Positions 1 to 64,000 of a stretch of DNA of 64,000 nucleotides are shown piece after piece. Both the position numbers and the translations under genes were made by a program. Source of the DNA: Botryllus schlosseri (Eukaryota); contig CM119372.1 in NCBI GenBank assembly GCA_051294905.1, positions 19,780,001-19,844,000 on the forward strand, read 5' to 3'. Position 1 is the first letter of the stretch, and every line of letters begins with the position of its first letter. Below the pieces are notes generated by a model, which saw only the letters and a list, made by a program, of their open reading frames with translations, was not told the origin of the DNA and made no database searches.

Positions 1-628
1 CGGCCTTTTGGCAGCGATATCATCAAAAAGACGTCTACGATATCTGACTCGTTCGCTATGTTCCGGCGTGAAAAATCTGGCCGACTGCGACGCAATCATA
101 ACACCAGTGACTCGCACAATATGTGACACTGGCTTTAGGTAATTGTTAATCATACTATTTATAAACAAAATACAGTTTCTGCTGGAACTTCAAATACGCC
201 AACTACTCATAAACGTTAGAATATATCACAGTATATTGGAGGTTATTGGCGGCACATAATGTCTAGTGCGGTGCCCGCCACTAGCAGACCAGGGAGCTCA
301 TTCTGCCAGGCATGTGCCTCTCAGCTGAAAATAACTGAAACGTTTCGCATGATCCTAATGAGAAGTGCTTTGCGGTGATTCTGTTTATGTAGCACGCCAC
401 GATGTGGTTTGCGCGTCGACCAATCAATCTCATATCTACCTGTTTACTTGCGATGGTATAAACATTTTAATTTGTACTGTGGCAGACTGGCAGTCCCCCT
501 AATGTTAATGGAAAGTGGGTTTTTAGGTTCAGGATGACTTCAGTCAGCATCCGCCAGACTTCATGCGTATGTCCTTAATGACGGCATTCGGAAAACTAAC
601 TATTCACTTTATCTATCAACTGAAACAG

Positions 629-3600
629 TCTGGATTCTGTCTACGGCATTGAAAACGTGGTCAAAATGGATAGTGTCAAACCGAATTTCGACAACCTGGA
701 CGACGCTGAAATCCCGTTGGAGATATTGGAAGACGTCACTGAATTGATTCACTACGCATCGCGTAACCAAATCACCATCCAACCCAGAAACGTGGAAATA
801 GCAGTTTCCAGTTTGGAGATATACATGTCCATTATGGACAACACGATCGGAAGCTCTTCAAAACACATTTGGTCTCAGGTATATGCAATGTGCGAAACGT
901 ACAGAGGTTGTCAGTGACAGAGTACTTCTACTTTGTCGGCGTCTGCCTATAGTGCCTACTCGGTTTATTTAATAAAACGGTTATATTTTTAGACTATACT
1001 TCCACTTATGCTTGTACAGTATTTAAGGCAAAACTATAGAATTGAATGCTGGTAGGGGGCTCCGCAATCTGCATGCATACTGCCGTAACGGAATACAGTA
1101 AGTTATCTGGACAACAATGGCTGGTCTCTGGGTGGGAATGCATGTGGAATATGATAAGTTTCCAGCTTATAAGGGTGAAAATAGGGTTCCACGTTTTAGT
1201 GTGATTTTTTTATCCACCTTCAAAGGTGGGCACAGTTTTTAGAGTGTTGATTTTTTTAGTCCATGCGTGATATCGTAGAAAACACCTATATTAACGTGAT
1301 ATCGCAGAAAACGCCTATATGAGACAACACAGCATTTGACAACACCAAACACCTTTTAAGGTGTTTAGTTTTTACACGAAACGCTTTCTCTTTGGCGTTG
1401 TTACCATCAACGGAAAAATATTTAGAGTGTACTAACTTTTCACAGTTCGGATTTTCAAATGAGGAAGTTGTTTGCGACTAGATAGTATATAACTTTCTTG
1501 GGTGGAATTATCATAAAAATCGCGTGAAACAGTCCCCGTATCACGGTCACTCAATATATATTCGAAGATTGCATCTATTTGGAGTATATTTAGAGATTTT
1601 GTTCTAGTCTTGAATATGCAATCTGCAATTTCGAAAGTAGCCACCTCCGATTAACTGCTAAAAGTATGTGATCCCTTCACCAAATCTCTTTTTTGAAACT
1701 GCTTACTTGAGTACTCTTCGAACCTTCCAATTTCTACTTCCACTTGAAGTAGTTTTGATATGCTTTGGAAATCGCTAGTTCTACTTGCAATTGACTGGAA
1801 ATTACGGCGTTGCTTTTACATCTACATGAGTGAAGGAACGCTGCAGTACTTTGACCACCTCTGGTGACTCATCGTGCATTCGTTCGACCAGTGGAATACA
1901 AAGATATTCCTTTTGGACAGGTACCGGACAACCAAACGCTAGCTCGGTTGAGCAGGATACTGAAAAACAACGACAAGTACGTATGGAGCATGTCCCGTCT
2001 GTTTTTTGATTCGCCCGGGAGCGACACTGCCGTGACAAGGTTGGCTAAGGACTCCATGACATTACAATTGCACAAATCCACGGGTGTGTAACTGTGTATC
2101 TATTGATAGAACTTATGCAATGAGACATCATTGAAAATACACCAGTACTACTTAATTGGCAGGCCGTGGTACGAATGCTGAACTTTTCGGTGTTGAATCC
2201 GGACCTTATCTGTCGCTGGCTTCATATTTTAATAAAAACTAAATCTACTATTCTCACCATAAATGGATCTACTTACAGCTGCGAGTCATGCAGCGTTTTC
2301 AAACATGAAAGAATAGATTTCGCGTATGTAGGACCTGTATGACCACTTAAGAACCAAGATTTAAAGAACTTGCAAGAAATATAAATAGCTGCGACTAACA
2401 GAACAATAACTACATTTCTCTTAATGCGTTTTCTAATACTGTTTACCGGATTTTGTGTGTACTTGTACCGTACTACATTTGTATGACTGTATATTTTTCC
2501 ATGACAGTTATAAGGACCTAAACGAATTTTAAACATTTGTAACTGAAACTTTGCCAAAATAGTTGAGTAGCCCTTGCATACACTGTGCTATAGTTTGTAT
2601 TGGATTTAACTACCCTTTTTGTTTCTGCTTGAAACATAGCAATGTTATGCCATTTAGTTTAGTATATAGTCAAGTATATATATGTTCGTAAAATATAGAC
2701 TGTTCTATCCGGACTAAAATCTAGCTTAGGGAGATGAATATTACACATGCCTCACTCGTATACGCATAGCAGTCCTATACATTATAAATCGCCAACCATA
2801 CTTCATTGAATTGACCTGTCATTTCCCGTGCGTACATTTGCAGAAAATGTCGACTTTCAATTCGATGACGGCAACATAAAAACAAATTTTGACGTGGAAG
2901 GAGACGGGAGCGAATTGAATGGTAAGTATGAAATAATAAAATGCTTGACTTCGCGATATTGCGTACTTCATCGTTTGCTTACTCGAATGTGTTCAATTGT
3001 TCATATGGTGTAGTGACGGCACACTATCATCATTATTATTATTATCATCATCATTAAACAGTGTATAAAATGACAGTTATCACATCTAAAGGCTTTTTGC
3101 GCCACGGGTCAAGATAAATCAACGTTAAAGGACATTTACAATAGTCATGAAAATAACATACTTCATACGCACAAAATCAAGGCAGTATGGGTTTTCCCCT
3201 AGGGCCTAGCCCCAGAAGTATGACTAATGACTATAAGCAATCAAAGTGATGTCAACATTTTTGGTCATCACTTGCCGCCTTACACATGATATCTTTCATG
3301 CCATACCTTTCGCGCATACTTTTCCTACGTATACGTATAGCCACGAGATTGCAGGATGCATTCGCCTGGTGTATTGCTGCTAATTCTTTGATATTGTCTG
3401 CAGTGTACGCGATTCATTATGAGTCATTGGCCGAACTGATTCAAGACAAAGGAATGGCCGCCAACCGCTTGACCAACGAAACTAAGCAATGCGTGGGAAA
3501 AGGGGGAATAATATCTCTCTCCGCGCATAATCAAAGCTCCAAAGTTTCGATTCCGGTCGCTTATAGGTACAAATAGAAACCGTGATTTCCCTCCGCTTAA

Positions 3601-6600
3601 TGTCGCTTTGATAACGTTTGTAAATATGACAGGATGGGCTTCGACAGACCTGACGAACTGCAATCCTACACGAGGGCCGTATGTCTATCGTGCGAGTACC
3701 TTGATTTGGATACTGGGACTTGGAGCAAACATGGATGTGTTGTGGAGAGTGTCGATGACGGCGGTGTTAACTGCAATTGCAATCATACAACCAACTTTGG
3801 AGCTCTGATGTCTCCGGTTGAATTCACGTACAATATGACGCTCACGCAATATCAGGTTTGCGTTCTTCTGGTACCGTCCTGTGTGCAAGCTTATCAACTC
3901 AATTAACCACTGACTACCCTACTATCTGAACTATTTTGACAATATTGTCAGAGAGCCGGTGCTTGTAGGGATGTGATTTGACTGCTTTTTGTTCAAGCCG
4001 AACTTATGCAAACATTTTTTTCGAATTTATCCTAATCTTTACTGTAATCGTCTTGTTTATTGTTGTGGTATTCGTGGTCTTTCGACTAGATTGGTGATTT
4101 TACATCAGGCCGATATTCTTTATTATGGTTCCTAGTACGCTGACCTGTAGCACAGCATACTTTCGTTCTAGGCTTTTGTAAAGCGCCGATTACGTGGAGG
4201 AGGTGACAAGGAGTAGCGTGTAGATAAACCTCCAATTCTGGAGTCGACCTCGATATATATATATAGGTGATTAGTTATACACGATACGCGAGGTCATCGC
4301 GCTGGAGAATACAATATTACGATTTTGGATGTTAGTATGTATAATATTGAGTGCTTCAGAGCCGACCCAACCACCATAGCTGCTCTGATAAATTTCATAA
4401 AATCTTATATAAAGACAGCAATTTGCTGTGACACATTCTACCTATACACCGTCGCTTCGACTCCGAATGTTCACAGGCTCACGATAACTGATATTATCTC
4501 CCCGACCAAAAGGTCGGCAATCCAAATGAAACCTCTATCGGGCTTGACACTAGATTCTAGAACAGTGGTCGGGAACCTATGGCTCGCGAGCCATATATGG
4601 CTCTTTCGGGTATAAGATATGGCTCTTTGACATATTTTTAATTTTGCAGCAAACAATACGTTCATATTGTTAAATTTCTTCCACTGGAAGCTTTTCGACT
4701 GGCTCTCTTCAGCAGTGAACGCCAGTAAATGAGGTTAACCAAGTTCGAAATATATAAATAATATATGGTTAACCTCATTTACTGGCGTTCACTGCTGAAG
4801 AGAGCCAGTCGAAAAGCTTCCAGTGGAAGAAATTTAACAATATGAACGTATTGTTTGCTGCAATATTGAAGTTCTGTACCTCGAAAAGCCTATTTTTAAT
4901 TTTGTACTCAATTTTATTGATATTGCAGCAACTTGTTAGTAAATTTTCTTAACGGGCAGAATAATTATCCTCGTGGCAGCATAAACATGTATTTGAGAGG
5001 TCAAGGCAGTGGCGAATCCAGGGTGAAGGGCTCGGACCCCTTAACAAAATCCTCAAATTTAAGTTGCTGTAGCGCCAGCGAACAATATCCCTCGCGAATT
5101 CGATGTACCCGACATCGCGCTATTCGTAATCTGGATTGCACATTTCGTTGGCTGATCAAGAGAATAGCAGACACGGGGACGCCTATTTATGACAATCTAG
5201 TTTTCAAATACGCATTGTCTTCCTGATCTACGCCGAGAAATGAACTGCCTTGGAAGTAATATTCCAATTACAAATCCAAATTACAAACAACCCTTCGCTA
5301 TCCACGTCCAAATTGATAAGTAGCTTTCTAGTACTGCCGTTTAAAAGTAGGCGCGTAGTGCAGCGTTAATGTTACCACCAAATTGAGAAGTCGATCAGTA
5401 TATATTTTCGGAATCATTCCTACAGTTATCTTAGATTAATATCGGTTATTATAAATTCGGAGCTATTTACGATGAATTGCGCTATCACAGGATGATTATT
5501 AGCCTATGAGTTCTTACAGAGAAAAATGGCGCCCACGACCTATCCCATGTAGCGAGTTCGATTTATTGCTACCATTAAGTGATGGATTTTCAATTGTGAC
5601 GTAACAATTGAATGACATGTATGGCTCTTTGGGAGATAAAATGGAAAATGTCGGGCGAACATGGCTCTTCAGACGAAAAAGGCCCCCGACCACTGTTCTA
5701 GAATCTCCGCGCAAATCAACAAAGTCCGCATGTCAGTTTGCCCAGGAAAACACGAAACCCCATAGTGAATATGATTGACTGTGTGCTCACGCAGCCTAGC
5801 AAGGGCACGGATGTAGAATACGGCATCGCAATATATATTGCTACATACAGTTTGTGGTTGTTGTTTACATCGTATTGTACGCGCAAGTAACATTGTGTAA
5901 GCATTGATGTGTTGCGAATTATGACAAATCGCCATCACGAGAAATACTACATCGCTTGATAAGCACCACGCAGGAAGTGCGATACTTACTGGTGCAATTA
6001 TCTCGTAGGCGTTAAGGTAATTCGCGACGACCCGTCAATCATCACACAAGAGAACGGTCATGGGGGTTTTGGTCTAATTATCTTTAAAATGCGACTTTAA
6101 GGATTCACTTAACGAAGTACATTGTCCCCAGGTGAAGAAGATCACCAGCTATGTGGGATCAGGTCTCTCTGTACTGGCACTGGCGGCATGTCTCGTCATT
6201 TTCAACATCGTGAAACCGTCTCTTCGCAACGACCGCGTCAAAGCTCACATCAGCCTGACATTCGCCCTTCTGATCGTACACATGACACAGGTACGACTGC
6301 CGAGGCGTTAATCGCTGCGTTAGCGGAAAATCTTGCAATAATGCACAAACGTCCGCGCGCGTAGAGCGAGCGATTGACGTGGGATTCGCAAGTAGATCAC
6401 CTTCCGGAGTTCATAGACTCTGCAGCGAATGTCGTCAGCGTGTCATCAGGAAAGCGTGATTAAGTTGGCCGTGCGGGGAATAAAAGCGATGCGACAGAGC
6501 TTTGTCTCTCGTGCAGCTTGTGATGAGATGATGTCACCTGCGGCAACTGGTTGCCTCGGTAACAAGACTATGCACAGTCGTATAATGTACAACATACAAT

Positions 6601-9600
6601 ACTTATACATTAGGGCTGTTCAAAAAAATCTTTTATTTCCAAATCTTCTTCGCTAGGCGATTAAATCGTCTGGTTGCCTAAGAAACGATGCTTATACCAA
6701 ATTTGAATCCTGGACATTATTATAAAATGATAAAAATTTGGTTTCTAAAATTTTACTGGCTGCCCCATGACATTGTTAAGTTGTCTAAATAAACGATGCG
6801 TAACAATGTTGACTGAATTCGAACTGTTAGAGGTGAAAAAATAGCATTGACGGTAGATAATCCAAAAATAATAAACTAAAAGCTAGAATAACTTCGCTTC
6901 TACGTACTGGAATTTAGCTAAACTTGTTATGCATCGTTTAATTAGAGAGCTTAACGATTTCATAGGGTAGCCAGTAAAATTTGGAAAGTTTTTAAAATAT
7001 CTTATAATAAATTCAAAATTTGCAAACTGCGTTAGCTTCGCTATTACCGGCAGGAATGGATTCGAATTCGGTGTGCATAGTTTTTTTAAGCAACCTGACG
7101 ATTTAATCGCCTAGGAAGCAAGATTTGGATTTTTTTCGAACAGCCCCATTGTACACGTACAATACTTCAACTTGTACTTGAGCTTACTATACTTAGACTT
7201 TGGATGTTGAAAAGTTGGAAGTTGTTTTGGGAGGAGTTGGTATCATTTTAACGGGCGAAGTTGTTATTTGAAGATTGCACCTATTTGTGGCGTCCAACTA
7301 TATCGCGAATGCTACATTTTGCAAGTTCGGAAATAATGGTCACCTCCGATTGACCGCTGAATGTATGAGAAACCACGTCCGAATCTACATACTTGGATCT
7401 TACTCATAATCTCATTTTCTACTTCCACACGAAGTACTATTGACATATCAATGAAATCGCTACTTCTACTTGTAATTCAGTAAAAATTTCGGCATTAACC
7501 TCTAATTTTACTTGAGTTGCAACACTGACAACTTTTTCCGCCTCATTTCATGCGTCGCTTTGAGGGAAATTGGTCTGTTGTCCGGTCATGACTAAGGTTA
7601 TAGTTTTTCGCGTGGTCCGGCTTTCGGTATGTAGGAAGTGTGTTTATAGGCAATAATCGTTTTCACCGCGCAATACTAGGCTGTAGCAGGCCAACCATGC
7701 AGTTTCCGCTCTGTGACGAATGTGTGTCACTTGAGGAAGTTGAGATCTCTTTGTAACCCAGAGCTATTTCAATACTCTGCGTGTAAGCGAGAAACTACTA
7801 CACATCCCGATTCTTAAAACCGGATATCTCCCATTTTCAGCTGGCTTCGGAACTCGTGATCGGAGTCGACCAAGCTTGCTTGATCTCGGCGGTCGTGACG
7901 CACTACTTCTTGCTGGCGGCGTTTTTCTGGATGTTAATAGAAGGAATATTTCTCTACCTTTACGTGGTGCAGGTAACGGAAATTTCGATTGCTTCGAACA
8001 ATATAACGTTTTCGGAGTTTTCACCGCGTAATTGTTGCGTCAGGTCTTTGTGCACTCGTCGGTGCAGTATCTGCGTTTGATATACGTTCTCGGGTGGACT
8101 ATACCGGGATTGATTGTTATCATATCAGCGGCGATCGGGATTCCTACCGACTCATATCTTGAAATGAATCCAGTTCACGCTCCTATTTGCGGGGAAGGCG
8201 AACAGCTATATCCACCGATACCAGGTTCGAAATGAGTTTTCTCTCCAACAATATCCGGCAATAAAGAGTTTGTTTTACTATAAAGAATAAGAGTTTGTTA
8301 GAGGTACAGAACTTCAATATGTAATTGAATAATATATTCGTATTGAAATAGACCAGGATATTTTGGCTGACACTCATCAGGTGTAATCGTCAGCAACTAT
8401 AGTAGAGAATTGGAAAAAAAACATATGAAATTTCGAATAATCGAGGCGAAGAGATCGCATAAGCTCGATGTACTATTTTAGATGGTACACGAGCTCCTTC
8501 GGTTGGTGTTAGCACAGACTAGGTTGGCGTATTTTGATAAAAGTCGACTCCAAGGTACACCACTGAAAGTGTGAGAGGCTGCCGGTCGAGAGAGGCTTAC
8601 AAGATTAGCATGTCGGTTTAGTAGTTACGAAATGGCACGGAATCACGATAGGGCGGCGAGGTCTAACCAATATAGATATTAATCTGCAATCGCACATTCA
8701 GTCAAATGGCACAAGCTTACGATATTTGGTGACTTCATATCGACTCGAAATCGGAATATTCGATATGGATGACTTGACTTGACTCGAGATATATTTTGCG
8801 GTGACTCGAATGTACTGTACTGATCAGGCCAACTGAGGGAATTGTTTATTACACTTTTTCGCTGTTTGTTGAAGCTTCAATGTGAACAGGATATCTTTGA
8901 ACTCGGATCTTTAACTTGACCGTAGATCAGAATCCGATCTCAATTTTATCAAACCGGCTTGTCTCCGATCATGAAAACCTATGATCAGTACATCCCTATC
9001 AGAAGGACGCACTTATTACGCAAGTGACACCTGATACATTATATCGCAGGCGCTAACAGCAAGTATAAGAGATGCTGGCTAAGCACGACGTCCGGAATGG
9101 CGTACTCGTTCATAGTGCCTGCGTTGGTGATAATCGTGATCAACTCCGTCATCTTGGGGAAAGTTTTTCAAGTAAAGAGTGTAACCATATAGTTTCATAA
9201 GTCTCGCTATATTAACTCGCGGCATCGTACGCAGGTCTTGATGAGGGTTTCCCATAGAAACAGAAGCAAACACCGTCCGTATTCCTCTGCGTCTTCGTCC
9301 GGCGGACACGGTACCAAATCATTCACCGGAAAATATCAGAAAGGACGGGTGAGGTTATATTGGTGTTATTCGACTTACGCTGAGCAGAACGTATATTACT
9401 GCTTGATGTGTGTTTGTGGGCATTTTATTCAAACACTGCCATTTACTGTGCGTGGTCGGGTGCGGTCGTAAAATCATCTTTGCGTATAATCGTGATGTAC
9501 CCTACTCGGCAATCTTATTACCAAATCTAATATTGCCGAATCTCATTACCAAATCTATAATATTTGCGAAATATGACAAAATACAAATAGTCACGCTAGC

Positions 9601-12600
9601 CTATAGTTGACTTCCAGTCTGCTGACAGCAAACACTGAGTTATGCAATATGTGTTTGGGTCGATGGTATATGCGCAATCCACGATGTGAGAATGGTCATG
9701 TAATATCATATCGCTCTGCTGCAGTCCGTTAATGATATTCCTTTCAGTCGACAGTATAGTCGCTTATATGCAAGTTGCAAGAGCTTGCAATATAATCAAC
9801 AATAACAAATTACACTCGAGACATACAAAATGACCAAAACTCTACCGACTTAATAGGTGTCTCGAATCAATTTCACCGGCGTATATAAGAGTATAGCGAG
9901 TAACGGGGCATTGAAACTCAAAAATGTCGATCGCGGCGTGTGGCTTAATCTCGGCTGCGGCGTCACAGTAGAATAATTGGAGCTCAAACCTTAATATTGG
10001 AATTTCGGCCCGATGGACGGCTAGTTTTAGATGCATATTTCGCAACGATTAACATGCAATCACTGGGGTATAGCCTAGAGTTGTGGGTAAAGCAAACGGC
10101 GCTTTTGTCCTCTCCAACATTTCTCGCACCATTATTTCAAAAATTACACCATCCACACGAACAAATCGACCGCCTCTCCGAAATTTTCATCCTGGCTACA
10201 CATCTATTTATGCAACATGAGTTCTAAATTTGGAGGACCACGAACATACTTCGGAAACACATAACAATTCCAGCACGAACCAAAATGCGTGAGCCAGCGT
10301 CCGTGTCGCCACTCCCCCTATTTTCCGATTACTGATACTAATTATTATCTTACCAGGATAAAACCGACCCACACGCGCCTTCGCCGAAAGACAAACGCGC
10401 GACCGACAAGGAATCAAGTTACGGGGCCACGTCGCCTACAAATAACGGAACGGGTACGAAATCGCAATCCACCCGGGATCTCCTGGACGATTCTCCGGAA
10501 AGGTAGCGTATATCTCGTCATATTTTTCGTTTCATAGATTAGCCTGTAATTTCAATCACAGGTCGGTGTCACCTCAGCATTACATGCACAACCCTTCCTA
10601 CGAGCGACAGCCATCTACACTACACGACTACGACACAAGTAACAAGAATTTCGTCCGCGAAGTCAGAACCGCATTGAAAGGTACGCGTGTATTGGCGCAT
10701 CACTTTAAAATTGCCATCAGTATATGGCCTCGTATGTAAAGGAGATCGTCGTTCGTGTCAAGAGATAGTGTGAAAATATTTGGTGCGTTCGGATTTGGCA
10801 TCCGAGAAATACAACGGAAAGGCCGTGTATAGGATACTGCACGTTGTCTTCAGTCGTCACAATGATTCGAGTGATCGAACCCCATAGTCGAGCGTTAATT
10901 GTAACGATTCGAATCGAATAGTTTAATAGAGTATGATGAGAGACGATGTTTTCCAATGCTGAAGCTATACGCCTCTTGTCACCAATCATTTCATCAACGA
11001 GAATCGTAATTTAAATACTTTCTTATCGCCGCAGAAGCCTTGAAATCATCCCAACATCAAACCTTACTCATTCTTGGAAGTACATATCAACATTTCCGCC
11101 GTTGTAAGAAAAAAAATTATCAAACGGTGTATAGCACATTAATACTACAGGTCTTTATTCGTACCCGATGAGACTGAAACTAGATATAGAATGCGAATAA
11201 AGAAAATCATGTTTGGTCTTGAGGGGCGTACCGTGGATCGAAAAATGAATAATGACCATAACCATATCATGAGAATAATGTGATATTATTCAGGAGCGAT
11301 GGTTTTACTGCCTATTCTGGGAATACCTTGGATTTGTGGATTGTTGGCTTCGAGCAGTTACGTTTTGACAATGCTTTTCATCGTCCTGAACTCAACGCAG
11401 GGGATGTTCATATTCATCGTTTATTGCTTGATGAACGGAGAGGTGGGTGCTAGGCATTTTGCAGTTAGTTTTTGTAATTAGAGATGCACGCAACGCTTTT
11501 GAATGGCTACTGGAGATGTCAAGCTTATTGTTAAAAATATAGGTACAGCCTCAAAAAGAAGTGCGGTTCTATATTAGATAACAGTCATGCCGTTTAACAA
11601 TTGTGATTTTTAGTTAGAGTTTGGCTGAGTTGAAAAGTGTATTCAAATTCATTCGAATACAGTAAAGTCATCACATATGCGCTAACGAATAAGTTGTAAA
11701 ATAGTATGCGTATTGTGGTCCGTACAACAGATTCTCTACCGAATGAATACTAGTCTGCTCTCTAAATTACCGGACCATGATCTGTCACATATCGACTTAG
11801 TGTGTACGCCTAAATATACCGACACATGCCACTTCATTTTCATCCCTTGTCGTCTATGCGATATCTGTTACTTTTGATTCAGTGTGCTGCATGTCTCGTG
11901 TTTACTCGTCCTAGCTAGTATTGACCAAGGTGGGAGTCTGATTGAAAGACTCTACCCAAGTCGTTTCTTCGGATAATCGCTCAATTGTTGATTGTGGTGT
12001 TCATGGTGTTTGTCGACTGCTATGGTCATTTACACCATCTGGCCAATTTAAATATAAACCTCCGACACATAGGTAGGAATTCTGGAGTCGACCTCGGTCG
12101 GACTCGAACCTGCAACTAGGGTTGGGACTTCGGGATCAAATTTGAAATCCCGGGATCGGGATTTCCCGGGATTATCGCTCCTCAATCCCGGGATTCCCCG
12201 GGATTAGAAAAGTTGTAAAATACTCATACAAGTTACACAAATAACATTTAGTCCTTGTGATATTGAATTGACGCAAAACATAAGAGCATCAAGAGTATCA
12301 TCGTTTAGATCAGGGGTCCCAAACTCCAATTTGCTCGCGGGCCAATTTCGTAGTTTTTGATGACTCGGCGGGCAGCAGCATCAAATAGGGGTATAATATG
12401 TATTTCCCAGTAAGCCTTTTTTGTCGGACCTTGCAGATTGGCATTCCATAAACATTGTGAAAATGTAATACACTATTGTAATATTCACGGTTGCCACGAA
12501 AAAGTCATATTTTTCAATATTTTAAAAAAATATTGTTGTGCTTGGCATAATTCGGCGACATATAGGGAGGTATATAGACAGTTAGAAACCATGCGAGACG

Positions 12601-13385
12601 ACAAATGCATCGTGTCATCATAAAAGCTGTCGCAACATAATTTAGCAGCTAGTGGACGTTTGATGTGTGATAGCGATTCAGGTTTTTGGAGTGGTTTCAG
12701 AATAAAATTTCAAGTTCTCAAATCCGAAATCTGAAATTTTCGAGTTTAATATTGTCGAATGCTTGAAAAATCAAAACGCCGACGTGCGCCGTAAAAACAG
12801 TTCTGGCGGGCCGCGTGTTTGAGGCCACTGTTCTAGACAATCAGTCGAGTTTGTGACACTGCTTTATTACCAAAATAAGAGATATGGCGCTACATAAGCC
12901 TTGGTAGATGCTGTTCACAAATCCCGGGATTTCATCGGGACCAATCCCGGGATCGGGATTGCTTTAAATCCCAGGATCGGGATTTCCCGGGGTCCCAACG
13001 CTACCTGCAACCCATTGGTGTTGCAGCTGTGGATTACACCATTGCGCTATCTCGCTACAAGCGCAAAATTGTTGTTGGGATTTAAGGAAATTTCGATTCC
13101 ACGTTGCAATCCCATAAGAACACAAGTTTATTCTGTCCACCCGTGACCTCATGCACAACAATTGACACGAATCTTATCAGGCTATCATATCGCTCTACGG
13201 TTCGTGATGCATTTGGTATCTCAACAAGTCATCCATTTTAGGTCAGAAGAGCTCTTCGGCGACAAGTCAAGGTCGCGAAGTTGCGAAGTACGAGTGGCCG
13301 GTCCAGGGTCGGCAGCACCAGCAGCTTGAAATCTCTGAACAGCAGATTCTCTAACTGGAGAACCAAATCTACCGGAGACAAATGA
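629..13385 (+). CDS. Adhesion GPCR (GAIN/GPS + secretin-like 7TM), 5'-partial, multi-exon
   Basis: Phase-consistent GT..AG exons: 629-878, 1921-2083, 2844-2921, 3404-3566, 3633-3855, 6132-6290, 7841-7972, 8044-8224, 9050-9171, 9235-9348, 10357-10502, 10562-10680, 11294-11442, 13242-13385 (TGA). Translation contains the GPS motif CEYLDLDTGTWSKHGC..CNCNHTTNFGALM, TM1 YVGSGLSVLAL, TM3 HYFLLAAFFWMLIEG, TM4 GWTIPGLIV, CWLS, TM6 LLPILGIPW, TM7 NSTQGMFIFIVYCLMNGEV. The 5' exons lie upstream or are unresolved. Confidence 0.92.
902..1863. mobile_element. CAGAGG-terminus MITE (hAT-like) with CTACTT subterminal repeats, old copy
   Basis: Ends cagaggttgtcag / tttgaccacctctg, same termini as the copies at 34691 and 39608; no clear TSD. 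Confidence 0.6.
3633..3855 (+). other. GPS motif / Stachel exon of the adhesion GPCR
   Basis: C..W...GC..CxCxH-T|T-N-F-G-A-L-M pattern in the translated exon. Confidence 0.9.
4563..5695 (+). mobile_element. hAT/Charlie-like MITE
   Basis: TIR cagtggtcggg / cccgaccactg; perfect 8-bp TSD TTCTAGAA; related copies at 19949 and 23052. Confidence 0.88.
4644..4863. repeat. Perfect 98-bp inverted repeat with 24-bp AT-rich spacer
   Basis: 4644-4741 is the exact reverse complement of 4766-4863. Confidence 0.92.
6613..7146. mobile_element. Palindromic MITE (GGGCTGT termini), diverged copy
   Basis: gggctgttcaaaaaaatc / gatttttttcgaacagccc, with internal arms that are also reverse-complementary; shares aaatcgtc(a/t)ggttgc with 62798-63409. 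Confidence 0.75.
11950..13056 (-). mobile_element. tRNA-derived SINE interrupted by MITEs
   Basis: Removing 12117-13003 restores the minus-strand head agcgagaTAGCGCAATGG..GGTTCGAGTCCgaccgaggtcgactcc (A and B boxes); body similar to 4050-4252; left boundary approximate. Confidence 0.65.
12117..13003. mobile_element. hAT-like MITE with ATCCCGGGAT subterminal repeats, containing a nested Charlie-like MITE (12311-12830)
   Basis: TIR tagggttgggac / gtcccaacgcta; perfect TSD CCTGCAAC; inner element caggggtcccaaac..gaggccactg. Confidence 0.85.
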
Positions 13386-15238
13386 ACGTGAACTACGTAC
13401 ACTATGTACAGCTACGGTACCGATCTTGTACGGCGGAAATGCGTTCGCGATTACGAATGAGTCGAATCCGAAACTCTTCTCTACGACATCGAAAATGACA
13501 GCTCACCGCGATAGCTCTTCGTAACCTTACCCAGCGTGGAGCAGGAAGCAGAGGGAAATGTGCTTAATCAGAAAGCACGTAGGCTACTTGGCTACTTGCT
13601 GCGAACTGATGCTGTATTGTGTCGTTACACTGTTACAGTGCTGTCATCGCCGTTTCATTATGTAATTAGCTCAGAACGTCCCGTATATTTCACTGTTATT
13701 TGGTGGGGACCAAGCAGTTTACGTCCCAGCTGTAAACATGCAACCATACCCGATTCTATGCGACGAGTATTTAACTATCCACGCAACACAGATGCTAAAC
13801 TATGCATATTTGTTGATGTTGTGCTGTATACATAGTACTGTGCATAGTACTGTACACCCAGACATTCCAAGCTGGCATCCGTGGACAATATATATCAACT
13901 TAACGCAAAATGCATTACATATCACGCTATTGCAATATTGAAAGGAAAGGAAAGGACGTAGTTTATTTTTGTCCTTGATGTTTTTGCGGCATATACACCG
14001 ACTCATGATACACATACACACGATCTGCGCATATGCATACCATGAGTGCATGAATGTTCAATTGGAATACTTTATACGTGCGCACGCGCTGCTCAGTAGT
14101 AATAATATGCAATGCGATTTCATGCACCGGTCATGCATCTTGTTCTGTATGAAATGATTTAATTATTGACGTTTGTAATATTTAAAAGATTGATAACGTC
14201 TCGACAATCCTTTATAAACTGCTTCGTTGCAGTTAGACTGCACAATGGTGTCATGTTTTTCTACGCATACTATTATTTCGTATTTGCGTTAGGAATTAAT
14301 ATTATTTGTTCGCTCATTCTTTGCTCTGCATACTACCTATACCGCTCATTCAGATTCGAAATGATGGGCCCAGTGAAATAATTTGTGTTGCGCAATGCGC
14401 ATGTATGCTTCTTGAATATTCTCATCCTCAACAACTTGCAAGACCGGTCGTGGCGGTGATTTCATCCTTTTCCTACTATAGGACCGCTACAGCCTGTAAA
14501 ATTTCAGTGATGATTGATGTTAATATTGCTAGCCATACTTGATGAGCTCAAGAAACTTTGACAACCATTCGTGTGTTGATCGCCGTCGTTATACTGGTCA
14601 AAGGACGTCTGATTCAGGGATGGGAGACCTCAGTTATGAAGCAGGCTAACACCGTGATAAAATAATGCCAAATTCATAAATATTGAATGTCACGGCATTC
14701 AAATATTCCAGTTGGCTATACACTGTGGTCTCAGCCGATTTGCTTACACCTTACAGGGTGCGTTCATACCTAATTTTGAGAACATGATTTCCAATAACAA
14801 TCCTTAAAATACCAGCAATGTGAGCGCAGTCGGAATCGCGAGGCAGGTCAGAAAGTCATAATTTCTCAAACTTCGGCTCCCATAAATTTGAATCAAAATG
14901 CAGGCGGCCCCGCGCTGCCCGTCAATCATATTCGTGTTTTGAGAATAGGCGCGTTCATTTCACGGGAAATTATGACTGTATCGTAGTCTGTGGACTAGTT
15001 GCGTTTCTCAAGGTGAATATTGATAGAATTATTATCTGCAGTTTTATGGGGCAAGGTCCAAAGCGGTGTTGTACGACGTGTATTTGCTGTCGAGTATGCC
15101 TGCTCATCAGTACATTGCATCAAAATTTAGTTGAGATATATACAAGAGCGAAAGGAATAAGCTGATGTCATTATTACCTCTGTGCCGTACAGCATCATAT
15201 AAATGTTGAATAGCTAGCATACCTTTGTAGTAGAAAAG

Positions 15239-15454
15239 ATGTGGTCACGAGGTATATTATGGCACACAGAAGAAACTAAATTGCTCGTCGATCTCTGGTC
15301 TGAGAAGCAGATACAAGAGAAATTATTAAAACGATGTGTTAGCAATAGGGAAATCTATGGTAGCACATCACAATCACTGCAACTATGGGATCACGATAGA
15401 TGTCAGGAGAGTCGAGTCATGTCGAGTTTTCCTGACCGTCTACGTCGTCGTTAA
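15239..15454 (+). pseudogene. Myb/SANT-like (trihelix) domain remnant, probably from a PIF/Harbinger-derived element (~14757-15824)
   Basis: WHTEETKLLVDLWSEKQIQEKL..NREIY..S..L matches the Myb/SANT-like DNA-binding motif and decays before the QCRxK helix; flanking g(c/t)gcg(t/c)tcatttc inverted motifs at 14948 and ~15811. Confidence 0.6.
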
Positions 15455-17503
15455 TTTTGCAACAGTTATTTATATAAAACAACACTTATCAAGCTACCAT
15501 ACATCTGAGTAGCAAACAACTGTTGTTAATTCACTAGATCTCGCATCGCCATCCTTATACTGCTCCCATCTTCTGATGCCCCTTTAATGGCCATTGTACC
15601 GCTCAGCCATAACACAACGCAGTCCGTTATCAACGATGGGAACACCTCGGCGAGGTGATCTCATAACAACGATACCTTATAAGAAACATCGTTCAGAATT
15701 CACGATAATCCCGATGAAAATCGACTAGTGTGAGTGAAGGCAGAATCGCGAAAATTGCGGACAGGTTTGAACGATAACATTTCTGGGAAAATTCTGAGGC
15801 TTTTCGTCCTGAAATGAGCGCAACAATTTCTAAGAAAGATATAACTTAATCGCACTGTTACCTCTGATACGCAGGGCATCTATCACAATTGACAATCCAC
15901 CACGAAGAGATAAATAAATCAATAAATAAAATGAAAGTCTAAAGCCTGCTTGTCCCATAATAGGTATAGACTTGGCCTAATTTGTACTGATGTTCAAGAA
16001 AGAAATAGGCCCGTAAGTATGCTCCACCATCAATTTATACTAACTTATTAACCCTGCATCAGCTTCTCACTATACTCGGACGCTTTCGAATCTTGCATAA
16101 AAGCGAATGTATTAGCTTATACTTCGGGTTCGGAATCGTATGCGACCAGATATTGACCTAACGGGAATTCGACTAACATGTTGCAGTTCTAACAGTGATT
16201 TGGTGCAGCAAATGCTGTCACTTAGTTGATTTACTGTTGCTGCACATTATACTTGAGAATTATTTAGTTCTTTGACTATTTAAATGAGCTCAGTAATCGG
16301 ACATTGCAACATGACCAATTGACCATGCCCCGTAGGCCAGGACTTCCAGAACTGGATACCGCGTAGCGAATTTCGGTGGTCACAGAGAGGGTTCTAATTT
16401 CACAAGAGGTGATGCATATTATACCAGTGGAATCACAATCCCCGGTTCACGGCAACTTTCCAGTCGGCCGCCACCTATATTGCAATTTCATAATTCAATT
16501 GAAAAATACAAGGTGTCTGACATCAATTGATAAATTGAGTTATACTTTCGCCAGTTCCGTAATTGGCGGCATTGTGACGTGACGTCGTAGAATTCTTTGA
16601 CTACTTTGGTCTTAACCCGATAACGTGTATATACGTCGACAAAAACTAAAAGAAGGATCTTCACACTTCAGTTATTTTGACACGACGGGCTGGTAATGTA
16701 AACCATAAATAGATGGACTAATTATGCAATGAGTACCAATGGATTATACAATGGAACTCTAACTGAACGTACAATTTCGAGATTTCATATTTACTTGTAA
16801 CACAAATCAGTGACAATAATATCCAATGCGACTATACGTGCCAAAATAATTACTGCGTTTTAAACATATGCAAATATTAATATATTCCAGATAATCCTCT
16901 GTTACTTGGTTCCCCACAATTGATCCTGAATTTTCAATTCCTTACTGCACAATGTCATACTTGTCATCCTCCAGTAATGGCTTGGAAGACATAATTTGGT
17001 GAATGGTTTCAAGAGAGTTTATAGAGAATGTAGCCAATGTAGCTCACTATTGATAAAAGAAACGAGTTATAACGGCAGCAAGCCTATTGTAGAAGATGAT
17101 AAGACGCGGCAAATGCCACATTATTTTGGAATAAGCGAGCGAGTGCATTGATACAAATGTTTGCTAAAAAGGAAACTTACAAACTGCACTTCCAGATGAT
17201 GGAAAGGCAATGAACAGTGTTACTGTTTATTCAACGCGTACAATTATTTGATTTGCGGTATGCTGTTGGCGAGTGAGAGACCTAAGTCTTCCCAGTCGGA
17301 TCATCATCACGGCATTGCGATTCTCATTGCAACAAGCCAGTTGAGCATTTTTTCATTGTACGCTGTTTATCATGGGAGCAGTGACGCTCGCGCAGAAAAT
17401 CTTAGTAGAATAAAATGGGTCGCGATACCAGCAAAAGAAATTGGAAAGCCCTGCCATATCTTTGAGAAGCTAAGGTGAAATTGTTACACAACAGCATTCG
17501 CAG

Positions 17504-18541
17504 CAGATAGGAGCGGATTAGAAAATTTTATGTCCTAATCCAATCCAAATCCGAAGATACAAATCCTAATCCAAAACCATATCTATTGTTTCAAATCCTA
17601 ATCCTAATCCTAATCCGATTCAAACTTGGAATTCCACTTGGAAAGCCATGGCCTACATCAGTTGTTCTCAACCTTTCTGTCTTTGCGGACCCCTTTTCGA
17701 ACGTCACGGGCCCCGCGGAACCCCTCAAGATTTCGTTCAAAATTAGCTGCAACCGTCATCTGTGTTGTGCAAATATTAATTGTACGCTAGTGATAAACAG
17801 CCACAAAATGAATTTCCTTGAAAATAACATCACACTATATATGTGGAAATTAGGTTGACTTTTATTATTTCAAAGCGAATTTGCAGCTGTATTTATTGTT
17901 CTTCAAAATCCGCGTCTTCCATTTGATATGAGCGAGTGGCGAAAATCCATTTCTACAAAGACAAAGTGGTGGCGAATGCAATATTAACGCGTAACGCTTC
18001 CGACGACAATTTGCTTAGACTGACATCTCCAAATCCAAAATGTTTTGCAAACATTTCGAAGTCACCCTGTTTGACCTTGCTATTTCCAACATTTCATTTT
18101 TCCACAAACCCCGACAAAACAACTCTATATAGTAATATGTTTGCATCGGCAGGCTATTGGTAATTTGACAATTAAAATGAGTTTGCACAGTCGGATATTT
18201 CATCTCAGACGACCATCTTATATGATGTGAGTCCTTGAGTTTTAGCAATTATGAGCGAAACTGCATGGCTCATGTTTTCCTGATTAAAAAATAAATAAAA
18301 ATTAGGTTATCTATAATTTTACAAATTTAGAGATTTCGCAGACCCCCGGTTGAGAACCACTTCGGCCTACATATCATGCCAATATAATTCTGTAAGAAGA
18401 AATGAAGCGCTCCTTGAGTGCCAAATTACATGATGTCCATTGAAAAAAAAATATAATCCTAGTCCAATACAAATCCGTCAAAATTTCACAAATCCGGTTT
18501 CCTAAATTCTTATCCTAATCCATGCTCATTGCTCATCTCTG
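17504..18541. mobile_element. hAT-like MITE (CAGAGATGAGC-type TIR, AATCC repeats)
   Basis: cagataggagc / gctcatctctg; perfect TSD ATTCGCAG. Confidence 0.8.
17659..18364 (+). mobile_element. Charlie-like MITE (GCGGACCCC family) nested in the previous element
   Basis: cagttgttctcaacc / ggttgagaaccact; TSD GCCTACAT; homologous to 48324-49313. Confidence 0.8.
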
Positions 18542-18579
18542 ATTCGCAGCAAATATGCCCCGCATATAGGGCTAAGTAT

Positions 18580-19567
18580 TAGGGATGGTGTGAACGTGAG
18601 GTTCACGTTCGTGTTCTGTGTGTGAACCTCGGAAATTTAGAGGTTCGCGTTCACAACAGAACCTTGGTAGGTTCTGCACTGTGAACCTTTTTGGTAAATT
18701 GTAATTTGCACTTCGTTATAAGATCTCTTTGGTTCAAGTGTATTGCATTTCAACTGCGGGTCACTCTATGCATGGCGCTGGCAGCATAAAAAATCAACAC
18801 TAAACGAGCATGCACCATGACAACCTTCAAAGTTTTACTTGCTTTTTTGTTACCAAAAATTTCTCGAAATATTTAGCGTTCCGTTTTGAATATTTAGTGA
18901 CTCTCCGCTGTGAACTTGACCCGCAATCACACAACATCACGAGCGATATACGTAGTCAGCGAATGATGCTTATTCAACCAATCAATGACGTTGATATCGT
19001 TTTCTGATGTAAAATATCGAGTGGGCGTACGGGGTCAATCTTGACCAAATATCTTAACTGTATCATTAAAACCAAATCCGTGCGATTAAGGTGCGGGCTA
19101 CTGCTATATAACTTGTTGTTTATGGTATCGGTAGCGAGTATAGAAACCCGTTTTACACTCTGCTCAACATCAATGTAGCAATACTCAGACTCCGAACACA
19201 TTGTCCGGTCTGGCTAAGACCATTGAGGCGTAAGCTTATATTTCATGGTAAGTCCTCGTCGAAATTGTTGGCAAAGCGACGGAATGTATTGATTTTATGA
19301 GATTATTATATCCTTTGATAACCGCGGTTGATACATTTAGCGACGTTTAAAACGGCAATATGTAGCCTACTACAGCAATGCGACATTATGTGGCCCGAGT
19401 CTTCGCTAGGTATCGTGTACAATAATATAGGCTATCACTTCATTGAAAGATAGGGCTGGAATTAGAAATATGACGTCACGAGGTTCACGTTCGTGTTCAC
19501 ACAGAACCTTTCAAAAAGGTTCGCGTTCACACGAACCCGAACCTTTCAGAGGTTCACACCATCCCTA
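18580..19567 (+). mobile_element. hAT Ac-like MITE (TAGGGATGGTGTGAAC TIR), uninterrupted copy
   Basis: 16-bp perfect TIR, GTTCAC/GTGAAC subterminal repeats, perfect TSD CTAAGTAT. Confidence 0.92.
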
Positions 19568-19948
19568 CTAAGTATAACAATTGGGTATGGTCGAGGCTGA
19601 ATTGAGTATTGATTGTAATGATTCGCGTCGAGTGCTGGGAGCCACCGTAATTACACGCCCTTCGCGGCTAAGAATTATTATCATTTCCTTCGCGAGAGCC
19701 TGTGACACGGACTAAAGATATATCGAATTCAAAGCTTTCAAAACATGCAGCACTGAGACCTCGCTTGCTGTTCAATGTTCGTGTAATCGAAATGATCGCG
19801 CTATGAGTGATGTATAGTTCAAATCGTTTATCATGGAGTATAGCTGGCATTATGTCCTCTGCGCTCTTATAAAAGTAACTTTTCGAGCCGTCCGAACTGT
19901 GTGTCGCCATAATGAGTAAAACTAATATACTTAAATCATACTCTATAC

Positions 19949-20787
19949 CAGGGTCAGGAACCTAGGGGTCGGGAACATATGTCTCGCGAGCCATATACAG
20001 CTCCTTTGATGGTATGGTATGGATCTTTGGTAAATTTCCATTTTGTACTTCGTACGCATCTTATTCATATAATTTGCTGCAACCTTTTCATAACGGCCCG
20101 AGTCAATATTCATATGATTGCATCGACAGGCTCGGAACCACCCCTTTTCAAATCCCCAAAATTTGTGTCGATATTGCACGCAGAATTGCTCATTTATCAG
20201 TCCAATGTGATAGTTGTTATCTATAATATGGCAAATACGGTACTTTCAAATTATTTAGCTGTCTACATCGGACAAATCTAATCCGCCTAGTTCGATGCGA
20301 AGTTTGTAGACTTGCAAAACAAAGTTCCTGTCGCGGCCACATGCGACTTCACCGTGCCCATTATCGTACGATTTCAAATCTTGGATTGCGCGATGTGTTG
20401 ATTGATGGGATGGACAATGCAGTTTTGAAATCCAAATTGTCATCCTGATCATCGCCGAAAAATGAACTTCCTTGGAAGTGACATTCTCAATTCAAAATTC
20501 AAAATACAAACATCGCCATGTAGGCTTGCAGCTTAACCATACGTTCCCGCGGAACAATTTAAGAATGGAGCAGTAAAGTTAACCAAATTATATCAGCTAA
20601 GTTATTTCATGCTAAAATGTCTACCAACCGACTGGATTAGTGCGGGTGCGGGAGTAACAACATCAAATAACGTCACCATTATTCAATTGTGACGTAACAG
20701 TTGGTTACCATCGTCGTATGGCTCTTTAGGAATTGCAATTGGAAATATTGGACCAATACGGCTCTTTTGACGAGAAAGGCTCCCGAC
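19949..20787 (+). mobile_element. Charlie-like MITE (same family as 4563-5695), degenerate right end
   Basis: ggggtcgggaacatatgtctcgcgagccatata..ggctcttttgacgagaaaggctcccgac. Confidence 0.7.
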
Positions 20788-21612
20788 AAGTAGAGATCGA
20801 ATCGACTTTTCCCAGTCCAATAGCAACGTGATGTTACATAACATTTGTGTACGACCGTGCATTGTCATTTCAAGCGATAAGTGCTATGGCTGAGTTATGT
20901 TTGAACAAGACCCGTAGCAAACTGACGAAAGGATATGATCTATTGACTTTTGTGAGACATTGGACCGAAAAAAACCATCCTCATATATAAAGGTTTCTCT
21001 GCTGGCCATCAAGCAGTTATGTAATTTGCCAACAATAGACCAAACGCAAGAGCAAGATAAGTGCCTACTGTCCATGTTTTGTACTGTCTGCCCCTGCAGT
21101 CAGGAACAAGCCGACTGGCTGCTAAAGTGATCCCGTCGCTAGGATATACATCGTCGGTTCCAAGAGTATTGGACTATATATAGTATGAATTGTCAAGATA
21201 ATTAGAATGTACCTACAAAGCGACAGGTTTTGATAATTTTCAGTCTTGTCCAGATAAATTCACTCGAGGCTTAAAAATCGGGCGAAGCTGGTAATATTAC
21301 AAGCAGTACCGCTTTATAGCTTGTTGCCGTGATATATTGATGAAGCCCCATAATAAGCGACTTATAGTGTTATCGTCAAGGCAGTGTTAGGTGCAGATTT
21401 CGACCCATCGTTTTGAGTAGTCGTGCTTAGGGTCATAGAGATGTGAGCTGTGGGCTAAAGTCGATTTGTTAGTTATCGAACGACACTGTGCTTCCACGTG
21501 TTTTAAACTCGAACTTCAGTTGGAACTGGATTTTGATACATTTCAACTAACCGTTTCAGGGATTATTTGCTAATATTGGGAATATATTTATAATATTTGC
21601 AACTATTATATA

Positions 21613-24600
21613 ATGGCGGTTAGACAAGATGTCGTCGCATTACTGTCTGGACTTACGTTTATTATTTTTTTGCTTGGCATGATGTGGTTGTGGGGTGAGT
21701 AGGCTTGAAAGTGGAAGTGACTTTCCGCGTAGAGAGTGTAGAGTGGACTATGTTAATATTTGCTCGTTGTTTAGGAAACCTGGAAGGATGGCAAGCACTG
21801 TCTGGTTATACTCACAACGCTTCTGATAACAGTCAAGAACGTCTTATGTCGGAGCCATATGGATGTGATGACGACTCAATACCAGGTCTATTAATCCCAT
21901 ATTGCAGTGACAGAGTACTTTAGCTCCCCCCGTGTGTGAGGCTGTCACAGCAGACCAGTAAAGTAGAAAGTAGTTTTGGGGTGGGTTTTTTCAGCCTTTT
22001 GAGTGATATGATCATATGTGCTGGGCGAAATAGCCCCGTGTATCATGGTGGCAGGATATGTATTCGAAAACTGCTCTATTAGTCACTTTTCGTTATCACG
22101 AATATAGATCTTGCAATAAAAACTTTTGATTTACTATACTAAATGTAAGCGACACCTCGATCCAATTTACTTTTCAAAACTGCTTACTTATTACTTTTCA
22201 AGACTATCATTTTAGAAGAAGTAGTTTTAGAACGACTTGTAAATCGCTACTTACACTTGTATTAGGTAAACATTTACGGCTCACTTCCACTTCTACTCAA
22301 GTAGTAATACTGACTACTTCACAATCTTTGATATCCTATACCATTTTGACCAGGACGTAGCGGGGCGGGTTGTACTTCTACTTGGTATTACTGGAAGCTA
22401 GCACCGAACGAGGCGACTGCTACCACGCGGGCAGTGGTTTGGCTCTTGTATTCACTCCATCAGATTTTCATATGGGGACTTATATATCGTGCACAACTTA
22501 CTGTAACTCAACAGCGAGATGCCGGAAATAACGATCCATACAGGTCGGTATGTAAGTGAACGTTCGTTATCAGTCTTGTTGTGTTGTTGTTGTTGTTGCC
22601 GCCACCTTGTGTTAACGATCTGTCGATGACAGAGGGCGGCCGCGGCATATTCTATAACTTCCTGTTCTGATGACCGGGACACTGACTTAAAAAGAAAAAA
22701 ATGTATAAACAATGTCGCTAGTCACTAGAGCTGTTGTCTATATTCTACTGTCACCAGGAGTACATTCATCATCGACGAATTTCGATGGGTTGGTTTTATA
22801 GGGAGTAAGTTCAAGAAACAAAAGAAGTGAACAGTAACCAATATTCACGTACATCCCGAAAATTCATAAAAATAGTTGTAACCTCTCGCGAAGCCCATTT
22901 TCAACTCCATCCGCATTACACCCGCAACATCCTTCAGTCTCATGACTCATCCATCCACTCACTCGCTAACTCGATTACGCGTATTTCCGCACACGATCAC
23001 TGACTCACTTACTCACAACGAACCGCGAATGTGGGAGGCATATACCTAGAGCAGGGGTCGGGAACCTTTTTCGATCGAAGAGCCATATTGGCCCGATATT
23101 TTCAATTGTAACTCCCAGAGAGCCATACATGTCAATCAACCGTTACGTAACAATTGAAAATCCGTGACTTATGGGTAGCACTATAGTCTATGGCAGTGGT
23201 TCCCAACCGGGGGGGATTTTGAAATTTTTAGGGGGGAATCTTGCCTAATTTTTTTAGGGTAAATCTGGCTTGGGCATTGTATCGGAAGATACACTGGGTT
23301 CACAAGATTTTTAGATTTTTATGGTATACAACTGTTAAGTAGAAATTGGTTCTTTAGAATTGTATGTTTCTTTGGCGGATTTCAAGCTAGGTGTATATGT
23401 TTAAATGCCTTCCGTATATATTACACCCGATTTGGTGGTCTTTCAGGTATAGATTGTGGTCATGAGGTGGTGTTTCAGGTATATAGGCTGCGGCGGTGTG
23501 GTGAGAACGCATGGTCGCTCATGAGATGACCTTTCAGGTATATAGGCTGTAATCCTTTGCACAGCAGTGGTAAATCATACAACGAATGTGTTTTTCGAAT
23601 GGAATTGTTGTTAAGCGTCAAGTATATATGTTGATTAAAGCCTACAATAAAACATCTCAATCGTAATCCAATTAAAACCACGAATCTATTTCCATCTTCT
23701 CACAAACTGCCGCCGTACAGAAATAATAAATTTTCTTTCTCCAACACCAAATTATACTTGTCACCAATCGTTTTCATGGAACACGAGACTCAAGCAACTT
23801 ATTTACTTGCTGCGACATGAATTCCGATTTTGTTTTGCAAATAGTTTCTAATTATTTTTAATAGTATTAACACTAATCACGTGACTGTTTTCGATACTTA
23901 ATACATATACAACACGATGTCGGCGATGCCTATACCTGAAATCACCACCACACCCATAAGAATCCACGTAATCCACGGTCATCACCACAGCCTATACCAG
24001 AAAAGGTCATCTCATGAGCGTTGTTACCACACCGCCGCAACCTATACCTGAAACACCACCTCATGACAACAACGTATACCTGAAAGACCACCTCACCGCC
24101 ACAGTCTATACCTGAAACACCACCTCATGACAACAACGTATACCTGAAAGACCACCTCACCGCCACAGTCTATACCTGAAACACCACCTCATGACCACAG
24201 CCTATACCTGAAACACCACCTCATCACCTCCGGTTTCCAGAAAATGGCGCACCACCTCACCGCCGCACCCATAAGAGCCAACGCAGGCTATACCTCAAAC
24301 ACCACCTCATGACCACAGCCTATTCCTGAAACACCACCTCATCGCCCCGAGTTTTCAGAAAATAGCACACCACCTCACCGCCGCACCCATAAGAGGTCAT
24401 GTTAGTGTTCCACCGATTACATATACTATACTCACGGTGTACGTTGAGCCGCCAATACAGCAGTACATTCACACTGCAGCGTGTGATAGGTCAGTGGCGT
24501 GCGATTAGGGGAGGGCAAGCTGGGGGGGCAAGTTGTTGCACATGTCGTCAGGGATGAATGAAGTAAAATTGTGAAACCGTCAATAATTATTGGTATTTTC

Positions 24601-27600
24601 TATCGATGTTTTTTTTTCTAAATTTTGAACATTTCTATTCCCAAAATCACGGAATTTTTATATTTATTGTTCGAAAATGAAGCGCGAAAGGAGAGGCAAG
24701 GCACAGATGAGGTACAGACAGGCCAAACATCACCTGCGATAGCGCAACTCATCGTAGATGGTCTAGTATGTATAATCACTAACATTAATCCAATGTAATT
24801 GTCACGCTGATTCCGAAATTCTACATATCGATCGACTTCTAAAGTATTCGGCGTAATATAACGTTGCGCTACACACCTACATTTTACGGCGGTGCTCGAA
24901 AGCTACTTACTAAACAAGAACATGGATAGCTATGGCGGTGTTTTGAATGTGAATTTGTAATTGTGAATGTCACTTCCAAGGCAGTTAAATTCGCGAGGTA
25001 GATCAGAAAGACAATGTGTATTTGAAAACTGCATTGTCTTACAAGCGTCGCCATGTCTGCTATTCTCTTTGATCAATCAAGGTATCGTACAATCCCAGAT
25101 TTCAAGGCGCGCGATGGCGGGTAGATCGAATTCGCGAGCGGTGTTAGTCGCTGGCGTCGACAGTAACTTAAATTTGGGGGTTTTGAAAGGGGGGTACGAG
25201 CCCCCAACCCTGGATACTCCACTGCTATGACCATTCACAGACATGTTTATGCTGCCTCGACAATAATTATTCTGTCCGTCATGAAAATTGACTAACAAGT
25301 TGTTGCAATATTGCTAAATTGAGTACAAAATTAAAAATTATACCATAAAGAGCCATATATGGCTCGCGAGCCATAGGTTCCCGACCACTGACCTAGAGTA
25401 TTGATAGAACATGGAAAAAGAATTTTTGAAAAATATATCGGTCGTCTGCAATGGAATAATCTTAAAGGACAGTGCGAACGCGTTGCAAGAGCAGGGTGAT
25501 AGGAATGTGTCAATTAATAAATGATGCGTCTGCAAAAGATGAATTTCACATCTTCAATCGGGAGAAATATTGGGTTAAAATGGGAAGATAGTAGCGAAAA
25601 TCACTAAAATACGCATGTTCGGACTTTGCACCGGAATATTTTGGACTCAATTTATTCAATAACCGAAAAATATTTGCTGGCTTCACGCTCTTCACCTTTC
25701 GGTATTCACGTGATTGTTATGCGCAGTTGGATATTAAACTTTAGTGATAAGTCACGCCTTCCGCGTTATCAATTATTAACAAGATATTTGGCTTTGCAAC
25801 ACAACTGATAGAAAGTATATGTCCGGACATCAAGTCTGGGGTATGTTTGGAGTATGTTGGTACTGTTTTGCGACCCGGACATCATGTTTGGGGCATTGGC
25901 GTAGCCAGGAGGGAACCAGAGGGGACTTTTCGTAAATTAATATAAGTTAGAGTATGTTTTAGCAGATGTACTCAACTTGTAATTTTTCTTCGCGCTTCGC
26001 GCGATATATAGTTTTTTGATTGCTGAGTACTCGTCTCTCGATAAATCAAAATAAAAAATGGGCTTGATGTACAGAATTGAATCTCTGCATCCGTGTGTGC
26101 TGCCTGCCGTTGCGGAACTATTAAGAACCAACTTATCAGCGCCAAAAAGACAATTAAGTCAGATAGGTTTAGCTAACACTAATTGCGATCCCAGAAAGAT
26201 CGCCGGCGATAGAACCTTGGTCGAAGACCGCGCGGGATGGCCCTGTCTATGCAGCCTGACAACCACCCCCTCCCCATTTGGGGGCGAACTCGAATGGGGG
26301 AAAAATTATTTCGTAAATAAACATAAATTCATGGAGTATTTTGGGTTTAACCATTAAACCTAAAATTATTCTTCGAGCTCCGCGAAGTACGTCATCCCCC
26401 CAGATAAATAATTCAGGTTAATATAGAAATAGGCATTTTGACACCTCATGTTAAATTGTCAGTTGTTCATATACGTGCCTAAATGGTCGCTACCGAATAG
26501 TCCTGTCTTTGCAATCTCAGAAAATGACACACCCCGTGATGAAATGTCAACTTGGAATCGTGTGTGTCTCACGAAAGACGTTCTTCTTTTTGTTCAGTCT
26601 AGTACATTTGTGCTATTACAATATCTTTAAATCATATAGAAGCTGGGAGGTCACGAAATAGGAACATGCAATACATCGATTAGTAACAACGCCCGCCCCC
26701 TCGTAGATGGATAATTACTTATTTGTATATCATTAACGTGCCCTAAACTTACGAAGATACCACCTCTCTTAGCGCTACCATTAAAACTGATCACTTGAGA
26801 AATTATATGATGTGCAATTACCAAGCCACCAGGAGTTCGGTCAATCGCCCTATGGCGTGCCCAAAACCAGTGCAAGTACAAATTGGCCAAATTCAACCAT
26901 AAAACTTTTAAAAATTCTCGCGATCAGCGCGGAAGTGGCGGTACACTGGTCAGCCTGGACATCATGTTTGGGGTGTGTTTAGAGTGTGTTGGTACTGAGT
27001 TGCAACCCGGACATCATGTCTGGGGTATGTTTGGCGTGTGTTGGTACTGCATTGAAATCCGGACATCATGTCTGGGGTATGCTCGGAGTGGGTTGGTACT
27101 GTGTTGCAACCCGGACATCATGTTTGGGGTGTGTTGGTACTGTGTTGCAACCATAGGATATCATGTCTGGGGTATATGTTTGGACTGTGTTGGTGCTACG
27201 TTGTCACACTTGAAGACACCCCATAGTTACCCTGGACAAGATATCCTATGTTCGGTATGCTCCTTATTGCCAAAATTAAGGCACCCTTTCAGAAAGTAGG
27301 AGTATTGAGCCATCTGCGAGTTGTGCCTGATCCGTGGTCCACCGTTTACATTGTGGTTTTTGTAATAGTCCGCTCGGTCCGCAGTTCTGATTGGTCCGCC
27401 GTTTGGTATTGCTCGTTCTGCCTGTTCCACGAGCCGCCCGCTCCGCCGTTTAGATTTGAGCTATTTCGTTATGGTCAGCTCGATCTGCAGTTCCGCTCGG
27501 TCCGCCGTTTAGTATTGCAAGTTCCGCCTGTTCCGCGATCCACTCGTTCCGCCGTTTAGACTTGAGCTATTTTGTTATGGTCCGCTCGGTCCGCTCCGCA

Positions 27601-29187
27601 GTTCCGCTAGGTCCGCTGTTTAGTATTACATGTTCTGCTGTTCCGCGATCCGCCGTTTAGAGTTGCCCGATCCCACCCCGATTCCTAACTTTCTTCTCAA
27701 GACTCTGATTCCGACTCAACAATTATGGTATAAACTGCCCCAATACAGCAACGTAACAAAAATAGTGAGATCTACATCTTCACAATTCAGCACGGAATTG
27801 AGATGGTTCAACTGGGGAATGCTGTTCGTCAATGGATTATTCCACGTGCTACATCTTGTCCAAACCCACACAACGTATGACGCTACTGCACAAGACGTCG
27901 CCATGTCTAGCTCTCAGGTTACTTTCGCTCTGCTCACTACTTGTAGTATAGAGTTCGAACTATGGCATTGACAGGACTATTTTTAGGCATCTGTCATCAT
28001 GATGATATGCTTCATTCTACTAATCGAGTATAGAAACCGGGGCTTGGTGTTGATGTGGCCAAATCAAGAATCTACAGGAACAATCACAAACAAACTGCGA
28101 CTGAATCCCGGGCCTCTCCAGCTGGTTAGAAAGTATGGCAGGACTATATGCATGTAGATCATCGCACTGTTATTATAACTTTTCCACAATTAGATATCAC
28201 GGGTATGCATTCGCCTGGGCGTGCATCTATACCTTCTGGTACCATCCGATGGAAAATACTTGGGGTCATACACTTGGATTTTTTCATACCGCGATCGTGC
28301 TACTACAAGGCAGTCTCGCTTTTACAGAAATACATCTGAACAGGTAGTATATGATATTCTGATATGTATTCTGTATTCTGATGTATCTATGACATTTTGA
28401 AGATATTGGCGTCTGCTGAATGAGTGTTGGGTGTTCTTTCACGCGACCACAATCGCTATTCAAACGGGAAACCCAGAATTGCCAAGCAGAAGCGATTTAT
28501 GGCCGATATTCACTTTTGGATTCGGATTTATGCTTGCTTTCACTCAGGTACACAACGTAGCAATATAGTGCCACTATTTTGGTATGCTGTTTATCCATCA
28601 TCTTATTTCAATCGCAGATATTTAATCTTCCATTCTGGAAAAAGATTTCCGCTTGGTTCCGGGTATTACCACCGATCCTGTTTCTGTCCAGCGTGATAGC
28701 ACTATGTGCAACAATAGTTGCGGGCAGAGATGGTGCCAGCGGGTTTTCAAGGATGCTGGACATGATCTTCATACCATCTCAAATCTACCTACAAGCGATT
28801 CTGTCGTGGTTCTTTCTGTACATATTCATACGAATCCAATCATGCTTGAAGCCCGAAAACATGAGTGATGATTCTGGCAAAAGTTCGAAAACTTATGTGC
28901 ACTCCTCCCCAATTAAACAAACTTTATATTTATGCGGTTCTATGGTAATTTATGCGTTAATGATACTTGGATCGTTCCTCTTCGAGAAAGCTGATTTGAC
29001 TTACAATTTAACAAACGCTATGATTCTTTTTACCGCTATATTTTCACTTGGTGCTTGTATCGGCATGATGTTCCTGGAACAACTAATAGGACAAGCAAAA
29101 CCTATTTGCAAGAATAGGAGTAATAAAGTAGAAGATTCATTTAGTGAAGAGTTTGACAACAAAGCATTTGAAGGAGAGAAATTATAG
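21613..29187 (+). CDS. Uncharacterised His-rich multi-pass membrane protein, paralog A (506 aa)
   Basis: Exons 21613-21694, 21775-21885, 22354-22543, 27791-27917, 27987-28132, 28194-28343, 28403-28547, 28618-29187 (1521 nt, open frame, all GT..AG). Starts MAVRQDVVALLSGLTFIIFLLGMMWLWG; exon-by-exon homology to paralog B. Confidence 0.9.
23052..25390 (-). mobile_element. Charlie-like MITE expanded by nested insertions, in intron 3 of paralog A
   Basis: caggggtcgggaacct / aggttcccgaccactg; perfect TSD ACCTAGAG; reverse-strand homology to 4563-5695. Confidence 0.85.
23433..24392. repeat. Fold-back-like arrangement of a ~29-bp minisatellite (TATACCTGAAACACCACCTCA core)
   Basis: Tandem array ~23986-24392 with inverted copies at 23433-23550. 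Confidence 0.8.
26956..27203 (+). repeat. ~52-bp minisatellite (ccggacatcatgtytggggtrtgtttggagtgtgttggtactg..), about 5 units, plus ~1.3 units at 25823-25893
   Basis: Direct visual alignment of units. Confidence 0.85.
27330..27665 (+). repeat. GC-rich compound tandem repeat (TCCGC core, ~110-bp higher-order unit x3)
   Basis: Recurring ccgctcggtccgc / ccgccgtttag / ttgagctattt.gttatggtc. Confidence 0.75.
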
Positions 29188-30540
29188 GCAATACTTCTTC
29201 GCTTTTCGTTCACGTGCATTTATTCTATGCTTTTGTTGTACATTTATATGATGCTATAAATACAAATACTTTATTTGAAGCTTAAATATCTGGTATGTTG
29301 ATTATCTGGACAGAAAACGTATTCAGGCACTGTTAGGGATCCATTTACCGATAATATTAATATCATTATCGTCAACTATACCAAATGCCACGAATCCCAG
29401 CAGCTGGTAACCTGATTACATCGACCGACTCTAATTAATTATATTATTGAATTATATTGAATAATTTGAAAATATATTGAAGTCCGCGGATCAGAAGCCC
29501 GTCAGTCCAATGTTTTCAGAAGGCTTATATCCGGATTATGCAATCAGATCCAGATCCAACTTTTCAGCAACATTTTGACGTTACATAACGGACCCTGGGT
29601 CGAAAATTATGTTCGTAAATTATTGTAACCCAATAAGTGACACCTATAAAAACATAGCTGGCTCAGGACTTTTGGTTTGATGCCAGCACCATTACTTCCC
29701 CCTGTGGCCTTGCAATAACTCAATGCCGAGTCAACACACAAAGAGACTCAAGTCGAATCGAAATATTAACCATATCTAAAAACGACTTGAGACAAGCAGA
29801 CTCATCCAAGAATGGCGACTCGAGTCATTACAACCGTGGCCTGCTGGACTGCATAGACATGGTGTCCAATGGAAATATGAAATTCGTCAAACCGGGAAAA
29901 CCAATTAGTAAAATTAATGATTGTGATGTTGAGGCTAATACTGGTTACGTAACAATCGGAAGATTTACGCAAGTACGGCTAGCCGACTATACAGGGTAAT
30001 GAGGGTATTGAGATGGCGAGTATAGGAGCCTATGTATAGATATACCTACAACACTTAGGATGAGATTATGCTGCCAACCTGGCTTGAACCCCCACCTAAA
30101 ACTGTATAAAACTGTCTTCATTATTTAGAAATACCGATTATATTGAATTTTATTAATATTTATAGTGATTTATATTGCGACAGAGCTGTTTTTATTTCGC
30201 AGATAATGCTCAAACAGGAGATTATATTCAAAATAACCGCGGTTTATCTCCAAAACCAGAGCCAATTTCAAATAACTGACGCCATACTTATAGATTCAGT
30301 GCCCCCCCCTTCACGACTCAAAAGCACATTTCCTTGGCCTGCTTCAAAATATGTGCTGACCGGCAAAGTTAGTCATAGTAGCAAAGGTCACCGTAACTGC
30401 AGGCCAACAATGGTTGCGTATATATAATTTTTGCATTTGTATTGTAGTACAATATTACCAATACCTGCAGAAGTTTACCAAAAAAGAATTGCCATAATGT
30501 AAAGACATCGCCTTCAAATGATACATAAATATCTGACTAC

Positions 30541-31967
30541 AGAAATTTAGAGGCTCACGTTCACAAACGAACCTTGGTAGGTTCTGCACTGTGAACCTTT
30601 TTCATATATTACAATGTTCACTCCATTATAACATATTTGGTTGAAATTTATTGCATTTCAACTGCGGGCCACTCTATGCATGGCGCTGGAAGCGTAAAAA
30701 ACCAACAATAAACGAGCATGCATCTTGACATTCTCAAAAATTTTACTTGCTTTGGTACAAAAGTCTGCACGAAATATCCAGCTTTCCGTTTGTTAATATT
30801 TAGAGACTCTATGGTGTGAGATTGAACCGCATAATCAGACATCATCAATAGCGAAATAACCAACATGTAGGACGTAGGTAGTCAGTGAATGATGCTTATT
30901 CAACCAATCAAATTGATATCGTTGTCTGATGTAAAAAATCTAGCAGGCGTACGGGGAAAATCTTGACTTCATATATTTATTGTATCGTAAAATCCAAATC
31001 CGTGCGATTGGGGTGTTAGCTACTGCTGTATAACTTGTTAACGGGGTGATTCTCGTATAATTCCGTATGTGGTTGAATTTCTTTCATCGTGTAACGGCTA
31101 TTTGTAACTTCAGTGTCTTAGGCTATTCTGTTATTTGATCGTTTTAACTCCATTCTGAAATCTGTCATTATTTCATAAGACCTCCTCGTATCGTCGAGGT
31201 GCAAAGGCCGTCCGGCGATAAGCGCCTCATCTTTTTGTTTAATAAACAACAACAACAACAACAACAACAGCATCGGTACCAAGTATAGACACCCGTTTTA
31301 CACTCTGCTTAATATCAACGTAGCAATACTCCGGTCCGGTCCGGTTTTAAGTAAATATTATATCGTTTTATTGCCGCAGTTGATTAGGATTACCATATTT
31401 TGGGATCGGGAAAGGAGGACACTTGGTCAACATTTTCAAACTACGGAAATCCTGAAAAAATGGTCAATTTTTTACCAGTGGTACGTCTGTTGATTAAAAA
31501 AAGGTCAACTTTCCGGCTCAGCTCCCGAAATACCCGCCGGAGCGTTACTTCGGTGCTGATTTACGGTATCTCAGTCGAATTTGGCCGTAAATGTGACCAA
31601 AATTCTGAAAAAGAGGACAAAATCTCAAAAAGGACGACATCTAGGCGTCCTCGGAGGAGATATTCAAAAAACCTAAAAAGGAGGACAAATCGTCCTAAAG
31701 GAGGACGTATGGTAACCCTACAGTTGATACATTTGACAACGTTTAAAACGTCAATATGTTTTTCAGCATTGTCACATTATGTGGCCCGAGTCGTCCCTAG
31801 ACGTGCATACATTAATATAGGCTATCACTTCACTGAAATGTGGGGTTGGAATTGGCAATATGACGTCACGTGACGTCATGAGGTTCACGGTCGCGTTCAC
31901 ACAGAAATTTTCAAAAAGGTTCACGTTCACACGAGCCTGAACCTTTCAGAGGTTCACGCCATCACTG
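30541..31967 (+). mobile_element. Ac-like MITE, left-truncated, with a nested retroposon 3' end (~31050-31268, (AAC)n tail) and a nested MITE
   Basis: Homologous to 18640-19567; ends ggttcacgccatcactg. Confidence 0.8.
31385..31720. mobile_element. hAT-like MITE (TAGGGTTACCATA-type TIR, GAGGAC repeats)
   Basis: taggattaccata / tatggtaacccta; perfect TSD CAGTTGAT. Confidence 0.88.
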
Positions 31968-34690
31968 CAACATAATACGGTGCGTGGATTTTATGATGAA
32001 ATTTGTGTACAGTTCAGGCATCGTTCCCACGGTTCTGTTTTGACAACATCTGCTGAAACTGCATGGTGCGCACTGCTTTGATGTCATATAGGCCTGACCA
32101 GGTGGAGACTCATCGTGTCACCACACAGCCAAAACACTTATTATTATTTGATAACCTACACTCCATTCTGAGTGAATAATTTTGGTGTGTGTTGCGGCTC
32201 TTTTAAAACTAAGGTTTGTGATATGTGGCTGGAGCATGAAACATGTCTGGCCGTCTGGCCACTCCTGGTCTATACTGTTCGGGGACAGGCTATTACCAAG
32301 GCGTGTGATTATTCTTGAATATCTTCATTCTTCGTTCCGAGGTGACACCAAGTAGCAGTGTTTTATCACGGCGGTGCGGAAATCTATACACGAACATTAC
32401 AAAATTACACCTCAATGATTTAACCTATAGCGACGTGGATGTCATATTCATTGCCATTTGCCGAATATATATTCATTGTGTTTTTGCGTTCTCCGTTCAC
32501 GCTCGAGGTCAGTCACTCAGACTAAATTTATTTTCGAGCCGCAGGCGATCTACATTTCGCAGGAGCTGTTATGTAAGCCGTTTCATCACCATAATCGATA
32601 TCAGCAAAATGATCAGATTACCGTAACGATAAGATGCGCAGAAAGCTTTGCGATTGTGTAGATACTGATTCAATCTATTGATATATTTGTCTAATTGAGA
32701 TTTTATAGATTGCGGAAGCGTGGAGTTTACGAGCAAAGGTCATTGAAGAGAGTTATCAGTAGGGCTGGATAGTAGGTACTAGGTACAATGATTGTAGTAC
32801 TAAAATCTTAATCGAGTATTAATTCTAATAATTGGATTCGAGTAGTGAGATATGATTTCCGAGTACTGATATTACTATAGGCCCCTTGCCACTAACAAAA
32901 AGTGTTTCGATAGCATTTCCCATGCGAACATCGATTTGCCGTATCGCAGCATGTGAACATAGTGCCAGTACAAAGCTAGGCACGTTATCGGCAGTTAAAT
33001 GAAGTCATGACTAAAACGAGAAACACATTACCTATTACATAATCATTACATAATGAAAATGATGCAGAGGCTCGGACATAGGCACGGCTTCTGTGAAAAC
33101 TGAATAGTGAATAGCACTGCGGTCTACACCATTTTGCGGCAAATTGTGTTTCAGTCCGTGTTATCTAATTCTGGGGCGCTGAATCCGAATGTGGCGTTAT
33201 TTTGTTTCTATCGCGTTACGTTGTTGAGATAATATATATGTTAATTATAATAAAATGTAAAATAAAGTAATGAAATGTTCCTCAAATCGTCCTTAAATGT
33301 AGAGGTTGTTTTAATCAGAAGTCGGGAATTTTCGTTTTGATAACCTTTGTTCGTAAGCATAGTGGTGTAACTTTCCCTCTTCAAGTTCCACCAATGATGT
33401 ACCACTATGAGTATAGGCATGATTAAATTTTGGCATATGCCAAATATAAAAAATAGCTTGTTTTTGGCATTTTGGGCAGTTTAGACATAGCCATGAATTT
33501 ATATTTGCATACCCGCATTAACCATGTAAAGCGATTTAGTCTGGCCTATCATATCAAACGAATGTCACAAAACGTGCAGTATCCAATCTATGTCATCAAA
33601 CCTTTATAAACATCTAAATTTTCATGAAGTCATATTTTGGCATTTTCGAAATTTTATTTTTGGCAGTTTTGGAATTTTCCAAAAATAAAATAATACCTGA
33701 TTATGTGACGGTTCCGTCGGCCATAGTTCTTTCATACCCACGCATGGTTATTTGAGGCATTTTGAGAACCAGATTCCCAATCTTCTCAAAATAAAATTTT
33801 CAACAGGTGATTGTCCCAGGATTAATCAAGTGAAAGCTACTTCCAATCTGGTCAGGTCACTGAAAATATTTGAAAATCGCCCTCAAAGATTGAGATTGGC
33901 ATTGTTACGACAATCTCATATTCGGTTTTGCCCAGCCTATAATGGTTACGAGATGTTACAAAATATTTATGTACGATCGTGCGTATAGTAGGTGCTGTTT
34001 GCCTCAGTGGGTCTATTCAAACGATAAGTTCTATCTCTTGAGATTCTATTTGAACAAAGACGTGCAGCAAACTAAACAAATGAGATGATATATCCTGACC
34101 CTTTGTTACACATTGGACAGAATAAAGCTGTCCATATACGTCTATAGACCAGTGGTTCTCAGCCGGGGGTCCGCGAAGCATTTTCATGGCTTCCGTAAAG
34201 CCTCCAAATAGTTGATAACCTAATTTGTATTTTTTTAAATTAGGAAAATCAAGAGGCAGTTTCGCTTCATTACTAGTAAAATTCCAGAGCTCACATCAAC
34301 AGAATGGCCATCTGAGGCGACATATCCTACTATGCAGACTCTTTTTAATTGCAAAATTGCCAATAGCCCACTGATACAAACATTTTGCTGTTTAGAGATG
34401 TTTTGTTGGGGATCGTGGAAAAAGAGTTGGATGAATAACGTCAATCACGGTGACTACGATATGTATACAAAAATCCATTTTCTCCTGCATGTGATATACA
34501 CAACCATTTTCCGTAATAACTTCAAGATAAGCTGCTAGATAGAAACGACCGGGGTTGACGCTATATATTCATTAAAAAAATTATTTGACAATTTTGGTGC
34601 CATATTTGTTGAGATCTTACCCAAATGTGTCGTCGGAAGCGTTACGCGTTATTATTACATTTTTCACAACCTATAGCAGTGGTTGTTAAC

Positions 34691-36872
34691 CAGAGGTGGT
34701 CAGTAGGGATGGTGTGAACGTGAGGTTCACGTTCGCGTTCTGTGTGTGAACCTCGGAAAATTTGAGGTTCGCGTTCACAACAGAACCTTGGTAGGTTCTG
34801 CACTGTGAACCTTTTTCATATATTGCAATTTTCACTTCATTATAATATCTTTGGTTCAAATTTATTGACTTTCAACTGCGGGCCACTCTATGCATGGAGC
34901 TGACAGCATAAACATTCAACACTAAACGAAAATGCCCTTGACAATCTCAAAAAATATTGTTACAAAAGTTTGCTCGAAATATCCAGCTTTCCGTTTGTAC
35001 ATAAATTTTGTCAGCGAATGATCCTAATTCAACCAATCAATGAGATTGATATCGTCTTCTGATGTAAAAATCTAGCAGGCGTACGGAGTCAATCTTGACT
35101 ACATATGTATTGTATACTCTATCATAAAAACCAAATCCGTGGGACTGGGATGTTGGCTATACTGCTGTATAACTTGTTAATGGGGTAATATCGGTAGCAA
35201 GTATAGAAACCCATTTTACACTCTGCGTAATATACATGTGGCAATACTCAGACGCCGAATACATTGTCCGATCAGGTCGAAATTTATGGCCAAGCGACGC
35301 AAGATTCTGATTTTATGGGATTATTATATCATTTGATTGCCTCAGTTGATACATTAGGCGACGTTTAAGACGTCAATATGTATACTTAAGTACTGAGCTA
35401 TTATGTGGCCCCGAGTCGTCGCTCGGTATCGTGTACAGTAGATTAATATAGGCAATCACCTAAGTGAAATATGGGGTTTATATTAGCAATATGACGTCAC
35501 GTGACGTCATAAGGTTCACGTTCGTGTTCACACAGAACCTTTCAAAAAGGTTCACGTTCACACGAACCTGAACCTTTCAGAGGTTCACACCATCCCTAGT
35601 GGTCAGTAACGAAGTACTTCTACTTTTTGGAAGTACTCAAGTAGTTTTCCTCGACGTCTGGTACTTACTGAAGTAGACCTGATTTTCTCTACTTCTACTT
35701 CTACTTCGTAATATTTTGTGATCTACTTACTTACTTTTCGCTATTTTCAGTTTATCAAGTAGAAGTAGTTTAATCCCCTAATTTGAAAGATAGCTTGAGG
35801 AATTTTCGGGGCTGTTTTTACTGAGTACCAACATTTATTATTCATAAAAGTCAAGTAAAGCCCAGAAATTTTGTTGCGCTTCACGCACAGTAGTTATGGA
35901 GGGACAAATATATTTCACGAAAGTATCAGTGAATATAATTTAGGTGCCGGATTGCTTGGTTACGCTCACACCGCATTGTCGCCCATATCAAATATTTCAT
36001 CACAGTAAATATGGCCCACCATGACGTTTGAAACTATCGTTTCGCAATCTAGCAATTACCTATATCATATCGTGATCAAGCAGCCATCCAGTGTCCTGCT
36101 AATATGGAAAATCTGGATTTTTTAACATTACACCTGTTTTAGCAGTTCAGCTTTGAAGTTTTATGCACAAAAGACATGACATATATTCTACACTTTTTAG
36201 AAGTGGTATTTGTATTTCACTTTGAAATCCGAGTATCATACTTTGAGTTCTGATTATTTTCAGTGCTATTGTCTGCAGAACATACACGTTGAAGCATAAA
36301 GGCAAGTGTATTATAATGCCTCTATTTTCCGAAAATAAAGCTACATCAAGTAGAAATTTCACGATCCACGATATTTATTATTATCGTTTACTAATCGCGC
36401 AAAGCGTTGGAACCGTATCCGATACAACTTCTCCGTATTGCTCTTCGCGTAAACTTGGGGCATTATAATATGGGGTAGGGCACCATGTCATGATATTCTC
36501 TAAAACGGAGTCTTCTAGTAAACAAAGGGTTAGTATCGCATTTTCATATCAATACTATAATTTGCACCCCATGATGCGAAAGAATGCTTATTCTGTCGAA
36601 AATTGATACCTCCCGGGATGCATCAATACGAATGTCTGCACCTTCCGCATAGCTCAATTTGCAGCTTTTGACAGTCCCTGCCAACGAATTAGGACTGTTT
36701 TCAAAACTACTTACTTACTGGAGTAGATCTAAAGTCAGTCAAATCTACTTCTACTTCAAGTAGTTTTGGATGGCTTATGGAATAAGTACTTCTACTCGTA
36801 CTTGAGTAGCTTTTTACGTCGCCACTTCTACTTCTACTTGAGTAGATTTCTTGACTACTTTGGCCACCTCTG
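34691..36872 (+). mobile_element. CAGAGG-terminus MITE interrupted in its left end by an Ac-like MITE
   Basis: cagaggtggtca / tggccacctctg; TSD TTGTTAAC/TTCTTAAC (1 mismatch). Confidence 0.85.
34704..35598 (+). mobile_element. hAT Ac-like MITE
   Basis: TAGGGATGGTGTGAAC TIRs; perfect TSD GTGGTCAG. Confidence 0.92.
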
Positions 36873-39191
36873 TTCTTAACCGGGGGTCTGCGGACCCCTG
36901 GAAGTCCGCGAAGCATTTTTAGGGGGTCAGCAAAGCCTCAAAATAGTTGATAAATTAATTTGTATTTTTGTAAGTAGGAAAATCACGAGGCAGTTTCGCT
37001 TCATTACTAGTAAAATTCCAGATCTCACATTAACAGAATGACCATCTGAGGCGAAATATCCTACTGTGCAGACTCATTTTAATTGCAAAATTGCCAATAG
37101 CCAACCCGAGCCAACTGATACAAACATTTTGCTGTTTAGAGATGTTTTGTTGGGGATTGTGGAAATAAATTTGGATGAATAACGTCGGTCACGGTGACTA
37201 AGATATGTGTACAAAATCCATTTTCTCCTGTGATATGCACAACCATTTTCCGTAATAACTTAAAGATAAGCTGCTGGATAGAAACGACCGGGCTGGACGT
37301 TATATGTTCATTAAAAAAATTATTTGACAATTTTGGTGCCATGTTTGTTGAGATCTTACCCAAATGTGTCTTATAGGAAGCGTCGAGGCCCCGGAAGCGT
37401 TATGCGTTATTGTTGCATTTTTTACAACCTATAGATTTGTTAGAATGGATTTTCGGCACTCGTTCATATCAAATCGAATGCGCGTATTTATAAGACACAA
37501 CCACGTATTTCGAGAAATGCAGCTGCAGAGTTTGCTTTAAAATAATAGAATTCAACCCAATTCGTACATAAAATAGTACGATCATATTTTCAAGAAAGGA
37601 CATTTCTTTGTTGTAATATCACAGAGCCTACACGCAGTTGTCATTTGCATTAGACAGATGACGATCGCACGATAATTGATGTAAATTTTAACTTCGTGGT
37701 GGTCCGCGGGGTCCGTGACGGCCCGAAAGTGGTCCGCGAAGACAAATAGGTCTAGGCGGTTTTTCACTGAACACAAATCAGTTATGTAATGTGCCAACTA
37801 CAGATAAAACGCTATAGCAAGATGTATCCATGTTTATATACTATTTTGCGTCATGTAGAAGCCGACCTCATGCTAAAGCGGTTAAGTTACTGATATGTGT
37901 ATCGTCGGTTGCAAGACTATTTGTCCAAATCAGTGGTTCCCAACCATTTTTGGTGTCACGGACCCCTTCAGAGAAAGTACTGATTCTGCGGACTCCTGCC
38001 TAAATTTTACTTGAACTGAAACTCAATGAACTTACTATTGACTATTCTAATAATAATCAGGACCGATACAGCATTTCGTCAGCCCCCCCCCCCCCCCCGC
38101 TTTTTGTTATCAGTAATATCTGATAGCAGAAGGTTTGTGCCTCGGTTGCTGAAACAAAAGTCTGGCATCTACAACATGTAGTATAATTGTTATCGCGCAG
38201 TCTGCACCTGTGTAGCATGTGTGGCTCGCACAGCGCGTTACCAACCGTCGCTGACGGAAATCGCCTAACTATACGATGTAAGTGTCACTCCCGCACGAAA
38301 AGGAGTATCGTGATGGTTTGTTTTGATCGACAAAACCAAATGTCTGTCATTACATAATTTGATTTATAGTTTCCCAACAAAGGATATCTCAGATATTGAG
38401 TTGCGCGTAGCGGCGAAAAAGTTCAAGTTTCCCCAGCCTATTATCGCGACACTACCGACAGATATGTGCCTTTGCATGAAACTTGAAACGACATTTCCGA
38501 AAATAACCTGCCCTCGCGGTTAGTTGAACTTAAATGCGTATTCAATGTGTGGTAGTTGCCGCCGCCGATATGCCGATTTCCCTAAAACATGCACATTTTC
38601 TCTTACTAATCATATTTAAATGTAGGACTGGAGGGACTCGCGCTAAATGCGACGAAACTTTTCAAGTTGAATACATCCCCTGCAACAAACAACCAAGTAA
38701 ATAATTTTGGGGCCTCTTTTGACTACCCCCGATTGGGGGTTTGGGGTGCGACAGTAATACGGCCCAGGAAGATCGTATAACTCCGGTGTACTTCCGCTGT
38801 TCCACTCACGTCGCGAACTCAATGATCCAATCCCCGCATCCACTGTGTGATTGTGGTTTTAGTTCCAGTATGGCGAGGAATAATATAACCATCCTTCAAA
38901 CAATTACTTGGTGAATGGGATACTACAGAGAAGTTGAGGAAGGATATTTTAATATGCTAGCTGTACAATGTACATAATACGTTTTATATCTATGTCAGAA
39001 CATTAACTCCAATGATACAATCAATTCATGCTATACACTTACATTATGTACATGACTTCAAGGTCGGACATTTCAGACCGACTCCAAAGATTAATGTGCT
39101 GCGCTAAATCCTTAATCCATTACTATTCGATGCGTATACTTCCACAGTAAGTTGATAATTGATAATAAATTGCGATTGTGGCTATATTTAT

Positions 39192-41494
39192 TAGGGATGG
39201 TGCAAACACTTGAAAGGTTCAGGTTCGTGTGAACGCGAACCTTTTTGAAAGGTTCTTTGTGAACGCGAACGTGAACCTATGACGTCACGTGACGTCATAT
39301 AGCTAATTCCAAACCTACATTTCAGTGAAATGATATAATGCTGTAGAAGTGCACGATATCTAGCGACGACTCAGACCACATATGCCACAATGCTGAAGTA
39401 CATGCTGGCTTTTTAAACGTCGCCAAATGTATGAAATGGAGCAATCAAATGCTATAATAATCCCATAAAATTAATATTTTCCGTCTTCTTTAAGACAATT
39501 TTGACGAGAACTTGCAAGGGAATATCACCTTATGCCTAGGCCAGACAGGACAATGGATTCGGCGTTTGACTATTGCTATATTGATATTGAGCGGAGTATA
39601 AAACTGGCAGAGGTGGTCAAAGTAGTCAAGAAAGCTACTCAAGTAGAAGTAGAAGTGGCCACGAAAAAATCTACTCAAGTACGAGTAGCAGTACTTCTTC
39701 AATAAGCCACCTAAAACTACTTGAAGTAGAAGTAGATTTGACTGACTTTAAATCTACTCAAGTAAGTAAGTAGTTTTGAAAGCAGTCCTAATTCGTTCGC
39801 ATGGACCGCCAAAAGCTGCGAATTGAGCTATGCGGAAGGTGCAGAGAGCTTGATTCGTATTGATGCATCCCAGGAGGAGGTATTAATATTCGACGGATAA
39901 GCATTTTTTTCGCATCACGGGATGCGAATTATAGTATTGATATGAAAATGCGATACTAACCCTTTGTTTACTGGAAGAATATCATGACATGGCACCCTAC
40001 CTCATATTATAAGGCCCCAAGTTTAGGCGCAGAGCAATACGTAGAAGTTTTATCGTATACGGTTTCATCACTTTGCGCGATTAGTATACGTTAATAAAAA
40101 ATATTGTCGACCGTAAAAGTTATATTTAGTGTAGCTTTAGTTTCGGAAAATAGAGGCATTACTACACTTGCTTTTATGCTTCAACGTGTAGGCTATGTTC
40201 TGCAGACAAAAGAACTGCAAGTAATTAGAACTCAAAGTATGATACTCGCAATTGAAAGTGAAATACAAATACCACTTCTAAAATGCGGAAACTATATTTC
40301 ATGTTTTTCCATAAACCTTCAAAGGTGATCTGCTAAAACAGGTGTAACGTTCAAAACAGCTGGATTTTCCAGATTCGCAAGACACGTATTGGGCTGCTAG
40401 ATTACGATATGATTGGTAATTGCTAGATTGCGAAATGGTAGTTTCAAACGTTGTGGTGGGCCATCTCTACTGTGATGAAATATTTGATATGGGCGACAAT
40501 GCAGTGTGAGCGGAACCAAGCAATCCCGTAGCTAATTATATTATATTCCTGAAAACATATTTGTCACTTCATTACTACTGTGCACGAAGCGCAACAAAAT
40601 TTCTAGGCTTTACTTGACTTTTATGAATATTAAATGTTGGTACTCCGTGAAAACAGCCCCGAAATTCCTAAGGCTATCTTCCGTAGTGGGGGATTAAACT
40701 ACTTCTACTTGACAAACTGAAAATAGCGAAAAGTAAGTAAGTAGATCACAAAATATTACGAAGTAGAAGTAGAAGTAGAGAAAATCAGATCTACTTGAGT
40801 AAGTACCAGTAGTAGAGGAAAACTAGTTGAGTACTTCCAAAAAGTAGAAGTACTTCGTTACTGATCACCTCTGAAAACTGGTTTCTGTACTTGCTACCGA
40901 TATTACCCCATTGACAAGTTGTACAGCAGACAACACCTCAATCGCACGGATTTGGTTTTTATGCTGCAATAGACCAGGGATATATATATCCCTGCAATAG
41001 ACATATGAAATCAAGATGGATACGTACGCCTGCGGATTCTTTTACACCAGACAACGATGTATGTTTCATATCAATATCATTGATTAGTTGAATAAGCATC
41101 ATTCGCTGACTACCTACATATAGTGTATTTCGTTATTGATGTTGTGTGATTGCGGGTCAAGCTCACAGGAGGGAGTCACTAAATATTTACAAACGGAAAG
41201 CTAAATATTTCGAGAACATTTTTGTAATAACGCATGTAAAATTTTTGAGATCGGCAAGGTGTATGCTCGTTTATTGTTCATATTTTTTATGCTGCCAGCA
41301 CCATGCATAGAGTGGTCCGAAGTTGAAATGCAAAGAATTTCAACCAAAGATGCTACAATGACGCGAAAATTGTAATGTATGAAGAAGGTTCACAGTGCAG
41401 AACCTACGAAGGTTCGTTTCTGAACGTGAACCTCTAAATTTCCGAGATTCACACACTTAACGCGAACGTGAACCTCACGTTCACACCATCCCTA
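39192..41494 (-). mobile_element. hAT Ac-like MITE containing a CAGAGG element
   Basis: tagggatggtgcaaac..gttcacaccatcccta; reverse homology to 18580-19567; no matching TSD. Confidence 0.85.
39608..40873 (-). mobile_element. CAGAGG-terminus MITE, uninterrupted (1266 bp)
   Basis: cagaggtggtca / tgatcacctctg; perfect TSD AAAACTGG; reverse-complement homolog of 35599-36872. Confidence 0.9.
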
Positions 41495-42441
41495 CCAGGA
41501 AGTAGGAACACTGTAATGAATTTAACACGCAGTAGCCTGATCACTGTAGCTGCAGGCAAGAATGCCCCTTGCATATTCAGACATCGTCTTTACGGCGCCA
41601 CGTCATTTTTCAAATAATGTGACCCTAAAATTTTACATTCTGGCAATACTTTTGACCAAGGATATATAACTGATCTGAGTGCATATCGCCGGGCTATACA
41701 TACACAAACTTTTCAATATTGGATCCAGTCAATTGGGCCAAGGTAGCCTATCTTATTTGCTTCGAGTGAGTAATAGAGTTTCGACTTCTGGAACTTGAAA
41801 CCCGCGGTCTCAGGATAGGATAAAATCTATTGCAAGCAAGACGGCTGGCCTGGTCTATTTTCGTCTTTGTCATATGAACTTCACCCGTACTACGACCAGG
41901 TTTACAGACTGCCAGTCCTAGATTAATCTCAGGATATTAAAGAGTCTGTAGACAAATACTAATTGCTATCTCTTCAGTCTTCAAGTATAAATTATTTGAA
42001 GCACGTCAAAATCCTTCCTCATTCACAAGTATTTTTTTTTATGAATAAACACAAGATTTGCGGAATCTCGAAAAAAAAATTACACTTGAACACTAGGTCA
42101 ATTCAAAATACACTAGATCCAGTATAAAACACTAGGAGTTGCAACACTGATATCAGATAGGCCTATCTACATTAAAATGATTGAGAGCCTTATATAGGCA
42201 ATGTCATGACTTCTTCTTTGATTACTGTACTCTGAATAGTCATTGACTCAATGACATTTAGTAATACTGTGTATGACAACACAATCATTTTGGTTAGTCA
42301 ATGTACTTCCGGGTGGTGCAAAGAATAGGTGGTTTATTGTAAATATGCTTTATTGCCAACATGCTTCTGCTCTGTTATTAAATCATTGTTAATTTTGAAT
42401 AGACTTTAGACATTACAGTAGGCCTACTTCTAGCACAAATC

Positions 42442-45400
42442 ATGAAGATGCAACAGGATGTGGCGGCGCTACTTTCAGGACTGTGCTTGGTCCTGATCCT
42501 ATTAGGAATGTCATGGTTATGGGGTGAGCCATATCTGACGCCGTAGGCCTACCGGTATATAACGATTGATGTGAGCGGTCACCGGTCATAGATTTACAGG
42601 TGGTTGTGATAGTAGATCGGTTTTAATGCTCGCAGAATGCCTAATTAGTAATTACTATCGCGTTACGGAATTGCCTTTCTACAGGAGATCTTGCTGGATG
42701 GGAAGCGAGCTCCGGTTACACACACAATGATTCTGCCAACAGTCAAAACCGCTTAATGTCGGAACCGTACGAATGTGACGACGCAGAAATCTCTGGTAGT
42801 CACACCACACACTGTTTAGTACGCACTAACTGTGAACATTGATTAAAATACACGCTTATACCGTTGCACAGGACGCAGACGAGAAGGATGCACCGGTACT
42901 TGGTATTATTGGAAACTGCCACCGTCAGAAGCGACAGCCGTTACTCGGGCTGTTGTTTGGCTGATGTACTCTCTCCATCAGATATTCATCTGGGGATTAA
43001 TCTATCGAGCGCAGCTCACGGTGGCGAGACAGGCGTCGCAAGGAATTGTGGATCCTTACAGGTTGGTTTCGTACAGTCTTGAAATCTATGTGCCAAAAGT
43101 GTCTTTGTTACGTTCGTTCTTCTAAGCGTAGGAATCAATGCGACCGGAACTGTTAAGATTAAGAACTAACTAACTATAGTTGTATTTACTTGGCGCAGTT
43201 AGTTCTGGCTCTGGTTCCTGGCATTTATTACAATTTCATCATTTAATGTGGGGTTTGATCGGACTAGTTCATATCGTTTATTCTCATCGGATACCTAACA
43301 CTGTGTGTGTGTTTTTGTATCTCCAATGTCCAATATACAGTAGCGTTTCCCTATTTTTGCTAACGACGCCCTTTGAAAATTTATCAACACTACTAGCGGA
43401 ACCCTCTTGAATTCTATCTTTCGGAACTTTCCAGATAGGCCCTCACTACAAAGGAAATCACAATATTCACGTCACTCAAAATCATTTGCTAGCTAACCTT
43501 TGCGCGATCAGAGTTTATTTTAGAATAATTGTAGGGCGTCACCGATGAGTTTCACACATGTTCAAAGAACGCAGTTATATTGGATTTACATGATTGTGAC
43601 TGTGACTGATATCATTTTTAAAATCCATGACTTTTTTGCATACCGTATAATAATTACCGGAAACAGAATCTAAAACGAAAATGGCGGGCATGTCCGGGGA
43701 AATCAGAAAGTATGGAGACAATTGCCTAACATTTTAAAGGTGTGCTGTATAAACCAATAGTAGTATTGTAATCTCTATTCCTTACAGTGGAAAACTTAGA
43801 TGGTTCAACTGGGGCATGCTGGCTGTAAATGGATTGTTTCACATTTTGCATCTGGTGCAAACCCACACTACGTACGATGGCCTGGCGCAAGATGTAACAA
43901 TCTCAAGCTCGCAGGTTAACTCATGTAGGCTACCTAATATAGTTTATCTGTGAATTTAATTAGAGAATGTATCTAAAGGAGGCCTCTCTTTTTCGAACCA
44001 ATGGAGCGATCTGAAGTTGACCACTAGGGATGGTGTGAACCTCTGAAAGGTTCAGGTTCGTGTGAACGTGAACCTTTTTGAAAGGTTCTGTGTGAACGCG
44101 AACGTGAACCTCATGACGTCACGTGACGTCATATTGCAAATTCCAACCCTACATTTCAGTGAAGTGATAGCCTATATTAACACTAGAACTACCGGAACTT
44201 CGAACTACCTAGAACTACCATGTGGCTTTTTTGACGCATGTTGAATCTTCTTCGATTAAATGCATTTACCGGAGCTAAGAATCAGCCCAAATCTCAACAA
44301 ACGGCATCAGAAACCGTTGTTTATTGCGCTCACATCTACTTGTAATATTTTACATACACCTTAGGTCAACACTTATAAAACAAATCGCCATTTTTTGGTG
44401 TAACATACAAGTGGTGCTCTGGTGCGCATTTGGTATTTGAGCAAGTTCTTTAAAAATTTAGAGTAGGTTCCAGATCCGCTTTAGCCACATCATCATTGTT
44501 GGTTATTGCTGACATATCATAAAGCTTATCAGATAAGATTTGCATAATTCAATTTTGCAACGAATCCACGATTTGCATATTTTTAGAGTATCGGCATTTT
44601 GGCAAGTAGACGATCATTCACATTCTAAGAAAACATGCACGGACCATCGTTGACTTGTTGGTACCCTCATAGAATACTGCCTTGCAACCTGACCAATAAT
44701 ATCCCCCTGGTTTTGTTTCGTTATAACATTTAACCGTCACTGGTTTCTTGTTTGTGTTGTTTCTGAAGGAAACAGTTACCTCAGGTTGCAGTGAACTCAA
44801 TATATATGTGTACAAATTTGATCTCTACACTGGCATCTCGCAGTTACGCTTATCAACAAGATGATAGCTTTTAAAAGTGTGGCTACTTGAAGCTGTCTGT
44901 GTTCCTTCTGGTCCTGGGTAGCTTCAAGCAACTTTTGACAATAGTGTCAACTGGGACTTCGTTTGTTTCTCGAAGCGTATATAGCCACATTCACGTAACA
45001 TTGTTTCGAGATGGATTACATCAGACTCTTCACATTACTATGATTGGCAAATGTATAGATTATGGAAGAGGTGTCCTGTCCTATCCTTGCCTATATATGA
45101 GACGCCCTTGTACAGATACTTGGTAGCAGCAGCGTCCACCATCTGACATTTTACCACAATTGTTTGCTGGCATTTCGACCATGTAATGAACGAAAACAAT
45201 ATTATCTTTATCGAATCCACACCTCTTTTTAATCCTTATGGCAATGGAAAGATCATGGCTTCCATAAATCTGTTCTTCGAGAGGGCCTGACTGAACATAA
45301 TGCACCCATGCCCTCAGCCCTCATATGCATTCAATTCACTAGATTCAGCTCACTCTACCCCCGAATATCCATCTCGTAGACCGGAGCAAAGACCCTTTGC

Positions 45401-48093
45401 CCTTGTACAACCCTAGTATATTAGTATGGACAATACAGATGTCGGCTTGGTCTAATGGTACATTTCAAATTTCATGTCCTGTAACACGCTGAGCTCCAGA
45501 AATATAATATTACAGAGCTTTGGTGACTTGGAACGAGGAAGATCCAGGGCCTTCTATTACAAGGGATGTTGGGGCTAACACAGTTAGACCAAGTCGATAT
45601 TAACAAAGTTCTGTTGTTACAAACGGCTTTTCTGCGTTTATCAGATACATTACCACTTTCAAGAATATGAAACTGCGATGCCTGAAGGTAGAAAAAAAGT
45701 GTAATGCGTCAAAAAAGCCACTCGGTAGTTCTAGGTAGTTCTGTGTATAACTTTTTTATTTGTACTAGATGAGTGATGAAAATCATAGGTAAGGTGGCCT
45801 ACATAAAATAAATAAAAGTCAAGAAGTTTCAGCAGAACAGCGTAAGATTTGACTGAATGCCAGCTCTTCAAAAATGAAAATGCGTCAAAAAAGCCACTTG
45901 ATCGTTCTAGTGTTAATGTATAGATTGTGCACGATGCCTAGCGACGACTCGGGCCACATAATGCCACAATACTGAAGTATTTATTGACGTTTTGAATCTC
46001 GCCAAATGTATCAACTGCGGCAATCAAATAATATGATGATCCCATGACATCAATATTTTCCGTCGCTTTGCCAACAATTTCGACGACGACTTGCAAGGAA
46101 TATTAAGCGTACGCCTCAACGGTCTGGGCCAGACCAAACAATGTATTCGGCGTCTGAGTATTGCTACGATGATACTGAGCAGAGTGTAAAACGGATTTCT
46201 ATATACTTGGTACCGATATTACCCCATTAACTATAGTTATACAGCTGTAGCCAACACCCCAATCGTACGGGTTTAGTTTCTATGATACAATATACATATG
46301 AAGTCAAGATTGACCTCGTACGCCTACTAGATTTTTTATATCAGACAACGATATCAATTTCATTGATTGCTTGAACTCCATGCTCGTCATGCTCCATGCT
46401 CGTTTAGTGTTGATTTTTTTACGCTGCCAGCGCCATGCATAGAGTGCCCCACATTTGAAATGCAATAGATTTTATACAAACATGTTATAATGAAGTGGAA
46501 AATTGTAATATATGAAAAGGTTCACAGTGCAGAACCTACCAAGGTTCGTTTGTGAACGTGAACCTCTAAATTACGGAGGTTCACACACAGAACGCGAACG
46601 TGAACCTCACGTTCACACCATCCCTATTGACCACCATTTCGTTCACTGGTATATGAAACATGCATTTGGGCGTCGTGCTGACATTGCATCTTGGACGTCG
46701 GATACATTTTCCTAAATATTAAAAATATTGTCTATATAAGTGAACCGGGAGAATTCACATTGTTAGAGATGACTTCAGATCTGTCATCGCGAACCTGTCG
46801 CGAGACTTGCAGAACAACATACCTACACTATTTCTAATATTCTTCTTTTCACTCTTCGAATAAGGCATCTGTGATCATGATGGTATGCTTCATTCTGCTT
46901 ATCGAGTACAGACACAGAGGGTTTGCCTTTATGTGGCCCAATGAGGAGTCAACAGGAGCAATAGCGAACAAGATTCGTCTTGATCAAGGTCCACTGAGGT
47001 TGATCAGAAAGTATGGCGATACTATATATGCAGCTATAGAAAGACTGATTACTGACTACACCACTTTATATCACAGATACCACGGTTACGCATTCTCATG
47101 GGCTTGCATTTACACTTTCTGGTATCATCCGATGGAAAACACATGGGGGCATACACTAGGATTCTTCCACACGGCAATAGTGCTTCTACAAGGGAGTCTC
47201 GCTTTCACGAAGATCCATCTGAACAGGTATATGAGTTTAGTCCTTTATGAATTGAACATTTACCAATAACATCAGTGTCCGTTTTCATATAGATATTGGA
47301 GACTTTTAAACGAATGTTGGGTATTGATACATGCAACCACGGTTGCTGTACAGACCGGAAATCCGGGAATATCCGCAAAGAGTGATCTTTGGCCCATATT
47401 TGCTTTTGGGTTCGGATTTGTGTTTGCATTCACACAGGTTTGGTTGACTATATACATGAAATCGCAATGTCCACATCCATTCACAGTAACACAAACTTGT
47501 CGCAGATTTTCAGTCTTCCCTTCTGGAGAAAAGTACCTGCCTGGTGTCGCGCGATACCGGCATTAATACACGTCACGACTGTGACGGCATTGTGTGGAAC
47601 AATAGTCCAAGGAAGGAACGGCTCAAGCAACGGATTCACGAGAATGATCGATATGTTTTTTATTCCGGCTCAAGAATACCTGCAAGCTATTTTATCGTGG
47701 TTTCTGCTGTATATGTTTATTCGTATTGTTTCATATATCAAAATGAAGTGCCGTGAAATGCGAAGCGGGGAACAGGAGGAGTCGGAGATCCACGAAGATC
47801 CATCTCCCGCAAAACAGGCTCTCCTAATTTGTCTGTCCGTTACAGTTTACGCTCTCCTGATATTCGGCTCTTACCTCTTTCAACAAGCGGACTACGAGTA
47901 TAACATGACTACAATCATGATTGCGTTCACCGCCCTGTTTTCTCTTGGCGCGTGCTTTGGGAAAATATTCATGCAAGAACTTTTGGAACGTACACACCCA
48001 CTGCAACCACAAAAGAGCAACAATAAAGTCGGGGGTTCTAAAAGCCATGAAAGATATGCGAGTGAAGCGTTTAGCGCAGGAATGGATTCATAA
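42442..48093 (+). CDS. Uncharacterised His-rich multi-pass membrane protein, paralog B (512 aa)
   Basis: Exons 42442-42523, 42685-42795, 42872-43061, 43788-43914, 46865-47010, 47077-47226, 47293-47437, 47506-48093 (1539 nt). Exons 1-7 have the same lengths as in paralog A (82/111/190/127/146/150/145). AATAAA at 48132. Confidence 0.92.
44181..45912 (-). mobile_element. Defective piggyBac transposon
   Basis: TTAA on both sides, TIR CACTAGAAC / GTTCTAGTG, subterminal inverted repeats gtggcttttttgacgca (~44222; inverted at ~45705 and ~45881). Confidence 0.88.
44590..45310 (-). pseudogene. piggyBac transposase remnant (frameshifted)
   Basis: Fragments EEQ..KKRCGF..HYM..MPA, MVDAAATKYLYKGVSYIGKD, ILSSLQP..KKPVTVKCYNETKPG/DIIGQVARQYSMRVPTSQRWSVHVF resemble the piggyBac DDD transposase blocks DEQL..RC.F.QYMP, DA.T.Y.....Y.GK and KP.....YN.TK.GVD..DQ....YS....TRRW. 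Confidence 0.8.
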
Positions 48094-48323
48094 AATCATT
48101 TGCGTTGGATTGTTTTTTATTAAATTCGACTAATAAATAGCAAACAGCCTACATCTATTCGAATCTCGTACCTCTTCGTATTTCAGAGACTTCTTTCACC
48201 AATTGGTCGATACCGGCGAAAAATGTAATTTTAGGCTACCGTATTTTCAGCACCCAAAAAGGGGTGTACAACGAAAGTAATATTATTGTTACGTGTGAGT
48301 TTGATGATGTTTTACATTTAGGA

Positions 48324-49313
48324 CAGTGGTTCTCAACCTTTTTGGCTTCGTGGACCCCTTTTGACCGTCACTGACCCTCGCGGACCCCCTCAAGTTTTAG
48401 TTCAAATTTAGCTCAATTATGGTGCATTGGTGCAACCGTCATCTGCCTTGTGCAAATATGAACTGTAGGCTTGTGATAACAGCAACAAAATGACTTTACT
48501 TGAAAATAACATCATACAATTTATGTAGAAATTAGGGGGACTTTTATTATCATTTCAAAGCTAATTTTGCAACTGTATTTCTTGAAGTACGTGGTCGTGT
48601 CTTGAAAATCTGCGTCTTCGATTTGACATGAACGATGAGTGCCAAAAATCCATTTCCACAGAGATAGATGGAGGCTAATGCAATATTAACGCGCAACGCT
48701 TCCGACGGTACTTTTGGTGTGATCACAACATTTATAGCACCAAAATGAAGAAACATATTTTTAAGGAACATATCACGTCCAGCCTAGTCATTTTATCTAG
48801 CATCTCATCTTGAAGTTATTCTAGAATAGTGGTTATGTATATCACAGGATAAAATGGATTTCGTGGCGATGTTTCAATCCCTTCATTAGGACAAATGAGG
48901 GAAAAAAATTCGAATATTTTTATTTCGAAAGACTGTTCACTAATTTGATGAGGCTGACAACGTCAAATAGAAAAGGTTTCGCAAGCATTACGAAGTCACC
49001 CTGATTGACTTTACTGTCTTCATATTGTTATTTTTTCCACAAACCCCAACAAAATGTCTTTAAACAGCAATACGTTTGTATCTGTAGGTTATTGACAATT
49101 TGACAATTAAAATGAATTTGCACAGTAGATATTTCATGTCAGACGATTATTATGATGATGTGAGTCATGGGGTTGTAGCAGTTGTGGTGCGAAACTGCCT
49201 CAGGCTTTCTCAAATTAAAAAAATTAAAAAGTAGGTTATCAATCATTTTGAAAATTTAGAGGTCTCGCGGACCCCCTGGAATTGCTTCGCGGACCCCCGG
49301 TTGAAAACCACTG
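48324..49313 (+). mobile_element. Charlie-like MITE (GCGGACCCC family), uninterrupted
   Basis: cagtggttctcaacc / ggttgaaaaccactg; perfect TSD ATTTAGGA. Confidence 0.9.
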
Positions 49314-49329
49314 ATTTAGGATATACTTA

Positions 49330-49920
49330 GTTGTTGTTGTTGTTGTTGTTGCTTATTAAAAGAAAAAATTGGCGCTTATCACCTGTTGGTATTTTGCACC
49401 ACGGTCAATAATTGCGTAAGAAAGGATACTTGGTAGTTGTAGGCAAAGGTTGCAAGAACAGACACAAATTTATTTTTCAGATTCTAGCCCATGAATACTG
49501 TGCGGTTCCATGAACTTTTGTCTTTTGTCAATAAGGAATGATCATTTTTAACTCGTTCGTTAACTTGTTCACAGAAAATATCATTGGAATTATATGCAAC
49601 CGTCAAGATGCTCTTAACTGATTCAATAGGTCTGTTAAGTTCGAACTTGCCTTGGAAGAATTCGAGAGAGAGAGAGATATGATATTCTTGTTCGCCTGCA
49701 CCAACGAGATGCTTTGACGACGGAGTTGCGATACGGCCCCATGAGGTCATCTAGTCTACGCCCCCGTTTTTTTTCTCCTCCATGCTATCCGTGATTGCTG
49801 AGCGCCTAGCAGGGTAGCTGCGGACACCCATTTTCAAGTCTTTGGTATGACCCGGCCGGGGATCGAACCCACGACCTGCCGCTCGAGAAGCCGGACGCAT
49901 AACCATTACACTATCTCGCT
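49330..49920 (-). mobile_element. tRNA-derived SINE with (AAC)n tail
   Basis: Minus-strand head agcgagaTAGTGTAATGG..GGTTCGATCCC then gtcataccaaagacttgaaaatgg..gctaggcgctcagca (resembles the MetaSINE central domain, from memory); GTT repeat at 49330-49351; continuity of head and tail is inferred. Confidence 0.7.
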
Positions 49921-50164
49921 GGAAGAATTCGACAGATACAATTTTCAAATTTGTTATCGTGCAAGCGGGTTACCATATTTTGGGATCCGGAAAGAAGGAC
50001 ACTTTTTGCAACTCATAAAAGTCAGATTACCGGACTGAAACACTGCTTATTCTAAAATTTGTAAAATAATTCTTGTGCTGCCTCCTTTGCCGATTTCAAA
50101 ATATGCTAACCCTAGATAAGGGTGGGGCGCGAAATTTTTCACTATCATAAAGGGAGGGACGTGT

Positions 50165-50735
50165 ATCATCATCATCATTGGTTTATTAGCAATTTTATCA
50201 GTTCAATACACCACAAAAATGCGATACAATGAAAGAAAGGAAGATGTCGAAGCGACTAGGTTGTCTATGGAATCTGACACCCACCTTGGCCTAGGCGATG
50301 TAAAGAGGAGGCATGCACACTGAATGAAAGTAAAGAAGATAGTATAGAAAAAGAAAGCGACAAGAAATAGGGCGGCATGTTATGGGAAGCGAGATCGATA
50401 GGTCAGTCGTGGTCCGGTAATCTTGAGGATGGACTGTATTTATTTAGTAGTAATTGCTTGTATTTCGACTTGAATGTGGACATGCTCGTCGACTGTCGGA
50501 TGGCCGGCGGGATACTGTTCCACACATCAGGTCCGGCATATTTGATAGAGCGATGATCTTTTCGGTCGATCATATGATATTTGGACGACGTGGACGCGCG
50601 TGTGTTGTACTTGTGCGCTTTTGATTCCGAGGTAAAGAAGTCATTGAAATATTCGGGGCAACGACCGCAGTGAAACTGATACATAAACTTGGCGATTTCT
50701 AGTTTCCGCATATCTTCTATGTGTTTAAAATAGTT
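50165..50735 (-). mobile_element. 5'-truncated non-LTR retrotransposon (CR1/L2-type) 3' end, inside a GAGGAC-repeat MITE (~49966-50908)
   Basis: LEIAKFMYQF..P.YF..FF....H.YNTR..SIKYAGP.VWNSIP..IR...S...FK is typical of the ORF2 C-terminus; minus-strand AATAAA followed by an (ATG)n tail at ~50165-50187. Confidence 0.82.
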
Positions 50736-51348
50736 TGAGAAAAACTGCGTTAGAACGTCCACATTGCAGATTTCGAATCATTTATTTCCACTTTAGAACC
50801 TGGTTGTCAAAGCTATACAGGAGGACGAATTTCCAAAAAGGAGGACATTTAGGAGTCCTCGGAGAAAATTTTCGATTTCCCGAAAAAGGAGGACGTGTGG
50901 TAACCCTATTATCGAAACAGTTTTACTTGTGTAAATCAAGCAAAATCAGTCTCATCCACTTTTGTATATACCAAATTCTAAAAAATGAAATGTTTTGCTT
51001 CAAAAACTGTTGGAAGTGGGATTATAGCAAGTCCCAAAACATTATCCACTTTTACCATGTAATAGGGCCGATCAAGGCTTTTCCTACGATTGGAATACTT
51101 ATGTGTATATCGATCAAAGTGAAAATTCATCAGCATTACGGCAGTTTTTTGCATTTTGATATCAAATATAGATTCACAATCTCGATACTATTCCATAATA
51201 GCTATTCGTCATTATGGCGTCGCTATTTTTGAATAAACCTCCCAAAGAGGGCTCATATTTAGAAATAGGCCTACTGCATAACTCATACTCATAATATGAT
51301 GGAGAACTAAATTATAAAACTCCTGTAGAGCAGTGAGAGAAAGAGGAG

Positions 51349-51600
51349 ATATATTCTTTTTCGCCTGCACCATCAAAGATGCTTTGGCGACGGAGTTGCG
51401 ATACGGCCGTGAGGTCATCTAGTCTGCGACCCCGTTTTTTTTTTTTTTTTTCTTTTCCTCCACGCTATCCGTGATTGCTGAGTGCGTAGCAGGATAGCTG
51501 CGGATACCAATTTTCAAGTCTTTGATATGACCCGGCCGAGGATCGAACCCACGACCTACTGCTCAAGAAGCCGGGCGCATCACCATTACAATATCTCTCT
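51349..51600 (-). mobile_element. tRNA-derived SINE, second copy
   Basis: High similarity to 49681-49920, including A/B boxes. Confidence 0.75.
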
Positions 51601-51894
51601 CGGTGGTTCTGAAACTTTGTTAGACACGACTCCATTAATGATAGTGAAAAATTTCGTGCCCCCATTATCGTCATATCACAATATGCAACCAGAATGCTAG
51701 TAATCTCAACAGGTAGTTTGATGGCATGGAAGAGGTTATGACTTGATGAGAGAGTTCTCAAATATGAAATTAGGACTATACACAGAGCAATAACTACGCA
51801 GCGCGAAAATAATTTTAAGTTGACCGCAGCTTCGCGCCCCCTTCAGATGCTTACACGCCCCCAAGGGGGTGCTCCCCCAGTTTGAGAACCACTG
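51601..51894 (+). mobile_element. Short Charlie-like MITE; related copies at ~56034-56210 and 57655-57961
   Basis: c(a/g)gtggttct.aaact..tttgagaaccactg termini; shared internal gcccccttatcgt.atat.ac. Confidence 0.65.
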
Positions 51895-52199
51895 CTATAG
51901 AGGATTTGTAAAATGTGCAGCAAGGAATGACTTGTTATGGTTCATTTGTTATGTTATATCAGTCATCAAAATCGAGGCATTGATTATTTCAGTTTAATTT
52001 TCTAGCAACTGAATATTTGAATATGACTATGGAATGAAATATAATCATTGATTTTTTTCCTCTTACTACCTCTACAATCCATTTCTATGGAATCAGGATG
52101 ACATCGATGGCATAATCCGTTGACACAATGCTGTTCGTTGATATGCGCCACTTCCTCGTAACGAACGAACTGAGCAGATGCGAAATGTAACCTCGTTTA

Positions 52200-52612
52200 T
52201 TGTAAGGGGGAAAACCCGGCTTTGGGAGAATCATGTCGTCGTTGGTGGTTGGGTAAGGTCGAGAGTGAGTGTCCGAGTGAGTACCCTACCTATATAGTTC
52301 CCGTTTTCTCCATTATACCGCCGAGATGCGAAACTTTGAAAAGGAAGTTACAATTGTTCTTTTATCGATCGACTACGTAATTCCGGAGAACATTGTCAGT
52401 TGGCAAGTTGGGCTTACTGTCATTTTTGTAAAGTATGTTACGTTACGATTATGAGTTCTCAAACAAGCATGATTGCGTGCATGCATGGTGTAACAAGTTT
52501 CATATGTATAAAATTAGCGCTAAATATTTCAGCCTACTGTTATTCAGCCTGAAAACTGATCTCGTTATTCCCTCAATTCAACCAGACAGTCTGGTCCTTG
52601 GAAATTGAAAAT
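52200..52612 (+). promoter_or_regulatory. Putative IRF promoter and 5'UTR exon with kB-like, ETS-like and ISRE-like motifs
   Basis: GGGAAAACCC 52208-52217, TATATAG 52291, AGGAAGT 52342, donor AA|GTATGT at 52432/52433, GGAAATTGAAA 52600-52610; acceptor at 52968 precedes the ATG at 52993. Confidence 0.35.
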
Positions 52613-52992
52613 AAAGTTAATAAAAAAGTATTATTTATAACTTTGCATATCAACCCTTTATATTGAATCTATTTTAGTCAATTCTATATTAAAGTTCTGT
52701 ACCTCCAAGAGTCTTTTCATACACTTATATATGATCGAGAATTCGCCAACTTCTTGATAATCCACGTTTGTTTGTGAAGGCAAAGTATGTGTGGTGCATC
52801 TATAATAACCCAAAGTTAAGGTTGAATTACAATGAACCATATTCTATCCAAATTGCTTTCAAGTGAGGATAATTTACAAGATGATCCGAGTAAAATGATT
52901 ATTCGATAGTCACTGTACCTTGTAAAAGTTCATAATTATTATCATTTTCTTATTCCTTATTTTCTTAGAAATTATAGTCAGAATTGCAAATC

Positions 52993-55900
52993 ATGGCAAG
53001 CCGCGATGATATGTATAAAGTTACACTCAAGTCATGGCTTTACGAAAGAATTAATGAGAATGTAAGGGAGGAAAGGTACAAAGGCCTGAAATGGATTGAT
53101 GAAGATAATCTGATCTTCCAACTGCCGTGGGTTACTGAAAATGATCCACATTGGAGGGATTATTACAAACTTTTTCATGTATGTATACCAGTTTCTTCAT
53201 ACATATTATATATATATATATATTCAGTTGTTTCCCAAAAACTATTAGCGTTTGTGTATCATGTGTGCATGTATAGGTTTAGGCCTGTGTATAGCAGTTG
53301 TGGGCAGCTTCTCCAATCTGCCGACCTTCTATTGAATAATGTCACCAAGACTCAATCCTTTGTGAAACAGTAAACACAGATAGCGTTACTTTGTCCTAGT
53401 CCTAGAATGAAGACTAGCCGCTGCTCCGCTAAATTCTTCCAGATCTGGCGTTTGGGCCATATGTAGCTTATGTTACCCTAGCTATATATAATACAAGCAA
53501 GACGGTATATTATTTTTTATCTTGCATCAAGATTAGGTTGTTTATTGGAAATATAGTAATCAACCACTATTTAACTATCATTTCGTAGCAATCTTAAGAG
53601 TCATTATTTCAGTACAACACTTTCATTCGCTTACTGCCGACAATCACGGTAGATATCATTCCTGATCCTGACTATTTTAATTGATCTCAGACGTTCATTG
53701 TACGGTATAGCTAATTTTTCAGTATGTCGCAATGCCTAATTTTGTGAGATCAGCAATCAATCGCACTTGATAGCAATCCCCCAGCATCGCCAAGGGACGC
53801 GGTAGGGAAATGTATGTTGGGTTACTTGGTAGCCTGTGAAATTATTGATACCGGTGGTAGACTTACGGTATACTTAACTCAGCGTAGCAATTAAATGTAG
53901 CAATCCCCGCATAAAGTCCTTGTCCTGACATCTTTACGCATTTAATACGATTGTGCCTCTTTCAAATATATTTCGTCAGAGATAGCAGTGGGTATGCATG
54001 GTCTCATACTGAGATCAGAGAGGCACAAATTTAAAATATAAACTTAACCAGGGGTCGGCAATCTTTTGTATGCAGCGTGTCAAAATATGAACAGCTGGCA
54101 TGGCAAGTATTTTGACTTTTGTCATATTTATCATATCAAGCAGAAAATCCCACCATTTTTTGTTAAGCTACCATAAAACTCATAAGAAAAAGTTGAAATA
54201 ATAAACCGAGTTTTCGAATTTGAGAATATCTTACTGGCATTATGGTATTTCTTACCGAAATTCGGAGCATCAGCAAAATGCTGTCAGTACACATAAGTAA
54301 ACATATATGTAGGAAGTATCTTGGTGTGTTCTTCAATGGTAATAACCAATAACCTATACTGGTACGAAATTATTAAGATGGTACAGAACAGATACGTTAC
54401 AACTCGGTGTCCCAGTGTGCAGCAGAACGCAACTGAACGCAGAATCCATATAACGCAGAGCGAATGTTTGTAGTTGTATAATTGACTCCAGAAGATTGCG
54501 TTTACAATTCGCTGCGTGTTCTTCTTTTGACGGACCGGCGTAACCACGCCGTATGGCCTTGTTGGCTGACGTACCACGAAGCCTGTCTATGGCACACGTA
54601 TTCGATGGATCACACTGACGAATATGTTTTGTTTCTGTCTCCACGACTTGTAACTTTATTGAATCACGCACGGCAATGCCACGGACTTTTGAATCAGCGA
54701 ATAATCATGAATGAAATGAATGTCTACGTGGTATTACATGCGTATATAAATTATAGCCACGAGAGAATATATGCACAAAACATCCTACGATATATTTCTC
54801 ATATCTTTATTCACGCGAATCACAAAGGTCTTATCGGGTTTTCACTTCAGGGAATTAAGTAAGTTCCACAACACTCCCTATTGCTCAAATCTTAAAATGG
54901 CGTTAACAATATATTTCGTTAAAAGTTCCCCCTTCGTACCAAAAGAACTTGGTGTAAAAAAAACGAATATATTGTTCAAAATGTTACACCTAGGGTCATA
55001 ACTAATCATAGGGACTGGAGACAGGAAATGATTTTATATACAGGGGTAAAGTAACTAATAAAACGAAATACCATCATAACATAGTATTCGGCTGATCTTG
55101 AAATGACTCGAAGTAACATCATTCTGTTCGTGCGGACTACTGAAATACAGATCAACATCATTAGGCGTTCGTAAAGCAACAAATATCACTTGATACCTCA
55201 AAACAATACATACACGATATCACGGCAACATTGAAATATACATATAATTCAGCATTCAGAAAACCGATAATATCACTCGCACGCCAACTAATCAGCAAGA
55301 TACTGTTATGGGTATAAAAAGGCCTAAATTTCACTTGCAATCATTTTATCCTGAATTGATATGAAACTTCCTAATTCATATCACGTAGCATTTAACATTG
55401 GTATATACCAACAGAACGAGAGTGTGCCCTATTTATTGTATTATATGCAAAGCAAGGTTTGCAAATATCATGCACTACCGCGGTGCATATTTTTCTCAAT
55501 GATATACTCAATATAAGGGTATCGTTGTAGGGCAGAGGCCTAATATCTCTTCATAAGGCTTGCAATATATCATCATTCATCACACATACATATCAAGCTA
55601 TTCAGCTATGGCACGAAGTTCTTCGGCAACTGCCGCGATCGAGAGCGCGACATGATCGGGGAATTACCTTTTTTATTCGTGTCGCAAAGCCAGTGTGCAG
55701 CAGGCTATATGCTACTTGGGATTTTCCAAATAACTTTCGACCCTGGCTCCAGTCATAGCAGGATGTCTCAGTTGCCATATTCTTAACTCAACTTCAATGT
55801 ACTTGATAGGCTGCTATACCTTTGCCATACCGGTAGTGTTAATCGGTGTAGTATGACAATCGTGAGCTGTTATGGATGACGATTAGAAATAACAAACATT

Positions 55901-58900
55901 ACAAACAATTACTAGGGGAGTTGAAATAAGTCCTGTGGATCTGCTGAACACCTCTTCAATATTTTTCAAGGGTTTTGTTGTTGATATAGGGGGAAATCAC
56001 GAATGCTCAGCATGACTAAATAATAGTGTAGACCAGTGGTTCTCAAACTTTTTTCGTCACGTTCCCCTTGATGATAGTGAAATATTTTGTGCCCCCTTAG
56101 CGTCATATCAAAAAATATTAGAAAGAGCAACAAGAATGTTTGCATTTTGCAATCCCATCGCATTGTTTGGTGGCATGGAAGGTGTTATGGCTGTTGAGAC
56201 ACTTCTCAGTCTAGTTTTAAGCAACATTGACTAGTTTGATTGGCTATAGCTGTAATTCAGTGGTGGTAAACCCCTTGCAAATTCAGTCACTTTAGTTAGT
56301 ACTTTGCTTTTCATAAGATTGTTGCAGTTCCTCCACGTGTCTTTCTGAACTGAGATCATTGTTTTAATCTCTAAAGCGTCGTCAGTGGCCAATTCGGATA
56401 AAGACTTTTGTTCTGTACCCTGTTGTTTGTCATTGTGTTTGTCAATGCTTATATTACAGGACTGGGCGAGGAGAGATGGCGGAGAGTCTACAGACAGTCA
56501 AAAGGCAAAAAGAAATTTCCGGTCCGCGTTAAATCATTCAAAGCATTTTCGCAATTTGAGAGACAAAGGTGAAAATCTACAAACCGGGAGTTACAAAGTC
56601 TACAAGTTTCTCACACAAGATGAGATAGCAAGTACGTAGAAAACGTCGGTCTAAATTAATTCATCTGCAGACCCATTTCATACCTTGTCTCAAATTCAAG
56701 GAGAGAAGCGAGAGAAGCGAAACATTTCAGAGGACAACTCTTCGAGCCCAATGACATTATCACCCGATAGTCAAGGCTTTCAGCAATATACTGATTTTGG
56801 AAAGGGTATCGCAATGGTCCAATCTGATGCAACAAACGGTAAGCTTTCAAGTTGTGTTTCCTGTAATATTGAATTCACGGTATGAGTGTGCATGAAAATT
56901 CGACGCAATCGATAGAGCACATCTTATAATGGAATGCAATCCAGGCTTTGTGATCGTAATAGAATGTGCAATATGCATGGTTGATCATTTTAAGGTGAAA
57001 TCTTGTGATGCTCCATATTATAAAAACTGATTAAAACCAACTTTTAATGCCATTTATTATGCTACTCGGTATGTATTAGTCTTTATGATTAGTAATGGCG
57101 ATAAGAGGGGAATTCCTAGATTTTCAGGACTTTTTACATGATTGACATGCATGAGTTATGAAAGATAGCATTCAGTATATGTTTATGTGACGCTAGACAT
57201 TGGCAGATTTTTTGAGAGACAGTCACTTCTGGACTTTTTTTTATATTCGTAAGGTCTTAATTTCAAATCTACTCCGTCACTAAATTCTTCGTTAGAGCCG
57301 TGCATATCAATTATACGGTGCGCAACCGCATCCAGCCCTCTGGACGATTTTATCTGGCCCACAATGCAACTCGGAGTAACAGAGCAAATCGCTAGTATTA
57401 GCCAGCTCATCTTTATCACATGATAGGATACTGCAAGTAAATAATCACGCCACCAAATGTCGAACGTGTTCTTCAGTGTACACCACCGGCACCAAATTCC
57501 GTTCAGTGTTCATACCAACAGCAATATGTTTTTGCATGATGGTAGTAAGTAACTGTTGTATGATATTTTAACACTATACCGTAGTTATTTTTATGCTCCA
57601 ATTTTGTGATATCACAGTTGAACGGTGTCAGCTAAGGAATGTCTACATTCGGGCACTGGTTTTCAAACTTTTTTAGACACGCCGCCCTTTACGATACCGG
57701 TACTGAAAAATTTCGCTCCCCCCTTATCGTGATATTACAGAATGCAACCAGAATGCTAGCAATCCCAAAGGATGGTTTGATGGCATGGTAGGTTATGACT
57801 GCTGATGAGAGAATTCTAAAATATGAAATTCGGACTATACACACAGCAATAACTTGGAATTGGAGGTAAATCGCGCCGAGTGTGAAAATTTTTTTCAATT
57901 GACCGCCGCTTCATGTCCCCCTTCAGATGCTTTCACCCCCTCCCCAGTTTGGGAACCGCTGCTTTAGGGGATCTCAAACATCAGGCCGGCTATGTCACCT
58001 GAATAGAATATTGGTGTCATTTTTAAGGATTACACTTCCATTCAGGCATGCAACTTCAAAATGTGCCAATGCTCCCTGGACAATATGAACGGGCATTCCA
58101 AAACAATTTGAATGCGACACAGCCCTACTGTGATGAAAATCAAGACCGTCCAATACATGTGAGTTTGTGCTCCCGCAACTACAGTGAATGCAAGTGATAA
58201 CTATTGGTTTCTTGCATTTCCAGACAACTATTGCAAGTGAATATACAATCTCTCATGCTGGTAAGTGGGTCTTGCTACAGACATCTAATTACATCTACTG
58301 AGGCAGATGTAAATTTAAAATAAAAACTCATATCCGGGGTCATGACATTGGTGTTAAACTATCTTGGAAATACATCATACTGCCTCTACAGAACTGGTTG
58401 GCAACCGGGGATCCACAAACCCCTAAGGCGTCATTGAGTCTACAGACACTTCAAAGAATATTCATTGAATTGCTTATAGCTGTTAAGCAACAGCTTATGA
58501 GTGCCAAATTGATGTAGGGTTGTGAATTGTTTGCATATTAGCTTGAGCCGAAAGGGTGATTATGTTATTTTTCGATGTTCCTTCCTCGGATTTATTTTTT
58601 TTGATACCAAATGTGAGGTTGCATTTTAATCTTTTTCTGTCATGAAAATCAAGCACAAGATACTGAGGGCAATTGACATTGACGTTGCTGTGGTCCTGTG
58701 GAGTCACATTTTGGGAAGATTAAGTTGATTAACTAAATGGAACATTTTCTTTCGGCGATAGCTTGGCCATGGTTAACTTTGAAACAATGTGAAAAACATG
58801 AACATGGCCAAGATATGGCCGAAAAATATGAAACTTTTACAAAAACATGATTTTCTATAAATTTGGAAGCGACTTTGGTTCCACCGCAATGGTTCCGTGT

Positions 58901-61900
58901 TCCGTTGCGAAAAAGACAACAATTCCATTTCTGGCAAGTTTGTAACAATGTTAATTTTAAAAACGTACCTGTATTCAGTTGAAGTTGTTAGATAATTTTC
59001 AATATTATATAACTAAAAATGCCTTTACGATTTCAAATAATTATTACCACTACAGTGCAATTTTGCAAGATACCGCCTATTGCAAACCGTATTGGATATT
59101 ACAAAAAAAGTTAACATAAAATAGAAACCGTAGTAATGACAGTATTTAGTTCAGAGCCAATCCAATATTACAATATCGAATCCAACTTCAAGCCACAATC
59201 GATCCTAGACCTGAAGACAGTTAGACATCAGCTCCAAATCAACAGAAAGGCCGTAATGAAAGCCAATCGTATTAAGTTTGACTGTTGACTTAAGTCTTGT
59301 CATAAAGTTAAGATTCCTCTGTATATTCACTGCATATACTTTTACATTCTACAAGCTATCTTCTAAATGTAGTGTAGCTTTTCAGTGCCGTTATTTTGCA
59401 ACAAGCTTATACATGTAAGTTCATCTGACAGGTTGTGTTTTTTTTTTCAGGGGTCTGTGAACAGGAAATTCACAATTCAAGCATAGGACAGTTTTCTATG
59501 GATAGCGACATTGCGTTATCGATAACCAGAAATATCTTGGCTCCATATGATCTCGGTATGTAATCGACATGGTATGAATTGCTATACCGTACTGTACTAC
59601 TGTTTTCGCAACTTCGTGAGTCTTCCAAGGTTGTCACACAGGCAGCTATAAATGGATTTTTTTTGGGAAGAATGTCTTGAATAGCACCCTACCAGTATCT
59701 GACTTTTTTCATAACTATTTTTATGGGTACAGCTTACCAGATGCCAGGGTATTGACCACATTGTTTACTACTGGCCATAACTAATGTTGTCATATATTTT
59801 GTAGATCAACTAGTAGCCACCGTGTTTTCTTGTTTTTGCTGCTGTATTTATGACATCATTACATTTATCCAAACATAGCATGGAAAATGGTTAGAATGAG
59901 CTTTGAGAATATAGTTCTCTGACTCACTGTAGCTTATTGGCATGAATACATCTGGGGAACTCCCAAACCTGAATGTAAACTTGTCATGATCGGAAACCAA
60001 GGTAAATGGTTTTGATGCAAATCGTACAGGTTGGAATTTGGAAATAAGGCATATAAAATGGGTGACAGATGTATATTGTGAGAAGCTGTGTATTCTGCGA
60101 TCATGATAATGTCTCTGACATTGAAAGTGGGGTGGAATGTAGAGTGTGTTTAGATGTCCATTACTTTTCGTTGCTTCAATTGACATGGATATAATGATAA
60201 TATTGTGAATGACTTTAAAGTTTCAAATGCGTAATGAGCAATCACGATGATTTTGATATGAGTCCGACTATATCTCTAAAATTCATTCATTGGTTCGTTT
60301 AATTCGTTCATTGGAGTACGTTTCATCATCCCCAAACAAGTTAATATTTTCGACTCAATGCAATGATGGAAACGACTTATTGTGTGCTATTAATCGAACA
60401 GCAACCTACAACAGCATTCAAGCTATTAAAGTCTGCTAATAAAAGTGGCATGCTCACCATGAAAGCAAAGGAGCAGTCATACAATATGCAGACCCCATAA
60501 GCAATTTAATGCTTATTTACATCTGTGTAGTGGCTTTCCAAGATCAGTATCCCGTAAATAGAATCTTGCCAACAATACAAGATGACAGGATAGCATTCTT
60601 TTGTAACCTTTATTGAAACTTATTTTTTGCTGGCAGACATAGCCTCTGGGTCATCTTAAACTGGTGAAATCGAGAATAAATTCTTGCTATTGCTACGCTT
60701 GCCAAAATCATTCTAATATTGCCTAGGTATTTTGTCTGATTAAAATAGAAACTAGTCACAGGGTGCTCACATCACATGTTCTATGACTTGCTTTGCCACT
60801 GGTAGTGCGATGTGACTGATTTGCTTTCAAGAGGAACTAGCATTGCTTTGAATACATCGGAACTTGTCATGCTTTTTCAGGTATGTTAAGTGTTCGTGCC
60901 AACAATGATATTTTGTTTAATGGTAGAGGCCTAACTATTTTGTGGTATTTTAACATATGCGTATATTTTGAATGGTGTCGTGGATGCGGCTTGTTAATTT
61001 GGAAGTAGTTTTACACCATGAGTAATTCACATTCTTTTGAGTGCGTAGATAGATCGGACATTCATTAAATTCGTCTCACCAGGAAAACTTGAAAATTTCA
61101 AATAGCAATCGGTATGAACAGAGAAGGGACGATACTACCGGACACGTATATATCCCAATTTCAGACTCTCCCAGATGCACAGTTTCCTTCTTCTCATTGT
61201 TCTTATTTCATTAATATATTAAGCATAACATACGGACTGAATACTGCTTCATCATCATTACAAGTGTTCTCTTGTTACCAGATACTTCTTATCCAGAGAT
61301 ATCTGATGTCCACTGAACTAGATTATCAGTATCATTTCATTACCAACGCACCATACTACAAGAATATCTATGCTGTCAATAGAAAGGAAATAGTAGCCTA
61401 TTGGTTAAGGCAATCAATCAAACTTCCACCTTCGCCAGCAAATACGATAAAATGTTTGGAACACACCTGTAATTTAATAATGATTGTAACAGGGATATCT
61501 AGAACTGGAACTGAGTTCCAAATATTCCTGGATTGTATTGTTACGTAGATCCATATTGATTACTTCTCAACTGAGATTGGTCTAAAATACTTGAGAGAGC
61601 AGTTTATACAGTGTACACCCACTGACCCACACATATATACATTGCGTAGTGAGATTATTATGAATATGCTCATTTCTGATATAGCTGAAAGTATAATCGT
61701 TTTGTACTTGATAAAACTGAACTGAATCATCTACCTCACTGTAAGAAATGTTTCGCACAAAGCTTCAATGAAATTGGTTTATGAATTTCTATACTGCATG
61801 TAGTCTCTTATTCATGTATCGTACAAAATTTAGAGCAGTAGTCATTTGTTATCAGATAAGCCGTATCTGATAATAGGCTGTTGTTTTATTGCCCATCCAT

Positions 61901-64000
61901 ATATTTATTTTTGTGCTAGCATTAGAAAGTTAAATGTAATTCATGTCCTTGGATTTGCCCATACTGATAATTTTCTGGTTGGATGACACTCCAACAGTTT
62001 AGGTGTGGAATTGGTCAAGGCTGCAACCGCGGGGGAAATTCAATATCATCAACTGTTGAAACTTACTATCAATCTGACGCTAAATTCTTCACTCGTGTGC
62101 ACTAACGTTTCTCGATAGGTCATATCCTAAAGTTGGTATATGCAGTTATTTTGGTCGCAATGCTTCCCGTAACCTACGTATCCTCCTGGAGTAAGCTCGT
62201 CGTTGCGGTACCATAGTGACATCTCAACATCGATGATGTCGACTCCAATTTCCATAACGGTAGAAACTTCCTTGTGGTACCAGAGCTTCCACGGTTACGC
62301 AACACACTATTCAGCATTGCATTTGTTAGCTAAAATCGGTGAGGCGCAAGAGCTTGAAATGTATGTTGCAATGACGAATAGACGGATGTATAATAAATCA
62401 CATACTGTCAAAGTTATATAGCAATCAATATCGATAGCAGTACATAGTTCGATTTGTGCACCTGATATAATCCATATATAGTAATGTATTAGATGTGTAG
62501 TTAGTGTGGTGGGTGTTTGTAACTCAGAGAATACTTAGGTTTCTCAAAAGCCTTGCAGATTGGAGTAGGGATCCCCAGGTTATTAAAGGTTACGAGCCAC
62601 TGCAGTAGGCATAAGTGCAACTCCCAAGTGGCCGAACATGTTGCTGTTGATGTACACTTCATTTTGTTCATCAGTAGGCCTAATCTATAGCACTGGTAAT
62701 TTGTCAGATGTGCAATGTTGTAGAATTTTGTTTCTGTGACTCAAAAAATATCGGAGGTTCGCCGAAGGCTTGCAGATTAGCATAAGCATAACCACTAGGG
62801 CTGTACAAAAATAACTTTTTTTTCCCGATTCAAGCCGGTCACCTCTCAAATCGTCAGGTTGCAGTAGAAAACCTTGCTCACCAAATTTCACTCGATTCCA
62901 ACCAGTAAAGGCCTCCGCAGATCCAATTAAAAATTTTAATTTATTATGGAAAATTAAAAAAAAAATTTCCAAATTTTTCTGCCAACCCCATGAAATTGTT
63001 GAGCTGTCTTCAAAGACGTTGCAAAACAAATTTGAGTCAATTCCGACCAGTAGAAGCGGGGTTATGTGAGTTTTTCGATGATATTTCTCGGATTATCCTT
63101 GATCGGTGGATAATCCGCGATTTATCAACGAAAAACTCACATAACTCCGCTTCTACTGGTCGGAATTGACTCAAATTTGTTTTGCAACGTCTTTGAAGAC
63201 AGCTCAACAATTTCATGGGGTTGGCAGAAAAATTTGGAAAATTTTTTTTTTAATTTTCCATAATAAATTAAAATTTTTAATTGGATCTGCGGAGGCCTTT
63301 ACTGGTTGGAATTGAGTGAAATTTGGTGAGCAAGGTTTTCTACTGCAACCTGACGATTTAAGAGGTGACCGGCTTGAATCGGGGAAAAAAAGTTATTTTT
63401 GAACAGCCTTAATAACCAGTGACCTAAATCAAATGTTTTTGCGCCTAGGTAAGTTTCAGATCACCGTGGAATACAATGGCAAGACTATGAACGTGCAGGA
63501 AATCGACATCAGAGACGACGCCGAATGCAGAATTCTTTACGACGAGACCATCGCGTATCAACAACCACCACCTAGTATCAACCACGTATACCTGCCGCCG
63601 GTGGATGCCCACAACGAACCGGGCCTGCACAAGATTCTAGAAAACATGAAAAGGGGAATACGCGTAACGTGCGACACCAGACGCATGCAGATCAACATCA
63701 GACGCGACTGCCTGGCTCACGCCTACTACTTCACCGTACAAGGCCCGTCGCCCGGCAGCTTACAGGCTATGAGGCGAAAACAAGAGTGCTCCGTGTTCTC
63801 GTTTGAGGTTCTAGCAAACTCGCTCTGCGAGGAACAGCTCGTGGAAGGCAGGCCTCTGCAAGCTTTAACCAGCAATATCGAGATAGTGGTCGGCGTGCAG
63901 CCGAAAGCGGATCAGTTCGGAAAGTCGGTGAAGGGCGTGAAGATAACCCTGCACTCTCTCGCAGTGGTGAAGATGCACAGCACGCCGCTGCAGTCGCACG
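52993..64000 (+). CDS. Interferon regulatory factor (IRF)-like transcription factor, 3'-partial
   Basis: DBD exons 52993-53178 (LKSWLYE..YKGLKWIDEDNLIFQLPW) and 56460-56631 (DWAR..KRNFRSALN..YKVYKFL). Probable linker exons 56701-56838, 58028-58158, 58224-58260, 59451-59555 (phase-consistent, less certain). IAD exon from 63449 to the window end. IRF subfamily not assignable. Confidence 0.88.
62798..63409. mobile_element. Near-perfect 612-bp palindromic MITE (GGGCTGT termini, TA flanks)
   Basis: 62798-63098 is the reverse complement of 63108-63409 with only scattered mismatches; ~9-nt loop ttgatcggt. Confidence 0.92.
63449..64000 (+). CDS. IRF association domain (IAD1, SMAD/FHA-like) exon, open to the window end
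   Basis: After the acceptor gcgcctag: KFQITVEYNGKTMNVQEI..ECRILY..VYLPP..KILENMKRGIRVT..INIRRDCLAHAYY..MRRKQECSVFSF, matching the IAD pattern; no stop codon. Confidence 0.8.

Follow-up and report, generated by a model that had tools for sequence, protein, structure and literature searches.

Two paralogous genes of Botryllus schlosseri belong to a nameless family of polytopic membrane proteins, candidate cytochrome b5-fed oxidoreductases

The fatty acid desaturase/hydroxylase superfamily is recognized by three His boxes (HX3-4H, HX2-3HH and H/QX2-3HH), which are cytosolic and belong to a core of four transmembrane (TM) helices, and by electron supply from cytochrome b5, which is often fused. 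Fusion to cytochrome b5, or to b5 reductase plus b5, is a classic architecture of non-haem iron membrane enzymes, and all b5 fusions to membrane enzymes known to us involve non-haem di-iron enzymes. Two-haem cytochromes b (complex III, FdnI/NarI-type anchors, NOX/FRE/STEAP and b561) are also among the systems closest to the one described here. They contain a four-helix bundle with two His pairs on two helices, spaced 13-14 residues apart in complex III and NOX, and 10 and 18 apart in NarI. CarF/PEDS1 (TMEM189) is described in one report as the plasmanylethanolamine desaturase of the Myxococcus light response (PMC8156234).

The window analyzed here, a stretch of 64,000 nucleotides from Botryllus schlosseri, contains two intact genes on the forward strand, g1 (21613-29187; 506 aa) and g2 (42442-48093; 512 aa). 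Modelling from tblastn anchors and enumeration of splice sites gave eight exons for each gene (Table 1); the rebuilt models reproduced the sizes and end coordinates of the two 8-exon paralogues reported in the initial annotation of this DNA. Exons 1-7 are equal in length between the genes (82, 111, 190, 127, 146, 150 and 145 nt), and each of the 14 introns has GT..AG borders. For the exon 3/4 junction of g2, 43062/43788 was preferred over an alternative of equal score because it agrees with g1 by paralogy. A third intact copy, g3, and one pseudogene fragment lie ~0.3 Mb from g1 and g2 on the chromosome, and g1, g2 and g3 are products of lineage-specific duplication.

Table 1. Exons of g1 and g2, in window coordinates
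Feature	Position	Strand	Content and basis
g1 exon 1	21613..21694	+	start codon, N-terminal helix TM0; tblastn to P0001/P0002 and splice enumeration; donor GTGAGT
g1 exon 2	21775..21885	+	extracytoplasmic loop with N-x-S sequon; splice enumeration
g1 exon 3	22354..22543	+	WYYWKL motif, TM1 with H100/Q101; splice enumeration
g1 exon 4	27791..27917	+	TM2, H149, YD..AQDV loop; splice enumeration
g1 exon 5	27987..28132	+	TM3, E184/R188/G189; 3' joint RNA-supported
g1 exon 6	28194..28343	+	TM4-TM5: YHGY, FWYHPME, GH; H221, H236, H244, H266; RNA-supported joints
g1 exon 7	28403..28547	+	TM6-TM7, E276, H282; RNA-supported joints
g1 exon 8	28618..29187	+	eukaryote-type C-terminal membrane extension, stop codon
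g2 exon 1	42442..42523	+	start codon; further in-frame ATG at 42448
g2 exon 2	42685..42795	+	splice enumeration
g2 exon 3	42872..43061	+	splice enumeration, paralogy with g1
g2 exon 4	43788..43914	+	splice enumeration
g2 exon 5	46865..47010	+	3' joint RNA-supported
g2 exon 6	47077..47226	+	RNA-supported joints
g2 exon 7	47293..47437	+	splice enumeration
g2 exon 8	47506..48093	+	C-terminal extension, stop codon; X5 contig spans 47503-48099

RNA-Seq reads and spliced contigs bear out five splice junctions, those of introns 5, 6 and 7 of g1 and 5 and 6 of g2; g1 introns 1, 2 and 4 and g2 introns 1-4 and 7 were placed solely from homology and paralogy. In g1, the exon 5/6 joint (28132>28194) is crossed by seven RNA reads in X18 as well as by contigs of X1 and X5, the exon 6/7 joint by 13 reads in X18, and the exon 7/8 joint by six reads in X18 and five in X22. 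RNA depth over g1 exon 8 is about 5-7 in X18, and the loose-end consensus of one spliced contig (X5 at 43798) agrees with the junction between g1 exons 3 and 4. The corresponding support in g2 consists of two X18 reads and one spliced X5 contig for the exon 5/6 joint (47010>47077), and one X18 read plus an X5 contig for the exon 6/7 joint.

The two proteins are identical at 343 of 512 aligned positions, with a pN of 0.21 and a saturated pS of 0.83 overall. Within the core, which spans alignment positions 61-320, the values are 0.126 for pN and 0.789 for pS; purifying selection acts strongly there, as the initial annotation had argued from an excess of synonymous differences. Its count of just two residue differences between the exon 6 peptides was also obtained here, alongside synonymous differences at 23 of 49 codons. 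The chain of motifs from which the family had been recognized is real, and neither gene lacks any of the 32 residues that are invariant or near-invariant in the family (32/32 each). The description of the proteins as His-rich was not upheld by composition, with 12 His in g1 (2.4%) and 16 in g2 (3.1%); what stands out is seven conserved His within membrane helices. g1 and g2 are real, expressed and selectively maintained paralogues.

The family to which they belong is nameless, with neither a Pfam or NCBIfam model nor a solved structural relative, which agrees with the earlier failure to place the proteins in a characterized family. No Pfam family exceeded its cut-off in eight exon ORFs of the window, 13 homologues or 71 bacterial members of A2, and even at E<=10 none was matched by more than two of those 71. 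NCBIfam gave no family for the six proteins searched, and the top match of a PDB profile search was a GABA-B receptor at an E-value of 0.0022. Two AlphaFold models are confident (pLDDT 85.9 with pTM 0.88, and pLDDT 94.6 with pTM 0.90), and Foldseek returned no match at E<=0.001 with either. The model of the closest full-length homologue has 12 long helices, which fits the 11-12 hydrophobic segments first counted. By Pfam and NCBIfam, none of the family members searched matches the known membrane carotenoid enzymes (CruF/Caroten_synth, Blh/BCD and CrtYcd-type lycopene cyclase); in contrast, one bacterial neighbour gene matches the lycopene cyclase domain model TIGR03462. The family is sizeable, with 901 clusters (50% identity) at E<=0.001 and 275 at E<=1e-30. 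Some of its UniRef and Atlas clusters are named 'Serine active site containing 1-like', a label that is an annotation artefact. It originates from a 1182-aa sea-urchin model fusing a family protein with an adjoining SERAC1-like gene; a 576-aa 'protein SERAC1', whose weak Pfam matches are to DUF829 and ARM and not to the family's domain, clusters with the family solely via that fused model. SERAC1 itself is marked by an alpha/beta-hydrolase (lipase) domain with a serine active site, and Pfam detected no such domain in the g1/g2 exons or in the 13 homologues.

Among animals, homologues are present in tunicates, amphioxus, hemichordates, echinoderms, molluscs, an annelid, a brachiopod and a nemertean, and outside animals in a diatom, other protists and many bacteria. 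The bacterial homologues proposed in the initial annotation proved abundant: of 600 pattern matches each in genome and metagenome contigs, 540 and 570, respectively, encode relatives, and bacterial and animal proteins are about 40% identical over the core. The bacterial form is shorter (~340 aa, 10 helices). Eukaryotic forms carry either a C-terminal membrane extension, as in animals, the diatom and other protists, or a cytochrome b5 fusion. The taxa keeping the animal genes share a marine, algae-eating habit.

A Cyt-b5 domain is present in eight of the 32 long family members scanned, N-terminal in seven and C-terminal in one, and two of the eight also carry FAD_binding_6 plus NAD_binding_1, i.e. 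a b5 reductase. One fusion is from the chytrid Nowakowskiella and another (P0140) falls inside the animal-type clade; g1, g2 and the animal proteins have no fused b5. Because the hydrophobic TM0 is kept between b5 and core in 7/7 N-terminal fusions, b5 is placed on the cytoplasmic side, and the loops TM1-2, TM3-4 and TM5-6 are Arg/Lys-rich (positive-inside rule). The helices hold the seven invariant His together with four conserved acidic residues (E184, E239, E276 and D158; g1 numbering here and below), and TM4 and TM6 bear two His apiece, 15-16 residues apart. A regex scan of g1, g2 and g3 for His boxes returned a single HxxxxH, at residue 149, and neither HxxxH nor HxxHH nor HxxxHH. On the strength of the b5 fusions, the 'function unknown' of the initial annotation can be narrowed to a redox role, and the family is probably a redox enzyme; a light or pigment context is suggested in bacteria, both points being drawn from comparison of sequences.

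Bacterial gene neighbourhoods were sampled at 80 genome loci and at a second set of 80 metagenome loci, which are phylogenetically non-independent. Among the genome loci, MerR plus B12-binding (CarH-like) genes lie near the target in 18 (directly adjoining in 7), an SDR gene in 18 (immediately downstream in 11), a CrtI-family, CrtD-like or CrtO-like gene in 14, a TIGR01777 oxidoreductase in 9, MenA in 7 and photolyase in 6, while phytoene synthase, a lycopene-cyclase domain, Staygreen and DUF1295 occur in 3 each. In the metagenome set CarH-like genes are found at 8/80 loci, and the order CarH / target / SDR / MFS / hydrolase is seen repeatedly; alpha/beta-hydrolase and MFS genes are common neighbours of the bacterial target. 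Mo-hydroxylase parts recur in both sets (MoCoBD at 6/80 genome loci; FAD_binding_5 at 5/80, Fer2_2 at 5/80 and MoCoBD at 3/80 metagenome loci). The context is mixed, in that many loci have no light or pigment neighbour and a 23-locus marine block carries TerB, PEBP, MsrB and LPS genes rather than light/pigment genes. Among 301 genomes sampled from the bacterial phylum, the target was found in 28, and a CrtI-family match was found in 26/28 genomes with the target vs 116/273 without (odds ratio 17.6; p 1.2e-7, Fisher test, uncorrected and on phylogenetically non-independent genomes); the two genes lie <=6 kb apart in six genomes. On balance, a pigment, quinone or photo-oxidative context in bacteria is slightly favoured.

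We propose, with confidence evenly balanced, that the family is a new one of b5-fed membrane oxidoreductases acting on lipophilic pigments or quinones. Such an integral-membrane enzyme would take electrons from a cytochrome b5-type donor at the cytoplasmic face and would hold its redox centre or centres by the seven invariant His and four acidic residues of the core helices. H221 and H266, where TM4 and TM6 end on the cytoplasmic side, would form an inner pair, and H236, H244 and H282, plus H149 and H100 with E239 and D158, an outer group. Two His-ligated centres, most simply b-haems, may then pass electrons across the membrane to a catalytic site at the outer face. This two-haem relay is the preferred sub-model because the paired His, 15-16 apart on TM4 and TM6, are reminiscent of the bundles of two-haem cytochromes b; the preference is tentative, and the relay is rated less likely than not. 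In bacteria the gene would be a member of carotenoid and photoprotection clusters induced by light through CarH/LitR, with an SDR gene often coming next. Animals do not make carotenoids, and in algae-eating marine invertebrates the likeliest job would be oxidative modification of dietary carotenoid-like lipids; a carotenoid substrate in animals, suggested by analogy and by that feeding habit, is conceivable and rather doubtful.

The strongest competitor, which we nonetheless rate as doubtful, is a non-haem mono- or di-iron membrane oxygenase, a desaturase or hydroxylase functionally like FADS, SCD, FA2H, CrtW or CrtZ on an unrelated fold, in which one catalytic metal site would receive its electrons straight from cytochrome b5 and the other His would bind substrate or be structural. 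The b5 and b5-reductase-plus-b5 fusions speak for it, and since the known b5 fusions are all to di-iron enzymes, they favour it over the two-haem sub-model; the seven conserved His with E184, E239, E276 and D158 also count in its favour, and carotenoid clusters with a downstream SDR fit a hydroxylase-then-dehydrogenase route to keto groups. However, the proteins contain the single HxxxxH in place of HxxHH or HxxxH boxes, no Pfam match to FA_desaturase or FA_hydroxylase was obtained, and in the inferred topology the His would spread from inner to outer membrane face, probably too far apart for a single metal centre. A membrane subunit for electron transfer, which as quinone reductase or quinol oxidase would connect the quinone pool with soluble dehydrogenases and modify no pigment, is improbable. 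It would keep the pool oxidized when light is stressful, much as PTOX supports the desaturation of carotenoids. CrtI-type desaturases require an electron acceptor, which accords with this idea, as do the MenA neighbours, the recurring Mo-hydroxylase parts and weak fold resemblances to respiratory cytochrome b subunits; but MenA and Mo-hydroxylase adjacency is confined to a minority of loci, the fold scores are only at noise level, and the one 'fusion' to Fer2/MoCoBD (P0339) looks like frameshifted read-through. Quite unlikely is a non-redox function, either a metal-dependent intramembrane hydrolase (CREST, PAQR or ceramidase-like) or a transporter of lipophilic molecules: polytopic proteins with conserved His, Asp, Glu and Ser within helices, frequent alpha/beta-hydrolase and MFS neighbours and one C-terminal Abhydrolase_5 fusion among the long members would suit it, whereas a hydrolase or carrier has no use for the eight b5 fusions, two of them with the full NADH-FAD-b5 chain, and Pfam gave no match to the 7-TM Zn-site hydrolases (CREST, PAQR or alkaline ceramidase) or to any transporter family, nor is there one among the fold-search matches listed.

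The initial annotation had left two origins for the animal genes, ancient family with patchy loss or bacteria-to-animal transfer, and phylogeny upheld the first. Eukaryotic C-extended forms constitute one clade (SH-aLRT 97; FastTree 99) that includes the diatom and other protist sequences and has the bacterial rows outside; 31 of the 32 animal rows in this clade fall into one group, and tunicates, echinoderms plus hemichordates, lophotrochozoans and amphioxus are recovered as groups. The shared extension and a single eukaryotic clade that tracks animal phylogeny point to an old eukaryotic family with losses, and on these sequence data the animal genes descend vertically inside that clade. Movement of a bacterial gene into the ancestor of this animal lineage, followed by intronization, is most improbable: ~40% core identity to bacterial proteins and the lack of vertebrate-, arthropod- or nematode-named proteins among the matches listed (86 in one search and 120 in another; for vertebrates also the earlier claim) are compatible with it, but animals from at least seven phyla cluster in phylum-level agreement with the species tree and nest among protists sharing the eukaryote-specific extension, and the genes have eight exons with canonical introns.

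A more ambitious reading of the b5-fed oxidoreductase, which we consider unlikely, is that a structurally new transmembrane haem/iron class is the missing enzyme of pigment processing in light-stressed bacteria and in marine invertebrates that eat algae. Its role may be ring hydroxylation, step one of a hydroxylase-plus-SDR route to ketocarotenoids; recurring Staygreen neighbours suggest another, detoxifying oxidation of chlorophyll-derived pigments. P450-based pigment routes have been reported in birds, spider mites and shrimps, and if the reading is true, loss of the family in vertebrates, arthropods and nematodes would fit their different P450-based routes. A 2025 sea-cucumber paper states that a carotenoid ketolase had never been reported in echinoderms (PMC12631484).

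Compared with the described systems, the family resembles the b5-fused desaturases and hydroxylases (front-end desaturases and FA2H) in being membrane-integral, in its conserved His, in its b5-fused relatives, two of them with b5 reductase, and in the lipophilic substrate expected for it. It differs from the FA_desaturase/FA_hydroxylase superfamily in having no profile match, fold match or HxxHH boxes, and from the 4-TM desaturase core in its 10-12 helices with intrahelical His predicted on both membrane faces. The likeness to CarF/PEDS1 is by analogy only and consists of a His-bearing membrane enzyme, a bacterial light-response pathway and animal homologues; CarF belongs to a desaturase-like superfamily and is found in vertebrates, whereas the present family has no profile match to it and no vertebrate-named protein among the matches listed. 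A sizeable, strongly conserved family without name, domain model, solved relative or experiment thereby acquires, from comparative evidence, a testable identity, that of a membrane redox enzyme which depends on b5 and is linked in bacteria to the B12/CarH light response and to carotenoid clusters. Should this identity be true, the family would represent a new fold among the few membrane oxygenases and electron carriers, a candidate for unassigned conversions of pigments or lipids in tunicates, echinoderms, molluscs and amphioxus, and a further case, besides CarF/PEDS1, in which a bacterial light regulon indicates the function of an orphan animal gene.

We read the family of polytopic membrane proteins to which the two Botryllus schlosseri paralogues g1 and g2 belong as a putative new kind of membrane oxidoreductase that would be fed by cytochrome b5 and have a lipophilic pigment or a quinone as its substrate. 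Models of both genes were assembled from tblastn anchors supplied by homologues and by enumeration of GT/AG splice sites, in a window (C2:19780001-19844000) with the composition of animal DNA (GC 0.35-0.45). They matched the coordinates and sizes reported in the initial annotation for two intact eight-exon paralogues, and the shared exon structure was likewise recovered: exons 1 to 7 are 82, 111, 190, 127, 146, 150 and 145 nt long in both genes, and 14/14 introns are GT..AG (intron lengths 80, 468, 5247, 69, 61, 59 and 70 in g1; 161, 76, 726, 2950, 66, 66 and 68 in g2). The proteins are identical at 343/512 aligned positions, the coding sequences are 65.5% identical, and of the family's invariant or near-invariant residues both copies carry 32/32. 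As had been proposed, differences in the core are mostly synonymous, with pS at 0.83 (saturated), pN at 0.21 overall and 0.126 in the core; in exon 6, 23/49 codons differ synonymously and two non-synonymously. The description "His-rich" applies to seven conserved histidines but not to composition (2.4% His in g1, 3.1% in g2).

A third copy, g3, precedes the window by ~334 kb and is encoded on the strand opposite to g1 and g2, and its coding sequence is 93.2% identical to that of g1. This chromosome of the 495.5 Mb assembled genome thus holds at least three intact family copies, in addition to a pseudogene fragment. The copies resolve as (g2,(g1,g3)) with a support of 99, and their sister group consists of Styela proteins and the transcript P0001, the closest full-length homologue; by this grouping, the duplications are specific to the lineage of a tunicate-like animal.

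Features of the window and family copies beyond it on the same chromosome (C2, contig CM119372.1)
Feature	Position	Strand	Description
g1	window 21613-29187	+	506 aa, eight exons
g2	window 42442-48093	+	512 aa, eight exons
g3	C2 ~19441987-19446196 (locus L169 1488-5697)	minus	intact, 506 aa, eight exon lengths as g1, all introns GT-AG
Pseudogene fragment of the family	C2 ~19472672-19473243 (locus L170 4688-5241)	minus	exons 4-6 only, several in-frame stops, ~30 kb from g3
Open frames	window 3601-3903, 7787-8077	+	GPS motif and 7tm_2 (secretin/adhesion GPCR) segment
Open frames	window 52978-53370, 56349-56636, 63403-63999	+	IRF DNA-binding domain (two pieces) and IRF-3 association domain
Tandem arrays	window 24026-24395, 26957-27173, 27368-27654		g1 intron 3; periods 32/64/118, 52/104, 106 nt
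High-copy repeats	window ~30100-41500		g1-g2 interval
High-copy repeats	window ~43400-46800		g2 intron 4
Near-identical ORF peptides	window ~36.1-36.4 kb and 40.1-40.3 kb	opposite strands

The initial annotation had suggested RNA-seq as a check on the junctions. Two raw runs (X18 and X22) and two Logan contig sets (X1 and X5) showed three g1 junctions spliced, at 28132>28194 (7 X18 reads), 28343>28403 (13 X18 reads) and 28547>28618 (6 X18 and 5 X22 reads), and two g2 junctions, at 47010>47077 (2 X18 reads and an X5 contig) and 47226>47293 (1 X18 read and an X5 contig); the loose end of a contig reproduces the junction of g1 exons 3 and 4. The basis of the remaining junctions is homology and paralogy. 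X18 depth over the last exons is ~5-7 in g1 and 0.3-1.9 in g2. The g3 copy was ruled out as the source of the g1 signal; over exons 6-8 the X1 contig has 4 differences from g1, against 64 for g3.

The frames upstream of g1 resemble the exons of an adhesion-GPCR-like gene, and an interferon-regulatory-factor (IRF) gene downstream of g2 extends past the window end. Repetitive ORFs inside g1 intron 3 are due to the tandem arrays there. In the high-copy regions between g1 and g2 and in g2 intron 4, the X5 contigs reach a word depth of hundreds to thousands, many reads continue into unlike sequence, and joints connect 34.2-34.7 kb to 37.0-37.4 kb; these repeats are probably transposon copies, some of them transcribed.

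The family was confirmed as uncharacterised. No Pfam family scored above cut-off in 8 exon ORFs, 13 full-length homologues and 71 bacterial-alignment members, any one family being matched at E<=10 by no more than 2/71 of the last, and NCBIfam gave no match to 6 proteins. The family profile matched nothing among all PDB sequences other than GABA-B receptor rows (E 0.002-0.015), which were treated as a chance helical match. AlphaFold2 models of P0001 (pLDDT 85.9, pTM 0.88, 12 long helices) and of the bacterial member P0069 (pLDDT 94.6, pTM 0.90, 10 long helices) had no Foldseek match in PDB at E<=0.001. Among the weak rows, haem-binding membrane bundles recurred (cytochrome b of complex III, SpNOX, STEAP1, cytochrome b561, the cytochromes b of QFR and hydrogenase, and a designed two-haem bundle); we take these fold echoes of the predicted models as a lead and not as a result. 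ESM Atlas returned only the family's own clusters, automatically named "SERAC1-like", and a weak DUF5692 row (0.76), and for the urchin protein neither a usable named match nor a structure. Literature searches with locus identifiers, the SERAC1-like label and LitR/CarH, whose coverage leaves out ~1.7 million PMC articles and subscription journals, found no paper on the family among the matches listed; those listed for SERAC1-like all concerned human SERAC1 or were unrelated. In Strongylocentrotus purpuratus (records P0238/P0239), a 1182-aa model fuses the family gene with a SERAC1-like gene, and seems to be the origin of the label "Serine active site containing 1-like" put automatically on bacterial and animal members. 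The urchin family gene adjoins an alpha/beta-hydrolase gene, and bacterial loci also have hydrolase neighbours.

The family comprises 901 clusters (50% identity) at E<=0.001 and 275 at E<=1e-30. Among the matches listed are tunicates (Styela, Clavelina, Ciona, Oikopleura), amphioxus (three Branchiostoma entries, with several paralogues), hemichordates (Saccoglossus, Ptychodera), all five sampled class-level groups of echinoderms (urchins, stars, cucumbers and a brittle star being named), the brachiopod Lingula, the annelid Owenia, the molluscs Patella, Haliotis and Liolophura, the nemertean Tubulanus, a Triceratium diatom and EukProt protists. The 86 rows of one search and the 120 rows listed of another (79 weaker rows aside) named no vertebrate, arthropod, nematode, cnidarian or sponge, and any animal orthologue is expected to outrank bacterial rows in these searches. 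The bacterial homologues proposed in the initial annotation proved abundant: relatives are encoded at 540/600 pattern matches in genome contigs and 570/600 in metagenome contigs, the best 80 genome-contig relatives coming mostly from Chloroflexota and Deinococcales.

Trees were built with FastTree (156 rows) and, as a quick tree, with IQ-TREE (103 rows), after removal of near-identical cluster members and of proteins short of the core (profile start >75 or end <300). All proteins with the C-terminal extension formed one clade in both (support 99 and 97, respectively), with the bacterial rows outside it. Within it, 31/32 animal rows group together (support 93), the long-branched Oikopleura row lying beside them without resolution, and tunicates (99), amphioxus (100), echinoderms with hemichordates, and lophotrochozoans are recovered as subclades; protist rows, including the diatom, surround the animal group. 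A second eukaryotic group, of b5-fused proteins including that of a chytrid, stands apart from the first, beside a subset of bacterial rows. Of the two origins offered by the initial annotation, bacterium-to-animal transfer is disfavoured by this placement of an animal clade amid protists with bacteria outside, whereas the pattern is what would be predicted for a family ancient in eukaryotes, passed on by vertical descent with repeated loss. Its overall interpretation thus stands as regards an uncharacterised family with bacterial homologues, but not as regards transfer.

Among 32 longer-than-usual members, a Cyt-b5 domain was found in eight (seven N-terminal, one C-terminal), two of which contain the whole NADH-FAD-b5 chain (Cyt-b5, FAD_binding_6 and NAD_binding_1); one bacterial member of the 32 has a C-terminal Abhydrolase_5 domain. 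Sources of the fusions include the chytrid Nowakowskiella and another cluster with a EukProt member, and one fusion, P0140, falls within the animal-type clade. A hydrophobic segment separates b5 from core in all N-terminal fusions. Complex prediction of the P0140 b5 domain against the core with three haems, run without controls, scored 0.00 and carries no weight in either direction. The search for longer bacterial forms yielded a single protein, P0339 (753 aa), which was rejected as a genuine fusion; its family part begins mid-protein, and a garbled stretch stands in place of the His region of membrane helix TM6. It was read as a gene-call read-through into adjoining Fer2/MoCoBD genes, giving evidence of adjacency only.

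Arg/Lys-rich loops (TM1-2, TM3-4 and TM5-6) and N-x-S/T sequons in the animal TM0-TM1 loop suggest that the N-terminus and any fused b5 domain are cytoplasmic, and the WYYWKL, H..Q.H.(Y/W)YD..AQDV and FWYHPME..GH motifs would face outward. Seven histidines are invariant or near-invariant (g1 H100, H149, H221, H236, H244, H266 and H282), and E184, E239, E276 and D158 are conserved acidic residues. TM4 carries H221 and H236 (spacing 15) and TM6 carries H266 and H282 (spacing 16); judged by sequence position and secondary structure, each pair would have one inner and one outer member. Such inner/outer paired histidines are the geometry of two-haem cytochromes b.

Genome neighbourhoods were examined for the best 80 of the 540 genome-contig relatives and for a second set of 80 metagenome loci. 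In the genome loci, a MerR regulator with a B12-binding domain (best NCBIfam match CarH) occurs in 18/80, directly adjacent in 7, and an SDR in 18/80, immediately downstream of the family gene in 11. Other neighbours are CrtI-family proteins (CrtI proper, CrtD-like and CrtO-like; 14/80), alpha/beta hydrolases (two clusters, 11 and 6 of 80), MFS (10/80), a TIGR01777 oxidoreductase (9/80), MenA above its equivalog cut-off (7/80), photolyase, AhpC-like and MoCoBD proteins (6/80 each), and phytoene synthase, a lycopene-cyclase-domain protein, Staygreen, DUF1295 and P450 (3/80 each). The order CarH (divergent) / family gene / SDR / MFS / hydrolase recurs, and is found again in the metagenome loci, which include CarH-like genes in 8/80, Staygreen in 4/80 and Mo-hydroxylase parts in ~8/80; one syntenic marine block carrying TerB, PEBP, MsrB and LPS genes makes up 23/80 of them. 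Staygreen (Mg-dechelatase family) lies beside the family gene at loci L003, L012, L026, L113, L149, L154 and L156, often with photolyase and an AhpC-like gene, in bacteria that are presumably non-phototrophic, and hints at chlorophyll or porphyrin handling within the same light regulon. In a sample of 301 genomes from the phylum to which Dictyobacter belongs (background including G266, flagged as unpublished), a CrtI-family match at E<=1e-40 was present in 26/28 genomes with the family gene versus 116/273 without it (odds ratio 17.6, p 1.2e-7, in a test that ignores phylogeny), and the two genes lie <=6 kb apart in six genomes. This context suggests that the bacterial gene is part of a light-induced photoprotection and carotenoid set.

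The b5 fusions argue that the core accepts electrons, and the His pattern argues for one or more His-ligated redox centres inside the membrane. The core would take electrons from cytochrome b5 and use them on a lipophilic pigment or a quinone; of the possible arrangements, a relay through two centres, probably two haems, to an outer-face site would account most economically for how the histidines are placed. The main rival is a non-haem iron oxygenase; a sequence scan found no desaturase-type His boxes. Coupling to the quinone pool, for which the MenA, Mo-hydroxylase and CrtI neighbours speak, is less likely, as is a non-redox role.

Any substrate proposed for the animal genes, g1 and g2 among them, is a guess. 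The animals retaining the family live in the sea and feed largely on algae or particles; these taxa are known for modified dietary carotenoids. According to a 2025 paper (PMC12631484), echinoderms have no known carotenoid ketolase. We regard this orphan family as biologically important and its function hypothesis as now testable, and rate it as a putative b5-dependent membrane oxidoreductase that would be structurally unrelated to the known ones.
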